Source: an uncultured Rickettsiales bacterium (GTDB lineage: Bacteria; Pseudomonadota; Alphaproteobacteria; Rickettsiales; SXRF01). From it: a stretch of DNA of 64,000 nucleotides. The DNA lies in assembly GCA_964575095.1 (NCBI GenBank), contig CAZNPA010000002.1, positions 101,204 to 165,203 on the forward strand, in the 5' to 3' direction. Both the position numbers and the translations under genes were made by a program. The notes beneath the pieces are model-generated. The model searched no databases. It saw only the letters and a list, made by a program, of their open reading frames with translations, and was not told the origin of the DNA. Below are positions 1-64,000 of the stretch, piece by piece. Positions within the stretch are counted from its first letter, which is position 1. The number at the start of each line of letters is the position of its first letter.

Positions 1-152
1 GGCCGCTGAAGCGCGCCTAATCGTCGCTGGCACTCCTTGCAATGACGATCTCATTGATCTTCCGCCACAAAAAAATCTTCACAAAACTGTAACAATTTCC
101 GCCGCGCGTTTAGATTACAATAAACGGAATTTAATCATTGATGGGGGAGAAC

Positions 153-1046
153 ATGAAAAAAAGAAATATTGAAAGAATTCTAGCGGCCGGCCTTGCCGCC
201 GGTGTAGCGGGAACAGGCAACGCGCAGGCTTCGCCGCCGCCGACCTCGGGTTCGGCTGCGGACAGGCTGCTCGATACGGAAATCAACGAGTCAAAAGTCA
301 AAACCATTACTACCGTTCCCGATGCCGCCAGCGGTTTTAGCGTTACGCTGACGGAGAATGGCGAGTACGTTCTCACGTCTTCTGAAGAGCGTCACTTTGG
401 GGGAGATGCCAAGTTTTTGCTGCGCAACCTGCTTGCCAAGCCTGACTCTGTACCCGCCGCCACTACGAATCCAGACAAGTTTGCCGCTGATTTCGCTGCT
501 GAATTCCAGAAAGGGGACTATCTAACCGCCCTTTTGCCTGACGGTTACAGTATTATGCTGACGCAGAAGGGCAATTATAGGCTCGCTTTTCCCAGCGGGG
601 ATTATATTGACGGAGATTTAAAAAACTTGCTCGCGCACCTCACTTCCAAAGCTGCTCAGGCCTCGACTGCCTATGAGCGTAAAAACCCCCAATATAATAG
701 CCTTCCCCGTACTGAATACCCTCAGGGCACTGACGCAACATCGCCTGCCAAATCATATAAATCAGGGGATGATGGTTTGATGAGCACCGTAGTTTCCAGA
801 TCCCTGTGGGAAGAAATAGATAAGAAAAAGCAGCGGGGTATGGATGAAATGGCTAAAGCCGCTTTAGAAAAGGCCAGAGAAAGAGAAGAAGAAAGAGTGA
901 AAGATAAGGACGCAGGCTTTAGAGACGGGTTAATTGGAGGTGCTGCGGCTGGCGGTGTCGTCGGTATGGGAGTTACTTCTGCTGTGGCGGTTTATTTACG
1001 GCGCAAAGAAAAAGAAGCAGAAGACAACGAACCAAAGCGCGGTTAG
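153..1046 (+). CDS. Hypothetical exported/membrane-anchored protein (ORFan-like)
   Basis: ORF 138..1046; likely start ATG 153 after GGGGGAG. N-terminal signal-like segment (ILAAGLAAGVAGTGNAQA) and Gly-rich C-terminal hydrophobic helix followed by RRKEK. No family motif recognised. Confidence 0.75.
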   Translation: MKKRNIERILAAGLAAGVAGTGNAQASPPPTSGSAADRLLDTEINESKVKTITTVPDAASGFSVTLTENGEYVLTSSEERHFGGDAKFLLRNLLAKPDSVPAATTNPDKFAADFAAEFQKGDYLTALLPDGYSIMLTQKGNYRLAFPSGDYIDGDLKNLLAHLTSKAAQASTAYERKNPQYNSLPRTEYPQGTDATSPAKSYKSGDDGLMSTVVSRSLWEEIDKKKQRGMDEMAKAALEKAREREEERVKDKDAGFRDGLIGGAAAGGVVGMGVTSAVAVYLRRKEKEAEDNEPKRG

Positions 1047-1054
1047 TTTTACGT

Positions 1055-1112
1055 ACCAGACCCTGCCACCTGACTACGCCGAGGCTTCGCCAAGGCAGGT
1101 TCGGCGGGGCTG
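1055..1112. repeat. REP-like half element (family C) carrying a 31-nt nested mini-palindrome
   Basis: accagaccctgcca-[cctgactacgccgaggcttcgccaaggcagg]-ttcggcggggct matches 4452-4478 (accagaccccgcca|ttcggtggggata) once the insert at 1069-1099 is removed. Confidence 0.7.
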
Positions 1113-1937
1113 ACCTCTGGTAATCACCTTATCTCCTGCATCCAGCGCCCCATCGGCGATCAGCGGCATCTTTTTCACTTTCTCATAAATCGGCGCGAAG
1201 TCGGGCAGGGTTTCGTCGAAGAGTTGCTTAAAACTATCGATGACGAAATAGGTTTTCTGTACGTCGTCGATGCGGTAGTCGCTGCGCATGATGCGCTCCA
1301 AATCGAATTTCACGCGATTGGGAACCGGACTTTCCAGGCAGTACTGCGATTCCTTATACGACGATACGATGCCGGAGCCGTAGATGCGCAGTCCTTCCGG
1401 TGAATTGATGAGGCCGAACTCGACGGTGAACCAATAAAGCCGCTCGATTTCCTTGTCGGCATCGAGCCTATTCGCCTTCATTGCGCCCTTGCCCCATTGC
1501 TCCATGTAATCGGCGTAGACGGGAAGCGCCAGCATCGGCACGTGGCCGAACAGGTCGTGAAAAATGTCCGGCTCCTGCAGGTAGTCCATCTTGGCCGGCT
1601 CGCGTATCCACCACGTCACCGGGAACTGCCGCTTGGCGAGGTGCCCCAGGAACATCGCCGGCGGGATATAGCCCGGCACGGTGACCAGGCGGAAATTGGA
1701 GAGCTTTTGCAGCAGGTCGGAGATGCGCCGCCAGTCGGGAATTTTCTCGGAGCCGGTGACGATGCCGAGCTTCTCGATGGATTCCAGATATTCCCTGCAG
1801 GCGCGGTTCTTCAGGAGCGGTTTCTGCCGTGTACACAGCTTGTTCCACATCGCATGGTCGGCCTCGGTGTATTGCGCCGGATCGAAATCGAACGTGAAAT
1901 CTTCCCGCATTCCCGGCGGATGTTCATCAGCGCGCAT
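1074..1937 (-). CDS. phhA: Phenylalanine 4-hydroxylase
   Basis: Motifs EPDIFHDLFGHVP, RLYWFTVEFGL, IYGSGIVSS. Start ATG 1937 preceded by AAGGAGG. Confidence 0.95.
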   Translation of the reverse strand: MRADEHPPGMREDFTFDFDPAQYTEADHAMWNKLCTRQKPLLKNRACREYLESIEKLGIVTGSEKIPDWRRISDLLQKLSNFRLVTVPGYIPPAMFLGHLAKRQFPVTWWIREPAKMDYLQEPDIFHDLFGHVPMLALPVYADYMEQWGKGAMKANRLDADKEIERLYWFTVEFGLINSPEGLRIYGSGIVSSYKESQYCLESPVPNRVKFDLERIMRSDYRIDDVQKTYFVIDSFKQLFDETLPDFAPIYEKVKKMPLIADGALDAGDKVITRGQPRRTCLGEASA

Positions 1938-1992
1938 GAGTAGCCTCCTTGACTCATTGATTATAACGCGGCTTGATGTTAAATGCCAAGCC

Positions 1993-2415
1993 ATGAAAAT
2001 CGTTGAACTGAAAACCCTGCCCGATCTGCGGCGCATCTATCCGCTGATTAAGCAGCTTAATCCGAAGCTATCCAAGGCGCAGTTTAACGCCCGGCTCAAG
2101 GAGATGCTGGCGGCGGATTATCGTTGCATAGCGGCGGTGGAAGGCGCTAAAATTCTTGGCGTCGCTGGTTTCTGGATCTTCACGCGTTTCTGGTGCGGCC
2201 GTTACATCGAGCCCGATAACGTGGTGGTGGACAAGAAACTCAGAAGCCGCGGCGTCGGCAAAAAACTGATGGTGTGGATCGAGGCCGAGGCCAAGCGGCA
2301 AAAATGCGATATACTGTATTTGACGGCGTACACTCACAATCACGCGTCGCACCGGTTTTATTTGCGCGAGCGATATATTGTTAGAGGTTTTGTTTTTACT
2401 AAGGAGCTACCATGA
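1993..2415 (+). CDS. GNAT family N-acetyltransferase
   Basis: GNAT motif A (VVDKKLRSRGVGKKLM) and motif B (N..SHRFY). ATG 1993; ATGA overlap with hppD. Confidence 0.85.
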   Translation: MKIVELKTLPDLRRIYPLIKQLNPKLSKAQFNARLKEMLAADYRCIAAVEGAKILGVAGFWIFTRFWCGRYIEPDNVVVDKKLRSRGVGKKLMVWIEAEAKRQKCDILYLTAYTHNHASHRFYLRERYIVRGFVFTKELP

Positions 2416-3509
2416 CCGCAACCGCCACTCACCACTCGTCACTCGTCACTAATCCCATGGGCACCGACGGCTTCGAGTTCGTCGAATATGCGGCGCTCGA
2501 CCCGAAACCGCTCGAGACATTATTCACGCAGTTGGGCTTTACCAGAATTGCCAAACATAAATCCAAAAACGTGCATCTGTGGCGTCAGGGCGAGGTCAAT
2601 TTCATCCTGAACGCCGAAAAGGACAGCCATGCCGAAGGATTTTACAACGCGCACGGCCCCAGCGCCAACGCCATGGCGTTTCGCGTCAAGGACACGGCGC
2701 AGGCGGTGCGCCACGCGCGGGCGCTCGGCGTTGAGGTCATCGAAAGCAAGATCGGCGCCGAGGAACTGCACATCCCCGCCATCCGCGGCGTCGGCGGCAG
2801 CCTGATTTTTCTCGTCGACCGCTACGGCGACAAAGGCTCGATTTACGACACCGATTTCCTGCCGCTGCCCGGCGTCGACCAGCATCCCAAGGGCGTCGGC
2901 CTCCGATATATCGACCACCTGACGCACAACGTGTTCCGCGGGCAGATGGATACGCTGGCCGGATTCTACGAGAAGATTTTCAACTTCCGCCAGATCCGTT
3001 ATTTCGACATCGAGGGCAAGCTCACGGGATTAGTCAGCCGCGCCATGACGTCGCCTTGCGGTAAAATCCGCATCCCGATCAACGAATCGTCCGACGACAA
3101 ATCGCAGATCGAGGAATTCCTGCGCGAGTACAAGGGCGAGGGCATCCAGCACATCGCGCTCTCGACCGAAGATATTTATAAAACCGTTGAAGGCCTTAAA
3201 AAAACCGGCATTCGGTTCATGGACCCGCCGCCGGAGACCTATTACGCGAATCTCCCTAAGCGCGTGCCGCACAGCAAGGAGGAAATCTCGCGCCTGAAAC
3301 CGCTGGGAATTCTAGTGGACGGCGCGCCGGAATCCAAACCCGGCGCCAACGACGGCGGCATTTTATTGCAAATCTTCACCAGTACCGTCATCGGCCCGAT
3401 CTTTTATGAGATCATCCAGCGCAAAGGTGACGAAGGCTTCGGCGAAGGAAACTTTAAGGCGCTGTTTGAGTCGATTGAGGAAGACCAGGTCAAGCGCGGG
3501 GTGCTCTAA
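2412..3509 (+). CDS. hppD: 4-hydroxyphenylpyruvate dioxygenase
   Basis: NPMGTDGFEFVE, IDHLTHNV, GEGIQHIAL, LLQIFT, FYEIIQRKG..GFGEGNFKALFESIE. Confidence 0.97.
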   Translation: MTATATHHSSLVTNPMGTDGFEFVEYAALDPKPLETLFTQLGFTRIAKHKSKNVHLWRQGEVNFILNAEKDSHAEGFYNAHGPSANAMAFRVKDTAQAVRHARALGVEVIESKIGAEELHIPAIRGVGGSLIFLVDRYGDKGSIYDTDFLPLPGVDQHPKGVGLRYIDHLTHNVFRGQMDTLAGFYEKIFNFRQIRYFDIEGKLTGLVSRAMTSPCGKIRIPINESSDDKSQIEEFLREYKGEGIQHIALSTEDIYKTVEGLKKTGIRFMDPPPETYYANLPKRVPHSKEEISRLKPLGILVDGAPESKPGANDGGILLQIFTSTVIGPIFYEIIQRKGDEGFGEGNFKALFESIEEDQVKRGVL

Positions 3510-3613
3510 CTGTCATCCCGAGCGTAGCGCAGCGGAGTCGAAGGATCTTCGCAAGTCGCAACGATAAAGATCCTTCGGCTTCGGTCTTACGGCCTCCGCT
3601 CAGGATGACAGTT
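3508..3613. repeat. REP-like palindromic element (family A, GTCATCCYGAGC...GAAGGATCT...AGATCCTTC...GCTCAGGATGAC)
   Basis: 17-bp terminal inverted repeats with 1 mismatch (aactgtcatcccgagcg / cgctcaggatgacagtt) plus inner IR cgaaggatct/agatccttcg. Overlaps the stop codons of both hppD and mrp. Confidence 0.9.
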
Positions 3614-4382
3614 GCGCCGCAATCTCCCTATACATTCCGGTACATTTTCCCTGATACATCTTCCCCCCATCCCCCGCCTCGCGTATCGCCGCATCCGCCG
3701 GTATCTCGCCTAAAAAGGGCGCGCTGAATTCGGCGGCGAAATTTTTTCCGCCGCCGCTGCCGAATAATTCCCCGCTCATGTTTTCAACGACGCCTAAAAT
3801 CGGCACATTCACCTTGATGAACATGGCGGCGCATTTGCGCGCGTCGTTTACCGCCACCGCTTGCGGCGTGGTGACGATGATGGCGCCGGTAAGTGGCACC
3901 AGCTGCGCCATGCTCAGATGAATGTCGCCGGTGCCGGGCGGCATGTCGACAATGAGATAATCCAGCGGCGCGTCCGCGGTTCCCCACTGCGTCAGCCGCA
4001 ATAGCTGCTGCAAGGTTTTGCTGATCATCGGCCCCCTGAATACCGCCGCCTGGTCAGTAATGAACCCCAGCGACATGCATTTGACGCCATAATTCTCCAG
4101 CGGGATCATCTGACCATTTTGGAAATCCGGCTTTCCTTTCAGGGAAAGCATGTGCGGAATGCTGGGCCCATAAATATCGGCATCGAGCAATCCGGCGCGT
4201 TTCCCCGATTGCGCCAGCGCCAGCGCGAGGTTCACCGCCGTCGTCGATTTGCCGACGCCGCCCTTGCCGGAGGCGACGGCGATGATTTTTCTGACATGCG
4301 GCAGCGGCTCGCGGTTCCATACCGCCGGTTTTCTTGCTGCTATCCCCGCACTTGTTGCGGGGTCTGGTTTGTTAGGCAACAT
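3600..4382 (-). CDS. mrp: Mrp/ApbC (NBP35 family) Fe-S cluster carrier ATPase, lacking the N-terminal DUF59-type domain
   Basis: IIAVASGKGGVGKST, LLDADIYGPS, DYLIVDMPPGTGD, VTTPQ, GVVENMS. Start uncertain (ATG 4382 chosen). Confidence 0.9.
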   Translation of the reverse strand: MLPNKPDPATSAGIAARKPAVWNREPLPHVRKIIAVASGKGGVGKSTTAVNLALALAQSGKRAGLLDADIYGPSIPHMLSLKGKPDFQNGQMIPLENYGVKCMSLGFITDQAAVFRGPMISKTLQQLLRLTQWGTADAPLDYLIVDMPPGTGDIHLSMAQLVPLTGAIIVTTPQAVAVNDARKCAAMFIKVNVPILGVVENMSGELFGSGGGKNFAAEFSAPFLGEIPADAAIREAGDGGKMYQGKCTGMYREIAAQLSS

Positions 4383-4479
4383 GGTTAGCAACTCATTGCT
4401 TGAAAATTTCTCTTGTGTATTCCTATATCTATAGCAGCATGTCTTAAAGATACCAGACCCCGCCATTCGGTGGGGATAG
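4340..4479. repeat. Pair of inverted family-C half elements (4341-4367 and 4452-4479)
   Basis: tatccccgcacttgttgcggggtctgg (4341-4367) is the exact reverse complement of 41241-41267. Right half accagaccccgccattcggtggggatag. Confidence 0.85.
4399..4428 (+). promoter_or_regulatory. RpoH (sigma32)-type promoter for hflKC
   Basis: CTTGAA-N17-CCTATAT, matching the alphaproteobacterial RpoH consensus, upstream of protease-quality-control genes. Confidence 0.65.
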
Positions 4480-4488
4480 GAGTAATAA

Positions 4489-5613
4489 ATGGCCTGGGGC
4501 GATAAAGGAGATTGGAACGACGGCGGCCCGTGGGGGAAGCCTTCTGGCGGGCGCGCGCCGGAGGAGCCGCCGTTTGGTGGCGGCGGTCCGACGCCGCAAG
4601 GCCCGGATTTCGACGCGTGGCTGAAAAAAGGCCAGGACACCTACCAGAAATTATTTGGTGGCGGCGAAGGCGGCAAGGGCATCGCGCTTTTGGTGGTGAT
4701 CGGCGCGCTGCTGTGGCTTAGCTCCGGCATTTATTTCGTTGGCGCCGATGAGCAGGGCGTGGTGCAGCGCTTCGGCGCCTATCACCGCACGGTCAGCTCC
4801 GGCCTTAATTACCACCTGCCTTATCCCATGGAGTCGGCGAAAACGCCGCGCGTTACCGTCGTCAATCGCGCTGAGATCGGCTTCCGCTCAGGCGGCTACG
4901 CGCGCAGCAAGGGCGCCGACGGCTCGGTGGCCGAAGAGAGCCTGATGCTGACTGGCGACGAGAACATCGTCGACGTCAATTTCGAGGTGCAGTGGAAAAT
5001 CATGAACGCGCCGAATTTCCTGTTCAACGTGCGCGATCCGGAGGATACGGTGAAAGCCGTGGCCGAAAGCGCCATGCGTGAGGTCGTCGGGCAAACCGAA
5101 ATCGCCACCATCCTCGCCGAAGGTAAACTTGCGGTCGAGCAGGATGCGAAAAAACTGATACAGGCGACGCTGGATAGTTACAAAGCCGGCATCGAAGTGG
5201 TGACGGTCAATCTGCTCAAGGCCGACCCGCCGGCGCAGGTGATCGACGCTTTCCGCGACGTGCAGACGGCGCGCGCCGACATGGAAACCGCGCGCAATCA
5301 GGCGGAAGCCTATAGGAACGATATCCTGCCGCGCGCCCGCGGTGATGCGCAGAAAATGGTCTTGGATGCTGAGGCGTACAAGCAGGAAGTGGTCGCCCGC
5401 GCGCAGGGCGAGGCGGCGCGGTTCTCGTCGGTCTATAACCAGTTCCGGCAGGCCAGGGACGTCACCAAGAAACGCATTTATCTGGAAACGATGGAAGAAA
5501 TTTTACAGGGCATGAACAAGATTATCGTCGAGGGCAAGAACACGCAGGGCGTGGTGCCGTACCTGCCGCTGCCGGAGATTAAAAATAAATCCGTCGAGGA
5601 GACCCCTAAATGA
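4489..5613 (+). CDS. hflK: FtsH protease modulator HflK
   Basis: N-terminal GPWG motif, SPFH domain (LMLTGDENIVDV, AESAMREVVG), VIDAFRDVQ; paired with hflC. Confidence 0.96.
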   Translation: MAWGDKGDWNDGGPWGKPSGGRAPEEPPFGGGGPTPQGPDFDAWLKKGQDTYQKLFGGGEGGKGIALLVVIGALLWLSSGIYFVGADEQGVVQRFGAYHRTVSSGLNYHLPYPMESAKTPRVTVVNRAEIGFRSGGYARSKGADGSVAEESLMLTGDENIVDVNFEVQWKIMNAPNFLFNVRDPEDTVKAVAESAMREVVGQTEIATILAEGKLAVEQDAKKLIQATLDSYKAGIEVVTVNLLKADPPAQVIDAFRDVQTARADMETARNQAEAYRNDILPRARGDAQKMVLDAEAYKQEVVARAQGEAARFSSVYNQFRQARDVTKKRIYLETMEEILQGMNKIIVEGKNTQGVVPYLPLPEIKNKSVEETPK

Positions 5614-6497
5614 AATGGCTTCTTGGCATAGGCGTGCTTGCCCTCTTTGTTGTCGCCAACACGGTGTTTATCGTCGACCAGACCGAACAGGCGCTGATAC
5701 TGCAATTCGGGAAACCGGTGCGCGTGATCGAGCAGCCGGGGCTGCAGTTCAAAACGCCGTTCGTGCAGAACGTCGAGTTTTACGACAAGCGCCTGCTTGA
5801 TTTCGACGCCGAGTCGAAGGAAGTCATCGCCGCCGACCAGAAGCGCCTTTTGGTCGACGCGTTCGTGCGTTACCGCATCACCGACCCGCTCAAGTTCAAG
5901 CAGACGGTGGCCGATGAACGCACGATGAAAAGCCGCCTCAATTCGATCTTGGAATCGAGTTTACGGCAGGTATTAGGCAGCGTGCCGCTGTCGGCGGTGA
6001 TATCGGAAAAACGGCCGGAGATCATGCAGAGCATCCGCGCGCTGGTAAACCAGCAGGCGATGGGGGCGGCGGCCGGCGATAAAGAAAATGTGCGCGGTTT
6101 CGGCATCGAGGTCGTTGACGTGCGCATCAAGCGCGCCGATTTGCCGCCGGCCAACTCGGAAGGCATCTATAAGCGCATGCAGACCGAGCGCGAGCGTCAG
6201 GCCAAGGAATTCCGTGCCCGCGGCGCCGAGGACGCGCAGAAAATCCGCTCGCAGGCCGACAAGGAACGCACGATTCTGCTGGCCGATGCGAAGAAAACCG
6301 CCGAGACGACGCGCGGCGAAGGCGATGGACTGGCCGGCAAGATTTTTGCCGATGCCTTCGGTCAGGACCAGGATTTCTACCAGTTCTACCGCACGATGCA
6401 GGCCTACAAGAAAACCCTGATGGGCAAGGACACAACCATGATTCTTTCGCCCGACAGCGAATTTTTCAAGCTGTTGGACAAGGGTGGGGAACGTTAA
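5610..6497 (+). CDS. hflC: FtsH protease modulator HflC
   Basis: ALILQFGKPVR, KRLLVDAFVRYRI, IEVVDVRIKRADLP, RMQTERER, FYRTMQAY. Confidence 0.96.
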   Translation: MKWLLGIGVLALFVVANTVFIVDQTEQALILQFGKPVRVIEQPGLQFKTPFVQNVEFYDKRLLDFDAESKEVIAADQKRLLVDAFVRYRITDPLKFKQTVADERTMKSRLNSILESSLRQVLGSVPLSAVISEKRPEIMQSIRALVNQQAMGAAAGDKENVRGFGIEVVDVRIKRADLPPANSEGIYKRMQTERERQAKEFRARGAEDAQKIRSQADKERTILLADAKKTAETTRGEGDGLAGKIFADAFGQDQDFYQFYRTMQAYKKTLMGKDTTMILSPDSEFFKLLDKGGER

Positions 6498-6526
6498 TTT
6501 TAGCTCCTCCCTACGGGGGAGGGGAC

Positions 6527-6556
6527 TTGATAACCCGCATTGAGTTTTTATATAAT
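6527..6556 (+). promoter_or_regulatory. sigma70-type promoter for degP
   Basis: TTGATA-N18-TATAAT. Confidence 0.5.
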
Positions 6557-6592
6557 ACTGTCAGTGGTCATTCTTTTGAAATAGGATCTCGT

Positions 6593-8044
6593 ATGACGTT
6601 GCTTCGCCGTATACTGATTGCCGCCGTGATCGCATTGCCACTGACCGTTCTGGCGCAGCCGATGCCGGAGAGTTTCGCCGACCTGGTCGAGAAGTTGTCG
6701 CCGGCGGTGGTCAATATCTCGACGGCGCAGAAAGTGAAAAGTGCCCAGGCCCAACTCGGCATGCCGTTTCAGGAATTGCCGAATACGCCGGAAATGGAGC
6801 CGTTCCGCCAGTTTTTTGAGCGCTTCGGCCAGATGCAGGGGCAGCCGCAGGAGCGCGAGGTCTATTCGCTGGGCTCGGGCTTCGTCGTCGACCCTAAAGG
6901 CTACGTCATTACCAATAACCACGTCATCGACGACGCCGATGACATCACGGTGACGTTTCCCGACAACGCCAAATACAAAGCCAAGGTCGTCGGCCGCGAC
7001 GCCAAGACCGACCTAGCGCTCTTAAAAATCGACGCCAAGAAAGATTTACCTTCGGTGACGTTCGGCGATTCCGACGCCATGCGCGTCGGCGACTGGGTGA
7101 TCGCCATCGGCAACCCGTACGGCTTGGGCGGCACGGTGACGCAGGGCATCATCTCGGCGCGCGCCCGCTCGATCAACGCCGGGCCGTTCGACGATTTCCT
7201 GCAGACCGACGCGCCGATCAACCGCGGCAATTCCGGTGGCCCGCTGTTTAACATCAGGGGCGAGGTCATCGGCATCAACTCCGCCATCTTCTCGCCGTCG
7301 GGCGGTTCGATCGGCATCGGCTTTGCCATACCGGCGGCGCTGGCGCGGCCGGTCATCGACCAGCTCAAGAAGGAAGGCCGCGTGCATCGCGGCTGGCTGG
7401 GCGTTAAAATCCAAGAGGTGTCGGAAGAAGTGGCGGATAGCGTCGGCTTGCAAAAATCCGCCGGCGCGCTGGTGCTCGAAGTCACCCCCGGCAGTCCGGC
7501 GGCAAAGGCTGGACTCATGGCCGGTGATGTCATTACCGCCTTTAACGGCAAGGAAATAAAAGAGATGCGGAACCTGCCGCGTCTGGTGGCTGACGCCAAA
7601 ATCGGAAGTATGGTGCAGCTCACCTACTGGCGCAAGAACGCGTTGCACACGGCCGAGATCGGCGTTGCCGAAATGACTGACGATTCCGGCGTGGGCGAGA
7701 AACCGCGCGGTCAGAAAAAATTAAAAGAAGGCAAGCCGGAACCTTTCATGCTCGGCATGGCGCTCTCGCCGCTCACGCCTGAATTGCGTCAGGAGTTGCA
7801 GCTTGGTAAGAGTGTCACCGGTGTTGTCGTTACCGAAATCGCATCCGGGTCCGAAGCGGCAAAGCGCGGCATCCAGCCCGGCTACGTCATCATCGACGTC
7901 AACGGCGAAAAGGTAACGACTGCCGCCGAGTTCAAGAGCGCCTTCGACGCTGCCCGCAAGGCCGGCCGCAAATTCGCGCTGGTACGAGTGCTGCACGGCA
8001 AGGACGAGGCGTTGATCACGCTGCCGACGTCGGAAGAAAAGTAA
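6593..8044 (+). CDS. degP: Do/DegQ family periplasmic serine protease with two PDZ domains
   Basis: GSGF, TNNHV, DLALLK, QTDAPINRGNSGGPL, signal peptide, PDZ regions. Start ATG 6593. Confidence 0.95.
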   Translation: MTLLRRILIAAVIALPLTVLAQPMPESFADLVEKLSPAVVNISTAQKVKSAQAQLGMPFQELPNTPEMEPFRQFFERFGQMQGQPQEREVYSLGSGFVVDPKGYVITNNHVIDDADDITVTFPDNAKYKAKVVGRDAKTDLALLKIDAKKDLPSVTFGDSDAMRVGDWVIAIGNPYGLGGTVTQGIISARARSINAGPFDDFLQTDAPINRGNSGGPLFNIRGEVIGINSAIFSPSGGSIGIGFAIPAALARPVIDQLKKEGRVHRGWLGVKIQEVSEEVADSVGLQKSAGALVLEVTPGSPAAKAGLMAGDVITAFNGKEIKEMRNLPRLVADAKIGSMVQLTYWRKNALHTAEIGVAEMTDDSGVGEKPRGQKKLKEGKPEPFMLGMALSPLTPELRQELQLGKSVTGVVVTEIASGSEAAKRGIQPGYVIIDVNGEKVTTAAEFKSAFDAARKAGRKFALVRVLHGKDEALITLPTSEEK

Positions 8045-9037
8045 TTAGGCGCGACCCGGTTGCGCTGCTGCGGAGGCTCTTTCCTCGGCCAGCTGAGCGG
8101 TGTGATGTCCGACCACCGGTTTTTCCGCGCCGGTTTTTGGGCCATAAATTTCATTCATGGTCTGGTCGATTTCCGGCTGCATTGCAGCATCAATCTGGCG
8201 GTTCTTATACCGCTGGTACAGATAGCCGCCTATTCCGGCTGCCGCCATGGTCGCCACCATCAGTGCTTTGCCGGACCCCTGCAGTTCCTTGAAGACGCGG
8301 ATGGGCGCGGCCAGTACGCCCTTGATGCCGCCTTTCCCGAATACTCTGCTGGCGGTGCTCGCCTCGGCAACTGCGTGCTCTGCTTCTTTCACAACTCCGG
8401 GGCTTACGATATCCAGCGCCTTTTTAGATGCCGGCGCTACTTGCCCCATCGCTTTTTCGGCCATTTCCACGGCGCGAATTTTTGACGAACGCATTGCGTG
8501 GAGAGCTTCCTCCCTTGCCGCGACCGCCGCGTCAATGGTCTCTTGCGGCAGGCGTTGTCCATGCTGGTCGAATAATTTCACCGGAGGCAAATCGATTGTT
8601 TCTGCGCTGATGACGTGTTCGGGGTTCGTAAGCGCTGCTTTTAAATGATCTGCGACGTGGTTTTCCGTTTCGTGCATGGCCATCGCGTCCATCTCATTGC
8701 CGCTCATTAAAAACTCCGGTTTATCCCCATTGTTCATGCGATCTGCGGCGGATTTTTCGACGGGAATCTTCCGGCGCTTTGCCTGTGCCGCCGCGATGGC
8801 CTCGAACCCGTCCATTCCCGTGGTTTTCTGGATGTTGTCGGCGGCGGTTTTTACGGTCTTTACGCTGCCGCCCAGCAGCTTGATGACATAGCCGGTGGCG
8901 AAAAGATAAGCGCCGCCAATAGCCGCTGACACGCCTGAGAGCGCTTGCGTAAATATATTGGTGGTGGCGTCGATCTTGCCGACAAGCCGTTCTGCTTCCG
9001 CTCTGCTTGCTTTCGGTGAATCTTGACTTTCGGCCAT
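8045..9037 (-). CDS. Hypothetical protein with two Gly/Ala-rich hydrophobic helices
   Basis: 330-aa ORF with RBS-like GGGGA upstream; fills the degP-serB gap; no family motif recognised. Confidence 0.75.
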   Translation of the reverse strand: MAESQDSPKASRAEAERLVGKIDATTNIFTQALSGVSAAIGGAYLFATGYVIKLLGGSVKTVKTAADNIQKTTGMDGFEAIAAAQAKRRKIPVEKSAADRMNNGDKPEFLMSGNEMDAMAMHETENHVADHLKAALTNPEHVISAETIDLPPVKLFDQHGQRLPQETIDAAVAAREEALHAMRSSKIRAVEMAEKAMGQVAPASKKALDIVSPGVVKEAEHAVAEASTASRVFGKGGIKGVLAAPIRVFKELQGSGKALMVATMAAAGIGGYLYQRYKNRQIDAAMQPEIDQTMNEIYGPKTGAEKPVVGHHTAQLAEERASAAAQPGRA

Positions 9038-9144
9038 AATGTATCCCCTGGCGTTGTTGTTTCGTATCTATCTGATTCTAACAAAAAAATGCCTACTAAA
9101 TATTAAGATTTAATGACAATTGGCGCCGCCGAATAAATCGTTAT

Positions 9145-10023
9145 TTATCCGCCAATTGCATACACTAATCCGCCCAGGTCGGAGTAGTTAATCTGCGCTT
9201 GCGCCTGCGCGCGCACGGTGGGCTTGGCGTGGTAGGCAACGCCTAATCCTGCCGCCAGCAGCATCGGCAGATCGTTGGCGCCGTCGCCGATGGCCAATAC
9301 GTCTTCGGGGGAAATCCGTAGTTTCCGGCAGGTCTCTTTGAGCGTCTCCAGCTTGGCTTCCTTGCCAAGAATGGGCGGCAGCACGTTGCCGGTCAGCAGT
9401 CCGCCCGCAATCTCCAGCCGGTTGCTTCTCGCCTCGTCGAAGCCGAGCATATCTTTTACCTTGTCGGCGAAGAAATCGAAGCCGCCGGAAACGAGCATGG
9501 TGTAGGCGCCGTTCTTTTTCATGGCGGCGACCAGTTCCTTAGCTCCCGGCATCAGCCGCACTTTTTCATCCATGACGGTTTGCAAAGCCGATTCCGGCAT
9601 GCCTTTCAGCAGCCCGACGCGCTCCTTAAGCGCCGCCTCGAAATCGATTTCGCCGTTCATGGCGCGCGCGGTGATGGCGGCGATTTTGTCGCGCAGCCCC
9701 ACCATCTCCGCCAGCTCGTCGAGGCACTCGCAGGTGATGATCGTTGATTCCATGTCGGCGACCAGCATCCGTTTTCTGCGCGTCGCGACCGGCTGCACGA
9801 TGGCGTCGACATCAGTGCCGCGGATGGCGTCCTGCACGATGGCGTCCAGCGTATCGGGCGAAGCGTGCCGGGCGAATAAATCAATGGCCGCGCCCTCCTT
9901 CAGCCACGCGCTTTTTTCGACACGCACGTCTTGCATGGCGAGCGCATGCGCAATAGACTCGGCCAGCGCCGGGGTCAGGGGCGCTTTCAGGGGATCGGCA
10001 ATCACGGTGACAACGAAATCCAT
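9145..10023 (-). CDS. serB: Phosphoserine phosphatase
   Basis: HAD motifs LVADMESTII.ECLDELA, LVSGGF, K, AIGDGANDLPML. Start ATG 10023 (or 10032). Confidence 0.95.
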   Translation of the reverse strand: MDFVVTVIADPLKAPLTPALAESIAHALAMQDVRVEKSAWLKEGAAIDLFARHASPDTLDAIVQDAIRGTDVDAIVQPVATRRKRMLVADMESTIITCECLDELAEMVGLRDKIAAITARAMNGEIDFEAALKERVGLLKGMPESALQTVMDEKVRLMPGAKELVAAMKKNGAYTMLVSGGFDFFADKVKDMLGFDEARSNRLEIAGGLLTGNVLPPILGKEAKLETLKETCRKLRISPEDVLAIGDGANDLPMLLAAGLGVAYHAKPTVRAQAQAQINYSDLGGLVYAIGG

Positions 10024-10867
10024 ACCTACCATCTCTATTGTCTGCGGGCCGACGGCCAGCGGCAAGTCGGCGCTTGCATTATCCTTAGCGCAAAAAGAGA
10101 ACGGCGTCATCATCAATGCCGATTCGCAGCAGGTCTATCAGGATTTACGAATACTCACCGCACGGCCGTCGCCGGAAGAAGAGGCCTTGGTTCCTCATCG
10201 TTTATATGGATTTATGCCCGCGCACGCCGTGTGCTCGGCGGGCAAGTGGCTGGAGTTCGTCAAGATGGAAATCGACTGGGCGCTGTCGCAGGGGAAAACG
10301 CCCATCGTCTGCGGCGGCACCGGCCTCTATTTGAAAGCACTGATGGAGGGCATCGCCGACATTCCTGACATCGACGACAGCATCCGCGCCCAAGCGATGA
10401 GCGATTACGATCAGATGGGAAAAGACGCCTTCGCCGCCCGCCTGCGTGACGTCGATGCGCTGTTTTTCGAGCGCCTCAAAGTGCACGATCGGCAGCGGCT
10501 GGTGCGCGCCTATGCCGTGTGGCTAGGTACGGGAAAAACCTTAAGCTGGTGGCAAGCGCGGGGCGCGACGCCGATATATCCAAAAGAATCTTTCGAGATC
10601 ACCAAAGTCGAAATCCCGCGCGACGAGCTTTACCGCCGTTGCGACGAACGCTTTGTAAAAATGATAGAGCAGGGCGCTATTGAGGAAGTGAAGAACCTGC
10701 TTGTCTTGCACCTTTCGCCGCAATTGCCGGTAATGAAATCAGTGAGCGTGCCGGAGCTATCGGCTTATATCAAAGGCGAAATCTCTTTGGATGAGGCGAC
10801 TGCCAAGGCCCAACAAGCCACCCGCAACTACGCCAAGCGGCAGCTGACATGGTTCAGGAATCAGTGA
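10007..10867 (+). CDS. miaA: tRNA dimethylallyltransferase
   Basis: GPTASGKS, INADSQQVY, PHRLYG, CGGTGLY, TRNYAKRQLTWFR. The only plausible start near the P-loop is GTG 10007. Confidence 0.93.
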   Translation: MTTKSIPTISIVCGPTASGKSALALSLAQKENGVIINADSQQVYQDLRILTARPSPEEEALVPHRLYGFMPAHAVCSAGKWLEFVKMEIDWALSQGKTPIVCGGTGLYLKALMEGIADIPDIDDSIRAQAMSDYDQMGKDAFAARLRDVDALFFERLKVHDRQRLVRAYAVWLGTGKTLSWWQARGATPIYPKESFEITKVEIPRDELYRRCDERFVKMIEQGAIEEVKNLLVLHLSPQLPVMKSVSVPELSAYIKGEISLDEATAKAQQATRNYAKRQLTWFRNQ

Positions 10868-11349
10868 GAGATCCAAGGAGTAGGCTTATCCGGTCTTGAG
10901 AGTTTTTCTTCAAGCCTGCGGTTGGCGCGGGAGTTCGCTTGATTAATTAAGCGGCGCGTAAAAACCCCTTCCCCGTTGCCTTTGCAATCCCTGGCCAGTT
11001 CCGGGGTCCGGCTGAAGATTGCCTTCAGCGCGTTATTATGCCCGTATTCGGCGCAGAACTGCGCCATTTCGGCGTTGGGCTGCGCGCCGATTTTGAACAG
11101 CTCCTCGGCGACCTGGCCGTCGTTATTCTTGACGGCGAGATCCAATAGCTCATTTTTTGTTTGCGCGGGAAGATTCGCCAGCGCGTCTTCTGCGGGTATC
11201 GCCATATGGCGATTCTCGAAATAATCACGAATGTAGGGCAGCGCCGTTAATTTGAAACTGACCGTTACCGGCAAGAAACGGGAAGGGGAAAAAACGGATT
11301 TTTTACCATCCCCCAGCTCGGCGCCTTTGGTGCTGACAAAAAATTTCAT
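10861..11349 (-). CDS. Hypothetical protein with degenerate ankyrin-like repeats
   Basis: LLDLAVKNNDGQVAEELFKIGAQPN and MAQFCAEYGHNNALKAIF resemble ankyrin helices; AGGAAG upstream. Confidence 0.6.
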   Translation of the reverse strand: MKFFVSTKGAELGDGKKSVFSPSRFLPVTVSFKLTALPYIRDYFENRHMAIPAEDALANLPAQTKNELLDLAVKNNDGQVAEELFKIGAQPNAEMAQFCAEYGHNNALKAIFSRTPELARDCKGNGEGVFTRRLINQANSRANRRLEEKLSRPDKPTPWISH

Positions 11350-11376
11350 TAATCTTCCTTTTGGCGTAGTATGCCG

Positions 11377-11406
11377 TTGACCCTGTTATCGTGAAAAGAT
11401 TACACT
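11377..11406 (+). promoter_or_regulatory. sigma70-type promoter for ilvC-like operon
   Basis: TTGACC-N18-TACACT. Confidence 0.45.
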
Positions 11407-11474
11407 ATATTTCCGTTTTCAAGGCATGCGTAAGCCGCATGCAAGCTATGAAGAAATGTTATAGAAACAAGATC

Positions 11475-12500
11475 ATGCGCACCTATACCGACACCGACGC
11501 CGATTTGAGCCTCATCAAAGGCAAAAAGATTGCCGTCATCGGTTATGGCAGCCAGGGGCATGCGCAGGCGCTGAATTTGCGCGACTCCGGTGTCAAAAAT
11601 ATCCGCATCGGCCTTAAGCCAAATTCCAAAAGCGCAGCCATTGCCAAAGCCGCAAAATTTGAAGTTATAAGCATTGCCGAGGCGGCGAAATGGGCGGATG
11701 TCGTCGCGCTGCTCACGCCCGACGAAACGCAGGCGGAGATTTATAAAAAACATATCGCACCCAATTTAAAAAAAGGCGCATCGCTGGTCTTCGCGCACGG
11801 GTTCAACGTGCATTTCAAATTCATCAAGCCGCGCGCCGATTTGGATGTGTGGATGGTGGCGCCCAAGGAAGTGGGGCCCGTCGTGCGCTCGGAATATCAA
11901 AAAGGCGGCGGTGTGCCGTGCCTCATCGCCGTGCATAAAAATAGTTCGGGTAAAGCGAAAGCGCTGGCGCTTTCCTATGCGCTAGCGCTGGGCTGCGGCA
12001 GCAAAGGAATATTCGAGACGACCTTCGGCGACGAATGCGAAGTCGATCTGTTCGGCGAGCAGGCGGTGCTGTTCGGCGGCCTGCCGCCCCTGATGCGCGC
12101 TGGATTTGAGACATTGGTCGAGAGCGGCTACGCGCCGGAGATGGCCTATTTCAAATGCGTGCAGCAGGTAAAATTGGTGGCCGACGCCATCGCCGCGCGT
12201 GGCATCTCCGGCATGAACGAAATCATTTCCAACACGGCGGAATATGGTGGTTACATTGCCGAAAAATCCCTCGTCACCAAAAAGACCAAGAAAAAAATGA
12301 AACGTCTTTTGAAAAATATCCAGTCCGGAAAATTCGCCCGCGCATGGATGAAGGAAAACAACACCGGCCTCAAGTTTTTTGCGGCGCAGCATAAGAAAAC
12401 CGCCAAGCACAAGATGGAGGCGGTGGGAAAGAAACTGCGGGACGGAATGCTGGAGAGCGGCAAAAATAAACGAATGAACAGGGCAAAGGGGGAAAAATAA
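11475..12500 (+). CDS. ilvC: Ketol-acid reductoisomerase-like protein with substituted active-site residues
   Basis: [40 protein letters not shown]; but YFKCVQQVK replaces canonical YFECLHEVK. Confidence 0.85.
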
Positions 12501-12997
12501 TGGCATTTATCTTAACTCAAGCGCATCTCGATAGAATCGCTGAAATTGCAAAGAAGGCTAGCGACGCCGCTTTTTCCAATGTGGGCATTTTACCCACGGA
12601 TAGCGCCGGGAAAAAAAGCGATTATTATGAGCATCTCCAAAATGGATTTACCGGCGTTATAAGATTGTGCGAGGCCATGGCCGACATGCCTGATTCCGTG
12701 CAGCAGTGGCAGGATAGTTTGTATAAGGGACGCGATAAAAACTTGCCTGATATTCCAAAAGAGAGCGTACAGTTTATGCAAAACATTCAAGATGAATACG
12801 AATTGAAAGGTAAGCTTCTGGAAGCTAGGACGTTATGGAAAGACGATCCGCGCAGTCGGGGGCTGGATTATCAAGACACACAGCTAGCCATTGACGATAT
12901 TGGGCAAAAAGCGGCGGCCACCGAGGTATTAAAATACCTGGAAACGCTGCAGGGCTGGCAACGCGCTGCAACAACACCCACGCCGCCACGGTCTTGA
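12500..12997 (+). CDS. Hypothetical helical protein
   Basis: 165-aa ORF coupled to the ilvC stop (TAATG); AT-richer than its neighbours. Confidence 0.65.
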   Translation: MAFILTQAHLDRIAEIAKKASDAAFSNVGILPTDSAGKKSDYYEHLQNGFTGVIRLCEAMADMPDSVQQWQDSLYKGRDKNLPDIPKESVQFMQNIQDEYELKGKLLEARTLWKDDPRSRGLDYQDTQLAIDDIGQKAAATEVLKYLETLQGWQRAATTPTPPRS

Positions 12998-13061
12998 TAA
13001 ATCCCAAATCTCTGTATGCCGCAGGATGACAGATAATAAATAATGTTGTAACAGTGACAAT

Positions 13062-14216
13062 ATGACCGACCGCATCATCATCTTCGACACCACCTTGCGC
13101 GACGGCGAGCAGTCGCCGGGCATGTCGATGACGACGCCGGAGAAGCTGCAGGTGGCGGAGGTGCTGGACGCCATGGGCGTCGACGTCATCGAGGCGGGGT
13201 TCGCCATCGCGAGCCAGGGCGATTTCGAGGCAGTGCGCGAGATAGCCAAACGCACCAAGAATTCGGTGGTGTGCTCGCTGGCGCGCGCCAAGTCGGCGGA
13301 CATCGAGCGCGCCGCCGAGGCCATCAAACCGGCGAAGCGCGGCCGCATCCACACCTTCATGTCGACGTCCGAAATCCATCTCAAATACCAATACCGCATC
13401 GATAACGACGCCTGCCTTGGGATGATACGCGATAGCGTCACGCTGGCGCGCACATTCACCGATAACGTCGAATGGTCGGCGATGGATTCCACGCGCACCG
13501 ATAAAGATTTTCTCTGCAAGGCGGTAGAAGAAGCGATCAAGTGCGGCGCGACGACGGTCAATATTCCCGACACCGTTGGTTATGCAACGCCCAATGATTA
13601 CGGCGCACTGATCGCGCATCTTAAAAACAAAGTGCCCAATATCGACAAGGCCGTCATCTCGACGCACTGCCAGAACGACCTCGGCCTCGCCACCGCCAAC
13701 AGTTTGGCCGCCATCTTAAATGGAGCGCGGCAGATCGAGTGCACCATCAACGGCATCGGCGAGCGCGCCGGGAATACGTCGCTCGAGGAAGTGGTGATGG
13801 CGATCAAGGTGCGCTCCGACATTTACAAATTCAAAACCAATATCGACAGCACGCACATCATGCGCGCCTCGCGGCTGATACAGGATATCACCGGCGAGAA
13901 GGTGCAGGTCAACAAGGCCATCGTCGGCGCCAACGCGTTCGCGCACGAATCCGGCATCCACCAGGACGGCGTCTTGAAGCACGCCGGAACCTACGAAATC
14001 ATGACGCCGGAATCGGTGGGGCTGGAAAAGTCCAACCTGGTGATGGGCAAGCACTCCGGGCGCCACGCATTTAAGGATAAGCTGGTGTCGCTGGGCTTCA
14101 ATTTGGGCGACAATGCCATCGAGGACGCCTTCCACCGCTTCAAGGAACTGGCTGACAAGCAGAAAAAAATCGACGATCAGGACATAATCACCCTCATCAA
14201 GAAAATGGCGTCGTAA
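13062..14216 (+). CDS. leuA: 2-isopropylmalate synthase, short form (no C-terminal regulatory domain)
   Basis: DTTLRDGEQSPG, HCQNDLGLA, GERAGN, HESGIHQDG, GKHSGRHA; ends at 384 aa. Confidence 0.9.
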   Translation: MTDRIIIFDTTLRDGEQSPGMSMTTPEKLQVAEVLDAMGVDVIEAGFAIASQGDFEAVREIAKRTKNSVVCSLARAKSADIERAAEAIKPAKRGRIHTFMSTSEIHLKYQYRIDNDACLGMIRDSVTLARTFTDNVEWSAMDSTRTDKDFLCKAVEEAIKCGATTVNIPDTVGYATPNDYGALIAHLKNKVPNIDKAVISTHCQNDLGLATANSLAAILNGARQIECTINGIGERAGNTSLEEVVMAIKVRSDIYKFKTNIDSTHIMRASRLIQDITGEKVQVNKAIVGANAFAHESGIHQDGVLKHAGTYEIMTPESVGLEKSNLVMGKHSGRHAFKDKLVSLGFNLGDNAIEDAFHRFKELADKQKKIDDQDIITLIKKMAS

Positions 14217-14219
14217 AAT

Positions 14220-14249
14220 TTCCCCTCTCCCGCTTGCGGGAGAGGGGAA
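14220..14249. terminator. Perfect GC-rich hairpin (REP-like or terminator) after leuA
   Basis: ttcccctctcccgc-tt-gcgggagaggggaa, 14-bp arms. Degenerate relatives at ~6503-6525 and ~18804-18826. Confidence 0.6.
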
Positions 14250-14254
14250 TATAA

Positions 14255-15379
<1,125 letters not shown>

Positions 15380-15444
15380 AAGGCGGGCATTTTTTCTATT
15401 AGGCTTAGCGAAAAACCGTCCCGCTTTAGTCCTTTTTTTCGCCT

Positions 15445-15460
15445 TTAATATTAGTTTAAC
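15445..15460 (+). promoter_or_regulatory. CtrA box upstream of mreC
   Basis: TTAA-tattagt-TTAAC (TTAA-N7-TTAAC). Confidence 0.65.
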
Positions 15461-15546
15461 TCAAACTTTACTCATTTTTAATAGACACGCGCCTTTTTTG
15501 TATTTTTCGAGTTGCGCTGTGGCTTTCCTGAAGTCAAAATAGAGAG

Positions 15547-16377
15547 ATGTCCGCGCGAAAACCACAACCGATCCTTGTCACGCTGCCAGCGAAAGCCTGG
15601 CTGCGCCGCGCGTTGCAGATATTTCTCGTACTATCGGCGCTGATGTTGCTCTCCATGAGCAAAGCCGGAAACCCGGCGGCGGTGAAACTGCGCGCGACGG
15701 TGCTGGATACAGTAACGCCGGTGATGGAAGTGGTGGCGAGTCCCTTCGATGCGATGGCAAACGCCGGGCAATGGTTTACCGACGTAGTCGATACGCATGC
15801 GCAAAACATTGCGCTTAAGAATGAAAATGTCCAGTTGCTGCAATGGCAGCAGATGGCGAAGCGCTTGAGCGCCGAGAACGAATCGCTGAAACGCTTAATG
15901 AACGCCATTCCCATGCGTAAACAATCCTATATCACCGCGCGGCTGGTGGCCGATATCGGCGGGCCGTTCTCGCAGTCGGCGCTGATCAACGGCGGCAAAG
16001 AGCATGGCGTCAAAATCGATCAGGCGGTCATCAATGAAGACGGGCTTATCGGCCGCGTCATGGAAGTGGGCGAGGGCAGTGCGCGCGTGCTGCTCTTATC
16101 CGACATCAATTCCCGCATCCCGGTCATTGCCGAACACGCTCGCGAAAAAAGCATGCTGACCGGCAACAACCACGCACTGCCGGTGCTGTCGTATCTTGCC
16201 GTCGGCAGCCGGATCGGCGTCGGCGAACGTCTGGTTACGTCCGGCGACGGCGGAATTTTCCCCGCCGGCGTGCCGGTGGGCGAGGTGGTCTCGATCGACG
16301 GCGGCGTTGTCACCGTGCAGCCTTTTGCCGACATGGCGCATATCGAATACGTCAGCGTCATCGATTATAAATTCTAA
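15547..16377 (+). CDS. mreC: Rod shape-determining protein MreC
   Basis: N-terminal TM, coiled coil (ENESLKRL), GLIGRV, LLSDINSRIPV, LVTSGDGGIFPAGVPVG. Confidence 0.95.
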   Translation: MSARKPQPILVTLPAKAWLRRALQIFLVLSALMLLSMSKAGNPAAVKLRATVLDTVTPVMEVVASPFDAMANAGQWFTDVVDTHAQNIALKNENVQLLQWQQMAKRLSAENESLKRLMNAIPMRKQSYITARLVADIGGPFSQSALINGGKEHGVKIDQAVINEDGLIGRVMEVGEGSARVLLLSDINSRIPVIAEHAREKSMLTGNNHALPVLSYLAVGSRIGVGERLVTSGDGGIFPAGVPVGEVVSIDGGVVTVQPFADMAHIEYVSVIDYKF

Positions 16378-16381
16378 AATC

Positions 16382-16915
16382 ATGGCGCCGCTTTCCCAAC
16401 GGCTGGAATTGTTTTTTCTGGCGGCGCTTCCGGCGTTGCTGACTCTGGTGTTCATGCTTATTTATCTGGCGCCCAAGCATGTCGAGAGCATCCGCGCCAT
16501 CATGCCGCTCTTGCCGCTCTTGCCGGTATTTTACTGGGGTATGCTGCACACGCGCGCAATTCCCTATTGGTTCATGTTCTTAATCGGCCTGGTAATGGAC
16601 GCGGCCAGCGGCGCGCCGATGGGGCTGACCTCGCTTTTGTATATGCTCTTTCTTGCTCTGGTTACCATGCAGCGCAAAATGGTGCACAAGGAAGGCTTCA
16701 TGATTAAATGGAGCTATTTCAGCATATTATTGCTGGCGTTGCTGGTGCTGAATTGGCTGGGGCTCGCCTGGGCATACGCCAAAACGCCGCCGGTGCTTTC
16801 GGCTATGATGCAATGGGCGCTGACGGCGGCGTGTTACCCTCTGGCGCACTATGCCTTCGATTTCATCGAGCAATATATCCACGACCGCCGCTGGAAGATA
16901 CTGCACGGCAGGTAG
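16382..16915 (+). CDS. mreD: Rod shape-determining protein MreD
   Basis: Polytopic membrane protein (FYWG, FLIGLVMDA..GAPMG) between mreC and mrdA. Confidence 0.88.
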   Translation: MAPLSQRLELFFLAALPALLTLVFMLIYLAPKHVESIRAIMPLLPLLPVFYWGMLHTRAIPYWFMFLIGLVMDAASGAPMGLTSLLYMLFLALVTMQRKMVHKEGFMIKWSYFSILLLALLVLNWLGLAWAYAKTPPVLSAMMQWALTAACYPLAHYAFDFIEQYIHDRRWKILHGR

Positions 16916-16994
16916 GTTTCAGGTTTGAGGTTTCAGGTTTGAGCGGTTATAGCTATAGATTAGCTGAAACCTCAAACCTGAAACCTTAAACCTA
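16913..16994. repeat. Inverted heptamer array (AGGTTT[C/G])n ... ([C/G]AAACCT)n
   Basis: Four heptamers per arm; 23-bp perfect IR 16914-16936 / 16964-16986; fills the mreD-mrdA spacer. Confidence 0.9.
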
Positions 16995-18800
16995 ATGCCA
17001 AAAGACCACGACAAACAACGCATGCTGACGCGCCGCGCCGTACTTTTCGGCGGCCTGCAAATGGGTACGCTGGCGGTGCTGCTTGGGCGGCTGGCCTATC
17101 TGCAGTTTTTCAAGGCCGGCGAATATAAGACGCTGTCGCAGAACAACCACATTAAGCTGCAGCCGGTGCCGGCGGATCGTGGCCGGATTTTGGACCGCGT
17201 CGGGCTGGCGCTGGCGGATAACGATAAAAACTACCAGCTCTTTGTCGATGCCAGCAGCCTTACGCGCGACACCTACCGTGCGACGATAGACCGGCTCAAC
17301 ATGCTCCTCAATCTGCCGGAAAAGAAATTGCAGCAGTTGCAGGCCGTGCGTCCGTCGTCGGCGATGCCGCCGCAGCCGGTCAAGGACCATCTGACCTGGG
17401 AAGAAGTGTCACTGGTGGAGCTGCATATATTGTCGTTACCGGGTGTGTATATAGACGCCGTGCAGCTGCGCCATTACCCGCTCGCGGATAAAGCCGCGCA
17501 CCTGACCGGCTATCTCGGCGCGGCGACACCCGAAGAAATGGACAGCGATGCCGAGCAAGCGCTGCTTCGCCTGCCGGAATTTAAAATCGGCAAGAGCGGC
17601 GTCGAGAAAATGCTGGAGCCGCGCCTGCGCGGCACGGCGGCGGTGCGCAAGCTCGAAGTCAACGTGCACGGCGTCGTCGTGCGCGAGGCGGGAAAATCAC
17701 AGAGCGTTCCCGGCGAGGACGTAAAACTCACCATCGACCGCCGCGTGCAGGACGTCATCGCCGAGAAACTGAAAGGCCAGAGCGGCTCGGCGGTGATGCT
17801 CGAGATCGCCACCGGCAACGTGCTGGCGCTGGTCTCCGTCCCGGCCTTCGATCCCAACCATTTCAGCTTCGGCATTCCGGCCGACGATTGGAAAAAACTC
17901 AACGCCGATAAATATATCCCGCTCCTCAACAAAGCCATCGGCGGCCAGTACCCGCCCGGCTCAACGTTCAAGATGATGGTGGGTCTGACGGGACTTGAGC
18001 GGGGCGTCATCAAGCCGTCGTTCAAAGTGTATTGCCCCGGTTATTTCATGTATGGCGACCACCGTTTCGGCTGCTGGAAGGCCGGCGGGCACGGCACGGT
18101 CGGTTATCACGAAGCCATTGAGCAATCCTGCGACACGTTTTTCTACACCGTTGCCGACCGCGTCGGTATCCAGCCTTTTGCCGACATGTCTCGGAAATTC
18201 GGCCTCGGCCAGTTTTACAATTTGGGCATATTGGGCGAGCGCGCCGGCTCGATCCCGGATCCGGCGTGGAAAATGAAAATCTATAAGCAGCCGTGGACCG
18301 GCGGCGACACCATCAACTGCTCGATCGGGCAGGGTTATGTGCTGTCAACGCCCCTGCAACTGGCGGTGATGGCGGCGCGTCTTGCCAGCGGCAAGGAAGT
18401 CGTGCCGCGGCTGCTTGTGCCAAAAGGCGAGGAGACGCCGCCATTTTTCGCCAATATCGACATTGAGCCGGATTTTCTGGAACAGACACGCGACGGCATG
18501 TCGGCGGTGGTGAATTCCGGCAGCGGTACGGCGCACGGCAGCTGCATCAACGATCCGCGCTATGCCTTCGCCGGAAAAACCGGCACGTCGCAGGTGCGAA
18601 AACTTATTCGCCTCGGCATGAACCAGAATTTATTGCCATGGGAAGCGCGGCATCATGGGTTGTTCGTCGGTCATGCGCCGGTGGACCAACCGAAATACGC
18701 CATCGGCATCGCCGTCGAGCACGGAGGATCCGGCGCCGCCGCCGCCGCACCGGTGGCCAAGGAAGCGTTCCTTGCAGTGCAGAAATTGGCGGACGTATAA
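16995..18800 (+). CDS. mrdA: Penicillin-binding protein 2
   Basis: RGRILDR, YPPGSTFK (SxxK), SCDTFFY, IGQG, GKTGTSQV. Confidence 0.96.
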   Translation: MPKDHDKQRMLTRRAVLFGGLQMGTLAVLLGRLAYLQFFKAGEYKTLSQNNHIKLQPVPADRGRILDRVGLALADNDKNYQLFVDASSLTRDTYRATIDRLNMLLNLPEKKLQQLQAVRPSSAMPPQPVKDHLTWEEVSLVELHILSLPGVYIDAVQLRHYPLADKAAHLTGYLGAATPEEMDSDAEQALLRLPEFKIGKSGVEKMLEPRLRGTAAVRKLEVNVHGVVVREAGKSQSVPGEDVKLTIDRRVQDVIAEKLKGQSGSAVMLEIATGNVLALVSVPAFDPNHFSFGIPADDWKKLNADKYIPLLNKAIGGQYPPGSTFKMMVGLTGLERGVIKPSFKVYCPGYFMYGDHRFGCWKAGGHGTVGYHEAIEQSCDTFFYTVADRVGIQPFADMSRKFGLGQFYNLGILGERAGSIPDPAWKMKIYKQPWTGGDTINCSIGQGYVLSTPLQLAVMAARLASGKEVVPRLLVPKGEETPPFFANIDIEPDFLEQTRDGMSAVVNSGSGTAHGSCINDPRYAFAGKTGTSQVRKLIRLGMNQNLLPWEARHHGLFVGHAPVDQPKYAIGIAVEHGGSGAAAAAPVAKEAFLAVQKLADV

Positions 18801-18839
18801 TTTGCTCCCCCCGCCAGCAGGGGAGGCGGTGTCCCGTAT

Positions 18840-19085
18840 CTATTCCTGCTCCAGCGCCCGCATCATTTCCGGCGGAATGATGAAAGCGCTGCTGGCGAGT
18901 TTTTTACGCAGGCTTTCCACCGTTTCCAGCGTCGAAAGGCAACTGCCCTCGACCTTAAGCAGCAGGCGCAGGCACTGCTCGTTGGGTTGGAATTGTTCGT
19001 TGCGTTCCATACGCATCAGCTCCTCGTCGAGCACGTTCACCATTGTGGCCAATGATTTCAGGATGTCTTGTAAGCGGGCGTCCAT
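18840..19085 (-). CDS. Small hypothetical coiled-coil protein divergent from XRE repressor
   Basis: 81-aa ORF; GAGGG upstream; helical heptad pattern. Confidence 0.65.
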   Translation of the reverse strand: MDARLQDILKSLATMVNVLDEELMRMERNEQFQPNEQCLRLLLKVEGSCLSTLETVESLRKKLASSAFIIPPEMMRALEQE

Positions 19086-19141
19086 GATGTTTTTCCCTCA
19101 TTTTTTATTTTCGGCGGCAGTCCAAACTACGCCCTATTATA

Positions 19142-19191
19142 TTGAGATAAACTCAACTTGAAGTCAAGAAAATATTAAGATAAACTCAACT
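19142..19191. promoter_or_regulatory. Twin operator sites TTGAG-N5-CTCAA
   Basis: 19142-19156 is a perfect palindrome (TTGAG ATAAA CTCAA); 19175-19189 has one mismatch (TTAAG ATAAA CTCAA). The 14-mer AGATAAACTCAACT repeats at 33-bp spacing. Confidence 0.75.
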
Positions 19192-19225
19192 GCTCGAATA
19201 ACGGTTTCCGTTTACAAAAGGAGGC

Positions 19226-19834
19226 ATGAACTTGTTGCCTTTAAAGCAGCTTTTGGCCAGACACGGCATCAGCCAGACCGATCTCGCGCATATTTTAGGG
19301 CGCGATAAGGCGGTGATTACCAACCTTTTTCAGGGAAAAAGGCGGCTTAAGGCCGATGAAGCCATGGTGATTGCGCGACGTATCGGCGTGCCGGTGGCGC
19401 AGATTCTGGGCATACAGGAGCAGCGCGGCGGCCTTAATGAACCGCCGCTCTTGATTCCGTTCCAGCATGAGCCGCAGTCGGGTAAGAAACTGGCCAACGT
19501 CGTCAAAAAAGAGGGGAAATTCTATCTTGAAATAGAGGAAAGCAAAGGCTATTCGCCCAAGGCCTATGCACTCGAAGCACGCGACGACAGCATGAACCTC
19601 TCCGGCATTTTACCCGGCGATATCGTGATTTCTGAGCTTGACCGCGCCTGCAAGCGCGGGCAAATCGTCGTCGCCCAGCATTACCAGGGCCGCGGCGCCA
19701 AAACCATCCTGCGCCTGTACGAGCCGCCGTTTCTAATGCCGCATTCGACCACGGCGTCGTTCAAGCCAATCCATCTCGATAAAGAAGAAGCGCGCGTCAT
19801 CTCGCCGGTCGTGAAATTGATACGGGGATATTAG
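19226..19834 (+). CDS. XRE-family HTH / S24 (CI/LexA-like) transcriptional regulator
   Basis: N-terminal HTH (GISQTDLAHILG.DKAVIT.L..GKRRL); C-terminal S24-like AYAL.ARDDSM...GILPGDIVI. AGGAGG RBS. Confidence 0.85.
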   Translation: MNLLPLKQLLARHGISQTDLAHILGRDKAVITNLFQGKRRLKADEAMVIARRIGVPVAQILGIQEQRGGLNEPPLLIPFQHEPQSGKKLANVVKKEGKFYLEIEESKGYSPKAYALEARDDSMNLSGILPGDIVISELDRACKRGQIVVAQHYQGRGAKTILRLYEPPFLMPHSTTASFKPIHLDKEEARVISPVVKLIRGY

Positions 19835-19854
19835 TAATTGGTCATTGAAAAGAG

Positions 19855-19925
19855 GGTAATTGGAAAAAAGGTAATTAGTAATTGGAAATAGCATTCCAAT
19901 TACCACCTTTCCAATTACTAATTAC
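19855..19925. repeat. Inverted GTAATT-based repeat array between convergent genes
   Basis: 18-bp perfect IR gtaattagtaattggaaa (19871-19888) / tttccaattactaattac (19908-19925), with extra ggtaattgg units. Confidence 0.85.
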
Positions 19926-19927
19926 GC

Positions 19928-20344
19928 CTACTCTTCATCAATATACTGCTTTTCCATTTTCTCGTGGCGTTCCTGCGCCTCGATGGTCATGGTGGCGATG
20001 GGGCGTGCTTCGAGGCGTTTCAGGCCGATCGGGTCGCCGGTTTCTTCGCAGAAGCCGTATTCGCCTTTTTCAATGCGCTTTAAGGCGGAGTCGATCTTGC
20101 CGATGAGTTTTAAATAGCGGTTGCGCGTCCTGAGTTCGACACCGGCTTCGGTTTCGAGCGAGGCGCGGTCGGATAAATCGGGCTCGCGCCAGTTTTCTTC
20201 CTTTAAATTATTGATGGTTTCCTGCGATTCGGCCAACAATTCCTCACGCCATTTGAACAGTTTCTGGCGGAAATATTCCAGCTGCGGCGCGCTCATGTAT
20301 TTTTCTTTTTCGGTCGGCTTGTAGTCCTTAGATATCCTCGTCAT
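19928..20344 (-). CDS. dksA: RNA polymerase-binding transcription factor DksA
   Basis: YMS..QLEYFRQKL, PDLSDRAS.ET, LRTRNR..KLI.KI, EYGFCEETGDPIGLKRLEARP. Confidence 0.97.
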   Translation of the reverse strand: MTRISKDYKPTEKEKYMSAPQLEYFRQKLFKWREELLAESQETINNLKEENWREPDLSDRASLETEAGVELRTRNRYLKLIGKIDSALKRIEKGEYGFCEETGDPIGLKRLEARPIATMTIEAQERHEKMEKQYIDEE

Positions 20345-20413
20345 GCGGTACCTCGGTTACAGGTTCATTTTTTTTGGATTTGGCTGTATAGCAAAGCCGG
20401 GACAAAAAGCAAC

Positions 20414-20863
20414 TTATTCCGCTGCTTTTGCGTTTGCCATCTCCAGCTTCGCCAGCTCCACCGCGACGCGAAGCTCGATGTCCTCGATGAGCTCGGTCAG
20501 CCGCGGGTCGGCAACAGATTGTTTCTGAACGGAAAGTTGACGGCGCAAATCGACCAGCGTTGCGCCGGGGATAACGCCGGCCAGAAGCTGCTGCCGTAGC
20601 TTCTCCAGCGAATACAGCATATTATTACCTTGCAGCGCCAGTTTCCGGCGCCGCAATTCCTCTTCGGTGATTTCCTGCAGCAGCAGCATGTTGCTGACGG
20701 CAGCCGTCGCGGCGACGTCGCCGGGTTGCGCCACGGCCAGCGGCTCGTCGCTGCCCGACATTTCCAGTAATTCGGAAAAGGATTTTACGCCGGAGCTGGC
20801 AGAGGTTCTTTTCGTGCCGCCTGCCGATTTGACCGGACCATAGCCGCTGATTTTGGTGAGCAT
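20414..20863 (-). CDS. fliX: Flagellar assembly regulator FliX
   Basis: LLLQEI, G..ML..LEKLR..LL, DPRL..LIEDIELRVAVELAKL; sits between dksA and divergent flgI as in Caulobacter. Confidence 0.85.
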   Translation of the reverse strand: MLTKISGYGPVKSAGGTKRTSASSGVKSFSELLEMSGSDEPLAVAQPGDVAATAAVSNMLLLQEITEEELRRRKLALQGNNMLYSLEKLRQQLLAGVIPGATLVDLRRQLSVQKQSVADPRLTELIEDIELRVAVELAKLEMANAKAAE

Positions 20864-20963
20864 AATGGCACATTATCGCACCAAAAACGCAACTTCACTA
20901 ATCTTTTTATACCAAAATCCGTACGGAAAAAAATGCCTAGCATTTTTTGCCACTGACCACCCC

Positions 20964-20978
20964 GGGCAATGCTTGCCG
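20964..20978. promoter_or_regulatory. ftr-like (FlbD) enhancer site
   Basis: GGGC-N7-GCCG within cccgggcaatgcttgccggg, ~45 bp upstream of the sigma54 box of flgI. Confidence 0.4.
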
Positions 20979-21020
20979 GGTAATATGCTGAAATAAAGCA
21001 TGATTTGTTGCTGTCGGAAC

Positions 21021-21036
21021 TGGCACGGGAATCGCA
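21021..21036 (+). promoter_or_regulatory. sigma54 promoter (flgI operon)
   Basis: TGGCAC-GGGAA-TCGCA; GG-N10-GC spacing exact. Confidence 0.7.
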
Positions 21037-21116
21037 ATGATATTGGAGACAATAATTCTGGCAGAGGTTTTTTTATGACATATCCATGCCGTAGCATTTC
21101 CTGGGGTGACAAGACG

Positions 21117-22241
21117 ATGGTAAAGCCGTCGCGCCTTGATCTTGAGGCCATGGTCGTGCGCTTCGTCGTTTCGCCGTTGCTGTTCTTGGTCATTCTTTCG
21201 ACCTATCTTTTGTGGTGCGGCAATGCGCATGCGGCAGCGCGGCTCAAGGACATCGTCAATTTCGAGGGCGTGCGCGAAAATATTCTGATGGGCTACGGTC
21301 TGGTGGTGGGCCTGAGCGGCACCGGCGATAAATTGCAGAACAACGCCTTCACCGAACAATCCCTCATCGCGTTCTTGGAACGTCAGGGCGTCAATACGCG
21401 CGGCGCGTCGCTTAAAAGCAAGAACGTCGCGGCGGTGACGGTCACCGCCTCGATGCCGGCGTTCTCGCGCAGCGGCGCGCATATCGATGTCACTGTCAGC
21501 ACCATGGGCGACGCCACCAGCCTTGCCGGCGGCGTATTGCTGGCGACGCCGCTCCTTGGCGCCGACGGCGAGGTCTATGCCGTAGCGCAGGGGCAGGTCT
21601 CCATCGGCGGGTTTAAATCCGCCTCAGACGCCAGCAGCGTCACCGCTAACAAAGGCGTGCAGACCTCAGGCTTTGTAACCGGCGGCGCTATCATCGAAAA
21701 AGAAGTGGAGTTCGCGCTTAACAGCCTGCCTGAATTAAAGCTCAGCCTGCGCAACCCGGATATTTCCACGGCGCAACGCGTGTCCGAAAGCATCAATTCC
21801 GAAATCGGGCCGGGCGTGGCTCAAGTCACTGATCCGGGAACGGTCGTGCTTACCGTTCCTGCGGTGTACCATAACAACGCCGTACAGCTCTTATCCGAAA
21901 TCGAAAAACTTCCGGTCGAAACCGACCAGTCGGCCAAAATCGTGATCGACGAAGCCTCCGGCACCATCGTCATGGGCGAAAATGTGCGCATTGATACGGT
22001 GGCGGTGGCGCAGGGCAATCTGGTGGTAAAAATCGAGGAGAAAGCGGATGGCAGCGCTGAACCCATCGCCGCCTCCGATGCTCCGCCCGGCAAGCGCGTG
22101 GCGCTGCTGAATCGCGGCGCGACGCTGAAGGACCTGGTATCGGGGCTGAATGCGCTGGGCGTCAACCCGCGCGACCTGATTACAATATTGCAAACGATCA
22201 AAGCCTCCGGCGCGCTGCAGGCGGAAATACAGGCGAGATAG
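21117..22241 (+). CDS. flgI: Flagellar P-ring protein
   Basis: ARLKDIV..EGVREN.L.GYGLVVGL.GTGD, NVAAVTVTA, LLATPL.GADG.VYAVAQG. Start uncertain (21075/21117/21150). Confidence 0.95.
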   Translation: MVKPSRLDLEAMVVRFVVSPLLFLVILSTYLLWCGNAHAAARLKDIVNFEGVRENILMGYGLVVGLSGTGDKLQNNAFTEQSLIAFLERQGVNTRGASLKSKNVAAVTVTASMPAFSRSGAHIDVTVSTMGDATSLAGGVLLATPLLGADGEVYAVAQGQVSIGGFKSASDASSVTANKGVQTSGFVTGGAIIEKEVEFALNSLPELKLSLRNPDISTAQRVSESINSEIGPGVAQVTDPGTVVLTVPAVYHNNAVQLLSEIEKLPVETDQSAKIVIDEASGTIVMGENVRIDTVAVAQGNLVVKIEEKADGSAEPIAASDAPPGKRVALLNRGATLKDLVSGLNALGVNPRDLITILQTIKASGALQAEIQAR

Positions 22242-22242
22242 T

Positions 22243-22596
22243 ATGAGCATCAACGCCGGCGCTGCCGCAACCTTGCTCACCAATGGCCAGAATCAAGCGC
22301 TGGCAGCCGCTTCGCGCATGACGCATCACAGCCTGCTGCAGCGCGTCCGGCCGATGACCGATCTGGAGGCAAGCCGTGCGGCGCAGGATTTTGAATCGAT
22401 GTTTGTCGCGCAGATGCTGGAGCCGATGTTCGGTGATTCGGTCGGCGAAGAGCTCTTCGGCGATAAAGATACGCAGGACGTCTACAAAACCCTGCTCATG
22501 GACGAATACGGCAAGCTAATCGCCAGGGCCGGTGGCATAGGAATTGCAAGTACAGTGAAGAAGGAACTGCTTTCATTACAGGAGGTACAGTCATGA
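22243..22596 (+). CDS. flgJ: FlgJ-like rod-binding protein (no muramidase domain)
   Basis: AAQDFESMFVAQML..MF, VYKTLLMDEYGK.IA..GGIGIA. Confidence 0.85.
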   Translation: MSINAGAAATLLTNGQNQALAAASRMTHHSLLQRVRPMTDLEASRAAQDFESMFVAQMLEPMFGDSVGEELFGDKDTQDVYKTLLMDEYGKLIARAGGIGIASTVKKELLSLQEVQS

Positions 22597-23051
22597 GCAC
22601 CCATACGAATCCGGCGGCGGAGACGCAGCCTAAGATCGATATTCAGAGCGTCATTACGCTGACGGCGCGTCTGGCGCAGCTTCTGGCCGAAGAGGTGGAT
22701 CTGCTGTCAGAGATGAAAGTCTCGAAGATCGAAGCCCTGCAGCAGGAAAAACTGTTTCTGGTCGGCGCGCTCGAATCGCAGCGCAAGCTGGTGGACAAGC
22801 ACCCCTACCTCGTCGATACCATTCCGTCGCAGGACAAGAAGGATCTGCAGGAGGTGGTCGATATCTTCAACACCATCCTCGAGGAGAATCACCGCAAGCT
22901 GCTTTTAGCCAAGGAGATCAACCACAAGATCGTTCAGGCGATCACGCAGGTGGTCAAGGAAAGCACGCAGAGCAAAAGCTACGACGGGCAGGGCATCAAC
23001 GGCTCCGCGCCTTTCGAAACATTGTCGGTAACGCTCAACAGTACCGCGTAG
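22593..23051 (+). CDS. FlgN-like flagellar export chaperone
   Basis: Helical ~150-aa protein (LLAEE..LL, K..L, L.EN..KL) directly before flgK. Confidence 0.65.
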   Translation: MSTHTNPAAETQPKIDIQSVITLTARLAQLLAEEVDLLSEMKVSKIEALQQEKLFLVGALESQRKLVDKHPYLVDTIPSQDKKDLQEVVDIFNTILEENHRKLLLAKEINHKIVQAITQVVKESTQSKSYDGQGINGSAPFETLSVTLNSTA

Positions 23052-23072
23052 CCGGAGCAGGGGGATTGATCC

Positions 23073-25787
23073 GTGAGTCTTAGCCTTGCATTAAACACCG
23101 CGCTTTCCGGCCTCAACGTCAACCAGCAGGCGCTGGCGGTCTTGTCGCAGAATATCGCCAACGCCAACACGCCGGGCTATAGCCGCAAGATTATCAACCT
23201 GCGGGCGCAGTCAACCGATGGCAACGGCAGCGGCGTCAGCATCGACAGTATCACCCGCCGCGTCAACGAGTTCCTGATCCAGTCGATACGTTCGCAGAAT
23301 TCGGTGTCCGGACGCGCCAGCATCATCAACGATTTTTCCGGCCGCACGCAGCTGATGCTGGGCAATCCCGGCGCAAACAACAGTCTGAACGCCTATGCCA
23401 CCGGCTTTTTCAACACCATGCAGTCGTTGGCGCAAACGCCGGAAGATACGTCGCTCAAGGCCAGCACCATCAGTAACGCCGTGACCATGGCGCGGCACAT
23501 CAGCGATCTGGCGGGAAACCTACAAGATTTGCGCTTTCAGGCCGACCAGAGCATCAGCTCCTCCATCACCACCATCAACGGCAATCTCAAGCAGATTTAT
23601 AATTTGAACTCCATCATCACCCAGAACATCTCGCTCGGAAAACCGGTTACCGAACAGCAGGACCAGCGTGACATGCTGCTCAAGGATATTGCAAACTACA
23701 TGAACATCGAGACGTTCAACCGTCCCGACGGCGCGATCAACGTCTCGTGCGCCGCCGCCGTCCTTGTCGATGAAGGCCTGTACCAGCTCGCCTACACGCC
23801 GGCTGCTTCCGCGTCAGCTCTGGCCAACGATACACCGCTGGCACCCATCCTGGCGTATCGCCTCGACAGCGACGGCAACCCTTCCGGCGCCGGCACGACG
23901 CTGGTTTCCGGCGGTACGAGCTCACAGGTCGTCGGCAGCATCACCAGCGGCCAGATTAAAGGCCTGCTCGATCTGCGCGACAAGCAACTTTCCAGCATGT
24001 TGCAGCAGCTCGACACCTTCGCCGTCACCCTGCGCGATAAAGTCAACGCCGTCCATAACGCCGGCACCAGCTACCCCGGCACCAATGCCCTGACCGGCAT
24101 GCGCGAGGTTTCGCCGCAGGAAACCACCGAATGGACCGGCCGCATGCGTCTGGCCATATTAGGCGCGAGCGGCCAGCCAGTCCTTGCCGGATATTCCGGC
24201 CAGATGCTGACGCCGATGACGCTTGACCTCGGTTCGCTCGACACCGGCAACGGTCCCGGCCAGCCTTCGGTGCAGGGCATCATCAACGAGATCAATCAGT
24301 ATTATGGCATCCCGCAGAACAAGGCGCAGGTCGGCAACCTGAACAATATACAGCTTGCCTCCGACGTGAGAAGCCTGCCCGGCTCGCCGCCGATTTTCAA
24401 ATTCGATCTCGATCTGGAAAATCTCTCCGCCACCACCTCACACGTCTATGTAACCGGCGTCTCGGTGCTCGACGACACCAGCGCCGCGATGACGGTGACG
24501 CAAAGTCCGTCCTCGATCGACATCGACGGCAGCAACAGTTTCGTCACGTCGAACGGCAGCGGCATCGTCACCATCAATACCGACGGTGCGCACGGGCTGG
24601 CCAACGGCGATAACATCCTGCTGCCCGACCTCGCCACTCTCACCACCGCCGTCAACCCCGCTGCCGACATCAACGGCATCCCGCTGACCGAGCTCGCCGG
24701 CAAAACTTTTACCATCAGCAACGTCACCTCCACCAGTTTTCAGATCACCGCGACATCGTCCGCCAGCGCCAGCGGTAACGTCGACGCCGTCGGCGGCACG
24801 TTCATGCCGGAATATTCGGAAGTGGCCGCCGGACAATCGAAACGCACCACCGCCGACGGCATGATCATCACCAGTCTGGCCGCCAACCAGACCTCGGCCT
24901 ACTACACGGTCACGGTCGACGTCACCGTCGACGACGGCGATGGCAACATCACGACATCGCAGGTGACCTACCGTGTTGATAATTCGCAAAGCAACCTCCT
25001 CAACAAACGTTACGCTGCCACCGGGGTTACCGACGATGGCGAGTTGCTGCTGCCGACCAGCAACCAGACGCTCGCCCGCGCCATCCTGGTCGATGAGAAC
25101 GGTGTTGAGCTGCCCAGAATCAACGGACAGTACCCGTCCACCCGGTCGGGTTTTCTTAAAATTCTCGCCACGAACAGCGCCTATACGGTGGCCATCGACA
25201 GTTTGGACAGTGCCGATCAGGGTAATGCCGACAGCAGCATTGCCGCCACCAGCCGCGGCTTTTCGCACTATTTCGGCCTCAACAATTTCTTTGATGATGA
25301 CGGCGATCCGGCGATCGCAGGTAGCGCCATCAACCTGCGGGTGACGCAACGCCTGATCGACAACCCCAACCTGATTTCCACCAGCACGCTGAGCCAAAGC
25401 AGAAGCTCCGCAGACGACCCGGTCTATACCTATGAGCACAACATCGGTGACAACGATATCATCCAGCAGATGTACAGCCTCGGTCTGGCAACGACGACGT
25501 TCGCCGCCGCCGGCGGCCTCGGCGCCACCGTGCAGACTTTCAGCGGCTACGCCAGCCAGATCATCAGCACTGCCGCCGTCAACGCCCTGTCCGCCAAGAA
25601 CGACGATGTGAACGCCCAGACCCTGCTCAACGGCTACGATCAGCAGGAAAATTCCATCAGCGGCGTCAATCTAGATCAGGAACTGGGTAATACCGTCATC
25701 TATCAGAACGCTTACGCCGCGTCGGCGCGTGTCGTCACCGTCGCCAACACGCTGTTCGACGCGCTGCTGCAGGCATTCAATAGTTAA
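23073..25787 (+). CDS. flgK: Hook-associated protein 1 (very long, 904 aa)
   Basis: SQNIANANTPGYSRK N-terminus; SGVNLDQELGN..IYQNAYAASARV C-terminus. GTG start. Confidence 0.95.
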   Translation: MSLSLALNTALSGLNVNQQALAVLSQNIANANTPGYSRKIINLRAQSTDGNGSGVSIDSITRRVNEFLIQSIRSQNSVSGRASIINDFSGRTQLMLGNPGANNSLNAYATGFFNTMQSLAQTPEDTSLKASTISNAVTMARHISDLAGNLQDLRFQADQSISSSITTINGNLKQIYNLNSIITQNISLGKPVTEQQDQRDMLLKDIANYMNIETFNRPDGAINVSCAAAVLVDEGLYQLAYTPAASASALANDTPLAPILAYRLDSDGNPSGAGTTLVSGGTSSQVVGSITSGQIKGLLDLRDKQLSSMLQQLDTFAVTLRDKVNAVHNAGTSYPGTNALTGMREVSPQETTEWTGRMRLAILGASGQPVLAGYSGQMLTPMTLDLGSLDTGNGPGQPSVQGIINEINQYYGIPQNKAQVGNLNNIQLASDVRSLPGSPPIFKFDLDLENLSATTSHVYVTGVSVLDDTSAAMTVTQSPSSIDIDGSNSFVTSNGSGIVTINTDGAHGLANGDNILLPDLATLTTAVNPAADINGIPLTELAGKTFTISNVTSTSFQITATSSASASGNVDAVGGTFMPEYSEVAAGQSKRTTADGMIITSLAANQTSAYYTVTVDVTVDDGDGNITTSQVTYRVDNSQSNLLNKRYAATGVTDDGELLLPTSNQTLARAILVDENGVELPRINGQYPSTRSGFLKILATNSAYTVAIDSLDSADQGNADSSIAATSRGFSHYFGLNNFFDDDGDPAIAGSAINLRVTQRLIDNPNLISTSTLSQSRSSADDPVYTYEHNIGDNDIIQQMYSLGLATTTFAAAGGLGATVQTFSGYASQIISTAAVNALSAKNDDVNAQTLLNGYDQQENSISGVNLDQELGNTVIYQNAYAASARVVTVANTLFDALLQAFNS

Positions 25788-25804
25788 AACCGGAAGGGAA
25801 CGTT

Positions 25805-26737
25805 ATGACCGTGGACCGCATCAGCAGCTACAATCTCGTACAGAGCACGCTGATTAACGTCGGCAAGGCGCAGGCTGAACTCGCGAACCAGCAGATTCAG
25901 CTTTCCAGCGGGTTCAAATCCCAGGATTTCGCCGGCATCTCAGGCCAGGCGGTGCAATATTTGCAGTTGCAGGACAAGCTCGCGCGTACGGACAACTATA
26001 TAAGCAACAACACGCTCATCAAGCCCCGCCTTGATACCACCAGCACCATACTCGATCAGGTCATTAACACCGCCACCAGCCTGCAGAATATTATCTCACA
26101 GCACATAGGCGATACGGAAGACACAGGCGGCGGCGCCGTCTTCGACACGCAGCTGCATAATTTGTGGCAAACGCTGATCAGCCAGCTCAATACCACGCTG
26201 GAAGGGCGCTACCTGTTCAGTGGCAGCGCCACCTCGACACCCGCTGTCGATGCTAATAACTTCCCGACTTTACTGGATCCGGATACGCCGACGCCCGATG
26301 ACGGCTACTACCTTGGCAACCAGAACGACCTTACCGTCCGCGCCAGCGACAGCGTGCAGTTCACCTACAACGTACGCGCCGATGCGCCTGGGTTCCAGAA
26401 AATCTTCGCCGGACTGGCCATGGCGCAGCTGGGTGACAGCCTTCCCGGCGACGCCGGCGATGCCAAGATGGCGATTGCCGAAGATCTGGTGCAGGCGGGG
26501 TTGAAAGAAGTGATCACCATACGGGCGCAGGTGCATGCGAATTCGGTCGCATTGAATAACATCAATAGCGATCTGGGCGCCCAGACTGCTTATTTTAATG
26601 GGGTCAGGGACAACCTTGTCAATACCGATCTGGTCTCCGTATCGACGCAGGTGGCGGTCAATCAGGGCATATTGCAGGCATCATTTCAGGCCTTTGCCCG
26701 CATTACTTCCTTGCAGCTTTCGAATTTTTTACGCTAA
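25805..26737 (+). CDS. flgL: Hook-associated protein 3
   Basis: Follows flgK; LSSGFKS, EGRYLFSGSAT.TPAV, QASFQAFARI..LQLSNFL. Confidence 0.9.
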   Translation: MTVDRISSYNLVQSTLINVGKAQAELANQQIQLSSGFKSQDFAGISGQAVQYLQLQDKLARTDNYISNNTLIKPRLDTTSTILDQVINTATSLQNIISQHIGDTEDTGGGAVFDTQLHNLWQTLISQLNTTLEGRYLFSGSATSTPAVDANNFPTLLDPDTPTPDDGYYLGNQNDLTVRASDSVQFTYNVRADAPGFQKIFAGLAMAQLGDSLPGDAGDAKMAIAEDLVQAGLKEVITIRAQVHANSVALNNINSDLGAQTAYFNGVRDNLVNTDLVSVSTQVAVNQGILQASFQAFARITSLQLSNFLR

Positions 26738-26775
26738 ATTAGGACTCGTGGTATAGTATAAGGCAAAGGTATCGC

Positions 26776-27255
26776 ATGTTACATCCTCAGGCACCGGCTA
26801 GCGGCAATACGCTCCCTTTAGGGGTGGCGCAGGTCGTGCAATCACGCTTCGGCGATATCAGCGTTGATACCAGCAAAGCGCTGGTGTTTCCGCACGGGTT
26901 ATTGGGATTGCCGGATAAACTGAATTATGTGCTGGCCGGTTTCCCCAGCGAAAAGATGAAACAGTTCATGCTGCTGCAGTCGCTGGACGACAAGGCGCTG
27001 TCGTTCATCACTCTGCCGGTGGCGGCGGAAAACCCAATCCTGATTGCTGACGATATCAAGGCCGCCTGCCGTGAACTGCAAATCACCGAAACGAATCTTG
27101 GGTTGCTGCTGGTTGTAACCGTGCACCGTTCGCCGGGCACGGTAAAACTTTCGGTCAACGCCCGCGCGCCGATACTGATTGACGGCGCCCGCAGGCTGGG
27201 CGTGCAGCATGTCTTCCAGAACGACCGCTACAGCGTTCAGCACATGCTGAGTTAA
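26776..27255 (+). CDS. fliW: Flagellar assembly factor FliW
   Basis: SRFG.I, FPHGLLGL, FMLLQSLDD..LSFI, SVNARAPILI, QHVFQNDRYSVQH. Confidence 0.9.
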   Translation: MLHPQAPASGNTLPLGVAQVVQSRFGDISVDTSKALVFPHGLLGLPDKLNYVLAGFPSEKMKQFMLLQSLDDKALSFITLPVAAENPILIADDIKAACRELQITETNLGLLLVVTVHRSPGTVKLSVNARAPILIDGARRLGVQHVFQNDRYSVQHMLS

Positions 27256-27263
27256 ACAGCTCC

Positions 27264-28868
27264 ATGCAAACCGCCGCTGATTTATTTGCCCGGTATCGCG
27301 AGGCGGAAAAACTGCTCGCCGCCGGTGACCTGCAAAAAGCTGCCGGCCTTACTCAGGAAATACTCAGCGCCGACCCCGGCTTTGCCTACGGCTACCATCT
27401 TATGGCGTCGTGCTTCCGCGTCACCGGCGATCTCAATCAGGCGACCGCGTTTGCTGAAATGGCGGTTGCGCGTGCGCCGGAAGTCGCCCTGTTTCATATG
27501 GCGTTGGGGCAGATACGCATCATACAGAAAGATTGGAAAGCAGCGACGGCCGACTTTAAAAGAGCGCACCAGATCGAACCGCGCCATCCGATGCATCTGC
27601 TGCTGCTGGCGCATGCGCAGGCAGAGCAGGGCAACTACCTGGAGGCATTGAAATTATGCGACCGCGCCCGTGCCTGCGCCGATATCCCCCTGGTTGATGA
27701 ATACGAAGGCGGTTTCCGGATGAGTCTTGGCGATTACGCCGCCGCTGAGAATTTTTTCGACCGGCTGATCGAGCGCGAGCCGAAGAGCGAGAAAGGCTAT
27801 GCTCACAAAGCTGAGCTGTTTCTCCGTCTGGGCCGCCATGAAGACGCCGAGGAATACTTCATTAAGGCCCTCGGCATCAATCCGAAATCCTATGAAGTCC
27901 TGCAGGGCATGTCGCTGGTCCATTTTCATCGCCAGAAATTGCCCGAAGCCGCCGCTTTTGCCGCGCAAGCGGTGGCGATCAATCCGTTCGAATGGAAAAG
28001 CGCGATGCTGCTCGGAGAATTATGGCTGATAGACCGTAAATATGCTGCCGCTGAGCAAATGCTGAAAAAAGTATTGCTCCAGTGTCCCGACGACGTTCGC
28101 GCCAGACGCCATTTAATCACCGCCCTACTCGGGCAGCAGAAGAAAGACGAAGTCAGAGAGATGGTGAAGCAGGTATTAGCGAAAAAACCGGACGATCCGA
28201 TCCTCAAATATTTCGACGCCATGCTCAACGGCGAACACCTCAATACCGCGCCGCCGGAATATGTCGCTGGCCTGTTCGACAGTTACGCGGATGCCTTCGA
28301 CGGACATTTGCAGCTTCTGCAATATAACGTGCCGGTGGAAATAGCCGCTTTGCTACGACATTTAAATGCCGGAAGAACTGATTTGAGCTTGCTCGATCTG
28401 GGTTGCGGCACCGGCAAGATGGCCGAAGCCTGCAAGGAGTTCACCGGTCTTCGCGTCGGCGTCGATCTGGCGCCGAAGATGCTGGAGAAATCCAAGAACA
28501 AGCAGATCTATGACAGTCTGCATCATGCCGACATCGTGCAGTTCATGCGGGCAAGCGATCGCCGTTTCGATCTTATCACCGCCGCCGACGTTTTAGTTTA
28601 TGTCGGCGATCTGGCGGGGACCATGCAAGCAGTGCGGCGGATGATGAATAACGAAAGCCTGTTCGCATTTTCTATTGAGAGTGAAGACGGAGACGGCTTC
28701 CATCTCCATCCCACCGGCCGTTACAGCCATTCGCTGAATTATGTGCAGAAAACTGCGAGCGATGCGGGACTGGTGTTGGTAACGCGACAGGACGTCGTAT
28801 TGCGTATGGAAAATCAGGAACCGGTCGCCGGGTCGTTATTGATATTCAAAAAAACGCAAGTCAACTAA
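27264..28868 (+). CDS. TPR-repeat plus class I SAM-dependent methyltransferase
   Basis: ~300 aa of TPR helices, then YVAGLFDSYADAFD..L..L.Y.VP, LLDLGCGTG, GVDLAPKML, FDLITAADVLVYVGDL. Confidence 0.9.
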   Translation: MQTAADLFARYREAEKLLAAGDLQKAAGLTQEILSADPGFAYGYHLMASCFRVTGDLNQATAFAEMAVARAPEVALFHMALGQIRIIQKDWKAATADFKRAHQIEPRHPMHLLLLAHAQAEQGNYLEALKLCDRARACADIPLVDEYEGGFRMSLGDYAAAENFFDRLIEREPKSEKGYAHKAELFLRLGRHEDAEEYFIKALGINPKSYEVLQGMSLVHFHRQKLPEAAAFAAQAVAINPFEWKSAMLLGELWLIDRKYAAAEQMLKKVLLQCPDDVRARRHLITALLGQQKKDEVREMVKQVLAKKPDDPILKYFDAMLNGEHLNTAPPEYVAGLFDSYADAFDGHLQLLQYNVPVEIAALLRHLNAGRTDLSLLDLGCGTGKMAEACKEFTGLRVGVDLAPKMLEKSKNKQIYDSLHHADIVQFMRASDRRFDLITAADVLVYVGDLAGTMQAVRRMMNNESLFAFSIESEDGDGFHLHPTGRYSHSLNYVQKTASDAGLVLVTRQDVVLRMENQEPVAGSLLIFKKTQVN

Positions 28869-28878
28869 GTGCATCACT

Positions 28879-30057
28879 ATGACCACCGTTCAACGCGCGC
28901 AGGCGCTCTCGCAGTTTTCCTGCCTGGGCGATAAATGCCCCGACACCTGCTGCCACGGCTGGTCGATGCAGGTGGATCCGCCCACGCTCGCGCGTTATAA
29001 AAAGTCCGCGCCGGAATTGCTGGATGCGGTGGAGCCGGAGCAGGGCGCCGACAATTACATCATGAAGAAAGATCCGGCCAGTCTCTATTGCGTCAAGCTG
29101 GAAAACGGCCTGTGCGGCATCCAGAAAAAATATGGCGATGCATTCTTGAGCGACGCCTGCCATTTTTATCCGCGCGTGACGCGCCGCCTGGGCGATACGG
29201 TGCTCATGACCGCCACCGTCTCGTGCCCGGAGATCGCGCGGCTGATGCTTACGGAAGAAAACCCCGCAGCGTTTGCAGCGGCGGAATACAGCCGTTTGCC
29301 GGTGTCGATGAAAGATTATCTGCCGGCGGAATTGACCGACGAAGAGGCGCTGGCGATACACCGCGCATTTATCGATGCGGTGGACGACGACGCAGTTCCA
29401 GCCGAGCGCGTTTTTTTGCGCATCGCTCACGCCACCCGCGTGCTGGAAATGTTCGACAAGAAAGAATGGCCGCAGGTGGCGCCTCTTTATTTGAGGCTGG
29501 CGGACGGCTTGATGCCGGCGGCGGAGCATAATCCCGCCGATCCGTTTAACGTGTTGCACGCGCTTGCCGGGCTCATCGTCGCTTCGCATAAACCGATGAG
29601 CGCGCGCCTGCAACAAACCATCGGCGACATGGAAAAAGCGTTGTGCGTAAAACTGGATTGGCAAAATGTGCTGATCTCGGCCGATGAAAAAAGTGCTGAT
29701 GCGTACCAGCGGCTGAAAACAGTATGGCGGAATGAAACAGCACAACATTTAGATAAAATTTTACGAAAAATGTTGAAGATGCAATTGTCGCTGGCATTAC
29801 ATCCGTTTGCCGGCCTTGGGGAAAATTTTTCCGAGCGCGTGACAATTATCGGCGTACGATTTGCCACGTTTAAACTTGCGCTCATGTGCGCCTGTGATAT
29901 AAATGATAAGGCGTCCCGCGAAGAATCCGCGGTGCGTATCGCGCAGAGTCTGGCGCGTTTCCTCGATCACCTCGGCGATGCAACCTTCTCGTTGCAGATA
30001 TATAATGAGACCGGGTGGGTCAAGGAAACCAGAATGCGCGGTTTACTGGAAGCCTGA
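28879..30057 (+). CDS. fliB: Flagellin lysine-N-methylase (FliB-like)
   Basis: FSCLGDKCPDTCC.GW, C..L..GLC.IQ..YG...L...C..YPR, SCPEIARL; immediately upstream of flagellin. Confidence 0.85.
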   Translation: MTTVQRAQALSQFSCLGDKCPDTCCHGWSMQVDPPTLARYKKSAPELLDAVEPEQGADNYIMKKDPASLYCVKLENGLCGIQKKYGDAFLSDACHFYPRVTRRLGDTVLMTATVSCPEIARLMLTEENPAAFAAAEYSRLPVSMKDYLPAELTDEEALAIHRAFIDAVDDDAVPAERVFLRIAHATRVLEMFDKKEWPQVAPLYLRLADGLMPAAEHNPADPFNVLHALAGLIVASHKPMSARLQQTIGDMEKALCVKLDWQNVLISADEKSADAYQRLKTVWRNETAQHLDKILRKMLKMQLSLALHPFAGLGENFSERVTIIGVRFATFKLALMCACDINDKASREESAVRIAQSLARFLDHLGDATFSLQIYNETGWVKETRMRGLLEA

Positions 30058-30102
30058 ATAAAACAGGACGGATACAAAAAACATCACTAGGTTCTGATGC
30101 CG

Positions 30103-30118
30103 TTAACGGTAAGTTAAC
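30103..30118 (+). promoter_or_regulatory. CtrA box upstream of flagellin
   Basis: TTAA-cggtaag-TTAAC. Confidence 0.75.
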
Positions 30119-30224
30119 CATTAGCCCTTATGATCGGTATTTAATAGTGGCTCCATCACTACCTGCCACATTCGGTGAAAGCATGTAGCTTTCGTGAGTT
30201 TTAACCATCCATGTAGGAGATTTT

Positions 30225-31988
30225 ATGGCTATCAATTCCATTAATACAAATATCGCTGCCTATTTTGCTCAGCAAAATATCGGCAACGCCTCGGGTCTGG
30301 CGGCCGCTTCGGTTGCCCGTCTTTCGAGCGGTAACCGTATCGTGCAAGCGTCCGACGACGTGACGGCGCTCGCCATTGGTACCGCCCTCCAAACCCAGCT
30401 CAGCGCGATCAGAACCGCCCAGACCAACGCCGCGCAGGGCAGCTCGCTCCTGCAGGTGGCCGACGGCGCTGTGGCGCAGATCATCGCCATTCTGCAACAG
30501 CAGCAATCCATTGCCAACCAGTCGCAATCCGGTTCGCTGACCGACACCAACCGCGGCTTCCTCCAGACGCAGTTCGCAAAACTGACGGCGCAGATCGACG
30601 CTATCGCCAACGGCACGACGTTCAACGGCGTGTCCTTGATCGACGGCTCGCTTGCCACCGGTGGTGGTGGCGCCAGCTCGATCAGGAGCGCCAATATCGG
30701 TGCTGCTACCGCTGCTGCCGTAGTGACCGGGACTACTCCTGGAACCGACGTGCTCGGATTCTCCAGCTTCAAAAATACCGCCGCTGCCGACAATGACATC
30801 GCTTTCGTCGGTGACCTCTCTAAAGGTATATGGGGCGTAAGTGATTCCGGCGTTGCCAACACCTTTATCATCAGCTTTGCTATCAACAGCCAGACGTATC
30901 AGGGCCAGTGGGTAGCCGGTACCGATGCCGATGTTGATCTCGTAAGCACCGATGGCAAAGCTACGCTTGTTCTGGATATGAACGCTTCTTCCACGCTGGA
31001 TCCTGCCGCCGCATCCTATGCGGACGTCAACGACTTAAAGGATCAGTTGGAAACCTTCTTCAGCGACGCTACCGCTTATGCCATCCATAAGGTAGCGACG
31101 ACCTTTGCCAAGGACGCCAATAATAACGACATAGCCGGATCGGCTATTCGCTTACTGGATACGGCGGGCGGGGTGCTTGACGGGTTCAGCGGCACCAACG
31201 TTAAGATCCAGTCGGCGTTATTCAGCGGCGCGAGTCTGCCGGCGATTTCGACCTTCTCGGCTGTAAACTTCGGTACCAACACCATATTCTCCGTGTTGGT
31301 CAACGGCGTGAAGTACAGTCAGGACAGCTCCATCGCGACCTATGGCGCCGGTGCGACCACACTCGCTCTCTTCCAGAACGTCGGTCCCACGGCGACTGGG
31401 GGCACCGTTGCTCTTGGCACGGCGGGCCATCTCTACCTGTTTAAGAACGGCGATTCTTTCTCGAAAGAGTATATCGACATTACCTTCACCGGCGTTATTT
31501 CCAACGCTCTCAGGGTCGATACGGCAGCTAACGTCCAGAAGGTCGCTGATGCCTTGAATACGGCCTTCTCCGGTAGCGCTACCGGCGGTTCGGGCGGTCT
31601 CAACTTCCAGTTGGGCACGACTTCGGATTCGATCATCAACGTCACCCTGGCCAGCGCGCGAGCAAGCGCCCTGTTCAACGGTGCATCGCTTGACGTATCG
31701 ACGGCCGGTGGCGCCGCCACGGCTGCAACCGCGGTTACTAGCGCGATCAACCTTGCGACGGCGTCACGCGCCACTATCGGTGCGTACGAACAGCAGGTCG
31801 GGTTCGCTACCGCTACGTTGCAAAGCAGTGCACAGAACGTCGCTGCCGCAGCAAGCGCTCAGCTCGATACTGACATCGCGCTGGAATCCACCGCCTATGC
31901 GACCAATCAGGTCAAGCTACAGGCTGGTATCTCTGTGTTGGCTCAGGCCAACCAGCAGCTGCAAGCTCTGTTGAAACTGATCGGTTAA
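30225..31988 (+). CDS. fliC: Flagellin (587 aa, large variable region)
   Basis: INTNIAA, RLSSGNRI..ASDD, SLLQVADGA, FNGVSL; C-terminal DTDIALEST......KLQAGISVLAQANQ. Confidence 0.97.
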   Translation: MAINSINTNIAAYFAQQNIGNASGLAAASVARLSSGNRIVQASDDVTALAIGTALQTQLSAIRTAQTNAAQGSSLLQVADGAVAQIIAILQQQQSIANQSQSGSLTDTNRGFLQTQFAKLTAQIDAIANGTTFNGVSLIDGSLATGGGGASSIRSANIGAATAAAVVTGTTPGTDVLGFSSFKNTAAADNDIAFVGDLSKGIWGVSDSGVANTFIISFAINSQTYQGQWVAGTDADVDLVSTDGKATLVLDMNASSTLDPAAASYADVNDLKDQLETFFSDATAYAIHKVATTFAKDANNNDIAGSAIRLLDTAGGVLDGFSGTNVKIQSALFSGASLPAISTFSAVNFGTNTIFSVLVNGVKYSQDSSIATYGAGATTLALFQNVGPTATGGTVALGTAGHLYLFKNGDSFSKEYIDITFTGVISNALRVDTAANVQKVADALNTAFSGSATGGSGGLNFQLGTTSDSIINVTLASARASALFNGASLDVSTAGGAATAATAVTSAINLATASRATIGAYEQQVGFATATLQSSAQNVAAAASAQLDTDIALESTAYATNQVKLQAGISVLAQANQQLQALLKLIG

Positions 31989-32006
31989 TTAGGATTTTAG
32001 GAAAAT

Positions 32007-32032
32007 CCGGGGTGGGAAGGTTCCCACCCCGG
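32007..32032 (+). terminator. Strong hairpin after flagellin (no U-tract)
   Basis: ccggggtgggaa-gg-ttcccaccccgg, 12-bp arms. Confidence 0.6.
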
Positions 32033-32050
32033 GCAACCTAAGGAGGATTT

Positions 32051-32446
32051 ATGCCAATAGGAATAGCAGCAATCGGACCACGGTTACCCTTACCGGTAGC
32101 CACCCCTGTCCTGCCCGATCCTGTCATGCCGCAAGTCACCGCGACTTCGGTGGGCACACCGCTCCCTGTACAGCCCGTTCCCATACCGGGTCGTCACCCG
32201 GTAGGAAAGGCGGACGTTACCGCCAAGGCCGTAGAGGATAGGCAGTTTGCTACAGTGCAACAGGCAGCCAGGGATGCGTTTCCCGTCAGCGACCAGAAAT
32301 TCACCATCTACAAGGGTCACGACGGTCAATACATCACGCGCTTAACCAGCTTGCGCGACGGTAGGGTTACCTACTATCCGCAGCCGGAAGTGTTCAGGTT
32401 AAGCAGAAACGCTGGCGGCGAGTCGTCGTTTAAGATTACCGCTTAA
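32051..32446 (+). CDS. FlaG-like protein with Pro-rich N-terminus
   Basis: Lies between fliC and fliD; C-terminal FTIYK....YITRL..L.DGRV..YPQPE resembles the FlaG fold; AAGGAGG RBS. Confidence 0.55.
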   Translation: MPIGIAAIGPRLPLPVATPVLPDPVMPQVTATSVGTPLPVQPVPIPGRHPVGKADVTAKAVEDRQFATVQQAARDAFPVSDQKFTIYKGHDGQYITRLTSLRDGRVTYYPQPEVFRLSRNAGGESSFKITA

Positions 32447-32563
32447 ACCTTGCCGAAGGCATGCTTCTTGCTTTGTCTTCGGCGGTTAAGAGGTGTACAC
32501 TATAGCCGTCCGGGCTTGTTCAGGCCGGACGGCGTAGGTACCGGTCTTTAAAAGGATGGGCAT

Positions 32564-34732
32564 ATGGTATCGTCGATAGTACTCGGCAATTTTTTTAACG
32601 TCACCGACATCAACGGCAACACCCGTGGTGTGTTCGGCGGCGCGGGCGGGTCCGGCCTCAATACCGAAGCCCTCGTCAATGGTCTGGTGGCAGCGCGTGC
32701 CGGCCCCATCATCCAGATAGAAGACCAGCTTTCGCGTATATCGGAACGTGCCTCGGCGCTGAACCAGTTTCAGCAGTTGCTGAGCAGTTTCCAGAGTGCC
32801 GCCGATGCGCTGCGCAACCCGCCCGGCGTCAACAATTTTTCCAACAACGCCTTCGCCTATACCTCGGCAACGGTAGTCTCGAACACCTCGGTTGCCGCCA
32901 ATACCTACATGACGGTGGACGCAGCGCCGGGCGCTACGCCGCAAAATCTTAACGTCACCTATATCACCTCGCTGGCGGCGGCGACCAAGCAGCTGACCGG
33001 CGATTTCGCCATCGCCGATGCCGATACGGCCGGACTGGTAGTGGCCAGCGGCGCCGTCGCTCACCAATTTAATGCCGGAACCTTTACCCTCAAGGGCCAA
33101 TCGATCACGCTGACCACGACCGACACCTTGAACAGCATCGCTGCGAAATTCAACGCCGTATCGGGTAGCACCAACATCCGCGCCACCGTGATCAAGGTGT
33201 CGGATGGTCACTACGAGCTGTCGTTCACCGCCAAGAAAACCGGCACTACCAACGGCTTCGACCTCGCTGATTCCGGCACCGTCACCGACGCCAGCAACGT
33301 GATTACCAACATCGTCAGCGGCGCCTCCGGCTTTACCACGCCACAGGCGGCCGCCAATGCCGTTTTCAAACTGGACGGCGTCACCATCACCCGCTCCAGC
33401 AACGATATCAGCGATGTTGTTGAAGGGCTGACCTTCCATTTGAAACAGAAAATCGCGGAAGATCCGTTAGACCCGCCGGCGACGCCGACGAGTCTGCTGA
33501 TATCGGTGACGTCGGACACCAGCATTGCGCAACAGGCCATCACCTCTTTCGCCAACGCTTATAATTCCATTCAGGCGTTTGCCGCCCAGCAACTGCAGAC
33601 CAATGGCGACGGCACGTTCGCCGATACCGCCGTATTGCACAGTAACCAGACGTTCCTGCAGGCGCTTAACTCCATCACCACGCAGATGGGATCGAAAGTG
33701 TCGGGCGTCGGCAGCACCTTCAATAACCTTGCTGATATCGGGCTCACGTTCGATACCCAGCCCAAAAGCCAGAACAGCCCGGAAGTAAAAAACGTGCTTA
33801 ATATCGATAGCAACAAACTCGCATCCGTATTGCAGACCGACTTCGACAAGATCGCCAATTTGTTCCAGTTCACCCTGACGGCGGACAACACCAACCTGCG
33901 CGTGTTCGAAAGCCCGAAGCCGCTCGGTGTCTCCGCCTTCACGGTCGCCATCAACCAGTTTGCCACCCAGACCACCGGCAACATCACCGTCGCTGACGCC
34001 GATACCGCCGGCGTCGTCGTCAACGCTTCGCCGACGGACGGTCAGTTCCTGGCCGGCACCGTAACCATCAACGGGCAGGCCATCACCCTTACCGACACCG
34101 ATACCTTAAATACCATCGCTGCGAAGTTCCAAGCCGTGGCGGCGACCACCGGTCTCAGCGCTGCCGTCTCTTCCACCGGCGCCGGAACATTCAAGCTCAC
34201 CTTCACCGCTGTGCCGCAAAGCGGCAAGGTCAATAAATTCAGTCTGGAATCAACCACGGTCGATCCCACCGGCGTGTTTGACGAGTTGGGCCTTACCTCC
34301 ACCGGCACCTATACCGCCACCTACGGTGTGACCACCGTCGACCTTACAGCCACCGTGACCGCCGGCAGCAACGCCGTGTTGCTCGCGGCGCCGTCCAGCT
34401 CGTCGCTGTCCGGGCTGGAACTGATTTATGGCAGCGACGCTGCCGCGACCATCACCATCACCACCACCGAAGGGCTTGGGCATACGCTCTACAATACCGC
34501 GGATGATACGGCTGCGGTCGACGGTACCATCGATACCGAAATTGCAAGCCTTAGCGACAGAGATACCAAGCTCCGGGCGCAGGTTGCCGATATCAACAAG
34601 CAGATTACCGAATACCGCGATCAGCTGCTCCTGAAGTTCGGTGCGCTCGAACAGGCAATCTCCAGGGTTAACCTGTTGCTGCAAAGCCTGAACGCGCAAC
34701 AGCTGGCGCAACAAGCCGCTGCCAACAATTAA
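32564..34732 (+). CDS. fliD: Flagellar filament cap protein with internal duplication
   Basis: SGLNTEALV..LV, A.NA.F..DGV.ITRSSN.ISDV..GLTF.L, L.DIGL; C-terminal L..KFGALEQAI..N. Confidence 0.92.
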   Translation: MVSSIVLGNFFNVTDINGNTRGVFGGAGGSGLNTEALVNGLVAARAGPIIQIEDQLSRISERASALNQFQQLLSSFQSAADALRNPPGVNNFSNNAFAYTSATVVSNTSVAANTYMTVDAAPGATPQNLNVTYITSLAAATKQLTGDFAIADADTAGLVVASGAVAHQFNAGTFTLKGQSITLTTTDTLNSIAAKFNAVSGSTNIRATVIKVSDGHYELSFTAKKTGTTNGFDLADSGTVTDASNVITNIVSGASGFTTPQAAANAVFKLDGVTITRSSNDISDVVEGLTFHLKQKIAEDPLDPPATPTSLLISVTSDTSIAQQAITSFANAYNSIQAFAAQQLQTNGDGTFADTAVLHSNQTFLQALNSITTQMGSKVSGVGSTFNNLADIGLTFDTQPKSQNSPEVKNVLNIDSNKLASVLQTDFDKIANLFQFTLTADNTNLRVFESPKPLGVSAFTVAINQFATQTTGNITVADADTAGVVVNASPTDGQFLAGTVTINGQAITLTDTDTLNTIAAKFQAVAATTGLSAAVSSTGAGTFKLTFTAVPQSGKVNKFSLESTTVDPTGVFDELGLTSTGTYTATYGVTTVDLTATVTAGSNAVLLAAPSSSSLSGLELIYGSDAAATITITTTEGLGHTLYNTADDTAAVDGTIDTEIASLSDRDTKLRAQVADINKQITEYRDQLLLKFGALEQAISRVNLLLQSLNAQQLAQQAAANN

Positions 34733-34742
34733 GGGAAGCGTC

Positions 34743-35213
34743 ATGCAGCATAAGTACCAAGCCTATGTCGCAGCGACGCAAACGGTAGCCAAAACGCGGC
34801 AGATTGTGATGCTGTATGACGGCGCCATCCGCTGCGTCCAGCAGGCCAGGGAGGCGATACAGGATCGTCGCATCGAGGACCGTTATCGCCTGCTTATGCG
34901 TGCTTCGGACATTATTATCGGTTTGCAGAGTTGTCTGGATTTCGAAAACGGTGGCGACGTCGCCAAGGCTTTATACCAGTTTTACGCCTCGATCAGTAAC
35001 CGCATATTCTCCATCCATCGCAACAACAGCGTCGAAACCTGCGAGGAACTTATTTCCGAGCTCAAGCAGATGCGCGACGCCTGGCAGGACATCGACAATC
35101 AGTATGTCAGCGCCGCCGCCGGCGCGCCTCCTGCACCATCGCCGGTTGCATCGGAAGGAAACGGCCACGCTTCCGCGGCTGCAGAGACATCGGCGGCAAC
35201 ATTTTCCGCCTAG
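34743..35213 (+). CDS. fliS: Flagellin export chaperone FliS
   Basis: QIVMLYDGAIR, I..L.S.LDFENGG.VA..L..FY, L..MRDAW. Confidence 0.93.
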   Translation: MQHKYQAYVAATQTVAKTRQIVMLYDGAIRCVQQAREAIQDRRIEDRYRLLMRASDIIIGLQSCLDFENGGDVAKALYQFYASISNRIFSIHRNNSVETCEELISELKQMRDAWQDIDNQYVSAAAGAPPAPSPVASEGNGHASAAAETSAATFSA

Positions 35214-35325
35214 ATAGCCTCCGGCATTTTTTTCCCCTCGCACATTCGCCCGTCGGTCCAAGCGGAAGGGATGCGCGTTCCGGACCCCGCTGTCCGCTAC
35301 GGAAAAATATAGAATTATTATTTTA

Positions 35326-35371
35326 AATCAGTGTATTAAATAAAATCCGCCTTTTTGGCACATTGCTTGCA
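35326..35371 (+). promoter_or_regulatory. sigma54 promoter with upstream IHF-like site (fliK-flgD-flgE operon)
   Basis: TGGCAC-ATTGC-TTGCA at 35356-35371 (consensus); AATCAG-TGTA-TTA at 35326-35338 in an AT-rich tract. Confidence 0.8.
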
Positions 35372-35410
35372 GGTACTGCCCCAGTGCATTAGCAAACCGG
35401 GGAGGCAAGT

Positions 35411-37237
35411 ATGCCTAATATTTCTGCATCGCTGATAAGCGCGCTCACCGGCGCCGCCACCGCGGCCAATACCAACGTCGCGCCGGCGGCAAACGCAGCC
35501 GGACAAGAGAAGGACAATTTCCAATCCCTGCTTGATATAGGCATCAATACCCCCGACGATAACGCGGGCAATGACCGCGCCGTTGTCGAAAAAGATCGCC
35601 GTAGAGAAGAGAATAACGTGCAGGCGGCACCGGTGAATATTCCCGCCGAACGGCTGATTCCCGATAAAAAACCGCAGGCGGATAACGAAGATAAAGAAGA
35701 TGGAATTCCTGCCGCCGTGCGGCCTTTTCAAAATTCCGGCCAACATGCCGGTAAGCCAAAGGCGAACGCCAAACCGGATAATGCGCGCGAGGATATTAGC
35801 GACGATGTGCGCCCGGCTGCATCTTCCGCCACTGATGTTACTGCCGATGTGGAGGCTGCCGCAGCTGGCGCGGCCAGTACCGTCGCCGATAACGGTAATA
35901 TTTCCACAACGGCGGCCGGCGCTCAAACATTGGCCATCGATCTGGAGCAAATACTGACGCAGATTACGGTGAACTTGGCGGTGCCGGGCGGCGACGATCT
36001 GCCTGGTCAAATTCAAACCGCCGCTTCCGTAGCGACGGCGCCGGAGTTACCCGTGGCGCTTCTGACGCTTAACCAACCGCAATTCCTGCCTGATCCGATA
36101 AGCGGCGCTGATGACATCCTTGTCGTCTTGCCGTCGCAACCAACGGCCATAGGCCCGGCGCTTCCCGTGCCGCCGGCGATACCTTCTTTCGATGGCCTGC
36201 TGAAGAACGTCTGGCAGACACTGCAAAACATCAACGACAGCTTCTTCGGCGCGGATGATGGGAAGCCTCTGTCAACAATGCCGCCACTGGCCGCTATGCC
36301 GCAGGGACCGCTGCTGCGCCTCAAGAGCGATCTGAAGGCGGCCTTCGCGCTGTTCGACCAGTATAACGCCGGTACGATAGACGCCGCCACCTTGCTCAAT
36401 CAGATCAAGCCGATGCTAAACGACATGCATCGCATCATGGCTCGTCTCGATACCAAGCCCGATGCGATGGCCGGGCTGTCGTTAAATCCGCTGGGCGCGG
36501 GAGATCTGCAGAGTGCGGCGCCGGTCATCGCGCCGAAAAAAGAAACGTCGGTTGCGAATATTCCTAACATGGATGCAGCGATCGCGGCGCAGAATCTCAA
36601 CAGCGCGCTAACGACGAAGGCGGAGCAGGGCGCGCTTTTTGCCTCCACCATCGCGATGGAAAACGCGCTGGGAAATAACGTCGGCAATCGCTCCGGCGCC
36701 GATGCTAACGCCAATCAGAACCTGCCGCAGCCGGTGCTTGCCATGCGCGCTGCCGATCCGGCGCGTGAAATGGCGGCGACGGATGCCACCGGCTTTGCCC
36801 GCGCGCTCGGCGCCGCCGCCCGCGGCCCCATCGTCGATCAGGTGGTGTTCCATATCCGCGTCGCCAGAAGCGATGGCAGCAGCCGTATCCACATCCAGCT
36901 CGAACCGGAAACGCTGGGCAAGCTGGACATCAAACTGCATGTCGATGCCGAAGGGAAAACCGGCGTCACCATCACCGCCGACAACAAAAACACATTGGAT
37001 TTATTGCAGCGCGACACCAAAGGCCTGGAACGCGCGCTGGCCGATGCCGGACTCACCGCCGACAGCGGCAACCTGAATTTCAACCTGCGCGGCGAGCAGC
37101 AGGGACAGGACAACAGCCCTTATCCCGCGTTCAACTACCAGAAGGCGATACCGGAAGAAGAAAAGATACCCGCTGCCGACACGGTGTCCGGAAGTTACGT
37201 CATCCAGACGGGTGATGGCGTGGATATCACGATTTAA
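35411..37237 (+). CDS. fliK: Flagellar hook-length control protein
   Basis: Long low-complexity N-terminus; C-terminal IQLEPETLGKLDIKL....EGK...I.ADN..TLDLLQRD...LERAL..AGL. Confidence 0.9.
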   Translation: MPNISASLISALTGAATAANTNVAPAANAAGQEKDNFQSLLDIGINTPDDNAGNDRAVVEKDRRREENNVQAAPVNIPAERLIPDKKPQADNEDKEDGIPAAVRPFQNSGQHAGKPKANAKPDNAREDISDDVRPAASSATDVTADVEAAAAGAASTVADNGNISTTAAGAQTLAIDLEQILTQITVNLAVPGGDDLPGQIQTAASVATAPELPVALLTLNQPQFLPDPISGADDILVVLPSQPTAIGPALPVPPAIPSFDGLLKNVWQTLQNINDSFFGADDGKPLSTMPPLAAMPQGPLLRLKSDLKAAFALFDQYNAGTIDAATLLNQIKPMLNDMHRIMARLDTKPDAMAGLSLNPLGAGDLQSAAPVIAPKKETSVANIPNMDAAIAAQNLNSALTTKAEQGALFASTIAMENALGNNVGNRSGADANANQNLPQPVLAMRAADPAREMAATDATGFARALGAAARGPIVDQVVFHIRVARSDGSSRIHIQLEPETLGKLDIKLHVDAEGKTGVTITADNKNTLDLLQRDTKGLERALADAGLTADSGNLNFNLRGEQQGQDNSPYPAFNYQKAIPEEEKIPAADTVSGSYVIQTGDGVDITI

Positions 37238-37253
37238 CCGAGGAGAAAACTGT

Positions 37254-38006
37254 ATGGCTGTCAACGCTGTAAATACCCCGGCTGCTACCCCTCCGAGCAA
37301 AAGCCAGCAAGGGCAAAATGCGCTCGACAAAACCTATTCGGATTTCCTGAGGTTGTTGACGACGCAGTTGCAAAATCAGGACCCGACCAACCCGATGGAC
37401 ACCATGCAGATGACGCAGCAGATCGCAACGCTGTCGCAAGTTGAGCAGCAGCTCAACACCAACAGGAGCTTGGAGCAGTTAATCGCGCTCTACGGCCAAA
37501 CGCAATACAACAGCGTTGCCGGCTACCTCGGCAAGGAAGTGGAAGCGCCCGGCAACCAGGGCGCAGTGATAAGCGGCAAAGGCCGTTTCGTCTATTACAT
37601 GCAAAGCCAGCCGACGAACTTCGGCGTTACCGTCAAGAATGCCGACGGCGCCGTCGTCTACACCGCCAAAGCGACGCAGAACGCGGAAGGAAACTTCGTC
37701 TGGACCGATGCCGCCGGCGTGGTGCTCGATCCGCCGCCGAACATCCCGATGGCGAGCGGCCGCAACGCCTTCGTCTGGAACGGCAAGAACAACAACGGCC
37801 AGCAGCTGGCCGACGGCACCTATACCATCTCCGTCGATGCCAGAGATGCCAGCAACAACGCCATTCCCACGCAAACCTATGTCAACGGCATCGTTACCTC
37901 GATCGATAGTGCCGGCGGTCAGGTCTATGTCTCATTCGGCGATATCTCATTACCGCTGACCAGCGTCACCACCCTTCGTCAACCTGAACAACAACCCACC
38001 ATTTAA
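37254..38006 (+). CDS. flgD: Hook capping protein
   Basis: FLRLLTTQLQNQDPTNPMD..QMTQQIA.LSQVEQ; F.WNGK...G.QL.DG.Y. ATG 37254 after GAGGAG. Confidence 0.95.
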   Translation: MAVNAVNTPAATPPSKSQQGQNALDKTYSDFLRLLTTQLQNQDPTNPMDTMQMTQQIATLSQVEQQLNTNRSLEQLIALYGQTQYNSVAGYLGKEVEAPGNQGAVISGKGRFVYYMQSQPTNFGVTVKNADGAVVYTAKATQNAEGNFVWTDAAGVVLDPPPNIPMASGRNAFVWNGKNNNGQQLADGTYTISVDARDASNNAIPTQTYVNGIVTSIDSAGGQVYVSFGDISLPLTSVTTLRQPEQQPTI

Positions 38007-38034
38007 CGAAACACTCTAAAAAAGGAGAAACCCC

Positions 38035-47321: not shown

Positions 47322-47322
47322 G

Positions 47323-48246
47323 CTATTCCTTATGGTTGTCGGTCAGCGGCCCCGCCGCGATGAACACGTCCATTTGCTGGCCGACGAACGCGCCCAATTC
47401 CTTATTATCGAACGCATAAAGGATTTCCTGCACGCGCGAGTCGACGCGCTCGTTGCCGTCGCCGGTCAGCGAACGCTTGGGTTTGATGAACGGCTCCTTG
47501 CGCGCGAACGTGAGTTGCACCGGTTTTTCCGTATAGCCGCGCAACGTGCCCACCGCCTTGGCGGCGGGGTCGATGCGCAGGGCATCCGTCTCATCTATCT
47601 CGACGCGCACATGCATGATCTCGGTATTGCCCAGAATCAAAAGCGGAGTGGCGAGCGCGCCCGCCTGCGCATATTCGCCCGGCCGCACGTTAACGCGCAA
47701 TATCTCGCCGTCGATGGGCGCGCGCACACTTAGACGTTCCAGCTGCGTCGTCATGACTTCGATGCCCGCTTCGGCCTCGGCAATCCTGCGGTCGGCGAGA
47801 TCAGCGGCGAATTTTCGCCGCGATATGTCGTCGTCGCTGATGGCGCGTTTGTCGACGACACTCTCATACAGCGATAGCTGGTGGTGCGCATCGGCGGCCT
47901 GCACCTTGGCGGCGTCGAGCTGCGCCTCCGCCAGTTGCAGCTGCGCTTTCGCGTCGCGGTCGTCGATGGCAAAGAGTCTGTCGCCTTGTTTGACCTTATC
48001 GCCGACCTTAACCGCGACTTCGGTGACGATGCCGGGAAGATGTGTGCCGATCGAGATGCTTTCGCTTTCCGGCTCGACGATGCCAATGCCGGCGACGCGA
48101 TGCTCGTACGGCGCCGAAGGCGGCGGCAATGTCGGCGGCGCGGCCATAGGTGTCTGCTGCGTCAGCACCGATACCAGCGCATAGACGAGTAGCATGCAGG
48201 CTACGGCCGGCAATACTACGTTGATAAACGGATGCTTTTTTTTCAT
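47323..48246 (-). CDS. Membrane fusion protein (HlyD/DevB-like) of ABC exporter
   Basis: N-terminal TM, G.V.EVAVKVGDKVKQGD.L, coiled coil, VRAPIDG.IL, RVDSRV. Confidence 0.9.
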   Translation of the reverse strand: MKKKHPFINVVLPAVACMLLVYALVSVLTQQTPMAAPPTLPPPSAPYEHRVAGIGIVEPESESISIGTHLPGIVTEVAVKVGDKVKQGDRLFAIDDRDAKAQLQLAEAQLDAAKVQAADAHHQLSLYESVVDKRAISDDDISRRKFAADLADRRIAEAEAGIEVMTTQLERLSVRAPIDGEILRVNVRPGEYAQAGALATPLLILGNTEIMHVRVEIDETDALRIDPAAKAVGTLRGYTEKPVQLTFARKEPFIKPKRSLTGDGNERVDSRVQEILYAFDNKELGAFVGQQMDVFIAAGPLTDNHKE

Positions 48247-48944
48247 GCGTTTATCCTTTGTACCACTTCTTCGCGTTCGATTAAACCGTCGCCCATGGTG
48301 AAGATGCGGTCGGCGAAATGAAAGATGCGATTGTCGTGCGTGACGACGATGACGGCGCGCTCCGGATCCAGCGCCACCTCGCGCAGTATCTCCATCACCG
48401 TCTGGCCGGCGGCGGCGTCGAGCGATGCCGTCGGCTCGTCGCAGACGACGACTTTGGGATGGTGCGCCAGGGCGCGGGCGATGGCGATGCGCTGCTGCTG
48501 CCCGCCGGAAAGCTGCGACGGGAATTTATCGAGATGCCCCCTCATGCCGATCTTGACCAGTATCTCGGCGGCGCGTTCCTTGGCCTCGTCGAAGTCGACG
48601 CCGGCGGCGATGAGCACCACCGCCGCATTCTCGACGGCGGTCAACGCCGGCAGCAGGTTGAACTGCTGGAAAATAAACCCAAGCTCGTCGCGGCGGAACC
48701 GGACTTTTTCGCCGTTGCTGAGCGATGTCACCACGGTGCCGTCAATCGTTACTTCGCCTTCGGTTGCCGAAAGAATGCCGGTGATGACGGAAATCAGCGT
48801 TGTCTTGCCGCAGCCGCTGGGCCCCACCAGCATCGAAAGCTCGCCGGCGGGGATGGTAAGGTCGATGCCGCGCAGCACGCGCACGGTTTCATCTCCCGAC
48901 GGGAAGTCTTTGACGATGTTTTTTGTAATCACCGCTGCGTGCAT
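48243..48944 (-). CDS. ABC exporter ATP-binding subunit (LolD/DevA-like)
   Basis: GPSGCGKTT, FIFQQFNL, LSGGQQQR, CDEPTASLD, VTHD. Confidence 0.95.
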   Translation of the reverse strand: MHAAVITKNIVKDFPSGDETVRVLRGIDLTIPAGELSMLVGPSGCGKTTLISVITGILSATEGEVTIDGTVVTSLSNGEKVRFRRDELGFIFQQFNLLPALTAVENAAVVLIAAGVDFDEAKERAAEILVKIGMRGHLDKFPSQLSGGQQQRIAIARALAHHPKVVVCDEPTASLDAAAGQTVMEILREVALDPERAVIVVTHDNRIFHFADRIFTMGDGLIEREEVVQRINA

Positions 48945-48945
48945 A

Positions 48946-50085
48946 TTATCCTCTGAACACCAGCGCCGGATCAACTACCAGCGCCTTCCTTATGCTGAAT
49001 ATACTGGCCACCGCGATGATGACCGATACGGCGATACCGGTGATGACGACCACCTGCCACGGCAATATAAAGCCGCGCATGGCGATGGTGTCCGAAAGTA
49101 AGGAGAAGAAAATAGCGCAGAGGCCGATACCCAACCCAAAGCCGATGAACCCGGCCACCAGCGCTTGCGTGAACACCATGCCTAGAATTTGTCCATTGCT
49201 CACACCCAGCGCCTTCAGCGTTCCGAACTGGCGAAGGTTCTCGATGATGAAAATATAAAATGTCTGTCCGGCGATGACTGAGCCGATGATGAAGCCCAAG
49301 AGCACCGTCGTGCCGAAATTGATGGCGATGCCGGTGTGTTTTAAGATGTACATGATGTTGTGCCACTTGAATTCATTGCCGGTCAGGACTTGCAGGCCGG
49401 TGTGCGCGTGGATGCGGCGCTGCACGTCGACGATATTTTGGTCGGGCTTGACCTTGACCAGTACGAACGACATGCGGTTCCTTTCGCCGGGCGAGAACCG
49501 AAGTGCCTCGCTGTAGCGTGTGTACACCACCGGAAACGTCATGAACGGCGGCGAGGCATCGCAGATGCCGACGACGACGGCGCGCTGGTCGTTGATCTCG
49601 AGCGTATGGCCAGGCCGCTGCGATTCGCCCGGCCAGAAAAATTCATACCCGGCGCGGTCGATGATTATGGATTGCGTCTGCTTTAAGTCTTCCCATTTTC
49701 CGGTCATCATCTTGGGCGGCCGGCCGGTCAGCGTCGCGTTGTCGACGCCCATGACGATGATCTGCTGCATGACGCCGCCGTCGCCGCGCGCCACCGCCAT
49801 GCCTTTATAGAGCGGCAGCGCCCAGTCGACGCCGTCGACGCTGCGCACGCGAATGAGTTCCTTATCCGGCAGCGGTTTGATTTCCTCGAGATACTGCACT
49901 TCCGGGTGCATGACCCACAGGTCGACCTGTGAAAAATCGCGGATCTGGTTGCCGGTGCGCGCCATGATGCCGGTGAAGATCGACACCTGTTGCGACATCA
50001 GGAGCGTCGCAAACAAAATTCCGGCGATGAGCCCCAGATATTTGGCCCGATCACCCGTCAACATTTTCAGCGCGATCCAATACAT
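48946..50085 (-). CDS. ABC exporter permease (MacB/FtsX, DevC-like)
   Basis: Four-TM MacB-like topology; ENLRQFGTLKALG, DPALVFR. Confidence 0.92.
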   Translation of the reverse strand: MYWIALKMLTGDRAKYLGLIAGILFATLLMSQQVSIFTGIMARTGNQIRDFSQVDLWVMHPEVQYLEEIKPLPDKELIRVRSVDGVDWALPLYKGMAVARGDGGVMQQIIVMGVDNATLTGRPPKMMTGKWEDLKQTQSIIIDRAGYEFFWPGESQRPGHTLEINDQRAVVVGICDASPPFMTFPVVYTRYSEALRFSPGERNRMSFVLVKVKPDQNIVDVQRRIHAHTGLQVLTGNEFKWHNIMYILKHTGIAINFGTTVLLGFIIGSVIAGQTFYIFIIENLRQFGTLKALGVSNGQILGMVFTQALVAGFIGFGLGIGLCAIFFSLLSDTIAMRGFILPWQVVVITGIAVSVIIAVASIFSIRKALVVDPALVFRG

Positions 50086-50150
50086 CGTCAAACACGGTTA
50101 GCAGTTTGCGAGGCAAAAATTGTAGCTGACGGACATTAATAAAGTATTTC

Positions 50151-50236
50151 CGTCATCCCCGCTTTATGCGGGGATCCAGAGCCAAATGAACCATTTTTCG
50201 TGTTGCCCTAGATCCCCGCACGAGGAGAGGATGACG
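50151..50236. repeat. Palindromic element (family B, GTCATCCCCGC...GCGGGGATC)
   Basis: 29-nt arms cgtcatccccgctttatgcggggatccag / ctagatccccgcacgaggagaggatgacg; the right arm encodes the SDR C-terminus. Confidence 0.85.
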
Positions 50237-51002
50237 TGATAGACGGCTTGGCGGGAAGCCGTGCGAACAGTGGGTCGGCAAACCATAGTGGCAGCCAGGA
50301 CATGAGTTGCAGCGGAACATATAATTGCCAGGGAAAAGCGATGCGCGATTTATTTTTGGCCAGGCCTGCCGCGATGATGCGCGCTGCTTTGCCCGCCTCC
50401 ATCATGAACGGCATGGGATATGGGTTGACGTCGGTCAGCGGCGTCTTGATGAAGCCGGGGCAGGCGACCGAGACTTCGATGCCGTAGGTTTTAAGCCAGC
50501 CGCGCAGACCTTCTCCCCACACACGCACGCAGGCTTTACTGGCGCTGTAGGCGGGCGAGGAGGGCAGGCCGCGAATCCCGGCCAGCGAGCTGATGATGGC
50601 GATTTGCCCGCGTTTACGTTCTATCATCTGCGGCAACAACGGTTGTACGGTATTGATGACGCCGCCGATGTTGGTCGAGAAAATATTTTGCACCTGCTCC
50701 GCCGATTCTCCGCCGCCGCCGATACCGGCAGAAATTCCCGCGTTGGCGATCACGAGGTCGATGGGCGTTTGTGCGTCGGCGGCCAGCAGCCACGCCGCCA
50801 CTGCATCGGCGTCGGTGACGTTTCCGGTTTGGATGAACACCTCGGCGCCAAGGCTGCGGCAATCCCGCGCTACCGCCGCCAGGCGCTCATGGTGGCGGCC
50901 ATGCAGGTGCAAAATTGCACCAGGCGCTGCATAATGACGCGCCAGCGCCGCACCAAGACCGCTGCTAGCGCCTGTAATTGCTATATTTTTAGGGCTTTTC
51001 AT
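50208..51002 (-). CDS. Short-chain dehydrogenase/reductase
   Basis: ITGASSGLG, NAG, SS..G..GLP...AYSASK, CPGFIKT. ATG 51002. Confidence 0.93.
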   Translation of the reverse strand: MKSPKNIAITGASSGLGAALARHYAAPGAILHLHGRHHERLAAVARDCRSLGAEVFIQTGNVTDADAVAAWLLAADAQTPIDLVIANAGISAGIGGGGESAEQVQNIFSTNIGGVINTVQPLLPQMIERKRGQIAIISSLAGIRGLPSSPAYSASKACVRVWGEGLRGWLKTYGIEVSVACPGFIKTPLTDVNPYPMPFMMEAGKAARIIAAGLAKNKSRIAFPWQLYVPLQLMSWLPLWFADPLFARLPAKPSITSSSPRAGI

Positions 51003-51074
51003 CAAAAAGTAACCATTGACAGGATATAATAGAACTGTAACCAGAAGCATAAAGAAATAGCACTTAGGAATCGA

Positions 51075-51620
51075 ATGACCACCCAAAAATCCGTCTGCGT
51101 CTTTTGTGGCGCATCCAACAACGTCCCCAAAAAATTCCTCACTATCGGCGCCGAGTTCGGGAAAATCCTGGCCCAGCGGGGCATTACGCTGGTCTATGGC
51201 GGCGGCGATTGCGGCGTCATGGGTGCCATCGCCAATTCCTCGCTTAAAGCCAAAGGCCACGTCACCGGCGTGTTTCCGGTCTCCTTACGCAACATCGAGA
51301 ACGAGCATCAGTCGCTCTCCGAGATCATCATCGTCAACACCATGCACGAGCGCAAGCAGTGCATGTTCGACCGCACCGACGCCTTCGTCGTCTTTCCCGG
51401 CGGATTCGGCACCATGGACGAGATGTTCGAGATCCTGACCTGGAAGCAACTGATGCTGCACAACAAGCCGATCATCATCTTCAATTATCAGGGCTACTGG
51501 GATCCGCTGATCGCCCTCATGAAAAACATCATCGAAACCGGCTTCGCCAAGCCCGAAACCGCGACCTATTACCACGTCGTGACCGAACTGGAGCAGATCC
51601 TGGACGTGCTGGAGTTTTAG
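51075..51620 (+). CDS. LOG family nucleotide monophosphate nucleosidase
   Basis: VCVFCGAS, LVYGGG..G.MG, MHERK, PGGFGTMDE, HNKPI..N..GYWD.L. Confidence 0.95.
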   Translation: MTTQKSVCVFCGASNNVPKKFLTIGAEFGKILAQRGITLVYGGGDCGVMGAIANSSLKAKGHVTGVFPVSLRNIENEHQSLSEIIIVNTMHERKQCMFDRTDAFVVFPGGFGTMDEMFEILTWKQLMLHNKPIIIFNYQGYWDPLIALMKNIIETGFAKPETATYYHVVTELEQILDVLEF

Positions 51621-51624
51621 CCAG

Positions 51625-51648
51625 CCCCGCACTTGTTGCGGGGTCCGG
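51625..51648. repeat. Family-C half element
   Basis: ccccgcacttgttgcggggtccgg, one mismatch to 4344-4367. Confidence 0.85.
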
Positions 51649-51664
51649 TTCCTTTGGCTATAGT
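51636..51664 (+). promoter_or_regulatory. Probable leaderless sigma70 promoter of recJ
   Basis: TTGCGG-N17-TATAGT-N6-ATG; no SD; the -35 hexamer lies inside the repeat. Confidence 0.55.
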
Positions 51665-51670
51665 CGGCGG

Positions 51671-53437
51671 ATGTTAGCCGTATCCAAAATCGAGGCGCCG
51701 CCCTTATCGCTGACCGGAAAATTCTGGGCGGTGCGCGCGGCGGATGAAAAAAATATTCTGACGCTGGTGCAGCGCTTCGGCCTGCCGGAAATCGTGGCGC
51801 GCGTGCTGGCGGTGCGCGGCGTTGCGTTCGACGATGTTGAGAATTTCCTCAATCCCAACCTCAAAAATTCCCTGCCCGATCCGTCGCATCTTTTGGATAT
51901 GGATAAGGCGGCCGAGCGCGTGGCCAAAGCCATCACCGGCGGCGAGCGCATCGCCATCTTCGGCGATTACGATGTCGACGGCGCAACATCGTCGGCCTTG
52001 TTGATGCGGTTCCTGCGCGCGGTGGGGAGCGACCCCGTCGCCTATATCCCCGACCGCATGAAGGAAGGCTACGGCCCCAACGCACCGGCGCTGCTCCAAT
52101 TAAAAAAAGAAGGTGCGGCGCTGGCGATTACCGTCGATTGCGGCACGCTGGCGTTCGAGCCGCTCGAAGCGGCGCATGCGGCGGGACTCGATGTCATCGT
52201 CGTCGATCATCATATCGGCGAAGCACGCATGCCGAAAGCGCATGCGATCATCAATCCCAACCGCCTCGACGAAACTTCGCCGCACAAACAACTGGCGGCA
52301 GTCGGCGTGGCGTTTTTATTGGTGGTGGCGGTGAATAGAAAATTGCGCGAGATGGGATATTTTGCCACGCGCGCCGAGCCCGATCTCAAGCAATGGCTCG
52401 ATTTGGTGGCATTGGGCACGGTGTGCGATGTTGTGCCGCTTACCGGCGTCAACCGTGCCTTCGTGGCGCAGGGCTTAAAAATCATGGCGGCGCGCGGCAA
52501 TCTTGGAATGAAGACCGTGCTCGACATGGCCAAGGTCGACGCCAAGCCGGGAACCTATCACGCCGGGTTCATCATCGGCCCCAGGATCAACGCCGGCGGC
52601 CGCGTCGGGAAATCGGATCTGGGCGTGCGCCTCCTTACCACCGAAGACGAGGCCGAGGCGCTAGGGCTGGCCAGGGAACTCGAACAGCATAACGCCGAGC
52701 GCAAGGCCATCGAGGCGAACGTGCTCGAAGAGGCGATGCAGCAGGCCGAACACATGAGCGCTGAGGCGAAGATATTGGTCGTCTCTGCCAAGGGCTGGCA
52801 CCAGGGCGTGCTGGGCATCGTCGCCGGAAGGATAAAAGAGCGGTTCCAAAAACCGGCGGCGGTCATTGGCGTGCAAGATGGCATCGGCAAAGCCTCGGCG
52901 CGGTCGGTGGATGGATTCGATATGGGAGCGGCAATCATCGCCGCGCACGGGAGCGGGTTGCTGCTGGCAGGCGGCGGCCACGCCATGGCGGCGGGATTCA
53001 CCGTCGAAGAAAATAAAATCGCGGCGCTGATCGAATTCTTGAACCAGCACGCCAAAAACATTCCGGCGGCGCAAAAGCAGCTTACGCTCGACGGCGCGCT
53101 TTCCATCGGCGGCGTAACACCGCAGCTGATGGATACGCTGGAGCGGCTGGGCCCGTTCGGGCAGGGAAATCCGTCGCTGAAATTTGCGGTTTATAACGTC
53201 ATCAACCTGCGGCCGGAATGGACCAAAGACGGGCAGCACCTCCGCACGCCCCTCATCGACCCGTTAAGCAACGCCCGCCTTTCCGCCATCGCCTTCCGCG
53301 TCGCGGATACCAAACTGGGCGAGGCGCTGATGGCGACGCGCGGCAAAAAAATCGCCGTTTGCGGCCAGCTCAAGGCCGACGAATGGAACGGCAAACGCAA
53401 CGTCAGCATGACGATTGAGGATATAGGGACGTGTTAA
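51671..53437 (+). CDS. recJ: ssDNA-specific exonuclease RecJ
   Basis: IFGDYDVDG, PDR..EGYG, ITVDCG, IVVDHH, DLVALGTVCDV, GPRINAGGR, GGHAMAAG. Confidence 0.97.
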   Translation: MLAVSKIEAPPLSLTGKFWAVRAADEKNILTLVQRFGLPEIVARVLAVRGVAFDDVENFLNPNLKNSLPDPSHLLDMDKAAERVAKAITGGERIAIFGDYDVDGATSSALLMRFLRAVGSDPVAYIPDRMKEGYGPNAPALLQLKKEGAALAITVDCGTLAFEPLEAAHAAGLDVIVVDHHIGEARMPKAHAIINPNRLDETSPHKQLAAVGVAFLLVVAVNRKLREMGYFATRAEPDLKQWLDLVALGTVCDVVPLTGVNRAFVAQGLKIMAARGNLGMKTVLDMAKVDAKPGTYHAGFIIGPRINAGGRVGKSDLGVRLLTTEDEAEALGLARELEQHNAERKAIEANVLEEAMQQAEHMSAEAKILVVSAKGWHQGVLGIVAGRIKERFQKPAAVIGVQDGIGKASARSVDGFDMGAAIIAAHGSGLLLAGGGHAMAAGFTVEENKIAALIEFLNQHAKNIPAAQKQLTLDGALSIGGVTPQLMDTLERLGPFGQGNPSLKFAVYNVINLRPEWTKDGQHLRTPLIDPLSNARLSAIAFRVADTKLGEALMATRGKKIAVCGQLKADEWNGKRNVSMTIEDIGTC

Positions 53438-54288
53438 TGCAGATGCTTCGCCGTGCGTTACACAAATTAAAAAAGCCGAGCATCATCCCCGGCTTCGGCG
53501 TGACACTCGGCTTCACGCTTTTTTATTTAGGCCTGATCGTCATCATTCCTTTGAGCGGCCTGTTCATCAAAACGGCGACGCTCTCCTGGCCGCAGTTTGT
53601 TGATACGGTGACAAGCGCGCGTGTGCTGCATGCCTATAAAATCAGTTTCGGGCTGGCGCTGCTGGCGGCGATCATCAACGGCGTCTTCGGGCTGCTGCTG
53701 GCGTGGATACTGGTGCGCTACCGTTTTCCGTTCCGAAAAATCATCGACGCCGCCATCGATATCCCGTTCGCGCTGCCGACGGCGGTGGCGGGCATCGCGC
53801 TGACCGCGCTTTACGCGCCGCAGGGCTGGATCGGGAAATATTTTGAGCCGCTGGGTATTAAAATCGCCTTCACGCCGCTGGGGATTTTAATCGCGCTGCT
53901 GTTCGTCGGCATGCCGTTTGTCGTGCGCACGGTCGAGCCGGTGCTGAAAGATGTCGAGCGCGAGCTGGAAGAGGCGGCGGTAAGCCTGGGCGCGACAAGG
54001 TTCCAGACCTTCCGCCTGGTGATACTGCCCGCCGTGCTGCCGGCGCTCTTAACCGGCTTTGCCATGGCGTTCGCGCGCGGGCTTGGCGAATACGGATCGG
54101 TGATTTTCATCGCCGGGAATATTCCCAAGATTTCGGAAATCGTGCCGCTGGTGATCGTGATTAAATTGGAACAATACGATTACGCCGGCGCCACGGCCAT
54201 CGCCAGCGTCATGCTGGTGGCCTCGTTCGTCCTGCTCTTCATCATCAACTGGCTGCAACGCTGGAGCGGCAACAGGAGAACGGCATGA
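53437..54288 (+). CDS. cysT: Sulfate ABC transporter permease CysT
   Basis: [55 protein letters not shown]. Confidence 0.95.
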
Positions 54289-55127
54289 GATCGCCCATTA
54301 CCGACCCCTATTGGGTGCAGGCGTCGCTGTTGCTCCTGGGCATTTTTTATATCGGCGTGCTGGTGCTGCTGCCGCTTGCCGCCGTATTTTCCGAGGCGCT
54401 GTCGGCGGGATGGAAGACCTATGTTGCGGCGCTCGAGAACCCGCTGGCGATAGCGGCGATCAAGCTCACCGTGCTCGTGGCGGCCATCGCTGTGCCGTGC
54501 AACCTGGTGTTCGGCGTCGCCAGCGCCTGGGCGATCGCCAAGTTCGAGTTCGCCGGCAAGCGCCTGCTGCTAACCTTCATCGACCTGCCGTTTTCGGTAT
54601 CGCCGGTGATTTCCGGCACGATCTATGTGTTGTTGTTCGGCGCCGGCGGCCTCATGGGGCCGTGGCTGGCCGAGAACGACATCCAGATTATTTTTGCCGT
54701 GCCGGGGCTGGTCATCGCCACCATCTTCGTCACTTTCCCGTTCATCGCCCGCGAGCTGATACCGCTGATGGAAGAGCAGGGCACCGAGGAGGAAGAGGCG
54801 GCGCTGATGATGGGAGCCAGCGGCTGGCGCACGTTTATGTCGATCACGCTGCCCAACATCAAATGGGCGCTGCTTTCGGGCGTGCTGCTCTGCAACGCGC
54901 GCGCCATGGGCGAGTTCGGCGCCGTGTCGGTGGTGTCCGGCCACATACGCGGCGCCACCAACACCATTCCGCTGCACGTCGAAATCCTCTATAACGAGTA
55001 TAATTTCGCCGCCGCCTTCGCCGTCGCCTCGATATTGACGCTGCTGGCGCTGGTGACGCTCTTGCTTAAGGCGGCGATTGAATTTAAGTTTGCCGATGAG
55101 ATAAAAGCGCAGAAGAGGCAGAAATAA
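54285..55127 (+). CDS. cysW: Sulfate ABC transporter permease CysW
   Basis: [60 protein letters not shown]. Confidence 0.96.
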
Positions 55128-56345
55128 ATGGCCATCGAAGTCCGCAACATCAAAAAAGCCTTCGGCGAATTCTCGGCGCTGAACGACGTTTCTTTGCGCG
55201 TCGAGGAAGGCGAGCTGATCGCGCTCCTCGGCCCCTCCGGCTCCGGCAAGACGACGCTCCTTCGCATCATCGCCGGCCTTGACGTTGCCGATTCCGGGCA
55301 GGTCTTGATCGACGGCGTCGAAACCAGCCGCATGCAGGTAAGCGAGCGCAAGGTCGGCTTCGTGTTCCAGCATTACGCGCTGTTCAAGCATATGACGGTG
55401 TTCGACAACGTCGCCTTCGGCCTTCGCGTGCGCCCCAAGGAAGTGCGCCTGTCGCCGCAGGACATCAGCCGCCGCGTTCTATCGCTTTTGAAGCTGGTGC
55501 ATATCGACCAGTTCCGCGACCGTTATCCGTCGCAGCTTTCCGGCGGTCAGCGGCAGCGCGTGGCGCTGGCACGGTCGCTGGCGGTCGAGCCCAAGCTGCT
55601 GCTTCTCGACGAGCCGTTCGGTGCGCTCGACGCCAAGGTCAGGAAAGAATTACGCCGCTGGCTGCGCCGCCTGCACGACAACATGAAGATCACCAGCATC
55701 TTCGTCACCCACGACCAGGAAGAAGCGATGGAAGTCTCGAACCGCGTCGTGGTGATGAACAGCGGCCGTATCGAACAGGTGGGGACGCCGGAACAGGTTT
55801 ACCACCAGCCGGCCAGCGGCTTCGTATACGATTTCCTCGGCAACTATAACGAATTCATCGGCTGGAAGGACGAGCAGGGCACGGTTCACCTGGCCGAGGA
55901 TGATCTGTGGCAGGCGAAAAAATCTGCCGCCGCACCGGAAAAAACGGCCTCCGCCGGCTGGCTGTCGCGCTATCCCGAATTGACGGGCGTGCTGCGCCGC
56001 TTCGTGCCGAGGCTGCTTACGCCGGAAAGCGCCCATGCCCACGCGCCGCCCGGCGCCAGCAAGCAGGAAGTGCGGAAGGCCCTTACCGAGCGCGGCACGC
56101 CGGTGCGCGTGTTTGCCCGTCCGCACGAAATGTTCGTCACCAAGACGCCCGACACCGAGCACGAATACATCCCGGTCGAGGTCATCCATATCAATCCGGC
56201 CGGGCCGCTCGCCAAGCTGGAGCTGCAGCGCAAAAACAATTTGATCCTGCAAGCCGAAATCCCCAAAAGCATTTTGGATTCGCTTTCCATCCGAAAAAAC
56301 GATCACGTCTTCGTGCGGCCGAAACAGATTAGAGTCTTTGAATGA
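55128..56345 (+). CDS. cysA: Sulfate ABC transporter ATP-binding protein CysA (with C-terminal insertion)
   Basis: [55 protein letters not shown]. Confidence 0.95.
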
Positions 56346-56908
56346 ACCCAAAAAACATCCCCAACTATCTCACCTACCTGAGGATCGCCGCCATTCCGGC
56401 GCTGATTATGGTATTTTATTTGAAAGGCCAGTGGGGCTATGTGCTGTCGGCGGGGATATTTTTGGTTGCCAGCGTCACCGACTGGCTGGACGGCTATGTC
56501 GCCCGCGCGCTGGCGGCGCAATCAAATATCGGGCGTTTCCTTGATCCCATCGCCGATAAGCTGCTGGTGGCAACCGCTTTGATGTTACTGGTCGGCGAAG
56601 GCCGCGTCGATTATGCCGACGGACGCGCCATGATGATCCCGGCGGTGGCTATCGTCTGCCGAGAAATTCTGGTATCGGGCTTGCGCGAGTTCCTGGCCGA
56701 AATCAGGATCAGCGTGCCGGTGTCGCAGCTCGCCAAATGGAAAACCGGCGTGCAGATGACGGCGATATTCCTGCTGCTGCTCGCCCACGGCGGTCCCGGC
56801 TGGCTCTATGCCGGCATTTTAGGAAATCTTTTACTCTGGGCGGCGGCGCTGCTCACGCTATTCACCGGCTATGCCTATGTGAAAACGGGTTGGAAGTATC
56901 TTGAATAA
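56342..56908 (+). CDS. pgsA: CDP-diacylglycerol--glycerol-3-phosphate 3-phosphatidyltransferase
   Basis: [48 protein letters not shown]. Confidence 0.95.
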
Positions 56909-56970
56909 GAGGGATTGGGGTAAAAAGAAAATTAAATAAATTTTTCCCTAATCCCCAAAGCCTAATCCCT
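56909..56970. repeat. GGGATT[A/G] heptamer element between convergent pgsA and ilvE
   Basis: gagggattgggg ... ttccctaatccccaaagcctaatccct; the reverse complement is 25/26 identical to 63944-63969. Confidence 0.8.
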
Positions 56971-57842
56971 TATTTCCTCACCAAATCCCCGTACGCCTGC
57001 ATCAGCGTTTCGGTGACGCGGCCGACCTGGAACTGTTGGTCGCCGATCTGGCCGACGGGCGTGACCTCGGCGGCGCTGCCGGTTAAGAAGACTTCCGATA
57101 CATTTTTAAGTTCCTCCGGCTTGATGTGCCGCTCGACGACTTTCATGCCTTTATCTTTCGCCAGCTGCATTACCGTCTGGCGGGTGATGCCGTTTAAGAA
57201 ACAGTCGGCAGTCGGCGTATGCACGGCGCCATCCATCACCAAAAATAAATTGGCGCCGGTGGCCTCGGCGAGATAGCCGCGGTAATCGAGCATCAAAGCG
57301 TCGTTATAACCTTCGGCTTCGGCGGTGTTTTTGGCCATGGTGCAGATCATATAGAGGCCCGCGGCTTTGCTGGCCACCGGCGCCATGTTGGGCGCGGGAC
57401 GCGTCCATTTTGACCATTGCAATTTGAGACCGCGCTCCTTGGCTTCCTTGCCGAAATAGCTCGGCCATTCCCAGGTAGCGATGGCAACGTGGATCTTGGT
57501 GCCTTTGGACGCCACCGACATCATCTCGCTGCCGCGCCAGGCGAGCGGTCTGAGGTAACCGTTGACGATACTCTGTTTTTTGATCAGTTCTTTTTTGGCC
57601 GCATCCAGCTCCTCGACCGAAAAAGGAATTTTGAAATCCAGAAGCTCTGCCGATTTGTGCAGGCGCTGGCTATGCTCGCGCGATTTGAAAATCTTGCCGT
57701 TGTAGGCGCGCTCGCCCTCGAACACCGCCGATGCGTAATGCAGGCCGTGCGTCAGCACGTGTACTTTGGCATCACGCCAGGGTACGAATTTTCCATCGAA
57801 CCAGATTACGCCATCGCGGTCGTCGAAGGGAATTATGGTCAT
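56970..57842 (-). CDS. ilvE: Branched-chain amino acid aminotransferase
   Basis: HGLHYASAVFEGERAY, GYLRP, KAAGLY, EATGANLF, L.GITRQTV, EVFLTGSAAEVTPV. Confidence 0.96.
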   Translation of the reverse strand: MTIIPFDDRDGVIWFDGKFVPWRDAKVHVLTHGLHYASAVFEGERAYNGKIFKSREHSQRLHKSAELLDFKIPFSVEELDAAKKELIKKQSIVNGYLRPLAWRGSEMMSVASKGTKIHVAIATWEWPSYFGKEAKERGLKLQWSKWTRPAPNMAPVASKAAGLYMICTMAKNTAEAEGYNDALMLDYRGYLAEATGANLFLVMDGAVHTPTADCFLNGITRQTVMQLAKDKGMKVVERHIKPEELKNVSEVFLTGSAAEVTPVGQIGDQQFQVGRVTETLMQAYGDLVRK

Positions 57843-57850
57843 TTTATGTC

Positions 57851-58621
57851 CTATGGTTTCAATACAATCGCAGAAATCTGGCGGCCGTACGCGGTTTCAT
57901 TGCGCAGCGTCGCCCGCCGATAACTGAAGAAAAGATTTTCTTCCAAACACGTATCGTTCGCAAGCACATTTATGTGGCCGATGCCGCTTTGCAGCAACTG
58001 CGCCCTGGCATAGGCCTTAAGGTCGAACAGGTAATGCCCTTCGCGCGTCGAGGGGATGAAATAACCGTCGTTCTTTGCGTCGTCTTGCAGGAACCGGTCG
58101 CGGAATTCGCCGCTGACCTCATAGGAATATTGCTCAATGGCCGGACCGATGGAAGCAATGATATTCCCCGGCGTCGCGCCCAATTTTTTCATGGCCGCGA
58201 CACTGTTTTCGATAACGCCGCCGATGGTGCCTTTCCATCCGGCATGGACTGCGGCGATGACTTTCGCCTTGTCGTCGACAAGCAAAATCGGCACGCAATC
58301 GGCGGTCAGCACGCCGATGGCGATACCGGGGACATTCGTCACCAGCGCATCGCCTTTGGGTGCTTGCACGATCGTCCACGGTTTTTCGATGATTACGGCA
58401 TCCGCGCTGTGGGTTTGGTAGGCGTTGCATAGATTCTCGGCCTTCACGCCCAATGTCCGCGCCACGAAAAAGCGGTTCTTCTCGACGCGGGTGGCGATAT
58501 CGCCTGATCCGTAACCGCAATTCAAAAATGCGAACGCGCCTTCGCTGACGCCGCCCTCACGCGTGAAGAATCCGTGGTTGATGCCGGGAAGTTCCGAGAG
58601 CAGGGGACAAAGGACGCGCAT
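57851..58621 (-). CDS. pgeF: Peptidoglycan editing factor / purine nucleoside phosphorylase (YfiH/PgeF)
   Basis: HGFFTREGGVS, QTHS, GDALVT, LTADCVPILL, AAVHAGWKG, IGPAI, FFSYRR. Confidence 0.95.
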   Translation of the reverse strand: MRVLCPLLSELPGINHGFFTREGGVSEGAFAFLNCGYGSGDIATRVEKNRFFVARTLGVKAENLCNAYQTHSADAVIIEKPWTIVQAPKGDALVTNVPGIAIGVLTADCVPILLVDDKAKVIAAVHAGWKGTIGGVIENSVAAMKKLGATPGNIIASIGPAIEQYSYEVSGEFRDRFLQDDAKNDGYFIPSTREGHYLFDLKAYARAQLLQSGIGHINVLANDTCLEENLFFSYRRATLRNETAYGRQISAIVLKP

Positions 58622-59700
58622 CAGAAGCCCTCCGGCCTGGGATGGCCTTGACGCACGATGCATATGGCTTTGAATAAATCACCCATCTGCTCCATCGATA
58701 CCAGCCGTTCGACGCCGAGCGCAATCGAGATTTTTTGCGCGTCGCCTATGCCTTCGCATAATTTCGCCATGCGCGCCCTGACGCCCAGCACTGTCAAAAA
58801 TATTCCCTGCGGTACGGCGCCATAAGCCGCCGCGCCTGCGGTTGCCGCTGCCGCCTTGAGCATATCGAAATCGACGTGGCAGGTAAGGTCGGCCGTGCCC
58901 GGTTCGGCTAGCGGATCGTGATATTGGTGCGCACGCACGGCCTGTAGCGTATCCGTGCGCGAGCCGCCTTCGTAACCGTAATCGATGACCAGCGCCGCGC
59001 CGCCATGTGTTTTGATGTGTGCGCCGATGGAGGTGGCGATGGATTCGGCGGCTTCGCTATATTCTATTGTCATTCCCGCGAAAGCGGGAATCTTATCTAA
59101 CCGTTTGCGCAATTCTTGATTTAAGATTCCCGCTTTCGCAGGAATGACAAATATAAATTTATTATCTTCCATATTCACCATCCGCTCTTTCCACTCCCCA
59201 TCCCACACAAATTGCCGAACCGGCAGCGCGTCGAAAAATTCGTTGGTGACGAGCAGCAACGGTTTTTTCGGAATCTCGGAGAAATCGCGGTGCCATTCGA
59301 TGCGCGGGTGCTTGCCCGAAAGCGCCTGCCATTGTTTTTGTTGCAGTACCGGGCTAGTTTCGATGAGGTGAACGGAAACGGCGTCGTGGAACCCGGCGAT
59401 ATTCTTTGTTGCGCGCAGCATGTCGGCCATCAGTGTGCCTCGCCCCGGCCCCAGCTCCGCCAGCGCACATTCCGGTTTGCCCATCTTGTGCCATTCTTCG
59501 GAGAGCCAAGCGCCGATCAATTCACCGAACACCTGGCTGATCTCCGGCGCCGTGGTAAAATCGCCTTTGACGCCTAAAGGATCTTTACGCATGTAATAGC
59601 CGAATTCGGGATGCGACAGCGCCAGCTCCATATATTCGGCGACAGTGACCGCGCCTTTTTGAGAGATAAAGTCTACGAGGCCGTTCGTTTTGGGCGGCAT
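58621..59700 (-). CDS. NDUFAF7/MidA-like SAM-dependent methyltransferase with in-frame palindrome insertion
   Basis: YM..AL.HP..GYY, GDFTTAPEISQVFGELIG, ELGPGRGTLM, NEFFDALPV, IDYG, DLTCHVDF, MGDLFK. Confidence 0.93.
   Translation of the reverse strand: MPPKTNGLVDFISQKGAVTVAEYMELALSHPEFGYYMRKDPLGVKGDFTTAPEISQVFGELIGAWLSEEWHKMGKPECALAELGPGRGTLMADMLRATKNIAGFHDAVSVHLIETSPVLQQKQWQALSGKHPRIEWHRDFSEIPKKPLLLVTNEFFDALPVRQFVWDGEWKERMVNMEDNKFIFVIPAKAGILNQELRKRLDKIPAFAGMTIEYSEAAESIATSIGAHIKTHGGAALVIDYGYEGGSRTDTLQAVRAHQYHDPLAEPGTADLTCHVDFDMLKAAAATAGAAAYGAVPQGIFLTVLGVRARMAKLCEGIGDAQKISIALGVERLVSMEQMGDLFKAICIVRQGHPRPEGF
59067..59150. repeat. In-frame RPE/dRS3-like palindrome (family B), 84 bp
   Basis: 29-bp arms with one mismatch (ttgtcattcccgcgaaagcgggaatctta / taagattcccgctttcgcaggaatgacaa), 26-nt loop; encodes VIPAKAGI...IPAFAGMT. 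Confidence 0.95.
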
Positions 59701-60464
59701 AGCAAATATAATCCCAACATCAGCATGGGCAGGCAGAGCAATTGCCCCATGGTGATGAATTCAAACAGGAGCCCCAGATGCGCGTCCGGCTCGCGGAAAC
59801 ATTCGGCGGCCAGGCGTGCCAAACTATAGCCGATGAGGAATACGCCGCTCAACAGGCCGGGCTTATCGCGCGCGGCGGTATATTTAAGCAGCGCAAAAAG
59901 CACGGCGAATAATAATAGTCCTTCCAACCCGGCCTCGTAAAGCTGGCTGGGATGGCGCGCAAGCTCGCCGCCGTAAGGGAACACCATGCCCCACGGCGCG
60001 GCGGTCTCGCGGCCGAACAATTCGCCGTTGATGAAATTGGCGACGCGGCCGAAAAACAATCCAATCGGCACGGCGCAGGCGACGACATCCATCAGCGATA
60101 AAAATGGTATCTTATGTCTGTGGCAAAAAAGGAGGAAGGCGAGGATGACGCCGATCAGCCCGCCGTGAAACGACATGCCACCTTCCCAGACGTGGAAGAT
60201 TTGTACCGGATTGGCAAAATAAAACGCCGGTTTATAAAAGAGCACATAACCCAGCCGTCCGCCGAGGACGATACCCAGCACCGCCCACATCACCATGTCG
60301 TCGAGGGCTTTTGGCGTAAGGTTGGCAACAGGCTTTCGCGCCTGTTCCTTTTTGACGAACCACCAGCCGAGCAGAATACCGGCCAGATAAGCCAACGAAT
60401 ACCAGCGCACGCCGAATGCGCCGATATGAATGGCAATAGGGTCGATGTTGGGGAAGGGAAGCAT
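59673..60464 (-). CDS. lgt: Prolipoprotein diacylglyceryl transferase
   Basis: IDPIA, RWY.LAY, GGRLGYV.FY, GGMSFHGG, GRVANFINGEL.GR, HPSQLYEA, R..AE.FREPD. Confidence 0.97.
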   Translation of the reverse strand: MLPFPNIDPIAIHIGAFGVRWYSLAYLAGILLGWWFVKKEQARKPVANLTPKALDDMVMWAVLGIVLGGRLGYVLFYKPAFYFANPVQIFHVWEGGMSFHGGLIGVILAFLLFCHRHKIPFLSLMDVVACAVPIGLFFGRVANFINGELFGRETAAPWGMVFPYGGELARHPSQLYEAGLEGLLLFAVLFALLKYTAARDKPGLLSGVFLIGYSLARLAAECFREPDAHLGLLFEFITMGQLLCLPMLMLGLYLLCRPKRTAS

Positions 60465-60545
60465 AGGGATTAGGGATTAGGCGTTAGGGATTAGGGAAGC
60501 AAGAATTTTTATTTTCCAATCTCCAAACCCCAAAGCCCAATCCCT
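60464..60545. repeat. Inverted TAGGGAT heptamer array abutting the lgt start codon
   Basis: tagggat tagggat taggcgt tagggat tagggaa, an AT-rich loop, then ttccaatctccaaaccccaaagcccaatccct. Confidence 0.9.
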
Positions 60546-60550
60546 TAATC

Positions 60551-60913
60551 TTAATACTCATCCCAGGCTTTTTTCTCGGCGGACAGGAATTCGTCGAGCG
60601 ACTTGGTGGGTTTTTGCGGGTCGAGCACCTGATACATTGAGGCGATCTCGTTGCGGACGGCCTCCACCGGCTCGCCTTTGCCGGCGGCGACAACCTCGCC
60701 GAAATCGCTGGGGTTGAATCCTTGCCCGGTCAGGATTGCCGACTTAAGCCGCGGTAAATTGGCCAGCGTGATTTTGAGGTAGGAATAGATCTTGTCGCCG
60801 AACGAATTTTTTCCGAACAGCAACAGCACGACAAACTGGTCGCCAAACGTCCCCGGCGGCGGCGAACCGCTGTCACTGCCGGTAACGGATTTACTGGTCC
60901 ATTTGGTTGTCAT
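60551..60913 (-). CDS. Hypothetical protein
   Basis: 120-aa ORF with alpha/beta-like pattern (VVLLLFGKN..G..IYSYL, F.PSDFGEVVAAG.GEP); co-directional with lgt. Confidence 0.7.
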   Translation of the reverse strand: MTTKWTSKSVTGSDSGSPPPGTFGDQFVVLLLFGKNSFGDKIYSYLKITLANLPRLKSAILTGQGFNPSDFGEVVAAGKGEPVEAVRNEIASMYQVLDPQKPTKSLDEFLSAEKKAWDEY

Positions 60914-61045
60914 GCGCGCATACCCGCTGAATTATCCATTCAACGCAATATATTATACCAGCCCCCATTAAATTGAAAGCAGAAACAAGGGATTAGTAAG
61001 CAGGAATATTGAAAAATAAGGGGAAAAGAGGGGTAGCAATAAGCG

Positions 61046-61234
61046 TTAGACGAGGGCAGGGCCGCTCAGCTGAGCTGAGATATCCGGAACGTTATTGGCG
61101 GCATCAAGCGAGGCGCTGGCAGTGGTGTGGAGGTTGGAGGCAAATTCGCGGCCGGCAAGATGAGACATGATGTCGGATGCGCCGGCTACTTCCATGCCAT
61201 CGAACGAAGCCATATAATGTGTATCTTTGCTCAT
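61046..61234 (-). CDS. Possible small protein (62 aa)
   Basis: Only sizeable ORF in a ~560-bp gap; followed by a pyrimidine-rich tract; weak RBS. Confidence 0.4.
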   Translation of the reverse strand: MSKDTHYMASFDGMEVAGASDIMSHLAGREFASNLHTTASASLDAANNVPDISAQLSGPALV

Positions 61235-61349
61235 ATAGTCTTTCGCTTGTTTACCGGTCTCATGTGTTATCGAACTTACAATCTCATCTTATCGAAAACG
61301 CTCGATGCCTACAAATGCTAAACATCGCCGGATGTTAGAATTCACCGAG

Positions 61350-61378
61350 TTGTCATGATGTTGTCATGGAACTGTCAC
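61350..61378 (+). promoter_or_regulatory. Triple Pho-box-like direct repeat
   Basis: TTGTCAT (61350), TTGTCAT (61361), CTGTCAC (61372): exact 11-bp period. Confidence 0.75.
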
Positions 61379-61477
61379 AAAGCGGAATTTGCCCGTTTTC
61401 TGACCCGTTATAAAAAATCCCGTTGCACTGTGTCCTTATAAACATTACAAACAAAGCGCGTATTTTTAAAAAGGCGC

Positions 61478-63935
<2,458 letters not shown>

Positions 63936-63970
63936 CGGGATTGGGGATTAGGCTTTAGGGATTAGGGAAG
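63936..63970 (+). repeat. GGGATT[A/G] heptamer element after coxA
   Basis: cgggattggggattaggctttagggattagggaag; near-identical to 60466-60499. Confidence 0.85.
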
Positions 63971-63979
63971 GCAGTATTT

Positions 63980-64000
63980 ATGGATACCGGTATTTTATCT
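63980..64000 (+). CDS. Start of next gene (truncated by window; by synteny probably protoheme IX farnesyltransferase)
   Basis: ATG GAT ACC GGT ATT TTA TCT; identity inferred only from the usual coxB-coxA-ctaB order. Confidence 0.35.

What the first reader, a model, noticed from the sequence alone, without database searches (positions are those of the whole stretch)
1055..59150. Modular palindromic-element system that has colonised gene ends and coding sequence
Seen: at least nine copies of related GC-stem palindromes: family A 3508-3613; family B 50151-50236 and 59067-59150; family C 1055-1112, 4341-4367, 4452-4479, 41153-41267 and 51625-51648; family D 41766-41848. Some units are identical over 27 nt 37 kb apart. 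They supply coding residues to four housekeeping proteins (PhhA C-term, Mrp N- and C-term, SDR C-term, an NDUFAF7-like internal insertion), lie next to the hflK RBS, and appear to supply recJ's -35 box. Several have hairpin loops carrying nested mini-palindromes. Established: REP, Neisseria dRS3 and Rickettsia RPE elements are non-autonomous, and RPEs can insert in-frame. Inference: this is a recently active, multi-family, nestable system creating new protein termini and promoters. No mobilising enzyme is in the window.
Basis: partly seen in the sequence, partly recalled or inferred. Interest (0 to 1): 0.8.

Follow-up and report, generated by a model that had tools for sequence, protein, structure and literature searches.

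The report
CGTC-type hairpin repeats at gene ends
The window carries several families of short hairpin-forming DNA repeats of a kind already described (CGTC-tagged REPs, the same kind as Neisseria dRS3/NTS and Rickettsia RPE-4/-6); they sit at gene ends and add a few codons to four ordinary proteins, so the pattern is real but mostly known biology.

Summary
Families A, B and C are at the stated coordinates, are far beyond chance and fold as strong hairpins. Family D and the unit at 1055-1112 are not significantly structured.

A, B and C are best read as CGTC-tagged REPs (Di Nocera 2013), equivalent to NTS/SRM repeats (Chenal 2025). That superfamily already includes dRS3 and RPE-4/-6. Its known features include inverted dimers, several families per genome, positions within 20 bp of ORF ends, donated stop codons and in-frame dimers of 20-30 codons.

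The likely partner enzyme is a small GIY-YIG ssDNA nuclease (Ssn). None is in the window. In related MAGs, C-type units directly flank such genes. In 80 metagenome loci, 53/72 genes have a GTC-headed hairpin upstream and 43/70 have one downstream. That layout matches the window's dimers, with the gene in place of the spacer.

All four coding contributions are confirmed against orthologues. The recJ -35 claim is weak (8/12 matches). "Recently active" is not shown: identical units recur in distant MAGs, and the Mrp and NDUFAF7 inserts lie at orthologous sites in diverged relatives.

Verdict: new members of a known kind, moderate interest. The most interesting residue is an insertion hot spot in the NDUFAF7 loop.

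The parts
3510..3613 (.). Family A inverted dimer. It consists of two TGTCATCCYGAGCG...TCGAAGGATC units with heads outward. It fills the convergent HPPD/mrp spacer and supplies mrp's last 3 codons and its TGA stop.
   Evidence: z -5.9. The same kind of dimer occurs in L030, L053, L107, L117 and L124.
50151..50236 (.). Family B dimer. The left unit is CGTC-ATCCCCGC-TTTAT-GCGGGGAT-CCAG and the right unit is decayed. It supplies the last 9 codons and the stop of the SDR gene (minus strand).
   Evidence: I3; z -5.1.
59067..59150 (.). Family B (NTS-like) dimer, 84 nt or 28 codons, in frame inside the NDUFAF7/MidA-like gene. It encodes VIPAKAGILNQELRKRLDKIPAFAGMT.
   Evidence: I5; z -10.2. The left unit is 3 mismatches from the NTS consensus.
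4341..4479 (.). Family C inverted dimer filling the divergent mrp/hflK spacer. The left unit (4341-4368) is translated as part of the Mrp N-terminus (PDPATSAG). The right unit (4452-4479) abuts the hflK RBS.
   Evidence: (z -4.9).
41153..41267 (.). Family C inverted heterodimer. A long-loop unit (41153-41197) pairs with a canonical unit (41240-41267). It fills the whole spacer between the convergent DUF2671 and usg-like genes.
   Evidence: I4; z -4.2.
51625..51649 (+). Single family C unit. It lies 5 nt after the LOG-family gene's stop and 22 nt before the recJ start (ATG at 51671).
   Evidence: (z -3.2).
1055..1112 (-). Family C unit of the CCGAATGG loop type, interrupted by a 31-nt insert. 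It supplies the last 13 codons and the stop of phhA.
   Evidence: The fold is weak (z -1.4).
41765..41852 (+). Family D. This sequence directly follows tRNA-Lys(CTT) (41689-41764). It is not a CGTC REP. It resembles the leader that precedes a second type of small GIY-YIG gene after a tRNA or tRNA 3' remnant in L063 and L016. No such gene is present here.
   Evidence: (z -0.8).

Best explanation
Families A, B and C are CGTC-tagged repetitive extragenic palindromes, equivalent to NTS/SRM repeats. Each unit has a short oriented head ((C/T)GTC, or the variant CTAT/CCAG in family C), a G+C-rich hairpin with a 7-9 bp stem and a 4-5 nt loop (or a longer loop holding an inner hairpin), and a short tail. 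Most copies are inverted dimers with the heads at the outer ends.

They are non-autonomous. The protein that recognises them is most likely a roughly 97-aa single-domain GIY-YIG ssDNA endonuclease of the Ssn family, encoded elsewhere in this genome. Its own gene is typically bracketed by the same two inverted units. On that view the dimers in the window are gene-less miniatures of that cassette.

Shown here:
- the anatomy of the units;
- their non-random occurrence;
- presence/absence differences at orthologous sites;
- the association between the GIY-YIG gene and the units in relatives.

Established by others (Chenal 2025): Ssn binds the hairpin in ssDNA and cuts just upstream of the head.

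Inferred:
- that Ssn, or another ssDNA process, actually copies the units to new sites;
- that insertion leaves no target duplication;
- that surviving copies are those at tolerated places, namely 3' ends, spacers between genes, protein termini and a surface loop. There the units may also act as transcript-end hairpins.
For: Match to the published definitions:
- B1 reads CGTC / ATCCCCGC / 5-nt loop / GCGGGGAT / CCA. B2 reads TGTC / ATTCCCGC / GAAA / GCGGGAAT.
- These fit the CGTC-REP description read.
- B2's left unit is 3 mismatches from the NTS consensus.

Position, as described for CGTC REPs:
- A, the 41153 dimer and the 1055 unit sit between convergent genes within 0-9 nt of the stops.
- Two elements donate stop codons.
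- One dimer of 28 codons lies in frame.

Family distribution:
- C-type units elsewhere carry TGTCA heads and match the SRM search sequence.
- A- and C-type elements co-occur in the same MAGs.

Link to the enzyme:
- Pfam-confirmed GIY-YIG ORFs (E 1e-12 to 1e-13) are flanked by C-type units in L037, L098 and L130.
- In 80 metagenome loci seeded with that protein, a GTC-headed perfect hairpin lies upstream in + orientation in 53/72 loci. One lies downstream in - orientation in 43/70, and both occur in 32/62.
- The background is 0.116 per kb.
- 29/80 of these loci hold an NTS with at most 1 mismatch.

Mobility:
- Empty orthologous sites exist in L124 and L125, and a filled one in L126.
- No target-site duplications are visible at any junction.
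Against: - The strict SRM search sequence gives 0 hits in the window. B2 fails on its tail, B1 on its loop, and the window's C units lack the GTC head. That head matters for Ssn cleavage in Neisseria.
- No Ssn gene is in the window, and none could be tied to this genome.
- Membership of the GIY-YIG proteins in cd10448 could not be tested here, because neither CDD nor the SsnA sequence was available.
- No one has shown that Ssn mobilises the repeats.
- Copy number in this genome is unknown.
- Family A fits the CGTC definition only loosely, because its stem is long and interrupted.
Confidence: 0.72

Rival explanations
1. They are REPINs. On this view they are doublets of GTAG-type REPs copied by a RAYT (an IS200/IS605-like Y1 transposase) encoded once in the genome.
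For: The inverted-doublet architecture with a spacer is the same as in REPINs (abstracts listed). No target duplications are seen. The elements sit at gene ends.
Against: The heads are CGTC, TGTC or CTAT, not GTAG. Di Nocera 2013 reports that CGTC REPs lack a RAYT association. In three MAGs the gene bracketed by C-type units is a GIY-YIG gene, not a Y1 transposase.
Confidence: 0.05
2. They are classical MITEs. On this view they are deletion derivatives of an insertion sequence, moved by a DDE transposase that recognises the terminal inverted repeats.
For: The elements are 84-139 bp long, have terminal inverted repeats and an A+T-rich centre, and show presence/absence differences between relatives.
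Against: There are no target-site duplications at any of seven junction pairs. Single units occur on their own (51625; the Mrp N-terminus in relatives). The terminal repeats are themselves hairpins shared across phylum-level distances. No transposase was found in the window or next to units in the loci inspected.
Confidence: 0.05
3. They are not mobile. On this view they are hairpins that arose and are maintained in place as terminators, mRNA stabilisers or protein-binding sites, and their similarity reflects convergence on a binding motif.
For: They lie at 3' ends. The unit sequence is strongly conserved across distant MAGs. At the orthologous NDUFAF7 site, different lineages keep perfect 8-bp stems despite different stem sequences.
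Against: No terminator-like T-tracts follow the units. Units lie inside coding sequence and in a divergent promoter region. Empty sites occur in the closest relatives. The same spacer holds different families in different lineages. Units bracket a nuclease gene in the manner of a transposon.
Confidence: 0.1
4. The units serve mainly as attachment or target sites for other mobile DNA. Examples would be IS110/IS1111-family elements or filamentous prophages, as reported for dRS3 and for REPs in Pseudomonas and Coxiella. On this view that role, not Ssn, explains their persistence.
For: The literature read reports that dRS3 is a target of a phage recombinase and that REPs are IS targets. The exact NTS core occurs in 109 IMG/VR stretches.
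Against: No IS or prophage interrupts any unit in the window. Being a target explains neither their spread nor the bracketing of the GIY-YIG gene.
Confidence: 0.05

Closest known systems
CGTC-tagged REP superfamily (Di Nocera, De Gregorio & Rocco 2013, PMC3733652)
   Same: - CGTC/TGTC head, 8-bp stem beginning AT, 4-5 nt loop and CCA tail (family B).
- Inverted dimers with 20-100 bp spacers, often heterodimers.
- Several families in one genome.
- Alphaproteobacterial hosts, including Micavibrio.
- Copies within 20 bp of convergent ORF ends, and donated stop codons.
- In-frame dimers of 20-30 codons.
   Different: - Family C has a CCCCGCA stem, a CTAT/CCAG head in this genome and a TCYGGT tail.
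- Family A has a long, interrupted stem.
- Long-loop subtypes with variable inner hairpins appear in none of the passages of that paper read here.
NTS/SRM repeats and the Ssn GIY-YIG ssDNA nuclease (Chenal et al. 2025, PMC11893778)
   Same: - B2's left unit is 3 mismatches from the NTS consensus CGTCATTCCCGCGMAVGCGGGAATCYRG.
- In relatives the same unit types bracket a roughly 97-aa single-domain GIY-YIG gene in the NTS-gene-NTS arrangement.
   Different: - No ssn gene is in the window.
- The strict SRM pattern matches none of the window's units.
- The host is an uncultured alphaproteobacterium in which natural transformation, the role shown in Neisseria, is unknown.
Rickettsia palindromic elements (RPE; Ogata et al. 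2000). RPE-4 and RPE-6 are CGTC-4 and CGTC-1 according to Di Nocera 2013.
   Same: - In-frame insertion of a palindromic repeat in a housekeeping protein.
- The reading frame is kept, and the predicted position is an excursion between two strands.
   Different: - The classic RPE-1 is longer (about 100-150 bp) and unrelated in sequence.
- Here most copies are extragenic, and the coding contributions are mostly short termini.
REPIN-RAYT systems (Bertels & Rainey 2011)
   Same: - Doublets of inverted hairpin units with a spacer.
- Non-autonomous elements with a single-copy partner gene bracketed by the same units.
- Long persistence at orthologous sites.
   Different: - The head is CGTC rather than GTAG.
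- The partner enzyme is a GIY-YIG nuclease rather than an HUH/Y1 transposase.
Coxiella QMITE2 (Wachter et al. 2018, PMC5896051)
   Same: - Overlaps the 3' ends of genes, extends a protein C-terminus in frame, and can donate promoter boxes.
   Different: - QMITE2 carries a GTAG REP, has 7-11 nt direct repeats and is 150-190 bp long.

Membership tests
CGTC-tagged REP (Di Nocera 2013) | Unpaired terminal head CGTC (or TGTC/CCTC). | tested here: met
   B1 has CGTC. B2 and A have TGTC. The C unit at 1112 has GTCA. The other C units in the window have CTAT or CCAG instead, although C units in other MAGs have TGTCA.
CGTC-tagged REP (Di Nocera 2013) | Stem of 8-9 bp beginning AT, loop of 4-5 nt, tail about CCA. 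| tested here: inconclusive
   Met by B1 (8 bp, loop 5, CCA) and by B2 (8 bp, loop 4, tail CTT). C has a 7-bp CCCCGCA stem, loop 5 and tail TCYGG. A has a long interrupted stem.
CGTC-tagged REP (Di Nocera 2013) | Many dispersed copies per genome, mostly as inverted dimers. | tested here: inconclusive
   Five dimers and two single units lie in 64 kb. The genome-wide count was not obtainable.
CGTC-tagged REP (Di Nocera 2013) | Located mostly after ORFs, close to 3' ends. | tested here: met
   Five of seven A/B/C elements lie 0-9 nt from, or overlap, a stop codon.
NTS/SRM-Ssn system (Chenal 2025) | Unit matches the NTS consensus or the SRM search sequence. | tested here: not met
   The strict SRM pattern gives 0 hits in the window. 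The best NTS match is B2's left unit with 3 mismatches. Orthologous and related units in L121, L123, L126 and L130 do match.
NTS/SRM-Ssn system (Chenal 2025) | A single-domain GIY-YIG (cd10448) gene in the same genome, flanked by the units. | not testable with these tools
   The window has no GIY-YIG ORF. The rest of the 394-kb contig could not be fetched. None of the top 120 homologues lies on it. In relatives the association is strong.
NTS/SRM-Ssn system (Chenal 2025) | The nuclease binds the hairpin as ssDNA and cuts upstream of the head. | not testable with these tools
   This is a biochemical assay. Only the predicted ssDNA hairpins are available.
REPIN-RAYT | GTAG head and a RAYT gene bracketed by the units. 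| tested here: not met
   No unit has a GTAG head. The bracketed genes in L037, L098 and L130 are GIY-YIG genes.
Classical MITE | Target-site duplication flanking terminal inverted repeats. | tested here: not met
   No direct repeats are present at the junctions of A, B1, B2 or either C dimer.
RPE-like in-frame insertion | The insert is absent from some orthologues, the frame is kept and the host protein is otherwise conserved. | tested here: met
   NDUFAF7: a 28-codon insert is absent or only vestigial in P0019, P0041, P0066, P0096 and P0120. Mrp: an 8-codon insert is absent in P0122 and P0123.

The most novel reading that the evidence does not exclude
The units may be kept in register with a lineage-specific nuclease, rather than simply inserted and left to decay.

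Supporting observations:
- At the same nucleotide position of NDUFAF7, six lineages with DNA in hand carry an NTS-type insert. Five of them (window, L121, L122, L123, L208) carry different dimers, each with perfectly compensated 8-bp stems (ATTCCYGC, ACCCCCGC, ATGCCAGC, ATCCCGGC, ATCCCTGC). The sixth (L207) has a collapsed, partly decayed single unit.
- The Mrp N-terminal unit is 100% canonical in the window although the insert is shared with relatives of about 70% protein identity.

This would mean either site-specific re-insertion (homing to a half-site such as CCCCGCA or to an existing unit) or gene conversion among copies. Either would amount to co-evolution of an Ssn-type nuclease and its genomic sites, acting even inside essential genes.
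Probability: 0.2. Interest if true: 0.6.

Novelty: new member of a known kind. Interest (0 to 1): 0.33.

Why it matters
The finding extends the CGTC-REP/NTS world to an uncultured alphaproteobacterial lineage (Rickettsiales- or Micavibrio-like by best hits). It gives three extra genomes in which a C-type variant brackets a small GIY-YIG gene. It also documents a protein loop (NDUFAF7/MidA) and a protein N-terminus (Mrp) that repeatedly host such repeats in frame. For annotation it explains odd protein termini, over-extended ORFs and the spurious peptides VIPAKAGIQ, IPAFAGMT and PDPATSAG. It does not reveal a new kind of element. The open question remains how these repeats are copied.

Tried and rejected
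- Retrieving the window's own contig to count copies and look for the enzyme failed. The protein is not on record.
Copy numbers therefore cannot be given.
- Searching homologues of the L037 GIY-YIG for one on a 394,044-bp contig found none in the top 120.
- Rfam gave no family for any element, at either the gathering or the E-value threshold.
- The published SRM pattern gave 0 hits in the window. I kept the assignment on anatomy and on related loci, but scored that membership row as not met.
- A literature search for the repeat-encoded peptides found nothing relevant.
- QMITE2 of Coxiella was considered and rejected as a relative, because it carries a GTAG REP and direct repeats.
- The pattern TGTCATYCYNNGMG with 1 mismatch is not informative on its own: 2 hits against 2.1 expected.
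- The C core was absent from viral contigs.
- I did not count covariation at the NTS-type NDUFAF7 inserts. Independent insertion of pre-formed hairpins would give the same signal as selection in place.
Full report
**1. What is in the window**

The window is 57% G+C and encodes ordinary housekeeping genes:
- phhA, HPPD, a short mrp, hflK/hflC and degP;
- miaA, ilvC, a leuA-like gene, mreB/mreC and PBP2;
- a lexA-like gene, dksA and a flagellar cluster;
- a DUF2671 gene, a usg-like gene, tRNA-Lys and an aldehyde dehydrogenase;
- astB, an efflux system, an SDR and a LOG-family gene;
- recJ, ABC permeases, NDUFAF7/MidA-like, lgt and cox genes.

Best protein hits are to MAGs labelled Alphaproteobacteria, Rickettsiales or Pseudomonadota. 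The closest relatives reach only 67-85% protein identity.

**2. The observation**

Every element is at the stated place.

Family C:
- The unit is (C)TAT/CCAG-CCCCGCA-loop-TGCGGGG-TCYGGT.
- The copies at 4341-4368 and 41240-41267 are identical (I4).
- The tail decamer occurs 5 times against 0.12 expected.
- Two pairs form inverted dimers with A+T-rich spacers (4341-4479 and 41153-41267).
- One copy is single (51625-51649).
- One copy (1055-1112) is interrupted by 31 nt.

Family B:
- The two elements are inverted dimers of CGTC/TGTC-AT(T/C)CCCGC-loop-GCGGG(A/G)AT units.

Family A:
- This is an inverted dimer of TGTCATCCYGAGCG...TCGAAGGATC units.

Folding:
- As single strands all of these fold far better than shuffles, with z from -3.2 to -10.2.
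- The interrupted unit (z -1.4) and family D (z -0.8) do not.

Nested loops:
- They are real and conserved. The long-loop C subtype CCCCGCATAAGC-[variable hairpin]-GCRCATTGYGGGGTCYGG recurs in L007, L020 and twice in L126.
- A-type units in L030, L107 and L117 carry inner GGCC-N4-GGCC hairpins.

**3. What kind of thing it is**

Di Nocera et al. 2013 (read) define CGTC-tagged REPs as follows:
- head CGTC, TGTC or CCTC;
- stems of 8-9 bp beginning AT;
- loops of 4-5 nt;
- tail CCA;
- mostly inverted dimers, often heterodimers, with 20-100 bp spacers that may hold small stem-loops;
- predominantly in Alphaproteobacteria, with several families per genome.

They equate CGTC-1 with Neisseria dRS3, and CGTC-1 and CGTC-4 with Rickettsia RPE-6 and RPE-4. 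They also report:
- copies within 20 bp of both convergent ORFs;
- stop codons donated by repeats;
- intragenic dimers encoding 20-30 residues;
- N-terminal cases that may be annotation artefacts;
- no dedicated transposase.

Family B meets this definition feature by feature. Families A and C are variants of it.

Chenal et al. 2025 extend dRS3 to the oriented 28-nt NTS and the degenerate SRM. They show that a small GIY-YIG protein, Ssn, is encoded between such repeats. It binds them only as ssDNA and cuts upstream of the head.

B2's left unit is 3 mismatches from the NTS consensus. The strict SRM pattern hits nothing in the window:
- B2 fails on its last base.
- B1 fails on its loop.
- The window's C units lack the GTC head.

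I record that as a failed membership row. The resemblance is otherwise close, and C units in other MAGs (TGTCA-CCCCGC...) do match the pattern.

**4. The partner enzyme, tested on related sequence**

A phmmer screen of all ORFs in the window and the fetched loci used a recalled GIY-YIG consensus as a lead only. It found nothing in the window. It did find ORFs in L037 (a Micavibrio MAG) and L098 (MAG REEB114) that Pfam confirms as GIY-YIG (E 3e-13 and 1e-11).

Both are directly flanked by C-type units. In L098 there is one unit on each side, in inverted orientation, and the downstream unit even supplies the protein's tail (...PDPATSAGL).

I then seeded a metagenome scan with an alignment of this protein's homologues. 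The 80 loci returned show the following:
- A GTC-headed perfect hairpin lies within 250 bp upstream in + orientation in 53/72 loci.
- One lies downstream in - orientation in 43/70.
- Both occur in 32/62.
- The distal flanks show 0.116 per kb.

In addition, 29/80 loci hold an NTS with at most 1 mismatch, and L130 is bracketed by C-type units.

The layout is cgtc-unit-ccag [gene] ctgg-unit-gacg. That is exactly the layout of the window's dimers, with the gene replaced by a 26-85 nt spacer. Whether this genome has such a gene could not be tested.

**5. Coding contributions, tested against orthologues**

PhhA:
- It aligns with Chromobacterium PAH (1ltu) up to residue 275 of 288.
- The remaining GQPRRTCLGEASA is read from the unit.
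- The orthologue in L126 has an unrelated tail and no unit.

Mrp C-terminus:
- CTG TCA TCC TGA comes from family A.
- The 85%-identical relative (L124) has an A unit at the same place.
- L126 has a B dimer plus a C unit there, and L125 has a different palindrome family.
- The site persists while the families turn over.

Mrp N-terminus:
- The gene is the short form.
- The only in-frame start upstream of the conserved RKPAVW is ATG at 4382, so the C unit is translated (MLPNKPDPATSAGIAARKPAVW).
- The same insert, intact or decayed, is in P0124, P0125, P0127, P0132, P0138 and P0143 (65-74% identity).
- It is not in the closest relatives P0122 and P0123. Their DNA still reads AACCCCGCA at the junction, which is the proximal stem arm.
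- That pattern is best explained by an old insert with later partial deletions.

SDR:
- Homologues end at query positions 249-258 of 264.
- TSSSPRAGI and the stop are read from B1.

NDUFAF7:
- B2 is a 28-codon in-frame dimer.
- In an AlphaFold model (mean pLDDT 86) it is an excursion between strands 181-185 and 211-214.
- DNA from five relatives shows NTS-type inserts with the left head after the same host residue and the right head before the same conserved Glu (L208 is read one nucleotide out of register). Unit variants and spacer lengths differ, and every insert is in frame.
- L207 has a collapsed single double-headed unit with the same right junction (ATGACAATAGAA) as the window.
- Across 120 homologues the same loop also hosts other repeat types (VIASERSERGDP..., LPSPSRGEG...).

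**6. Claims that do not hold up**

"Recently active":
- Identity between copies cannot date activity here, because the same 25-nt C unit is identical in at least 9 MAGs of different labelled classes.
- Turnover is real: there are empty sites in the two closest relatives. Its direction and age are open.

recJ -35:
- recJ starts at ATG 51671.
- TTGCGG-17-TATAGT would place the transcription start on that A. It matches only 8/12 positions and is not called by the scan.
- recJ may simply be co-transcribed with the LOG gene 50 nt upstream.

Family D:
- It follows tRNA-Lys directly and is not significantly structured.
- It aligns with sequence that, in L063 and L016, lies between a tRNA (or a tRNA 3' remnant) and a second type of small GIY-YIG gene.
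- In the window the gene is absent.
- I treat D as a separate, poorly understood item.

**7. Verdict**

The pattern is real and well observed. It belongs to a described superfamily for which a cognate nuclease family has now been described. What remains unknown, here as in the literature, is how the units are copied.

The most interesting leftover is the recurrence of intact, lineage-specific units at orthologous coding sites.

Noticed in passing
window 56933-56973 (-), 60458-60560 (+), 63937-64000 (+, cut by the window end): A further palindromic family at gene ends. It consists of GGGATTAGGGATTAGGCKTTAGGGATTAGGGAA, an A+T-rich centre and a CCC-rich return arm. It has no Rfam family; the only hit is a sub-threshold miRNA-hairpin match.
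   Followed up: partly
window 19834-19925: An inverted repeat built from GTAATTGG motifs fills the spacer between the convergent lexA-like and dksA genes.
   Followed up: no
window 14220-14249 and 32007-32032: Two very strong hairpins with 13-bp and 11-bp stems lie just after genes. The first is of the CCCTCTCCC/GGGAGAGGG type. That type also fills the mrp 3' spacer in L125 and is inserted in the NDUFAF7 loop of other lineages, giving LPSPSRGEG peptides.
   Followed up: partly
window 41765-41852; L063 5045-5150 (-); L016 3870-4010 (-): In two MAGs a family D-like sequence lies between a tRNA (or a tRNA 3' remnant) and a roughly 80-aa GIY-YIG gene of a second type (Pfam E 1e-13 to 1e-14). In the window it follows tRNA-Lys with no such gene.
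   Followed up: partly
NDUFAF7 homologues P0001-P0120; window 59067-59150: The same protein loop hosts at least three unrelated repeat-derived peptide types in different lineages. L207 shows a collapsed single double-headed unit at the same junction as the window.
   Followed up: partly
IMG/VR loci L209-L288 and beyond: The exact 24-nt NTS core of B2 (GTCATTCCCGCGAAAGCGGGAATC) occurs in 109 viral or prophage stretches. The C core occurs in none.
   Followed up: no
L098 3289-3630 (-): The GIY-YIG ORF bracketed by C-type units has no clean ATG start in frame. An upstream ATG lies in another frame, so the gene may be frameshifted.
   Followed up: no
window 138-1046 (+), 8045-9037 (-), 43386-44606 (-), 60551-60913 (-): Long ORFs with no Pfam match. 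Some may be real genes of unknown function.
   Followed up: no
window 32478-32508, 51656-51666, 59802-59832: A short shared motif, CTATAGCCG or its complement, lies near gene starts (D14). It may be a -10-like box.
   Followed up: no

Follow-up and report, generated by a model that had tools for sequence, protein, structure and literature searches.

The locus and its altered reductoisomerase gene

The window, i.e., the whole stretch of DNA analysed, comprises 64,000 nt from an uncultured Rickettsiales bacterium (SXRF01; GCA_964575095.1, contig CAZNPA010000002.1, positions 101,204-165,203 of the forward strand). The source genome (G000), 1.80 Mb in 10 contigs, is rated 100% complete, and the sequencing runs that carry the window DNA are bioreactor metagenomes of one study only, with no RNA run listed. 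At 11475-12500 on the plus strand lies ilvC* (protein P0001), the single ilvC-type gene of that genome, whose translation is 341 aa with the frame uninterrupted and which we propose to encode a ketopantoate reductase. On its 5′ side miaA (IPP transferase; 10046-10867, plus strand; Pfam IPPT 238 bits) serves as the upstream synteny anchor, and the interval between the two, 10868-11474, is the former ilvB-ilvN slot, now holding an unrelated 162-aa minus-strand ORF (10861-11349) alone. On the 3′ side the ATG of ORF165, a 165-aa ORFan of no family (12500-12997, plus strand), overlaps the ilvC* stop codon in the sequence TAATG. ORF165 was entertained as a conserved partner and dropped, having no homologue among 5.8 billion proteins and being missing from the other variant loci. 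The downstream synteny anchor is leuA (13062-14216, plus strand), whose 384-aa product is without the C-terminal LeuA_dimer regulatory domain and is a second consumer of ketoisovalerate. The branched-chain aminotransferase gene ilvE is also in the window, as had been stated at the outset, at 56970-57842 on the minus strand (TIGR01122 309.8 bits, G000:C2:158176-159006, equivalent to window 56973-57803); its product is proposed to supply 2-ketoisovalerate by acting on valine.

That ilvC* encodes a protein with the fold of ketol-acid reductoisomerase (KARI), as predicted from its sequence, is not in doubt. Identity to solved KARIs is about 60%, and the closest solved structures are all KARIs, with E-values from 1e-129 to 1e-86. 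Pfam KARI_N (239 bits, residues 14-178) and KARI_C (172 bits, residues 184-325) give the class I architecture of N-terminal Rossmann and C-terminal knotted domains in about 330-340 aa, and the cut-offs of two NCBIfam models, NF004017 (ketol-acid reductoisomerase; 478.6 bits, cut-off 336) and TIGR00465 (381.4 bits, cut-off 226), are well exceeded. In alignment the first 11 residues line up with the MRVYYDxDADL of homologues, the NAD(P)H-binding GxGxxG is GYGSQG (residues 23-28), and the β2-αB specificity loop, LKPNSKS (residues 47-53), is of the seven-residue NADPH type; its counterpart in MtKARI is LRPNGAS, also at 47-53 (PMC8615647).

What, then, is altered? Residue numbering in ilvC* is that of the Sulfolobus and Methanothermococcus KARIs, in which D191/E195 bind Mg(I) and D191/E227/E231 bind Mg(II) (PMC5940873; PMC8615647); for MtKARI site A is described as E195/D191 and site B as D191/E231, with E227 more distant (PMC8615647), and conservation of E227/E231 is described for class I KARIs as a whole (PMC5940873). 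Within 12141-12180 the window DNA reads ATG GCC TAT TTC AAA TGC GTG CAG CAG GTA AAA, so that K227 (AAA, 12153), C228, V229, Q230 (CAG, 12162) and Q231 (CAG, 12165), together 12153-12167, replace the canonical E227, H230 and E231. Matching residues to the archaeal ligands in this way leads to the reading that the Mg(I) site is kept and that both ligands specific to Mg(II) are lost, and on these two positions ilvC* departs from class I KARI. The ten-residue active-site loop (residues 129-138; 11859-11888, plus strand) retains K131 and carries G132E, P133V, H135P and T136V, all diagnostic of the clade described below. The D191-F200 stretch (12045-12074, plus strand) keeps the Mg(I) ligands D191 and E195 and has C200F at 12072-12074, and T190V (codon 12042-12044) is directly 5′ of the D191 codon. 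At the corresponding sites canonical relatives and solved KARIs have YFE[CT][LV]HE, APKGPGH and LCGG. The preliminary description, made from the sequence alone, had claimed the loss of the two second-metal glutamates from an intact ORF, an altered loop and VLFGG (198-202), with DLFGEQ (191-196) and HGF (108-110) kept; DNA, translation and alignments agree with it throughout, and its assignment of the two glutamates to the second metal matches the ligand roles in the two papers just cited. Both E227 and E231 are present in 32/32 canonical sequences aligned and in 104 of the best 120 database matches.

A clade of remodelled active sites

The K/R227-Q231 signature is present in 17 of the 120 closest proteins in the database of 5.8 billion. 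These variant proteins are 62-84% identical to the product of ilvC* and all 17 have an unbroken frame. They are of two types, a K-type with YFKC[VA]QQV, APK[ED][VI]G[PL] and VLFGGLPPL, and an R-type with YFRCV[HQ]QV, APKDTGA and VFFGGVVPL. At 18 alignment columns (132, 133, 135, 136, 190, 200, 227, 231, 235, 236, 238, 242, 246, 248-250, 259 and 328) no residue is common to the variants and the 32 canonical relatives, and nearly all of these columns fall into three places: the loop after the catalytic Lys, the surroundings of the metal ligands, and the helix with its turn before the substrate-binding Ser. At position 132 all canonical sequences have Gly and all variants an acidic residue, Glu or Asp; position 227 is Lys or Arg, and position 231 Gln, throughout the variant clade. 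The GxGxxG motif is invariant in the clade, as are H108, K131, D191, E195 and S252, which are without exception in the 17-sequence alignment, ilvC* included. The variants thus have an acidic residue adjoining K131 as well as a basic one at 227.

Alignment and phylogeny with IlvC had been put forward as a check on the initial claim, and in a maximum-likelihood tree (LG+C20) 14 variants form a single clade with support of 100/100 on a stem of 0.35 substitutions per site, though the long variant branches could have influenced the tree. For the closest variant pairs dN/dS is 0.135 (dS 0.82) and 0.092 (dS 0.60), and for canonical pairs it is 0.008-0.054. Values of 0.09-0.14 point to purifying selection on the variant gene, and their being 2-10 times the canonical ones points to a constraint relaxed in comparison with ordinary ilvC. 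Since the substitutions are fixed across the whole variant clade, they are not due to chance, and from the sequences the active site is remodelled, not decayed. One could still suppose a functionless relic, left over from the lost valine pathway and turning into a pseudogene, in keeping with the missing pathway partners documented below, with a protein that evolves faster than canonical IlvC, and with the loss of two catalytic ligands. However, that supposition is scarcely credible given intact frames in 17/17 variant proteins, the dN/dS values, the same replacement residues fixed at 62-84% identity with the other catalytic residues invariant, and the complete deletion of ilvC from relatives that need neither pathway; intact frames, clade-wide fixation and dN/dS together led us to reject pseudogene decay. 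A seemingly broken ilvC in one genome (G015) turned out to be two fragments, each at the end of a contig in the same assembly (JAGVLW01), and so an assembly split. In correction of the preliminary description, ilvC* is a member of a conserved and, as discussed later, probably laterally spreading clade and not a one-off degenerate copy.

What the variant genomes keep and what they lack

How widespread is the variant? A degenerate DNA pattern for PE.AYF[K/R..]C[V/A][Q/H]QV was scanned against one genome per species for 185,579 prokaryotic species, and the motif is in 4 of them: G000, G004, G021 and G015. The substitutions are thus uncommon in KARIs; their being common in verified KARIs had been named as grounds for giving up the initial claim. 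The four genomes, each 99-100% complete, are of four different genera of one alphaproteobacterial family (f1). For comparison 60 relatives were added to the source genome, making 61, with 36 of the relatives in the same family and the others in the same order. All are metagenome-assembled, and the absences reported here are to be read as resting on completeness estimates, except that of ilvBN, which is seen directly on the contig.

The preliminary description had noted AHAS to be missing locally and had supposed from this that the enzyme may be repurposed, e.g., for pantoate. The absence proves to be genome-wide: no AHAS was found in the whole of G000. The only ThDP-enzyme match was considered as an alternative supplier of acetolactate and set aside, it being an indolepyruvate/phenylpyruvate decarboxylase (TIGR03394, 643 bits). 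Neither ilvD (dihydroxy-acid dehydratase) nor a DUF2520/PanG-type protein was found in G000, and for PanE the best match there reaches 20 bits, the cut-off being 141 (TIGR00745). Present are panB, panC, panD, ilvE, leuA, leuB, leuC and proC. With both AHAS and IlvD missing, the KARI substrate cannot be made and the product cannot be used in G000, and the pantothenate pathway is complete there save for the ketopantoate reductase step. The genes on which the repurposing idea turned are accordingly distributed as it would have them, panB, panC and panD present and panE, ilvD and AHAS absent. All four variant genomes are alike in this: they are without AHAS, IlvD, PanE and PanG and have PanB, PanC, PanD and ProC. 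The pathway context of a class I KARI, AHAS upstream and IlvD downstream, is missing from each of them, and that of a ketopantoate reductase, PanB, PanC and PanD with neither PanE nor PanG, is found in each.

Could the variant nevertheless be a working bifunctional KARI, with Mg(II) held by Gln231, Gln230 and water? It passes two NCBIfam KARI equivalog models at their curated thresholds, a Gln carbonyl oxygen can ligate Mg, and D191, which bridges both metals, is kept. However, a positive Lys or Arg at 227 should repel metal, the glutamates replaced are those invariant in the canonical relatives and described as conserved in the class, ilvBN is visibly gone from its conserved slot, and AHAS and IlvD were not found in four genomes that are 99-100% complete, leaving neither a supply of substrate nor a sink for product. 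We regard a working KARI as very improbable.

Among the 61 genomes those with canonical IlvC all have AHAS and IlvD, with the exception of two incomplete ones, G025, in which ilvD was not found, and G059, in which AHAS was not found. Within family f1 the searches for AHAS and IlvD came up empty in the four variant genomes and in no others, and across the 61 they did so also in seven genomes that are without any ilvC. Those seven lack panB too. The four variant genomes have panB, as do almost all canonical ones, and beyond the seven it was not found in G055 or the incomplete G033; an ilvC-type match is present in 52/52 genomes with a panB match. PanE is above its cut-off in only four of the 61, all outside family f1, and PanG-type proteins are in 0/61. 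As neither was found in any member of f1, IlvC is the sole known candidate for the ketopantoate step across that family. In the 61-genome set an ilvC-type gene is kept if valine or pantothenate synthesis is kept and lost if both are lost, and the variant active site is present exactly where only pantothenate synthesis persists. No genome with both ilvC types was found; extra ilvC matches in G033 and G010 were examined and are canonical fragments or contig pieces. Since the four variant genomes are kin and the allele appears to be of single origin, this phyletic pattern represents few independent events.

A probable route to pantoate through a reductoisomerase relative

With AHAS and IlvD lost and PanB and PanC kept, the route to pantoate is the only known pathway in the variant genomes that still needs a KARI-type reductase. 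We consider it probable, from gene content and sequence, that ilvC* encodes a reductase-only KARI derivative that serves as ketopantoate reductase and is fed from valine via IlvE and PanB. Imported valine would be converted by IlvE to 2-ketoisovalerate, and that by PanB to ketopantoate, which IlvC* would reduce to pantoate in an NADPH-dependent manner for joining by PanC to β-alanine supplied by PanD, the product being pantothenate. LeuABCD would draw on the same pool of ketoisovalerate.

Canonical KARI catalyses a Mg-dependent alkyl shift and then an NADPH-dependent reduction at one site, and the two activities can be measured separately (PMC5940873). Its reductase half-reaction takes various 2-keto acids, according to the account of Tyagi 2005 given in PMC5940873. 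In the proposed derivative the Mg-dependent alkyl migration, the isomerase half of the reaction, would have been given up. In the work of Tyagi et al. 2005 several active-site mutants of E. coli KARI are said to lose isomerase and keep reductase activity, and none to do the reverse. With E227 and E231 gone and a cation at 227, the second metal would be unable to bind and alkyl migration would thereby be lost. For ketopantoate that metal may be dispensable, since this substrate is without the 3-hydroxyl that would bridge two metals. Its α-keto-carboxylate could chelate Mg(I) at D191/E195, with NADPH donating hydride and K131 and H108 acting as in canonical KARI. A Lys/Arg227-Glu/Asp132 ion pair may fill the vacated Mg(II) site or touch the 4-hydroxyl, and the rewritten turn at 246-250 may give the pocket a shape that accommodates the bulkier 3,3-dimethyl-4-hydroxy group. 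The loss of Mg(II) could also cripple reduction, as in canonical KARI both metals contact substrate and reduction is itself metal-dependent.

The same residues can be read as pointing to another substrate. A KARI-fold reductase might act on 2-ketoisovalerate or 2-keto-isocaproate to give a 2-hydroxy acid, or on an imine, with pantoate imported or made by an unrecognised enzyme; KARIs are promiscuous toward 2-keto acids and P5C (PMC4353338; PMC5940873), the remodelling at 246-250 and 132-136 exceeds mere loss of a metal site and so could signal a new specificity, and ilvC* still adjoins leuA. However, that adjacency is ancestral synteny, no known pathway in the variant genomes needs such a product, and ProC is present. 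PanB, PanC and PanD are kept without PanE or PanG, and PanB is useless without a ketopantoate reductase; furthermore an ilvC-type gene goes with panB in 52/52 genomes, and in 7/7 both are gone. Another substrate is on these grounds unlikely, if a good deal less so than a working KARI. A non-homologous ketopantoate reductase of another kind may be present in the variant genomes. As to P5C itself, Streptomyces KARIs have promiscuous P5C-reductase activity (PMC4353338); a role of this sort was rejected here as not needed, proC being in all four variant genomes.

Probable spread of the locus between genera

In canonical relatives the order is degP - HAD hydrolase - miaA - (LOG) - ilvB - ilvN - ilvC - leuA - mreB - mreC - mreD - pbp2. 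The four variant genomes have this order minus ilvB-ilvN, and so have three metagenomic contigs with R-type or K-type genes. By tblastn no remnants of ilvB or ilvN were found in the variant loci (all E > 0.05). Two genera, g5 and g9, have a variant species alongside species with canonical IlvC, AHAS and IlvD. In one variant genome, G021, the flanking proteins are closest to those of its congener G008 (MreB 98%, HAD 81%, MiaA 72% and DegP 70%) and the two IlvC proteins are only 70% identical; canonical IlvCs between genera reach 84%. In the tree the sister of the variant clade is the canonical IlvC of genus g9 (91/86), and the first branch inside the clade is the protein of G021 with P0008. The canonical protein of G034, a congener of the variant-bearing G004, is placed elsewhere, and constraining G004 and G034 to group was rejected with a log-likelihood difference of 122 and an AU p of about 1e-76, the group having been chosen after the tree was viewed.

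Did the variant arise in situ in each genus? That was considered and is not supported, as the variants make up one clade on a long stem and in view of the AU test against G004 with G034. The simplest reading of the sequences is that the variant allele arose once, possibly in genus g9 or close to it. It is likely that the allele then passed laterally from genus to genus as homologous recombination replaced the locus, with ilvBN removed in the same step. A bolder proposal joins this to the mechanism above: the basic residue at 227 and the acidic one at 132 would take the place of the second Mg, giving a one-metal or metal-free dedicated ketopantoate reductase, and replacement of the locus would have carried it from genus to genus while deleting acetolactate synthase. 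The combination is put forward tentatively, as a rather unlikely one. Were it true, valine synthesis would have been pruned by lateral transfer and not by slow decay, a single recombination would both install a specialised enzyme and delete acetolactate synthase, and the PanE step would have a further independent solution.

Relation to known enzymes

The nearest known system is canonical class I IlvC (EC 1.1.1.86; PDB 1NP3, 4XIY and 8PRU; the Sulfolobus and Methanothermococcus KARIs). With the canonical IlvC of relatives ilvC* shares 55-70% identity, the KARI_N Rossmann and KARI_C knotted domains, the NADPH-type loop, the five catalytic-site residues H108, K131, D191, E195 and S252, and the chromosomal slot. 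In contrast to it the variants have E227 replaced by K or R and E231 by Q, GPGHT by [ED][VIT]G[PA]x, the changes C200F, T190V and D259G, and a rewritten 235-250, in hosts without AHAS and IlvD.

That IlvC can act as a ketopantoate reductase has long been known. Corynebacterium glutamicum, which is without panE, relies on canonical IlvC alone for the reduction of ketopantoate (Merkamm 2003, as cited in PMC4353338), and Buchnera IlvC complements an E. coli panE mutant (PMC4306246). The moonlighting IlvC of Salmonella, C. glutamicum and Buchnera aphidicola resembles ilvC* in that a KARI is proposed for the PanE step in a panE-less genome. It differs in being a normal bifunctional KARI with a continuing part in the synthesis of valine and isoleucine, whereas for ilvC* the amino-acid role is gone, the active site is rebuilt and what was a side activity appears to be the sole one. 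The preliminary description had adduced both PanG and IlvC as KARI-like proteins able to act as ketopantoate reductases; for IlvC this stands, by the two papers above. The PanG half of that precedent does not stand, as we take PanG to be of the DUF2520 family and not KARI-like. PanE, too, is in the wider 6-phosphogluconate-dehydrogenase-like superfamily, is metal-free and uses a catalytic lysine. With PanE/ApbA (EC 1.1.1.169) and PanG the product of ilvC* would share the NADPH reaction proposed for it, but it belongs to neither family: it fails the PanE/ApbA model TIGR00745 and matches KARI models only. By homology ilvC* is of the KARI family; yet EC 1.1.1.86 is not a suitable label for it, since it lacks both the second metal site, a defining feature of that enzyme, and the surrounding pathway.

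In full-text literature searches no description was found of a KARI clade without Mg(II) ligands, so that a dedicated, rebuilt and probably laterally spreading KARI clade minus the isomerase machinery appears to be new. The roles of the two metals of KARI in alkyl migration and reduction have been assigned mainly via mutants and inhibitors, and the variants would be a natural experiment, evolution having removed one site while the protein stayed under selection, seemingly for reduction alone. If the proposed function is confirmed, a promiscuous side activity would have become the sole function after loss of the main pathway and without gene duplication, and enzyme engineers would have a KARI scaffold free of the isomerase constraint. 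For the hosts an unusual nutrition would be predicted, with valine and isoleucine auxotrophy on the one hand and, on the other, synthesis of leucine and vitamin B5 out of valine taken up from outside. There would also be a systematic annotation error, with reconstructions crediting an unusable step of valine and isoleucine synthesis and the pantothenate pathway looking broken. In public records the variant proteins are named ketol-acid reductoisomerase, and they pass the curated KARI equivalog thresholds.

Branched-chain and pantothenate genes

The G000 genome, to which the window belongs, retains leuA, leuB (C1:58683-59729), leuC (C1:61418-62818) and ilvE (window 56970-57842), and is without AHAS, IlvD and a working KARI context. 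The organism should require valine and isoleucine from outside, and the derivation of leucine and pantothenate from valine should be possible. As to pantothenate, panD is present at C5:62013-62366 on the forward strand (148 bits), and is also found in the three other genomes carrying ilvC*, the gene for the KARI homologue that is without the Mg(II) ligands. The only AHAS-like ThDP enzyme of G000 is an indolepyruvate/phenylpyruvate decarboxylase, encoded on the reverse strand at C4:232398-233942 (also L002 715-2340, reverse strand), its match to TIGR03394 being 643 bits for a cut-off of 554.5. Given the 1.8-Mb size of the genome, this decarboxylase is itself a notable gene.

Among the variant-bearing lineages, the leucine-feedback domain of leuA has been lost recurrently, as follows from the distribution of short and full forms of the gene adjoining ilvC*. 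In G000 (window 13062-14216, forward strand), in the variant genome G021 and in the contigs encoding the database IlvC-type proteins P0030 and P0061, its product is only 382–390 aa, with the HMGL-like and HCS_D2 domains present and the LeuA_dimer regulatory domain missing (among these short genes are L050 11605-12771 and L060 4430-5578), whereas the full-length form of 512–530 aa is retained in the variant genomes G004 and G015 and in the P0016 contig.

Surroundings of ilvC*

In the window the stop codon of ilvC* and the ATG of a forward-strand ORF of 165 aa (12500-12997) overlap in TAATG, and an AAGGGGG sequence lies ahead of this ATG. This ORF has no Pfam or NCBIfam match, its sole match among 5.8 billion proteins is itself, and it is missing from the other variant loci. 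On the other side, the slot that in relatives holds ilvB-ilvN is occupied, on the opposite strand, by a 162-aa ORF (10861-11349) for which a Pfam search gave nothing at E <= 0.001. P0003, at 84% identity the closest relative, is encoded on a contig in which an unannotated 380-aa ORF upstream overlaps the ilvC* start and, after ilvC* and in leuA's place, there is a forward-strand gene for a 131-aa bAvd/23S_rRNA_IVP-type protein (L062 6070-6465). The latter may represent an accessory gene of a diversity-generating retroelement that was inserted next to ilvC*.

Canonical ilvC in genus g5

G034, a congener in genus g5 of the variant-bearing G004, has a canonical IlvC (L051, G034:C4, 8088-9116, forward strand). 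It clusters with sequences of families f15 and f10 (100/97) and not with those of its own family, and from this grouping canonical ilvC may also have been exchanged laterally among these relatives.

Follow-up and report, generated by a model that had tools for sequence, protein, structure and literature searches.

The divergent pair formed by a CI-like repressor gene and a gene for an 81-aa protein is a genuine module, and on balance we favour regarding it as a chromosomal switch of the phage-immunity type, made up of two genes and self-contained. On this reading it belongs to no phage and resides in a single clade of uncultured alphaproteobacteria that carry a Rickettsiales label. From the sequences, we infer that a dimer of the repressor would bind the palindrome O1 (TTGAR-N5-YTCAA), which would overlap the core promoter used for divergent transcription of the small gene, and keep this gene off. 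O1 would be centred about 44 bp upstream of the putative transcription start of the repressor gene, and a second site would lie over the repressor -10, positions from which the repressor would probably regulate its own gene, like lambda CI at OR2 and OR3. Since the genome has no other copy of the operator, the 81-aa protein, modelled as a helical hairpin, would be the single regulated output, an effector released upon inactivation of the repressor.

Layout of the module and its control region

The two divergent ORFs lie exactly where the initial annotation had placed them, and form a 1.1-kb unit of two genes (Table 1) in a genome of 1,802,374 bases (1.8 Mb), which is estimated to be 100% complete. 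In the window, which is the whole stretch of 64,000 nucleotides that was analysed, this unit is flanked by mreBCD-mrdA on one side and by dksA-fliX-flgI on the other. The stretch is present in four DNA sequencing runs from one study, and no RNA run is listed for it. At both junctions, the module is spanned by pieces of further runs, with no alternative joint among them. The GC content goes down to 0.44 in the control region, and is 0.51-0.56 in the coding parts of the module and 0.56 in the genome. A GGAGG sequence ends only 1 nt 5' of the repressor ATG, which is why the protein may start instead at the TTG at 19232. The dispersed repeat between the repressor gene and dksA flanks the module and is not a part of it. 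Its repeat unit, GTAATTGG, occurs 43 times in the genome and the complement 42 times, in clusters; with a terminator-like site at 19905-19876, this copy is probably a two-way terminator.

Table 1. Coordinates of the module and of the elements discussed in the text (positions of the window).
Feature	Position	Strand	Source
Small gene, 81 aa	18840..19085	-	ORF listing
Divergent control region, 140 bp, AT-rich, with the operators and both putative promoters	19086..19225	.	sequence
O1, perfect palindrome TTGAG-ATAAA-CTCAA (TTGAGATAAACTCAA), predicted as the likely main site of the repressor dimer	19142..19156	.	
Conserved GTCAA, lower strand TTGAC, putative -35 of the small gene	19163..19167	.	
Site 2, TTAAG-ATAAA-CTCAA, imperfect copy of O1	19175..19189	.	
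Repressor gene, 202 aa, XRE-type HTH, linker and S24 domain	19226..19834	+	ORF listing, Pfam
Dispersed-repeat copy, 92-nt imperfect palindrome of GTAATTGG(AAA) units	19834..19925	.	inverted repeats I1, I3, I4, I9

The control region had been described as carrying twin operators, namely two TTGAG-N5-CTCAA sites 33 bp apart. The spacing and the first site are right, whereas the second site reads TTAAG-N5-CTCAA. Both belong to a direct repeat of 20 nt with 19 identical positions. Since relatives do not share the left half of site 2, the "two operators" may be one operator and a promoter element.

This distinction comes from an alignment of the control regions of 12 loci. O1, GTCAA and the right part of site 2, ATAAACTCAACTG, keep a fixed spacing to the start codon, and the whole layout is kept in 12/12 loci, where only O1 is palindromic. 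This operator follows TTG-N-R-N5-Y-T-CAA in all 12 loci and TTGAR-N5-YTCAA in ten of them; in locus L065 both halves are changed (TTGAA...TTCAA). GTCAA is kept in 11 loci, and ATAAACTCAAC[TA]G is exact in 10/12, always ending 35 nt before the ATG. O1-like sites are also present in the more distant loci L076 and L077 (41-43% relatives), whose repressors have the same recognition helix, and absent in L078, where the helix is different.

The putative -10 of the small gene is CAATAT (19144-19139), located 17 nt from TTGAC in a promoter assigned by eye, and O1 overlaps the core promoter so defined. The conserved ATAAACTCAACTG contains in turn a possible -10 of the repressor promoter (TAAACT). A consensus promoter scan gave no sigma-70-like sites in 18700-20000, so that this promoter and operator geometry is to be taken as putative.

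A loose version of the operator pattern, allowing up to one mismatch, has 3 matches in the window, where 1.65 are expected, and is thus not significant alone. At the scale of the genome, TT[AG]AGATAAACTCAA occurs twice in 1,802,374 bases, both times at the module. The pattern TTGAR-N5-YTCAA occurs three times against about 4 expected, and the other two occurrences, one of them inside recA, do not have the AT-rich spacer. The genome scan thus places the motif only at the module, and upstream of neither repair genes nor error-prone polymerase genes, from which the targets of the repressor are probably limited to its own gene and the small one. Further targets, bound through weaker sites or sites of another type that motif scanning would miss, are possible.

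The repressor and its small partner

The XRE-type HTH and the S24-like domain first proposed for the 202-aa protein are both matched in Pfam, as HTH_3 (residues 6-58, 29.1 bits) and Peptidase_S24 (PF00717, residues 105-195, 33.7 bits versus a cut-off of 23.3). Its AF2 model (pLDDT 87) has the full-length lambda repressor 3bdn_A as top Foldseek match (E 8.9e-9), followed by LexA and UmuD', with TMt values of 0.75-0.76 and rmsd of 1.8-2.6 against LexA C-domains and 0.72 against UmuD'. The best PHROG match is phrog_4 (7.7e-16).

This protein was initially annotated as probably non-cleavable, on the grounds that it keeps the Ser of DSM but has TILR in place of the TVKR of LexA and CI, and no Ala-Gly in its linker. 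The Ser is indeed in place, with Ser122 aligned to the catalytic Ser119 of LexA. However, the TILR comparison is out of register: in gapless HMMER alignments to LexA from P. aeruginosa, M. tuberculosis and E. coli, G157-A158-K159-T160 falls on T-V-K-R/T, and Lys159 of this GAKT occupies the position of the catalytic Lys156. One weak, gapped alignment to UmuD puts Leu162, and not Lys159, at this position. With Ser122 and Lys159 both on LexA catalytic positions, the repressor therefore keeps the dyad. The linker was read correctly: residues 78-91, including IPFQHEPQSG, have neither Ala-Gly nor Cys-Gly, and present instead Ser85-Gly86, 36 residues before the catalytic Ser. The LIPFQHEP block of this linker is invariant.

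Even though the argument fails on the misaligned Lys, its conclusion may still hold in view of the 105 homologues compared. The position of Ser122 is occupied by Ser in 84, Gly in 13 and Ala in 8 of them, that of Lys159 by Lys in only 56, and both residues are kept in 48. Gly86 is found in 13/105 homologues, and an Ala-Gly or Cys-Gly pair within residues 78-91 in only 14; among the 48 dyad-keepers, residue 86 is A (11), S (9), G (8), W (8), C (6), N (4) or V (2). Homologues with at least 65% identity to the repressor have, for the most part, both Ser and Lys. Canonical self-cleavage is thus doubtful, because the dyad is limited to 48/105 homologues and the family conserves neither an Ala-Gly nor a Cys-Gly site, yet possible in this dyad-keeping member; judged across the homologues, the family as a whole has not conserved it. 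F79, P83, D120, A158, T160 and R163 are almost invariant whereas the Ser/Lys dyad drifts, which suggests that this family uses the S24 fold mostly in dimerisation or sensing.

The 81-aa partner has no match in Pfam, NCBIfam, PHROGs or PADLOC. Its AF2 model is a two-helix hairpin (H3-28 and H36-66, pLDDT 91), and it is therefore not an HTH protein, which bears out the earlier statement that the partner is not Cro-like. It has no hydrophobic segment and is predicted to be cytosolic. A word-based homologue search found only the protein itself, and the protein atlas gave no usable match; a profile search, in turn, gathered 57 proteins at E<=1e-3, nearly all of 63-90 aa. Many of these end in a C-terminal F-[IV]-[IM]-P tail, which the shorter members do not have. 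This tail looks like the invariant L-I-P-F block of the repressor linker, a resemblance only.

Foldseek found nothing for the small-protein model at E<=1e-3 in PDB or BFVD, and the wide VIA-align search gave a best Z of 6.9, with CesA, EsxB and FlgN-type hairpins. This value is within the range of common arrangements for helical models, so no function is claimed from the fold. A role as a binder of the RNA polymerase secondary channel, as a DksA/TraR-like hairpin, was also considered, with nothing in support. The complex prediction for both proteins scored 0.00, which is uninformative either way.

Distribution and genomic context

The repressor is encoded in 10 of the 36 genomes of the same family and absent from 26, from which the module is dispensable; it could be selfish rather than "domesticated", as it had been called. 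Among the genome_contigs loci where the repressor has at least 57% identity and upstream DNA is available, the small partner is found in 10/11; one of these loci, L080, has a partial repressor match (66% over residues 1-61). The same control region and two-gene unit occur in at least nine genera, where the repressor has 58-73% identity, compared with 59-65% for MrdA; the small partner encoded next to it has 25-39%. Presence is patchy even within genera (1/4 in g5, 1/3 in g19 and 1/2 in g17), and related MAGs keep the pair, with its operator layout, at different chromosomal sites. In L074 and L078 an HTH_3 protein takes the place of the divergent small protein, which is thus not obligatory in the circuit.

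In the genome studied here, the module is a lineage-specific insertion of 1.1 kb between mrdA and dksA. The pair does follow mrdA directly, as first reported. However, the gene normally found there in this clade is not rodA: mrdA stops 15-115 nt from the dksA end in 6 of the 29 dksA loci of relatives. The relatives in which mrdA abuts dksA include G004, G018 and G021, which carry the module elsewhere. A search for rodA, proposed with the initial annotation, found it unlinked, on another contig, and the suggested mrdA/rodA link is incidental. A flagellar link, considered because flgH, motA or fliX are near three loci, was dropped, since the present site is a secondary insertion beside a conserved dksA-fliX block and other loci are beside trp, fatty-acid, secA or two-component genes.

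The description of a phage-style divergent module without a phage around it applies to this locus and to all the related loci examined. The window contains no integrase, as had been noted; it starts at C2:101204, and the three Phage_integrase matches of the genome are at C4:61980, C2:24391 and C4:92531, the nearest about 96 kb from the module. Neither a tRNA nor an integrase gene is adjacent to the module, and no integrase, terminase, capsid or tail family was found among 126 + 22 neighbour ORFs in relatives. Searched against PHROGs, 34 neighbour ORFs gave 31 without a match, one in a family of unknown function, and two that are the HTH partners themselves. A tblastn search of 50,697 phage records gave no match, and IMG/VR only generic relatives with 25-39% identity. 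Regarding transposon-like ends, the flanks of the unit share no conserved sequence in the 10 loci compared, and they contain no mobility genes.

Alternative readings and known counterparts

Among the closest known systems is the lambda CI/Cro immunity switch, and likewise those of 434 and P22. In lambda as in the present module, the repressor joins an XRE-type HTH at the N-terminus to a C-terminal S24 domain, in agreement with the best fold match (3bdn_A), and transcription diverges from a short operator-bearing spacer, with a palindrome over the rightward-type promoter plus a second site over the repressor promoter, both of them putative here. In contrast to lambda, however, the module is not accompanied by a phage, its partner is a helical hairpin and not the Cro HTH, it has one full palindrome and a half-conserved site in place of three graded operators, and its repressor has no Ala-Gly and belongs to a family in which the dyad is not conserved.

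One alternative, which we hold to be unlikely, is a RecA-dependent DNA-damage switch in a bacterium in which no LexA was found. Activated RecA (RecA*) would trigger cleavage by Ser122/Lys159 at or near Ser85-Gly86, releasing a small damage effector such as a division inhibitor or a co-regulator, as a functional analogue of UmuDAb/DdrR or of the Gram-positive LexA with YneA or SosA. The gapless alignment of the dyad with Ser119/Lys156 of LexA, a Ser-Gly 36 residues before the Ser, near the LexA spacing, and the retention of Ser and Lys in most of the closest homologues (at least 65% identity) are all consistent with this. The genome, moreover, encodes RecA (495.5 bits) and, while estimated to be 100% complete, has no match to LexA_DNA_bind (PF01726); TIGR00498 matches only the repressor, with 22 bits against a cut-off of 110.95. 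However, the dyad is kept in only 48/105 homologues, no scissile Gly is conserved at position 86 even among these 48, Ala-Gly and Cys-Gly are absent here, and the operator is upstream of no repair gene. Only 4 of 61 related genomes (2/36 in the family) have LexA_DNA_bind and only 10/36 have the module, so that, with these queries, most relatives have neither.

UmuDAb/DdrR from Acinetobacter is a parallel for such a switch. According to PMC13689564 and PMC11332147, RecA is present there and no LexA has been found, as is the case here. An S24-type regulator is divergent from a small, cytosolic, domain-less and lineage-restricted protein (76-78 aa for DdrR, compared by description, and 81 aa here, where the location is predicted). 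DdrR acts as division inhibitor and corepressor, and UmuDAb represses itself from the shared operator, as the present regulator would. The same texts describe UmuDAb as a UmuD-derived protein, cleaved when RecA is activated and with several umuDC loci also under its control, and ddrR, in what PMC13689564 reports, as having no homologues outside Acinetobacter. Unlike UmuDAb, the repressor studied here has an XRE-type HTH, its operator is present only at its own locus, and its cleavage is doubtful.

In Pseudomonas aeruginosa, where PrtR goes with ptrB and prtN, the effector PtrB has a DksA/TraR-type zinc finger, a feature that the 81-aa protein does not share. As described in PMC6429228, PrtR is also a chromosomal CI-like repressor located outside any complete phage, holding off a small effector (a role that here would be played by the 81-aa protein); activation of RecA leads to its cleavage, and pyocin genes are under its control as well, via PrtN. 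LexA with the divergent YneA, SosA or ChiZ, as covered by PMC13689564, likewise combines an S24 repressor with a divergent, small, fast-evolving and homologue-less protein. These, however, are true LexA proteins (winged helix, Ala-Gly) with large regulons, and their inhibitors are membrane proteins, whereas the 81-aa protein has no hydrophobic segment. By analogy, UmuDAb/DdrR, PrtR/PtrB and LexA/YneA would be the closest working counterparts of the module.

Less probable than RecA-dependent cleavage is a small protein whose target is the repressor itself, and which would close a feedback loop as its antirepressor or corepressor, in the way of DdrR on UmuDAb, gp7 on LexA or phage smORFs on cI. 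Small family-less proteins that bind S24- or CI-type repressors are documented in PMC11332147 and PMC10432266, and the F-[IV]-[IM]-P tail has its resemblance, and only that, to the L-I-P-F block. However, if the small protein did only this, the circuit would lack an output, given that the operator is found at this locus alone; furthermore, the shorter members of the small-protein family have no tail, and the partner is an HTH protein in two relatives. The phage TF-smORF modules (Silpe et al. 2023, PMC10432266) also pair an XRE-type factor with a divergent small family-less ORF. In the account given there, the factor activates the smORF, which inactivates a separate cI, and the module is in a phage, whereas here the factor itself is the CI-like protein and there is no phage.

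A more speculative scheme, to which we give only a slim chance, would make the S24 domain a pseudo-protease sensor and the 81-aa hairpin a new checkpoint effector for Rickettsiales-like bacteria, most of which gave no LexA match. Stress (RecA* in dyad-keepers, another signal elsewhere) would remove the repressor from O1, and the small protein would halt growth or division, or reprogramme transcription; it may also feed back on the repressor, its F-I-I-P tail competing with the invariant L-I-P-F-Q-H-E-P strand of the repressor for the S24 cleft.

We find it improbable that the pair is a selfish, addiction or toxin-like module, in which a growth-inhibitory small protein is held off transcriptionally by the repressor. 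This would explain the patchy spread, even within genera, and the relocation to different insertion sites, and it suits a small partner that evolves fast (25-39% identity versus 57-73% for the repressor). Against it, the PADLOC toxin-antitoxin and defence models gave generic HTH matches only, type II toxin-antitoxin pairs are not typically divergent, and neither conserved terminal repeats nor mobility genes accompany the unit. Least probable of all is a decayed prophage immunity region, in which only the CI gene and the first early gene would have survived the deletion of a prophage: even though the best matches are phage repressors (phrog_4, 3bdn_A) and the distribution is patchy over several chromosomal sites, no phage gene is beside the pair in any examined locus, no tRNA or integrase is adjacent, the phage and viral collections searched hold no close relative, the GC content is near the genome mean, and the compact 1.1-kb unit and its control region are kept in at least nine genera with a divergence similar to that of MrdA.

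Chromosomal CI-like repressors guarding a single small gene are common and mostly unstudied, and in the few studied cases (DdrR, PtrB, YneA and SosA) the small gene encodes a stress effector with a new mechanism. The self-contained two-gene switch that we favour is a clean case of this kind: a 1.1-kb circuit with one operator-bearing region and no other operator copy in the genome. Since these organisms are uncultured, any test would be heterologous. The effector family is unannotated and amounts to about 50 representative clusters, and the repressors form a natural series from an intact to a lost dyad. The module could show to what new use the S24 fold is put when self-cleavage is relaxed, and what serves as an inducible checkpoint where no LexA can be identified.

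Gene pair and chromosomal setting

The module studied here pairs a 202-aa repressor with a divergently encoded 81-aa protein (see table) in a genome of 1.80 Mb (G000; 10 contigs, estimated 100% complete; the window is C2:101204-165203), and its GC content is near the genome mean. The Pfam domains of the repressor are HTH_3 (residues 6-58) and Peptidase_S24 (residues 105-195; 33.7 bits against a cut-off of 23.3), and the protein also matches the PHROG repressor family phrog_4 (7.7e-16). The structure closest to its AlphaFold2 model (pLDDT 87) is the full-length lambda repressor (3bdn_A, E 8.9e-9), followed by LexA and UmuD'. The 81-aa protein, which had no match in Pfam, NCBIfam, PHROGs or PADLOC, is modelled as two long antiparallel helices (residues 3-28 and 36-66) followed by a short helix at the tail (pLDDT 91). 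The GGAGG Shine-Dalgarno sequence of the repressor (region 19218-19234) stops 1 nt short of the annotated ATG; a conserved TTG at 19232, two codons downstream, is an alternative start with ideal 7-nt spacing. ATGAAYTTG is kept in most relatives, and either start is picked by gene callers.

Features of the module and its surroundings (window positions)
Feature	Position	Strand	Remark
mreB, mreC, mreD, mrdA	mrdA 16995-18800	+	upstream of the module
81-aa ORF, small partner	18840-19085	-	ORF
O1	19142-19156		TTGAGATAAACTCAA, in the divergent spacer
Site 2	19175-19189		TTAAGATAAACTCAA, in the divergent spacer
202-aa ORF, repressor	19226-19834	+	HTH_3 + Peptidase_S24
92-nt imperfect palindrome	19834-19925		GTAATTGG(AAA) units, between repressor and dksA
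dksA	19928-20344	-	beyond the repressor
fliX	20414-20863	-	after dksA; then flgI and more flagellar genes

The initial annotation saw no phage around the pair, and this holds: the flanks are housekeeping genes with no phage genes nearby, and the three integrase-family matches of the genome all lie away from the module. Among relatives, the pair is found at flgH/SPOR-gene and secA/mlaF locations, beside two-component genes, or with an Rce1-like gene or trpD on one side and rpmF-plsX-fabH on the other. The 126 + 22 ORFs of these loci gave no match to an integrase, terminase, capsid or tail family, and 34 unannotated neighbour ORFs compared with PHROGs gave no phage-function match. Neither module protein was found by tblastn in 50,697 phage records, and IMG/VR returned generic repressors only (25-39% identity).

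The module had also been placed where rodA normally lies, a view abandoned after a search for this gene: rodA stands alone on contig C9 (13191-14357; TIGR02210, 429.7 bits), and ftsW is in murD-ftsW-murG (C2:303 kb). The clade order has mrdA tail-to-tail with dksA-fliX and rodA not next to it (window 16995-20344; L036, L037, L039, L040, L043, L049 in relatives), thus the absence of rodA after mrdA characterises the clade and has nothing to do with the module. In six of the relatives' 29 dksA loci, the end of mrdA is 15-115 nt away from dksA, and none of the 29 has the module at this site; three of the genomes where the two genes abut (G004, G018, G021) do carry it, yet elsewhere. By this synteny, the module is a 1.1-kb insertion in G000. 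Conserved terminal sequences were not found at the flanks of the unit. The 8-mer of the adjoining palindrome has 43 genome copies and its complement 42, against an estimated ~20 per strand by chance, and they are clustered (for example C1:292086-292131, C2:14660-14718, C2:60631-60685, C2:356436-356498 and C9:44048-44085), which looks like a dispersed REP/MITE-like family.

Operators and control region

The spacer had been described as holding twin TTGAG-N5-CTCAA operators 33 bp apart; the spacing and the first site stand, while the second copy has one mismatch to the palindrome. The regions of the two sites form a 20-nt direct repeat (19/20 identical). The loose palindrome pattern, with at most one mismatch, occurs three times in the window against 1.65 expected, which alone is not significant, and the genome scan suggested by the initial annotation located the 15-mer with G or A solely at the two spacer sites in the whole genome. 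TTGAR-N5-YTCAA has three genome copies against about four expected; the two outside the module, one of them inside recA, are without the AT-rich core.

Conservation was assessed in an alignment of the 104 nt preceding the repressor start at 12 loci. O1 reads TTG-N-R-N5-Y-T-CAA in all 12 and TTGAR-N5-YTCAA in 10, and at one locus (L065) both halves are altered together (TTGAA...TTCAA). A GTCAA block is present in 11 of the 12, ATAAACTCAAC[TA]G is exact in 10 with its end always 35 nt ahead of the ATG, and a CTACA block directly ahead of the ribosome-binding site is likewise conserved. Site 2 is not conserved in its left half, and therefore the near-perfect second palindrome is special to G000. 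Two distant relatives with the same recognition helix (L076, L077) retain an O1-like TTGTG-N5-xxCAA, and no O1-like site was found at L078, whose recognition helix differs.

Since a consensus scan of the module region gave no sigma-70-like promoter, the promoter geometry is inferred by eye. The small gene would be read from TTGACT-17 nt-CAATAT on the lower strand, O1 overlapping both the spacer and the -10 of this promoter. For the repressor promoter, TAAACT within site 2 may serve as the -10, an assignment that would place O1 near -44. The repressor leader (19196-19216) has a short hairpin, AACGG-TTT-CCGTT, and several aligned loci have a short hairpin too; the CTACA/hairpin may be a translational control element.

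Catalytic residues and SOS background

The repressor had been considered to miss the catalytic Lys, its TILR being equated with the TVKR of LexA, a register given solely by one weak UmuD alignment needing gaps. This reading is overturned by alignments in which the catalytic Lys pairs with Lys159 (G-A-K-T) and the catalytic Ser with Ser122: single-sequence HMMER alignments to LexA of M. tuberculosis and P. aeruginosa have no gap over the stretch between GQ(I/V)VVA and L(L/M)P, and family-profile alignments to LexA of P. aeruginosa and E. coli are gapless too, in the same register. The LexA alignments therefore indicate that the repressor carries the Ser122/Lys159 dyad, and Ser85-Gly86 lies at about the expected scissile-bond position.

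Among 105 full-length homologues, position 122 holds Ser in 84, Gly in 13 and Ala in 8, while Lys159 is retained in 56 and replaced in 49; 48 keep both Ser122 and Lys159. Most members of the subgroup closest to the 202-aa repressor retain the two residues. Gly86 is kept in 13/105 (A 11, S 9, G 8, W 8, C 6, N 4 and V 2 at this position among the 48 dyad-keepers), and 14/105 have Ala-Gly or Cys-Gly within residues 78-91. The near-invariant positions are F79 (105), P83 (104), D120 (103), A158 (103), T160 (103) and R163 (105). These counts argue that LexA-type self-cleavage is not a constraint on the family.

The genome has recA, and a search of it for the LexA DNA-binding domain gave no match; as this domain was found in just 4 of 61 related genomes (G000 plus 60 relatives), the canonical SOS repressor seems absent from the clade. 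RecA* may be the trigger of the switch, with low probability. The sole other S24 protein of the genome is a 237-aa XRE-S24 paralogue (C3:218147-218860; L029:1159-1872) with Gly at the Ser position (GDGM) and the Lys present in VSKRL. The 3' end of its gene overlaps a convergent 490-aa gene that, by eye, looks like an NtrC-type sigma-54 activator.

Distribution and nature of the module

The repressor is present in 10 of 36 same-family genomes (nine full-length at 58-73% identity, one truncated where its contig stops) and in one further family at 44% identity. Sixteen loci of at least 33% identity came from scanning GTDB species genomes, all in MAGs and labelled Alphaproteobacteria or Rickettsiales, bar one labelled Azospirillaceae; the other matches were weak, S24-only and mostly from Bartonella. 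Eleven loci have upstream DNA and a repressor whose identity is 57% or more (L080 being partial, 66% over residues 1-61), and in 10 of them a protein matching the small-protein profile is divergent and directly upstream. The eleventh (L074, G005) has a 118-aa HTH_3 protein in the partner position, as does the 44% relative (L078, G037; 118-129 aa at the two loci). L074 still has an O1-like site and GTCAA. The exchange of the hairpin protein for HTH_3 is a natural partner swap set in the same control region. Identity among the small proteins is merely 25-39%, and their profile matched 57 of 1.84 billion representatives at E<=1e-3 (43 at E<=1e-10), almost all of 63-90 aa; this is a rapidly evolving, unannotated family with few members.

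The closest working analogues include UmuDAb/DdrR where, according to PMC13689564 and PMC11332147, a 76-78-aa cytosolic domain-less protein, divergent from the S24 regulator, acts as corepressor and division inhibitor. PrtR/PtrB (PMC6429228), LexA paired with YneA or SosA (from the summary given in PMC13689564) and phage TF-smORF modules (PMC10432266) are the others.

The gene pair is a real, conserved module. With the operator confined to this locus, no plausible output other than the small protein is left, and its family would be an unannotated, putative effector family. The best-supported interpretation is that of a self-contained putative repressor/operator/effector circuit of phage-immunity design, retained as a chromosomal accessory module.

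Follow-up and report, generated by a model that had tools for sequence, protein, structure and literature searches.

A predicted beta-barrel module shared by the hook protein FlgE and the hook-associated protein FlgK of uncultured Rickettsiales

Two axial proteins of the flagellum, FlgE and FlgK, are encoded within the stretch of DNA analysed here (64,000 nt from an uncultured Rickettsiales bacterium, hereafter the window), and both contain a central segment with the same pattern of residues. An initial annotation, made by reading the sequence, had claimed that the two segments are copies of one extra module, that this module is absent from canonical hook proteins, and that it resembles the E1-FCCH domains and is common in phage virion proteins. 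It had further inferred two separate recruitments of a phage-type module, possibly serving adhesion, phage decoying or host attachment. The locus raises the questions of whether the segments really are one domain, to which known folds that domain is related, how it is distributed among relatives of this bacterium, and what it could contribute to a hook.

The flagellar cluster of the window

Both genes lie where the initial annotation had placed them, and Pfam bears out their identities (all features described below are on the + strand). The flgK gene occupies positions 23073-25787 and encodes 904 aa from a GTG start. It has all the marks of hook-associated protein 1: a FlgK_D1 domain (PF22638, 1.7e-38), the axial termini Flg_bb_rod (PF00460) and Flg_bbr_C (PF06429), and a flagellin-N-type flgL gene on its 3' side. 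In the PDB it matches Salmonella FlgK (9go6, 8.4e-26). The flgE gene, at positions 38035-40596, encodes a hook protein of 853 aa in which axial termini, D1 and D2 are all recognisable; the matches to Flg_bb_rod (PF00460), LlgE_F_G_D1 (PF22692), FlgE_D2 (PF07559) and Flg_bbr_C (PF06429) all exceed their cut-offs, PDB FlgE chains are matched at up to 4e-32, and fliK and flgD lie immediately 5' of the gene.

The remainder of the flagellar cluster, as read from Pfam scans, spans positions 21000-38006 and includes flgI, a rod-binding flgJ-like gene and a weak FlgN-like gene, followed beyond flgK by flgL, fliW, a TPR-methyltransferase gene, an unknown 392-aa ORF, flagellin (587 aa), an unknown 131-aa ORF, fliD (722 aa), fliS, fliK and flgD. 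The module profile was negative on every member of this set, and a combined motif and profile search found no copy of the module in flagellin, FliD, FlgL, FliK, FlgD or the other ORFs of the window. Likewise, no flagellin, FliD, FlgL, FliK or FlgD appears among the best 150 representative matches to the module.

One module in two axial proteins

The peptides quoted in the initial annotation are found in FlgK at 24540-24752 (aa 490-560) and in FlgE at 38872-39051 (aa 280-339). Both stretches fall inside the module; the borders have to be widened, the full domain covering aa 482-575 of FlgK (24516-24797) and aa 272-363 of FlgE (38848-39123, termed insertion site A).

Similarity of this kind can arise for trivial reasons. 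Thr, Ser, Gly and Ala abound in both segments, a composition that can raise alignment scores, and the two window copies are just 29-31% identical, so the resemblance could be compositional chance; the segments could also simply be the standard D2 domain of FlgE and D2/D3 domains of FlgK. Either explanation is extremely improbable. BLASTP with the whole proteins pairs FlgK 486-549 with FlgE 276-328 (31% identity, E=6e-4). With a profile whose sole training sequences were FlgE homologues of other organisms, the FlgE module of the window is recovered at E=6e-23 and, independently, its FlgK module at E=4.6e-15 (51 bits); this profile matches no further protein of the window, flagellin, FliD and FlgL being negative. 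When the FlgE and FlgK families are compared by hhalign, the module emerges as the strongest region of similarity (97.4% probability, E=9e-12), ahead of the D0 termini that the two families also share. The motif HG[LFIVMY]..GD.[IVL], searched in all six frames of the window, occurs at two sites only, one in each module. The claim of one homologous module in FlgE and FlgK is thus confirmed at the level of sequence comparison.

The module also lies outside the standard core of both proteins. As had been proposed, it is missing from canonical hook proteins: even with the threshold relaxed to E<=10, its profile picks out neither FlgE nor FlgK chains from the PDB, and the family profiles align to FlgE and FlgK of Salmonella and Campylobacter only outside the central inserts. 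The FlgK family profile can be aligned to the Salmonella protein over 5-318 and 471-551 only, with aa ~335-821 of the window protein unalignable to solved FlgK, and it is in this central, hypervariable stretch, which separates the two halves of D1, that the FlgK module is found. In FlgE, an insert of ~430 residues interrupts D2, the D2 Pfam match and the PDB alignments flank this insert, and the module is nested within it. Pfam domains and PDB alignments fall outside the module in each case, making it an addition to the standard D0/D1/D2 core. The canonical D2 of FlgE is elsewhere; its C-terminal part (39859-40239, aa 609-735) is matched by PF07559 at 7.4e-13 over aa 609-732 (profile positions 20-141 of 142) and aligns to C. 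jejuni FlgE 608-848. Taken with an indel in a related FlgE that behaves like a cassette (see below), the profile, hhalign and PDB results refute both the chance and the standard-domain explanation.

The other parts of the FlgK and FlgE inserts received no label in a Pfam scan. Ahead of the FlgE module is a beta-rich segment (38602-38847, aa ~190-271; no Pfam match), for which the full-length model, low in confidence for D0/D1, has high-confidence strands at 192-196, 229-234, 239-244 and 247-249. Beyond the module come two tandem alpha/beta units (39199-39723, aa 389-563, made up of 389-470 and 483-563), which are 30% identical to each other (E=0.004), are modelled at pLDDT ~90 and again have no Pfam match. 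A degenerate second module at aa ~398-475 (profile E=0.055) was considered and rejected, since this region consists of the helix-containing alpha/beta units, which resemble each other. A Gly/Asp/Ala-rich linker (39673-39828, aa ~547-598), marked by a drop in pLDDT in the full-length model, corresponds to a further insertion site, B, that is empty in the window FlgE.

Fold and relatives of the module

The AlphaFold model of the FlgE module is all-beta (pLDDT 84.5), and on the strength of this model the module is an autonomously folding beta-barrel insertion domain of ~90 residues. A Foldseek search of the PDB returned as best matches the barrels of the K1F and phi92 endosialidases (E 1e-4 to 1e-3, TMq 0.65-0.73, rmsd 2.5 Å), next the FCCH domains of Uba1/Uba6 and the isolated FCCH 2v31 (probability ~1.0, TMq 0.47-0.56), and further down tailspikes and the T1 tail tube. 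Against BFVD, the matches reached a TMq of 0.79 and were to fibre, spike and baseplate proteins of phages. The module profile, run against the PDB, gave phi92 endosialidase at 1.8e-4 (4hiz residues 189-258), E1 FCCH at 1e-3 and the P22 coat I-domain at 1.4e-3.

The proposed likeness to E1 FCCH is supported. The all-beta model has the FCCH fold by Foldseek, PF16190 is matched by both window copies (FlgK 15.7 bits, E=0.016; FlgE 13.5 bits, E=0.079), and 26 of 70 related copies match it at E<0.01 (best 9.7e-8). These window matches are below the curated threshold for PF16190 (29.5 bits), and the endosialidase barrel, PF12195, is the closer relative. Nine of the 70 related copies match PF12195 (best 8.5e-7); the window FlgE copy has no match to it at E<0.01, and neither window copy reaches the curated cut-off of either family (35 bits for PF12195). 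With the solved PF12195 barrels (4hiz, 1v0e, 3ju4), the module shares both the fold and significant profile similarity. Judged by its profile matches, it is a remote relative of PF16190 and not a curated member, and its closest match in sequence and fold is the phage endosialidase beta-barrel (PF12195; 4hiz, 1v0e), not E1 FCCH.

The module belongs in one remote-homology group with the endosialidase beta-barrel, E1 FCCH and the P22 coat I-domain, and this group is mainly an outward-facing add-on of phage virion proteins. The conserved residues of the module, GS..VTV...HGL..GD.V..G...GIP...LNG.F.V, are also kept in the endosialidase, E1 and P22 relatives, and are therefore uninformative about any flagellum-specific contact.

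The family is a large one, with 6405 matching clusters among 1.84 billion representative proteins, and flagellar proteins make up about 15 of the best 150 of these 6405 matches. Virion proteins of phrog_3287 account for 45 of 72 sampled non-flagellar top matches, phrog_28581 is matched over the module in 32 of the 72, and other sampled matches are tail, baseplate and tailspike proteins. The abundance of phrog_3287 and the BFVD fold matches agree with the earlier suggestion that the family is common among phage virion proteins. Homology to modules embedded in phage virions is detectable through the P22 I-domain (1.4e-3), the phrogs and BFVD; the PHROGs matches of the window copies themselves are weak (E 0.03-0.1).

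Two recruitments, as first proposed, are one possible history of the flagellar copies, and a transfer between phage and flagellum may have run in either direction. Nearest-neighbour identities and neighbour-joining bootstrap place the FlgK copies in a single clade, the sister group of which is left unsettled, and intermix the FlgE copies with phage-type copies. No close phage donor is known: when 50,697 records of cultured phages were searched by tblastn with the consensus and with the FlgE module of the window, nothing was matched, even at E<=10. The module is absent from other giant FlgE proteins (Elstera, Sulfuritalea, Nitrosomonas, Coxiellaceae and Planctomycetes), and we found no paper that pairs FlgE with FCCH.

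Copy number across the clade

The module is a conserved, clade-wide trait of uncultured "Rickettsiales/Alphaproteobacteria" MAGs. A survey of homologues found it in 119 of 120 FlgE and in all 120 FlgK proteins. FlgK has exactly one copy in 119 of the 120, located at aa 485-496, and the last has two. The number of copies in FlgE ranges from 0 to 7, and protein length follows in steps, from 738 aa without a copy to ~1270 aa with as many as seven; the homologue P0041, for instance, has four copies and P0100 has seven.

The one FlgE without a module (P0090) has a clean 91-residue indel in which exactly window aa 265-355 are missing. No flgK lies within 10 kb of this flgE, and its contig, Ga0247843_1000011 of JGI 3300028569, carries fliK-flgD-flgE inside a his operon. 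FlgE has two insertion sites, A and B; in pairwise alignments the extra copies of five homologues (P0044, P0080, P0062, P0018 and P0041) are inserted after window aa 547-584. In another flgE gene (L004), the repeats can be followed in the DNA, where they lie 465 nt apart and are 71-89% identical. The FlgE module behaves as a cassette, cleanly present or absent, that spreads by tandem duplication at two sites.

The module could be a neutral passenger, that is, a promiscuous and fast-folding domain tolerated in permissive loops, with no flagellar role. It is, after all, scattered over thousands of unrelated proteins of many architectures, and one natural FlgE (P0090) does without it. That said, the FlgE and FlgK homologues of the clade are only 45-65% identical and yet keep the module, at constant positions, in all but the one protein, a retention that argues for function. 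Moreover, the cost of exporting ~120 unfolded hook subunits should purge useless inserts, and we regard a neutral passenger as very improbable.

Two points go beyond the initial annotation: the module is no oddity of a single genome, and its copy number in FlgE is variable.

Possible roles of the module

D2 is the outermost domain of ordinary hooks, and in the hooks and junctions of known structure it is the variable central parts of FlgE and FlgK that are turned to the outside. Since the modules sit in these variable central parts, they are expected on the outside of the hook and junction, and we infer their surface position from this topology. The best explanation, to which we give a probability of roughly 60%, is an autonomously folding barrel inserted in both FlgE and FlgK that most likely serves as a structural outer layer. 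Once FlgE and FlgK have passed through the flagellar channel and polymerised, their modules should end up on the exterior of the hook and of the junction ring with its 11 subunits. There they may form an added outer layer of protein by which the hook is made thicker, stiffer or better protected, and this layer could continue from the hook onto the FlgK junction. We infer a structural role by analogy with Campylobacter D3/D4 and the siphophage tail-tube FCCH. If the extra copies made a precise lattice contact, free variation between 1 and 7 copies would be hard to explain.

A more tentative version of the outer-layer reading, which we offer as a possibility short of an even chance, is that a domain shared with phages forms a continuous hook coat reaching onto the FlgK ring, with the 0-7 copies in FlgE giving evolution a means of tuning the diameter, stiffness or surface identity of the hook. 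Modules would have been exchanged between phage and flagellum, and the FlgK copy would be kept to match the outer lattice of the hook.

The relatives of the module suggest a different role, in which it is a lectin or adhesin that binds glycans or other ligands and makes the hook and junction an attachment organelle for a host, for prey or for the matrix of a biofilm. Endosialidases, K1 lyase and the LKA1 tailspike, all of them carbohydrate-active proteins of phages, are its nearest relatives of known structure, and the beta-barrel of endoNF has a site for sialic acid. Tandem copies, being multivalent, would be well suited to binding by avidity, and the source sample was a bioreactor, rich in biofilm. 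Yet no conserved putative pocket is seen beyond the fold signature, and surface residues are highly variable, the mean column identity of the module being 26%. The hook, for its part, is short, close to the cell and fast-rotating, and the module is missing from the proteins that usually act as flagellar adhesins, flagellin and FliD. On balance, an adhesive role is unlikely.

Variability of the surface could itself be the point, if the array of modules masks the conserved surface of the hook and junction from flagellotropic phages, grazers or proteases and varies under diversifying selection. Copy number differs among related lineages, with recent duplications, and few parts of FlgE are as poorly conserved as the module (0.60, against 0.82-0.85 for D0/D1). 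There is also a precedent in C. jejuni, where selection on exposed epitopes has been put forward to explain the variable surface regions of D3/D4 (PMC5097172). Such variability is, however, equally expected of any unconstrained surface domain, and the FlgK copy is constant in number and position, making a shield or variable coat a quite unlikely account of the module.

Significance

To our knowledge, Campylobacter and Helicobacter are the only bacteria in which extra outer domains of the hook have been described in detail, and the module of the present clade would be an unrelated solution to D3/D4 in a different phylogenetic group. The same cassette is found in two axial proteins, and it also decorates phage tails, capsids and spikes. 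Phage virions and flagella are both extracellular polymers that are exported and then assembled, and small chaperone-free beta-barrels are common to the two; if true, this would amount to an exchange of modules between them. The natural gradation from 0 to 7 copies is a possible natural experiment on how the mass of outer domains affects hook mechanics, and as a candidate scaffold the module might carry payloads for display on the hook. It also flags about 900 giant metagenomic FlgE proteins, the architecture of which is hidden by their annotation.

Comparison with known systems

The endosialidase barrel of PF12195 (4hiz from phi92; 1v0e and 3ju4, K1F endoNF) shares with the module the motif GS..T.T....HGL..GD.V, and is likewise a small barrel nested in a larger host domain; the host differs, being a glycosidase tailspike in the one case and a flagellar axial protein in the other. 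The structural match to E1 FCCH (PF16190) is weaker, and the module lacks the E1 context, so that no ubiquitin-related function is expected. The P22 coat I-domain (2m5s, 2xyy), to which other capsid insertion domains are related, resembles the module in that a barrel exposed on the surface has been inserted into the repeating protein of a large assembly, with borderline profile matches of 1.4e-3 to 8.5e-3 over the core strands; its host has the different HK97 fold, and it falls outside the best 50 Foldseek matches in the PDB.

The FCCH-type domain of siphophage tail tubes follows the same design logic as the module of a hook protein: in each case the repeating unit of a helical tube carries a small barrel. 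These domains point outward on the tail tube (PMC13576161). The matches are weak (8k98, 9n71 and 9l0f; profile E 0.15-0.7, TMq 0.54), and the tail-tube domain is a single-copy N-terminal fusion, unlike the module, which is nested in a loop.

Among flagella, the obvious comparison is with D3/D4 of Campylobacter and Helicobacter FlgE (5jxl, 5az4), which are inserted at the same D2 site. In C. jejuni, D3/D4 form outer rings on the hook, with extra inter-subunit contacts that add robustness (PMC5097172). The near-equal lengths of the two FlgE proteins (851 and 853 aa) prompted the idea that the inserts are homologous, which was rejected for want of any significant alignment across the insert: the FlgE profile aligns to 5jxl over 6-211/3-208 and 590-828/608-848, leaving the inserts opposite each other. 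Neither 5jxl nor 5az4 is among the top Foldseek matches of the module or of full-length FlgE, or is matched by the module profile at E<=10. Campylobacter D3/D4 are neither repeated as cassettes nor common to FlgK, and in both respects the module differs from them.

A domain shared by FlgE and FlgK

The flagellar gene cluster of the window (21000-40596, + strand, from gene calls and Pfam) encodes a FlgK of 904 aa (23073-25787, +) and a FlgE of 853 aa (38035-40596, +), each with one copy of the same module of about 90 residues. The initial annotation had proposed this likeness, and the peptides it quoted from the two proteins lie where it placed them; BLASTP, a motif scan, an independent profile and hhalign all bear the proposal out. 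In a BLASTP comparison of the whole proteins, FlgK 486-549 aligned with FlgE 276-328 (31% identity, E=6e-4), as did the N-termini (E=1e-5), with nothing notable beyond these regions. Across the six frames of the window, the motif HG[LFIVMY]..GD.[IVL] occurs only at the two module sites. A 92-position profile, seeded with the window FlgE segment and iterated solely on FlgE homologues of other organisms, with both window proteins left out of training, recovered FlgE at E=6e-23 and FlgK at E=4.6e-15; none of the remaining six-frame ORFs scored better than E=2. When a 28-sequence FlgE family alignment was compared with a 120-sequence FlgK family alignment, the top common region was the module (FlgE 278-349, FlgK 488-570; hhalign probability 97.4%, E=9e-12), exceeding the match of the D0 termini, which are common to all axial proteins. 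The true domain limits are aa 272-363 in FlgE (window 38848-39123) and aa 482-575 in FlgK (window 24516-24797).

The module is an addition to the standard FlgE and FlgK domains, foreign to canonical hook proteins as had been supposed. Pfam places D1 of the window FlgE at aa 85-130 and D2 at aa 609-732 (profile positions 20-141 of 142), and a search of PDB FlgE and FlgK chains with the module profile gave no match at E<=10. The FlgE family profile aligned with Campylobacter jejuni FlgE (5jxl) over segments 6-211 and 590-828, and with Salmonella FlgE in the core alone; the FlgK profile aligned with Salmonella FlgK over 5-318 and 471-551, leaving window aa ~335-821 unaligned. In the FlgE homologue P0090 (738 aa), precisely the stretch matching window aa 265-355 is missing, so the indel has the form of a clean 91-residue cassette. 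In the genome of P0090, fliK-flgD-flgE lies within a histidine-biosynthesis operon, apart from flgK (L082:7366-12217).

A model of full-length FlgE reached pLDDT 85-97 over aa 180-710, with the low D0/D1 confidence usual for a monomer model of an axial protein. It comprises a beta-rich segment (aa 190-271), the module (aa 272-358), two tandem alpha/beta units (aa 389-470 and 483-563; window 39199-39723), a linker and the canonical D2 (aa 609-735). The alpha/beta units, each of ~80 aa and modelled with high confidence, match one another (30% identity over 57 aa, E=0.004) and have no Pfam match over aa 389-563; we take them to be reminiscent of the flagellin 'IN' motif.

Fold and remote relatives

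Modelled with AlphaFold2 from an alignment of 70 diverse copies, the module of the window FlgE is all-beta (mean pLDDT 84.5). Phage endosialidases ranked first in a Foldseek search of the PDB (phi92, 4hiz, E=1.4e-4; K1F, 1v0e/3ju4, TMq 0.73 and rmsd 2.5 Å over ~89 columns), followed by a second tier made up of the Uba1/Uba6 FCCH domain (TMq about 0.55), the LKA1 tailspike, Klebsiella K1 lyase, the N-terminal barrels of V/A-ATPases and the T1 tail tube. Among predicted viral structures, the best matches, at TMq up to 0.79, were to tail fibres, spikes and baseplate proteins of phages. With the full-length FlgE model, Foldseek retrieved the D1/D2 cores of FlgE and, as a separate set, endosialidases and E1 enzymes. 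The profile made from the 70 copies likewise matched the phi92 endosialidase barrel (E=1.8e-4), E1 FCCH (1e-3), the P22 coat I-domain (1.4e-3), other coat proteins and K1F endoNF (0.014); its matches to tail-tube proteins were weak. Scanned singly, 26 of the 70 copies matched PF16190 (best 9.7e-8) and nine matched PF12195 (best 8.5e-7).

The earlier assignment to an E1-FCCH-like family thus stands as remote kinship, but both window copies fall below the PF16190 cut-off (15.7 and 13.5 bits against 29.5) and the endosialidase barrel is closer. On the strength of the fold matches, profile matches and sub-threshold Pfam scores, the module is a remote member of this barrel group, nearest to the endosialidase barrel; by Pfam thresholds it is a curated member of neither PF16190 nor PF12195. 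The carbohydrate-active proteins among its relatives suggest glycan binding or adhesion as a possible rival role, one that could coexist with a structural one.

Copy number in the clade

A FlgE search returned 910 homologues, and the best 120 of these fall into discrete length classes ~93 residues apart that follow module copy number: 738 aa with no copy, 802-857 aa with one, 920-952 aa with two, 1004-1047 aa with three, mostly ~1100 aa with four (six are 1017-1034 aa), ~1200 aa with five and 1193-1299 aa with six or seven. Copies enter at two sites, one at window aa ~265-285, which holds tandem arrays, and one in a Gly/Asp-rich linker at window aa ~547-584, which is empty in the window FlgE. 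Copies within a protein are up to 74% identical, and block duplications are seen. Inside a four-copy flgE of one MAG (L004:10812-11544), direct repeats in the DNA, spaced 465 nt from each other, share 71-89% identity and so indicate a recent two-module tandem duplication.

FlgK is far more uniform: 119 of 120 homologues carry exactly one copy, at aa 485-496, in proteins of 893-913 aa. The lone exception, P0227 (997 aa), has another copy at aa 788-874 and shows that FlgK has a second permissive site. FlgE and FlgK could be paired by eye in at least 29 cases, with an equal length of the longest contig as the proxy for a common genome; in these pairs FlgE ranges over 823-1299 aa and FlgK is constant at 898-911 aa. 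The module is unlikely to be a neutral passenger, being kept in 119/120 FlgE and 120/120 FlgK homologues at fixed sites. It is a clade-wide trait of variable copy number, which goes beyond the initial annotation.

Of the FlgE loci taken from species-representative genomes, 80 in all, those of the four nearest MAGs alone encode the module. The other giant FlgE proteins among these loci (Elstera, Sulfuritalea, Nitrosomonas, Coxiellaceae, Planctomycetes) have none, and further uncharacterised hook inserts therefore exist. Giant flgE genes of this module-free kind are 2.7-3.7 kb long and also occur in Derxia and Comamonadaceae (all such loci: L017, L019, L034, L035, L045, L047, L054, L055, L057, L058, L062, L064 and L066).

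Phage kinship and origin

Searched against 1.84 billion representative proteins, the 70-copy profile matched 6405 clusters at E<=1e-3, 1559 at E<=1e-10 and 64 at E<=1e-30. Representative matches hold up to about 20 copies per protein, and FlgE-type termini are present in only ~15 of the top 150. The initial view that the module is of phage-virion type proved sound: 45 of 72 sampled non-flagellar proteins matched phrog_3287 ('virion structural protein'), and the remainder matched tail proteins, baseplate wedge subunits, a tail lysin and a tailspike. One module protein, P0275, is kin to 'stabilization', 'constituent' or 'tail' proteins of podophages that infect Pelagibacter, Roseobacter, Caulobacter, Sinorhizobium, Ochrobactrum and cyanobacteria. 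No close donor was found in a cultured-phage collection.

The best family match, P0241 (1611 aa; L081:5989-10824), has an N-terminal DUF1217 and nine module copies, and its gene lies near fliL. DUF1217 ORFs also adjoin flgE in Falsigemmobacter (L036:18539-19354; L043:18536-19501), and the DUF1217 protein is possibly a third module carrier with a link to the flagellum.

FlgK copies are 43% identical among themselves and 28% identical to FlgE copies. They fall into a single neighbour-joining clade (in the full data and 28 of 50 bootstraps; on average one clade takes in 95% of the copies), which implies that a single ancient event in FlgK was followed by vertical inheritance. FlgE copies are not monophyletic relative to non-flagellar copies, and their mean best identity is 45% to sampled non-flagellar copies against 38% to FlgK copies, in a sample skewed to FlgE-like copies since the profile was made mostly from these. 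The sister group of the FlgK clade was FlgE-type in 28 bootstrap replicates and non-flagellar in 17. Such trees are compatible with separate recruitment into FlgE and FlgK, the 'recruited twice' of the initial annotation. Transfer from phage to flagellum is suggested, the one argument for this direction being the module's far greater abundance and diversity in phage proteins.

The flagellar gene cluster

The cluster runs flgI, a rod-binding flgJ-like gene, a weakly FlgN-like ORF, flgK, flgL, fliW, a TPR-methyltransferase gene, an unknown 392-aa ORF, flagellin, an unknown 131-aa ORF, fliD, fliS, fliK, flgD and flgE, with a DUF2671 gene after flgE. The 152-aa ORF ahead of flgK (22593-23051; FlgN, E=0.0012) would fit a FlgK/FlgL chaperone. 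Between fliW and the flagellin gene (27264-30057), the TPR plus SAM-methyltransferase gene (534 aa) and the 392-aa ORF, which has no Pfam match, may encode enzymes that modify flagellin or the hook. Flagellin (587 aa; 30225-31988) and FliD (722 aa; 32564-34732) are far above canonical size, yet without the module; the organism's entire extracellular flagellum appears bulky, with inserts that differ from subunit to subunit.

A LexA/CI-like HTH plus S24 peptidase gene lies upstream of the cluster (19226-19834) and a tRNA gene downstream (41689-41761). Long ORFs antisense to flgE (598 aa; 38722-40518, -) and flgK (333 aa; 24438-25439, -) show no sign of being real genes and are most likely by-products of a GC-rich, Thr/Ala/Gly-rich coding strand. 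The window sequence was found in bioreactor metagenome runs. Its closest species-level genomes (FlgE identity 44-51%) are MAGs tagged uncultured Rickettsiales, Pseudomonadota or Alphaproteobacteria, names that are depositors' labels and not a tested taxonomy.

Surface position and comparison with known systems

Extra outer domains are already known from FlgE, as are hypervariable ones from flagellins. This domain type in FlgE, its 0-7 cassette-like copies, its occurrence in FlgK and its phage-virion kinship appear to be undescribed so far; no paper turned up in a full-text literature search that combined FlgE with FCCH, nor did wider searches yield one on FlgE/FlgK architecture of this kind. 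Databases record the module implicitly, since many of these FlgE entries carry precomputed PF16190 matches.

Axial proteins build their inner D0/D1 core from the two ends of the chain and their outer domains from its central part; in the Salmonella hook, D2 is the outermost layer. Because central sequence is thus exposed, both modules would face outward once hook and junction are assembled, and we give module identity, fold class and surface location jointly a probability of about 0.9. All module copies pooled contain 0.0% cysteine, and a cysteine-free small barrel would suit a subunit that is exported unfolded and then folds unaided.

On the outside, the modules might form a structural layer that makes the hook thicker, stiffer or better protected, and the FlgK copy would extend this layer onto the junction. 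We favour this role tentatively, at a little under even odds, because of two analogues. A precise lattice role is disfavoured by the free variation in the number of extra FlgE copies and by the conserved residues, which are only the fold signature common to the endosialidase, E1 and P22 relatives. The modules might also act as a variable shield, directed at flagellotropic phages or grazers, and such a role could coexist with the structural one.

The first analogue of a structural outer layer is the Campylobacter hook, where D3 and D4 form additional outer rings with contacts within and between protofilaments, from which the authors conclude a more robust hook (PMC5097172). The insert of the window FlgE occupies the same site but differs in origin, since Foldseek with the full-length model did not return Campylobacter FlgE. 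The second is the siphophage tail tube, whose proteins bear an FCCH domain on the tube exterior (PMC13576161), much as the module would point outward from a hook subunit.

Follow-up and report, generated by a model that had tools for sequence, protein, structure and literature searches.

Within the window, by which the whole 64-kb stretch of DNA analysed is meant, a gene for a MidA/NDUFAF7-type SAM-dependent methyltransferase lies in the conserved order lgt - midA - pgeF/YfiH-like - ilvE-like, and its coding frame contains a palindromic repeat (Table 1). The encoded protein covers profile positions 1-248 of 249 of Methyltransf_28 (E 3.1e-63) and possesses all the invariant residues of the family. 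The structures retrieved by phmmer were 1zkd (1.3e-77) and 5ztz (3e-63), and Foldseek matched the model of the protein to 5zu0 and 1zkd with TM 0.89-0.90 (for 1zkd, 0.89 over 358 columns). The function of bacterial MidA is unsettled; for the MidA of Wolbachia, DNA methylation in E. coli has been reported (PMC12455994). Two other palindromic doublets occur in the window, and the decayed one at 50151..50236 indicates that the CGTC superfamily is present elsewhere in the genome.

Table 1. Positions of the methyltransferase gene, of the parts of its palindromic element and of the other palindromic repeats in the window.
Feature	Position	Strand	Remarks
MidA/NDUFAF7-type SAM-dependent methyltransferase gene, 359 aa	58621..59700	-	Pfam PF02636 (Methyltransf_28)
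Whole element, head-to-head dimer of two CGTC-1 REP hairpins (REPIN-type)	59067..59150	-	Protein residues 185-211, VIPAKAGILNQELRKRLDKIPAFAGMT
Arm 1	59067..59095		TGTC tag 59068-59071; hairpin ATTCCCGC-GAAA-GCGGGAAT 59072-59091; CTTA tail
Spacer	59096..59121		Central perfect palindrome TTGCGCAA at 59105-59112
Arm 2	59122..59150		Reverse complement of arm 1, 1 mismatch; hairpin 59126-59145 ATTCCCGC-TTTC-GCAGGAAT
Second, decayed CGTC-tagged head-to-head dimer	50151..50236		CGTCATCCCCGC-TTTAT-GCGGGGATCCAG ... CTAGATCCCCGC..GGATGACG
Third palindromic doublet, TGTCAT...ATGACA termini	3510..3611		GTCATCCCGAGCG... type; between convergent genes

The element is 84 bp long and consists of two 29-nt arms, 97% complementary with a single mismatch, separated by 26 nt. 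This anatomy and its position were as described in the first-pass annotation, and the sequence was reproduced with 0 differences in two independent public metagenome runs, X1 and X2, whose contigs cover 59069-59700 and 58621-59096. The symmetry centre of the whole 84 bp is located at 59108/59109, in the middle of TTGC/GCAA, and the symmetry reaches arms of 45 nt at 82%. A spacer of native sequence caught between two independent single REP insertions was also considered and was rejected, because the element is symmetric about its exact centre and the head-to-head dimer is the standard unit of the family. Each arm is a hairpin of the form given for arm 1 in Table 1, with one G:T pair in the right-hand arm and perfect pairing in the other. 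The 23-mer core was found twice in the window against 0.00 expected from shuffled sequence, none of 100 shuffles giving even one match. The Neisseria dRS3 pattern ATTCCC-N8-GGGAAT, previously assigned to both arms, is exact in arm 1 (59072-59091) and has one mismatch in arm 2 (59126-59145); in the whole window it gave three matches against 0.24 expected. Folding energies of -52.7 kcal/mol as single-stranded RNA and -33.9 kcal/mol as DNA (z = -10.7 in both cases) were calculated for the element. As had also been stated, it measures exactly 28 codons and leaves the reading frame of the methyltransferase open, and translation through the repeat is predicted from this frame. A search for RNA-seq runs containing the gene found none. 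On the coding strand arm 2 reads VIPAKAGIL, right behind the codon of Phe184, the spacer LNQELRKRLD, and arm 1 ends the segment with ...KIPAFAGMT, the loop into the following strand. The predicted tryptic peptides of the segment include AGILNQELR and IPAFAGMTIEYSEAAESIATSIGAHIK.

With its two CGTC-1 REP hairpins joined head to head, the palindrome represents an already known type of element rather than a novel sort of insertion. Di Nocera, De Gregorio & Rocco (2013, BMC Genomics 14:522, PMC3733652) united Neisseria dRS3 and R. conorii RPE-6 in a single family, CGTC-1, defined by an unpaired 5' tag CGTC (TGTC or CCTC variants being allowed), an 8-bp stem with complementary A-T at positions one and two, and a 4-nt loop. 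The family was described as mainly alphaproteobacterial with a predominance of head-to-head homodimers; the peptides VIPAKAGI, SFPRKRES, DSRFRGND and IPAFAGMT were catalogued from in-frame intragenic copies, and intragenic dimers coding for 20-30 aa were documented (PMC3733652). According to the same authors REPs are mostly transcribed and located downstream of ORFs, and no dedicated transposase was found for the CGTC REPs (PMC3733652). In the element studied here each hairpin has TGTC in front of it (at 59068-59071 and as the complement of 59146-59149), the 8-bp stem starts with AT, the loop is the tetranucleotide GAAA, and the dimeric arrangement is accompanied by an arm that is multi-copy in the source metagenome. 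The inner tail departs from the definition, being CTTA here and CCAG/CCAT at the orthologous site of loci L001-L005 and L008; CTTA-tailed CGTC-1 dimers are present in other metagenomes and in the source community. Since the four unrelated CTTA/TAAG-tailed dimers found in metagenomes have other loops and shorter spacers, and neither they nor one additional terminator-like hairpin contain the spacer of the element, a subfamily sharing this spacer receives no support.

The element is built like a REPIN (Bertels & Rainey 2011; bioRxiv 10.1101/2021.07.10.451892), in which a pair of REPs in inverted orientation is spaced by less than 130 bp, the arms being conserved and the spacer variable. Between the master 21-mer of the Neisseria REPINs, ATTCCCGCGCAGGCGGGAATC, and the core of the element the loop is the only difference. 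An RPE-like insertion by a different repeat family had been proposed. The likeness in behaviour to the Rickettsia RPEs, an open and otherwise complete ORF of 359 aa around an 84-nt palindromic repeat, was retained, but the different family was abandoned because RPE-6 itself is a CGTC-1 repeat (PMC3733652) and thus belongs to the same superfamily. The element being a textbook-type REP/REPIN, and in-frame REP/RPE copies being already documented, the notion of a new RPE-like family falls as well.

The AF2 model of the protein has a pLDDT of 91, with about 90 across the insert, and contains a strand at 181-185, a helix at 195-202 encoded by the spacer, and a strand at 211-214. The repeat-encoded segment is thus placed by the model between two consecutive strands, at the tip of a beta-hairpin, where the ER...E213 connection varies from 18 to 55 aa among 120 orthologues and, in the short orthologue P0028, a 5-residue turn connects the same two strands; the place appears to be structurally permissive. 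The surface loop expected earlier would correspond to this hairpin tip, its solvent exposure being suggested by secondary structure and length variability only. That 28 residues had been added to an intact enzyme is correct as regards the enzyme, which gives a full-length Pfam match, but not as regards the addition, since many orthologues have a segment of equal length. Alignment to orthologues had been expected to reveal a gap of about 28 residues, with an equal-length segment counting against an insertion, and PDB 1zkd aligns gap-free across the whole repeat-encoded stretch. Excision of the element would leave 11 aa between ER173 and E213, below the minimum of 18 among the 120 orthologues. 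The consensus Gly at position -4 relative to the invariant E213, which is supplied by the GMT of the element, would be lost as well. As this Gly stands in for the consensus one, the element substitutes for the native turn rather than just adding to the chain. Short loops of 18-25 aa were found in 28 of the 120 orthologues. For the enzyme the element is most probably a tolerated passenger, and its presence would be neutral.

The new point is that the beta-hairpin tip of MidA is occupied by repeats again and again. Of the 120 orthologues, at least 17 and perhaps as many as 28 have repeat-derived sequence there, scattered over the tree (a simple neighbour-joining tree), in which REP-bearing genes are interleaved with empty ones. 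CGTC-1 peptides are carried by 13 of the orthologues, a second CGTC-tagged type by four and a 'GEG' hairpin type by six; the occupants use two reading frames and belong to two DNA-confirmed sequence types. The 'GEG' peptide (…LPSPSRGEG…), which recurs in six unrelated orthologues and which we take to be of a dispersed-repeat type, corresponds to an 11-bp GC-rich hairpin in locus L095, where no second copy was found within 21 kb. When the DNA of eight orthologue loci (L001-L008) was inspected, a repeat was present in all eight, as a palindrome bounded by GTCAT...ATGAC in seven of them and as a single hairpin in L006; L088 and L089 have a decayed remnant or no recognisable hairpin at the site.

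The left junction falls on the identical nucleotide, 32 nt past the ER codons (TT/YGTC), in the window locus, L003, L007, L008 and L088. Over all loci left junctions at 32, 35, 36, 11 and 8 nt after ER were observed, and from the right junction it is 4 or 12 nt to the E213 codon downstream. Since the junctions differ among loci, several independent insertions may have taken place. L003 and L007, whose genes are 81% identical (lgt 89%), differ at the site only in the stretch from GTCAT to ATGAC, which is of a different sequence type in each. The individual arms of the L007 element fold weakly (z about 0; whole element z = -3), and because of the lack of strong individual hairpins it was classed as a second CGTC-tagged sequence type and placed in no numbered family. 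The hairpin stems at the site covary, with 99% paired positions and 14 double changes, a score reached by none of 500 shuffles, in an alignment that is biased towards pairing because only arms still recognisable as hairpins entered it. It is tempting to speculate, although we hold it to be rather less than probable, that the MidA tip is a site-specific REP 'cassette' locus, in which dimers of different sequence types, all CGTC-tagged and CCAG/CTGG-tailed, are swapped precisely between GTCAT and ATGAC, right behind the conserved Phe codon. This would imply a tag-guided mechanism of integration or conversion inside coding DNA, with a repeat-encoded loop-helix-loop repeatedly re-creating an optional structural decoration of the enzyme and selfish repeats supplying modular protein segments at a fixed position over long evolutionary time.

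In the source metagenome the arm stretch 59067-59098 is multi-copy, its summed depth being about 147x against about 8x for the gene, an excess of about 18-fold. In run X1 the arm was found in at least eight distinct contigs. In further contigs, whose depth is genome-like, the arm has 0-1 mismatch and the sequence departs from that of the window beyond 59098; by their similar coverage only, these copies are putatively placed in the same genome. The spacer is locus-specific and not shared by the other arm copies. In L088, whose protein is 62% identical outside the loop, a gap-free decayed counterpart of 84 nt was found in the same register, identical at 42/84 positions, a match equalled by 1 of 34,410 background windows; the left arm agrees at 17/27 and the spacer at 16/30 positions, whereas agreement in the right arm does not rise above background. 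When the 30-nt spacer was aligned locally, with free register, to the loops of nine orthologues, no match was significant (L088 p = 0.27, L004 p = 0.05, L007 p = 0.05). Homology of the L088 spacer is moderate and significant in the fixed register only, and it is this comparison that suggests that the two copies may share ancestry. Among GTDB representatives no near-identical genome with an empty site was found, the best match having 57-60% identity.

A fresh, very recent insertion had been deduced from the identity of the arms, and the homogeneous multi-copy family together with the decayed L088 copy makes this doubtful. The young appearance of the arms is probably due to the uniformity of REP arms throughout the REP population of a genome, and not to a new occupation of the site; arm identity within a REP dimer is no clock for insertion age. 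The occupation itself is probably old, and the homogenising process could be copying by a transposase, gene conversion or selection on the hairpin. No RAYT or other transposase was detected in the 64-kb window or in 11 related loci when they were scanned with an HUH-motif pattern for RAYT genes, a negative result of little weight.

On these data we consider it probable that a CGTC-1 REP dimer, REPIN-type and non-autonomous, lies in frame at the MidA tip in place of the native turn, at a site long and repeatedly occupied by REPs. It would be read through as protein: one hairpin would encode the chain where it leaves strand 181-185 (VIPAKAGI), the spacer a short helix (LNQELRKRLDK), and the other hairpin a loop together with the start of strand 211-214 (IPAFAGMT). 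In this lineage of uncultured alphaproteobacteria the orthologues have decayed remnants, a single hairpin or dimers right behind the same conserved Phe codon. The presence of such repeats at the same spot in related bacteria makes this a known element at an unusually repeat-prone site. A simple and very recent insertion of a mobile palindrome into an unoccupied loop, adding 28 residues, seems unlikely, even though the arms are identical to the family consensus, short orthologues without the segment exist, and the near-identical arms in other community contigs point to a homogeneous, possibly active family. The 11 residues and the missing Gly left by excision are against it, as are the nearest relatives, P0003/L004 and P0005/L088, which also hold a dimer or a decayed copy of the same length at the site. 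The unshared spacer is unlike that of a fresh master copy as well, although REPIN spacers are generally variable.

The element might instead have been exapted, either as protein, the spacer-encoded helix serving as a substrate- or partner-binding decoration that replaces the loop-helix-loop of 1zkd, or as RNA, the hairpin acting as a stability or processing signal in the lgt-midA-pgeF mRNA; we regard this as quite improbable. The confidently predicted helix does have the size and place of the native 1zkd segment, but its AF2 confidence may stem from the alignment, and the loop is dispensable in the 28 orthologues with short connections and very diverse in content. LRKRLDKIP in the window corresponds to LRERLYKIP in L088, kept through synonymous changes, the spacer residues being identical at 7/12 positions and the codons at only 3 of those 7. 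The mostly transcribed state of REPs (PMC3733652) and the covarying stems would also suit exaptation; the covariation is, however, equally explained by replacement from the REP pool of each genome, as is exemplified by L003, whose two arm variants are both present at other places in its locus. An assembly chimera at the hairpin, or native sequence self-complementary by chance, can be regarded as effectively refuted. Short-read assemblers do break at the repeat, where Logan contigs have one of their ends within the arm; yet the full element was recovered in both independent runs, its halves connect the N-terminal with the C-terminal part of a single conserved gene in frame, the core was absent from all the shuffles, and a cross-phylum repeat consensus is matched exactly by the sequence.

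Of lasting interest is the pattern around the element: in about one fifth of the orthologues from an entire clade of uncultured alphaproteobacteria, a single codon-level position of a conserved housekeeping enzyme is taken up by REP dimers, by single hairpins or by what remains of them. An alignable, protein-anchored site with many independent states represents a rare natural experiment for the CGTC REPs, which have no established mobilising enzyme. It bears on targeted insertion as opposed to gene conversion, on the time for which such repeats persist, and on the conversion of repeat-encoded peptides into parts of proteins. As a practical caution, insertions should not be dated by the arm identity of REP dimers.

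In comparison with known systems, the element has the CGTC/TGTC tag, the AT-starting 8-bp stem, the 4-nt loop and the head-to-head homodimeric form of CGTC-1, together with the peptides VIPAKAGI and IPAFAGMT and, in other frames, SFPRKRES, CHSRESGNP and DSRFRGND. It differs in its inner tail, CTTA/TAAG instead of the usual CCA(G), in its host, MidA/DUF185 being absent from the list of REP-decorated genes of Di Nocera et al. (PMC3733652), and in that one site of one gene is filled in many lineages by more than one sequence type. It conforms to the dRS3 sequence pattern; however, Neisseria dRS3 clusters together with further RS repeats in mosaic arrays between genes, and no repeat array surrounds the element within the 64-kb window, so that as a single isolated intragenic dimer it belongs to the dRS3 superfamily without the Neisseria arrangement. 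Its multi-copy arms and unique spacer are those of REPINs, which are described as almost exclusively extragenic (bioRxiv 10.1101/2021.07.10.451892), whereas the element lies in a coding frame and is predicted to be read through. With the MidA/NDUFAF7 protein arginine methyltransferases (PDB 5zu0/5ztz, 1zkd; PMC3829151) the host protein shares the fold, the full-length PF02636 domain and the invariant residues, but the strand-strand connection after the NEFFDALP motif is repeat-encoded. A further parallel is offered by the Rickettsia palindromic elements, which insert in frame according to Ogata et al. (2000/2002) as cited in PMC3733652: here, too, a palindromic repeat lies in frame in a conserved housekeeping protein whose fold is undisturbed. 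The differences are that the host is not Rickettsia but an alphaproteobacterium living free in a bioreactor, with a GC content of about 55%, that the element takes the place of a native turn and contributes a consensus residue, and that occupation of the site recurs across the clade.

In the MidA/NDUFAF7-type methyltransferase of this uncultured alphaproteobacterium (best GTDB match 57-60% identity, with no close representative), REP sequence lies in a loop where, in orthologues, it recurs at the same codon. The host protein matched PDB 1zkd (1e-77) and Dictyostelium MidA 5ztz (3e-63), and its AlphaFold model (pLDDT 91, pTM 0.90) superposed on 5zu0 and 1zkd with a TM of ~0.9. The gene order lgt - midA - pgeF-like - ilvE-like was the same in all fetched related contigs reaching past the gene, which shows that the compared midA genes are true orthologues.

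The in-frame 84-bp palindrome reported by the first-pass annotation was confirmed. Its arms (59067-59095 and 59122-59150, 29 nt each) are 97% complementary, and the spacer is also symmetric (82%), up to the exact centre TTGC|GCAA at 59105-59112. Both arms contain the hairpin ATTCCCGC-GAAA-GCGGGAAT preceded by TGTC; the core gave 2 matches against 0.00 expected from window shuffles. Folded as a single strand, the element reaches -52.7 kcal/mol (RNA) or -33.9 kcal/mol (DNA), with z ~ -10.7 for each, and its predicted in-frame peptide is VIPAKAGILNQELRKRLDKIPAFAGMT. It showed no difference between the window and contigs of two independent metagenome runs from the source bioreactor. The GC content around it (59050-59250) is 0.40-0.44 vs 0.55-0.65 elsewhere in the gene, and its AT-rich flanks, AAATTTATATT and ATAGAATATAG, pair partly with each other in the RNA fold.

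Palindromic and related features of the window, with the host gene
Feature	Position	Strand or frame	Remarks
MidA/NDUFAF7-type Methyltransf_28 ORF	58621..59700	minus	full length, Pfam E 3e-63
Palindrome	59067-59150	in frame in minus-strand ORF	84 bp, exactly 28 codons
Palindromic doublet, TGTCAT...ATGACA termini, GTCATCCCGAGCG... type	3510-3611		arms 20 nt, 90%
Decayed CGTC-tagged head-to-head dimer	50151-50236		75% complementary
Palindrome AGGTTTCAGGTTTGAGGTTTCAG / CTGAAACCTCAAACCTGAAACCT	one of 16914-16993 and 19834-19925		arms 23 nt, 100%
Cluster of GTAATTGG / CCAATTAC units	one of 16914-16993 and 19834-19925		

The loop connects the conserved residues ER173 and E213. A survey of 120 homologues of 50-70% identity found peptides derived from CGTC-1 repeats in the loop of 13, in two reading frames (IPAKAGI...PAFAG(M/V)T and HPCESRD...DSRFRGND), and some orthologues combine the two, as in MPAEADIQKKLDSGFRRNDG. 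A second CGTC-tagged type (VIAS...PRND) was present in 4 further orthologues and a GC-rich hairpin type (...LPSPSRGEG...) in 6, and IPAxAG motifs, possibly remnants, were read in 5 of the 120. At the DNA level, ten orthologue loci were checked (L001-L008, L088 and L089). Palindromes bounded by GTCAT...ATGAC were found in L001-L005, L007 and L008; L006 has one hairpin only, GTCCTTCCCGC-TAAA-GCGGGCATGAC, encoding VLPAKAGMT, and L088 a decayed remnant. The L089 site contains no recognisable hairpin in its DNA, and its peptide alone resembles that of the window.

The tag begins at the identical point, 32 nt past the ER codons, in the window, L003, L007, L008 and L088, and at this junction the tag and a conserved Phe codon share the codon's third base (TT|YGTC). 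The start lies 35-36 nt past ER in L002, L004 and L006, and 11 and 8 nt past it in L001 and L005, where the upstream strand is absent. The right end falls 4 nt before the E213 codon in the window, L001, L005 and L006, and 12 nt before it in L002, L003, L004, L007 and L008. In a tree calculated with the loop columns left out, genes with the repeat and empty ones were interleaved, with sister pairs of unlike state. The close relatives L003 and L007 (gene 81% identical, lgt 89%) are alike through GTCAT and again from ATGAC|GG and carry different sequence types between; from the sequences, this replacement looks like a cassette exchange. Moreover, 3 of 8 stem positions at the site change on both sides, with 99% of the cells paired, in an alignment that took in only arms still recognisable as hairpins, and this covariation score was reached by 0 of 500 shuffles.

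Further CGTC-1 hairpins and dimers occur in the syntenic neighbourhood of midA in L003 (3735-3758 and 11907-11930), L002 (5435-5458) and L007 (8516-8606, 11918-11941 and 18957-18980). One such repeat directly follows pgeF in L003 and L007 alike, another marks the 5' end of an L007 Methyltransf_3 ORF, and each of the two arm variants in the midA dimer of L003 is present elsewhere in the L003 locus.

The element had been taken as a pure addition of 28 residues, expected to appear as a gap of ~28 aa in orthologues. The ER173-to-E213 connection ranges from 18 to 55 residues across the 120 homologues, 28 of which have a short turn (18-25 aa); many others match the length of the window's segment, and the 1zkd alignment runs across it gap-free. 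Equal-length segments in orthologues are what the first-pass annotation had named as refuting its reading. Excision of the 28 residues leaves 11 between ER173 and E213, below every orthologue, and also removes the Gly at -4 from E213, a majority-consensus position (G-x-I-x-E). In the model (pLDDT ~90) the segment forms a strand (181-185), a loop, a spacer-encoded helix (195-202), a loop and a strand (211-214). In the modelled short orthologue P0028 the two corresponding strands (177-180 and 186-189) are joined by five residues, which, on these models, places the element at a beta-hairpin tip, in place of the native turn and not extra to it. In the short midA loop of L011 (MAG Alphaproteobacteria bacterium C4_MAG_00079), TTC ACT CCC GCG GGC GAC GTG encodes FTPAGDV, and many 'empty' orthologues read F-x-P-A/S-x-G at the site. 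It is tempting to speculate that the L011 site resembles a CGTC-1 hairpin collapsed on its stem, ATTCCCGC[GAAAGC]GGGAATGAC, and that the short forms may be old hairpin remnants or that a native CCCGCGGG motif may draw REP sequence.

The near-identity of the arms had been read as a sign of a fresh insertion. The 32 nt at 59067-59098 (tag, hairpin and CTTATC tail) reached a summed depth of ~147x vs ~8x for the gene in bioreactor run X1, and 50x vs 6x in run X2. The stretch recurred, with 0-1 mismatch, in further contigs whose depth was genome-like (8.06, 7.05, 6.8 and 5) and which diverged immediately after it; the arms are therefore members of a homogeneous family with many copies, and the spacer is locus-specific. 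In the L088 orthologue (62% aa identity outside the loop) a segment equal in length, position and frame shared 42 of 84 nt with the element, a value equalled by 1 of 34,410 background windows. Its left arm (17/27, 1.5e-4) and spacer (16/30, 9e-4) retain the similarity, the right arm no longer exceeds background, and LRKRLDKIP in the window corresponds to LRERLYKIP in L088 with synonymous differences. Since aligning the spacer on its own, locally and in no fixed register, gave no significant match, common ancestry of the two insertions is likely, not proven. Both results, the multi-copy arms and the decayed L088 copy, speak against dating the insertion by the identity of its arms, and it can no longer be called fresh on that ground. 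In runs X1 and X3, contigs of low depth (2.6-2.9x) with several mismatches gave joints 59004->59219 and 59004->59588; they align only at conserved parts of the gene, skipping the loop region, and most likely represent the midA of a related organism with another loop in the same bioreactor, not a deletion variant.

The most economical account has the site occupied for long and its arms staying like the genome's remaining REP population; the arms would be homogenised, and their uniformity could arise by copying, conversion or selection on the hairpin. The main rival is that the element was recently re-inserted or replaced at a site that is preferred. The mRNA would be translated across the hairpin, in the manner of Rickettsia RPEs according to literature cited in PMC3733652. 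The enzyme presumably tolerates the segment, because the loop length varies so widely in the family and all family-invariant residues are intact.

Elsewhere in the window, the doublet lies between convergent genes, an HppD-like ORF (2412..3509, plus) and an Mrp/ApbC-like ORF (3600..4640, minus), and its terminus CTGTCATCCTGA supplies the last codons and stop (..QLSS*) of the latter. An SDR-like ORF (50208..51260, minus) ends ...TSSSPRAGI* inside one arm of the decayed dimer, whose ATCTAG tail forms the stop codon. The three superfamily elements of the window therefore all touch coding sequence. The remaining two intervals, also unusual in their palindromic or tandem make-up, have no relation to the CGTC family.

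CGTC-tagged REPs were defined by Di Nocera, De Gregorio and Rocco (BMC Genomics 2013, PMC3733652) by a tag (CGTC, or TGTC / CCTC), a stem of 8-9 bp with A-T almost invariably at positions 1-2, a 4-5-nt loop and a short tail that is CCA in most cases; head-to-head dimers predominate, Alphaproteobacteria are the commonest hosts, and their study detected no transposase dedicated to these repeats. CGTC-1 (stem 8 bp, loop 4 nt) corresponds to dRS3 in Neisseria and RPE-6 in R. conorii, and its intragenic copies in R. conorii and S. wittichii encode VIPAKAGI, SFPRKRES, CHSRESGNP, DSRFRGND and IPAFAGMT, with VIPAKAGISLPFDEQSGERSGKKREIPAFAGMT as an example of a dimer (Additional file 3). The window element shares the tag, stem, loop and dimer arrangement and differs only in its tail, CTTA where CCA is usual; by these sequence criteria it is a member of this already known family. 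The dRS3 pattern and RPE-like behaviour noted in the first-pass annotation were thus correct, and the proposed distinction from RPEs was mistaken, as CGTC-1 takes in both dRS3 and RPE-6. The same Neisseria core, ATTCCCGCGCAGGCGGGAATC, is treated as the master of REPINs that are linked to a Group 2 RAYT and have conserved arms, variable spacers and an almost exclusively extragenic location (Bertels and Rainey, bioRxiv 10.1101/2021.07.10.451892); a motif scan of the window and 11 related loci turned up nothing RAYT-like. Recurrent occupation of the midA site, including the L003/L007 replacement, merits a systematic survey. The sole precedent found is a remark on different REPs at about the same recB site in X. 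campestris and X. oryzae, to which the present data add REPs at one codon-anchored site again and again across a clade.
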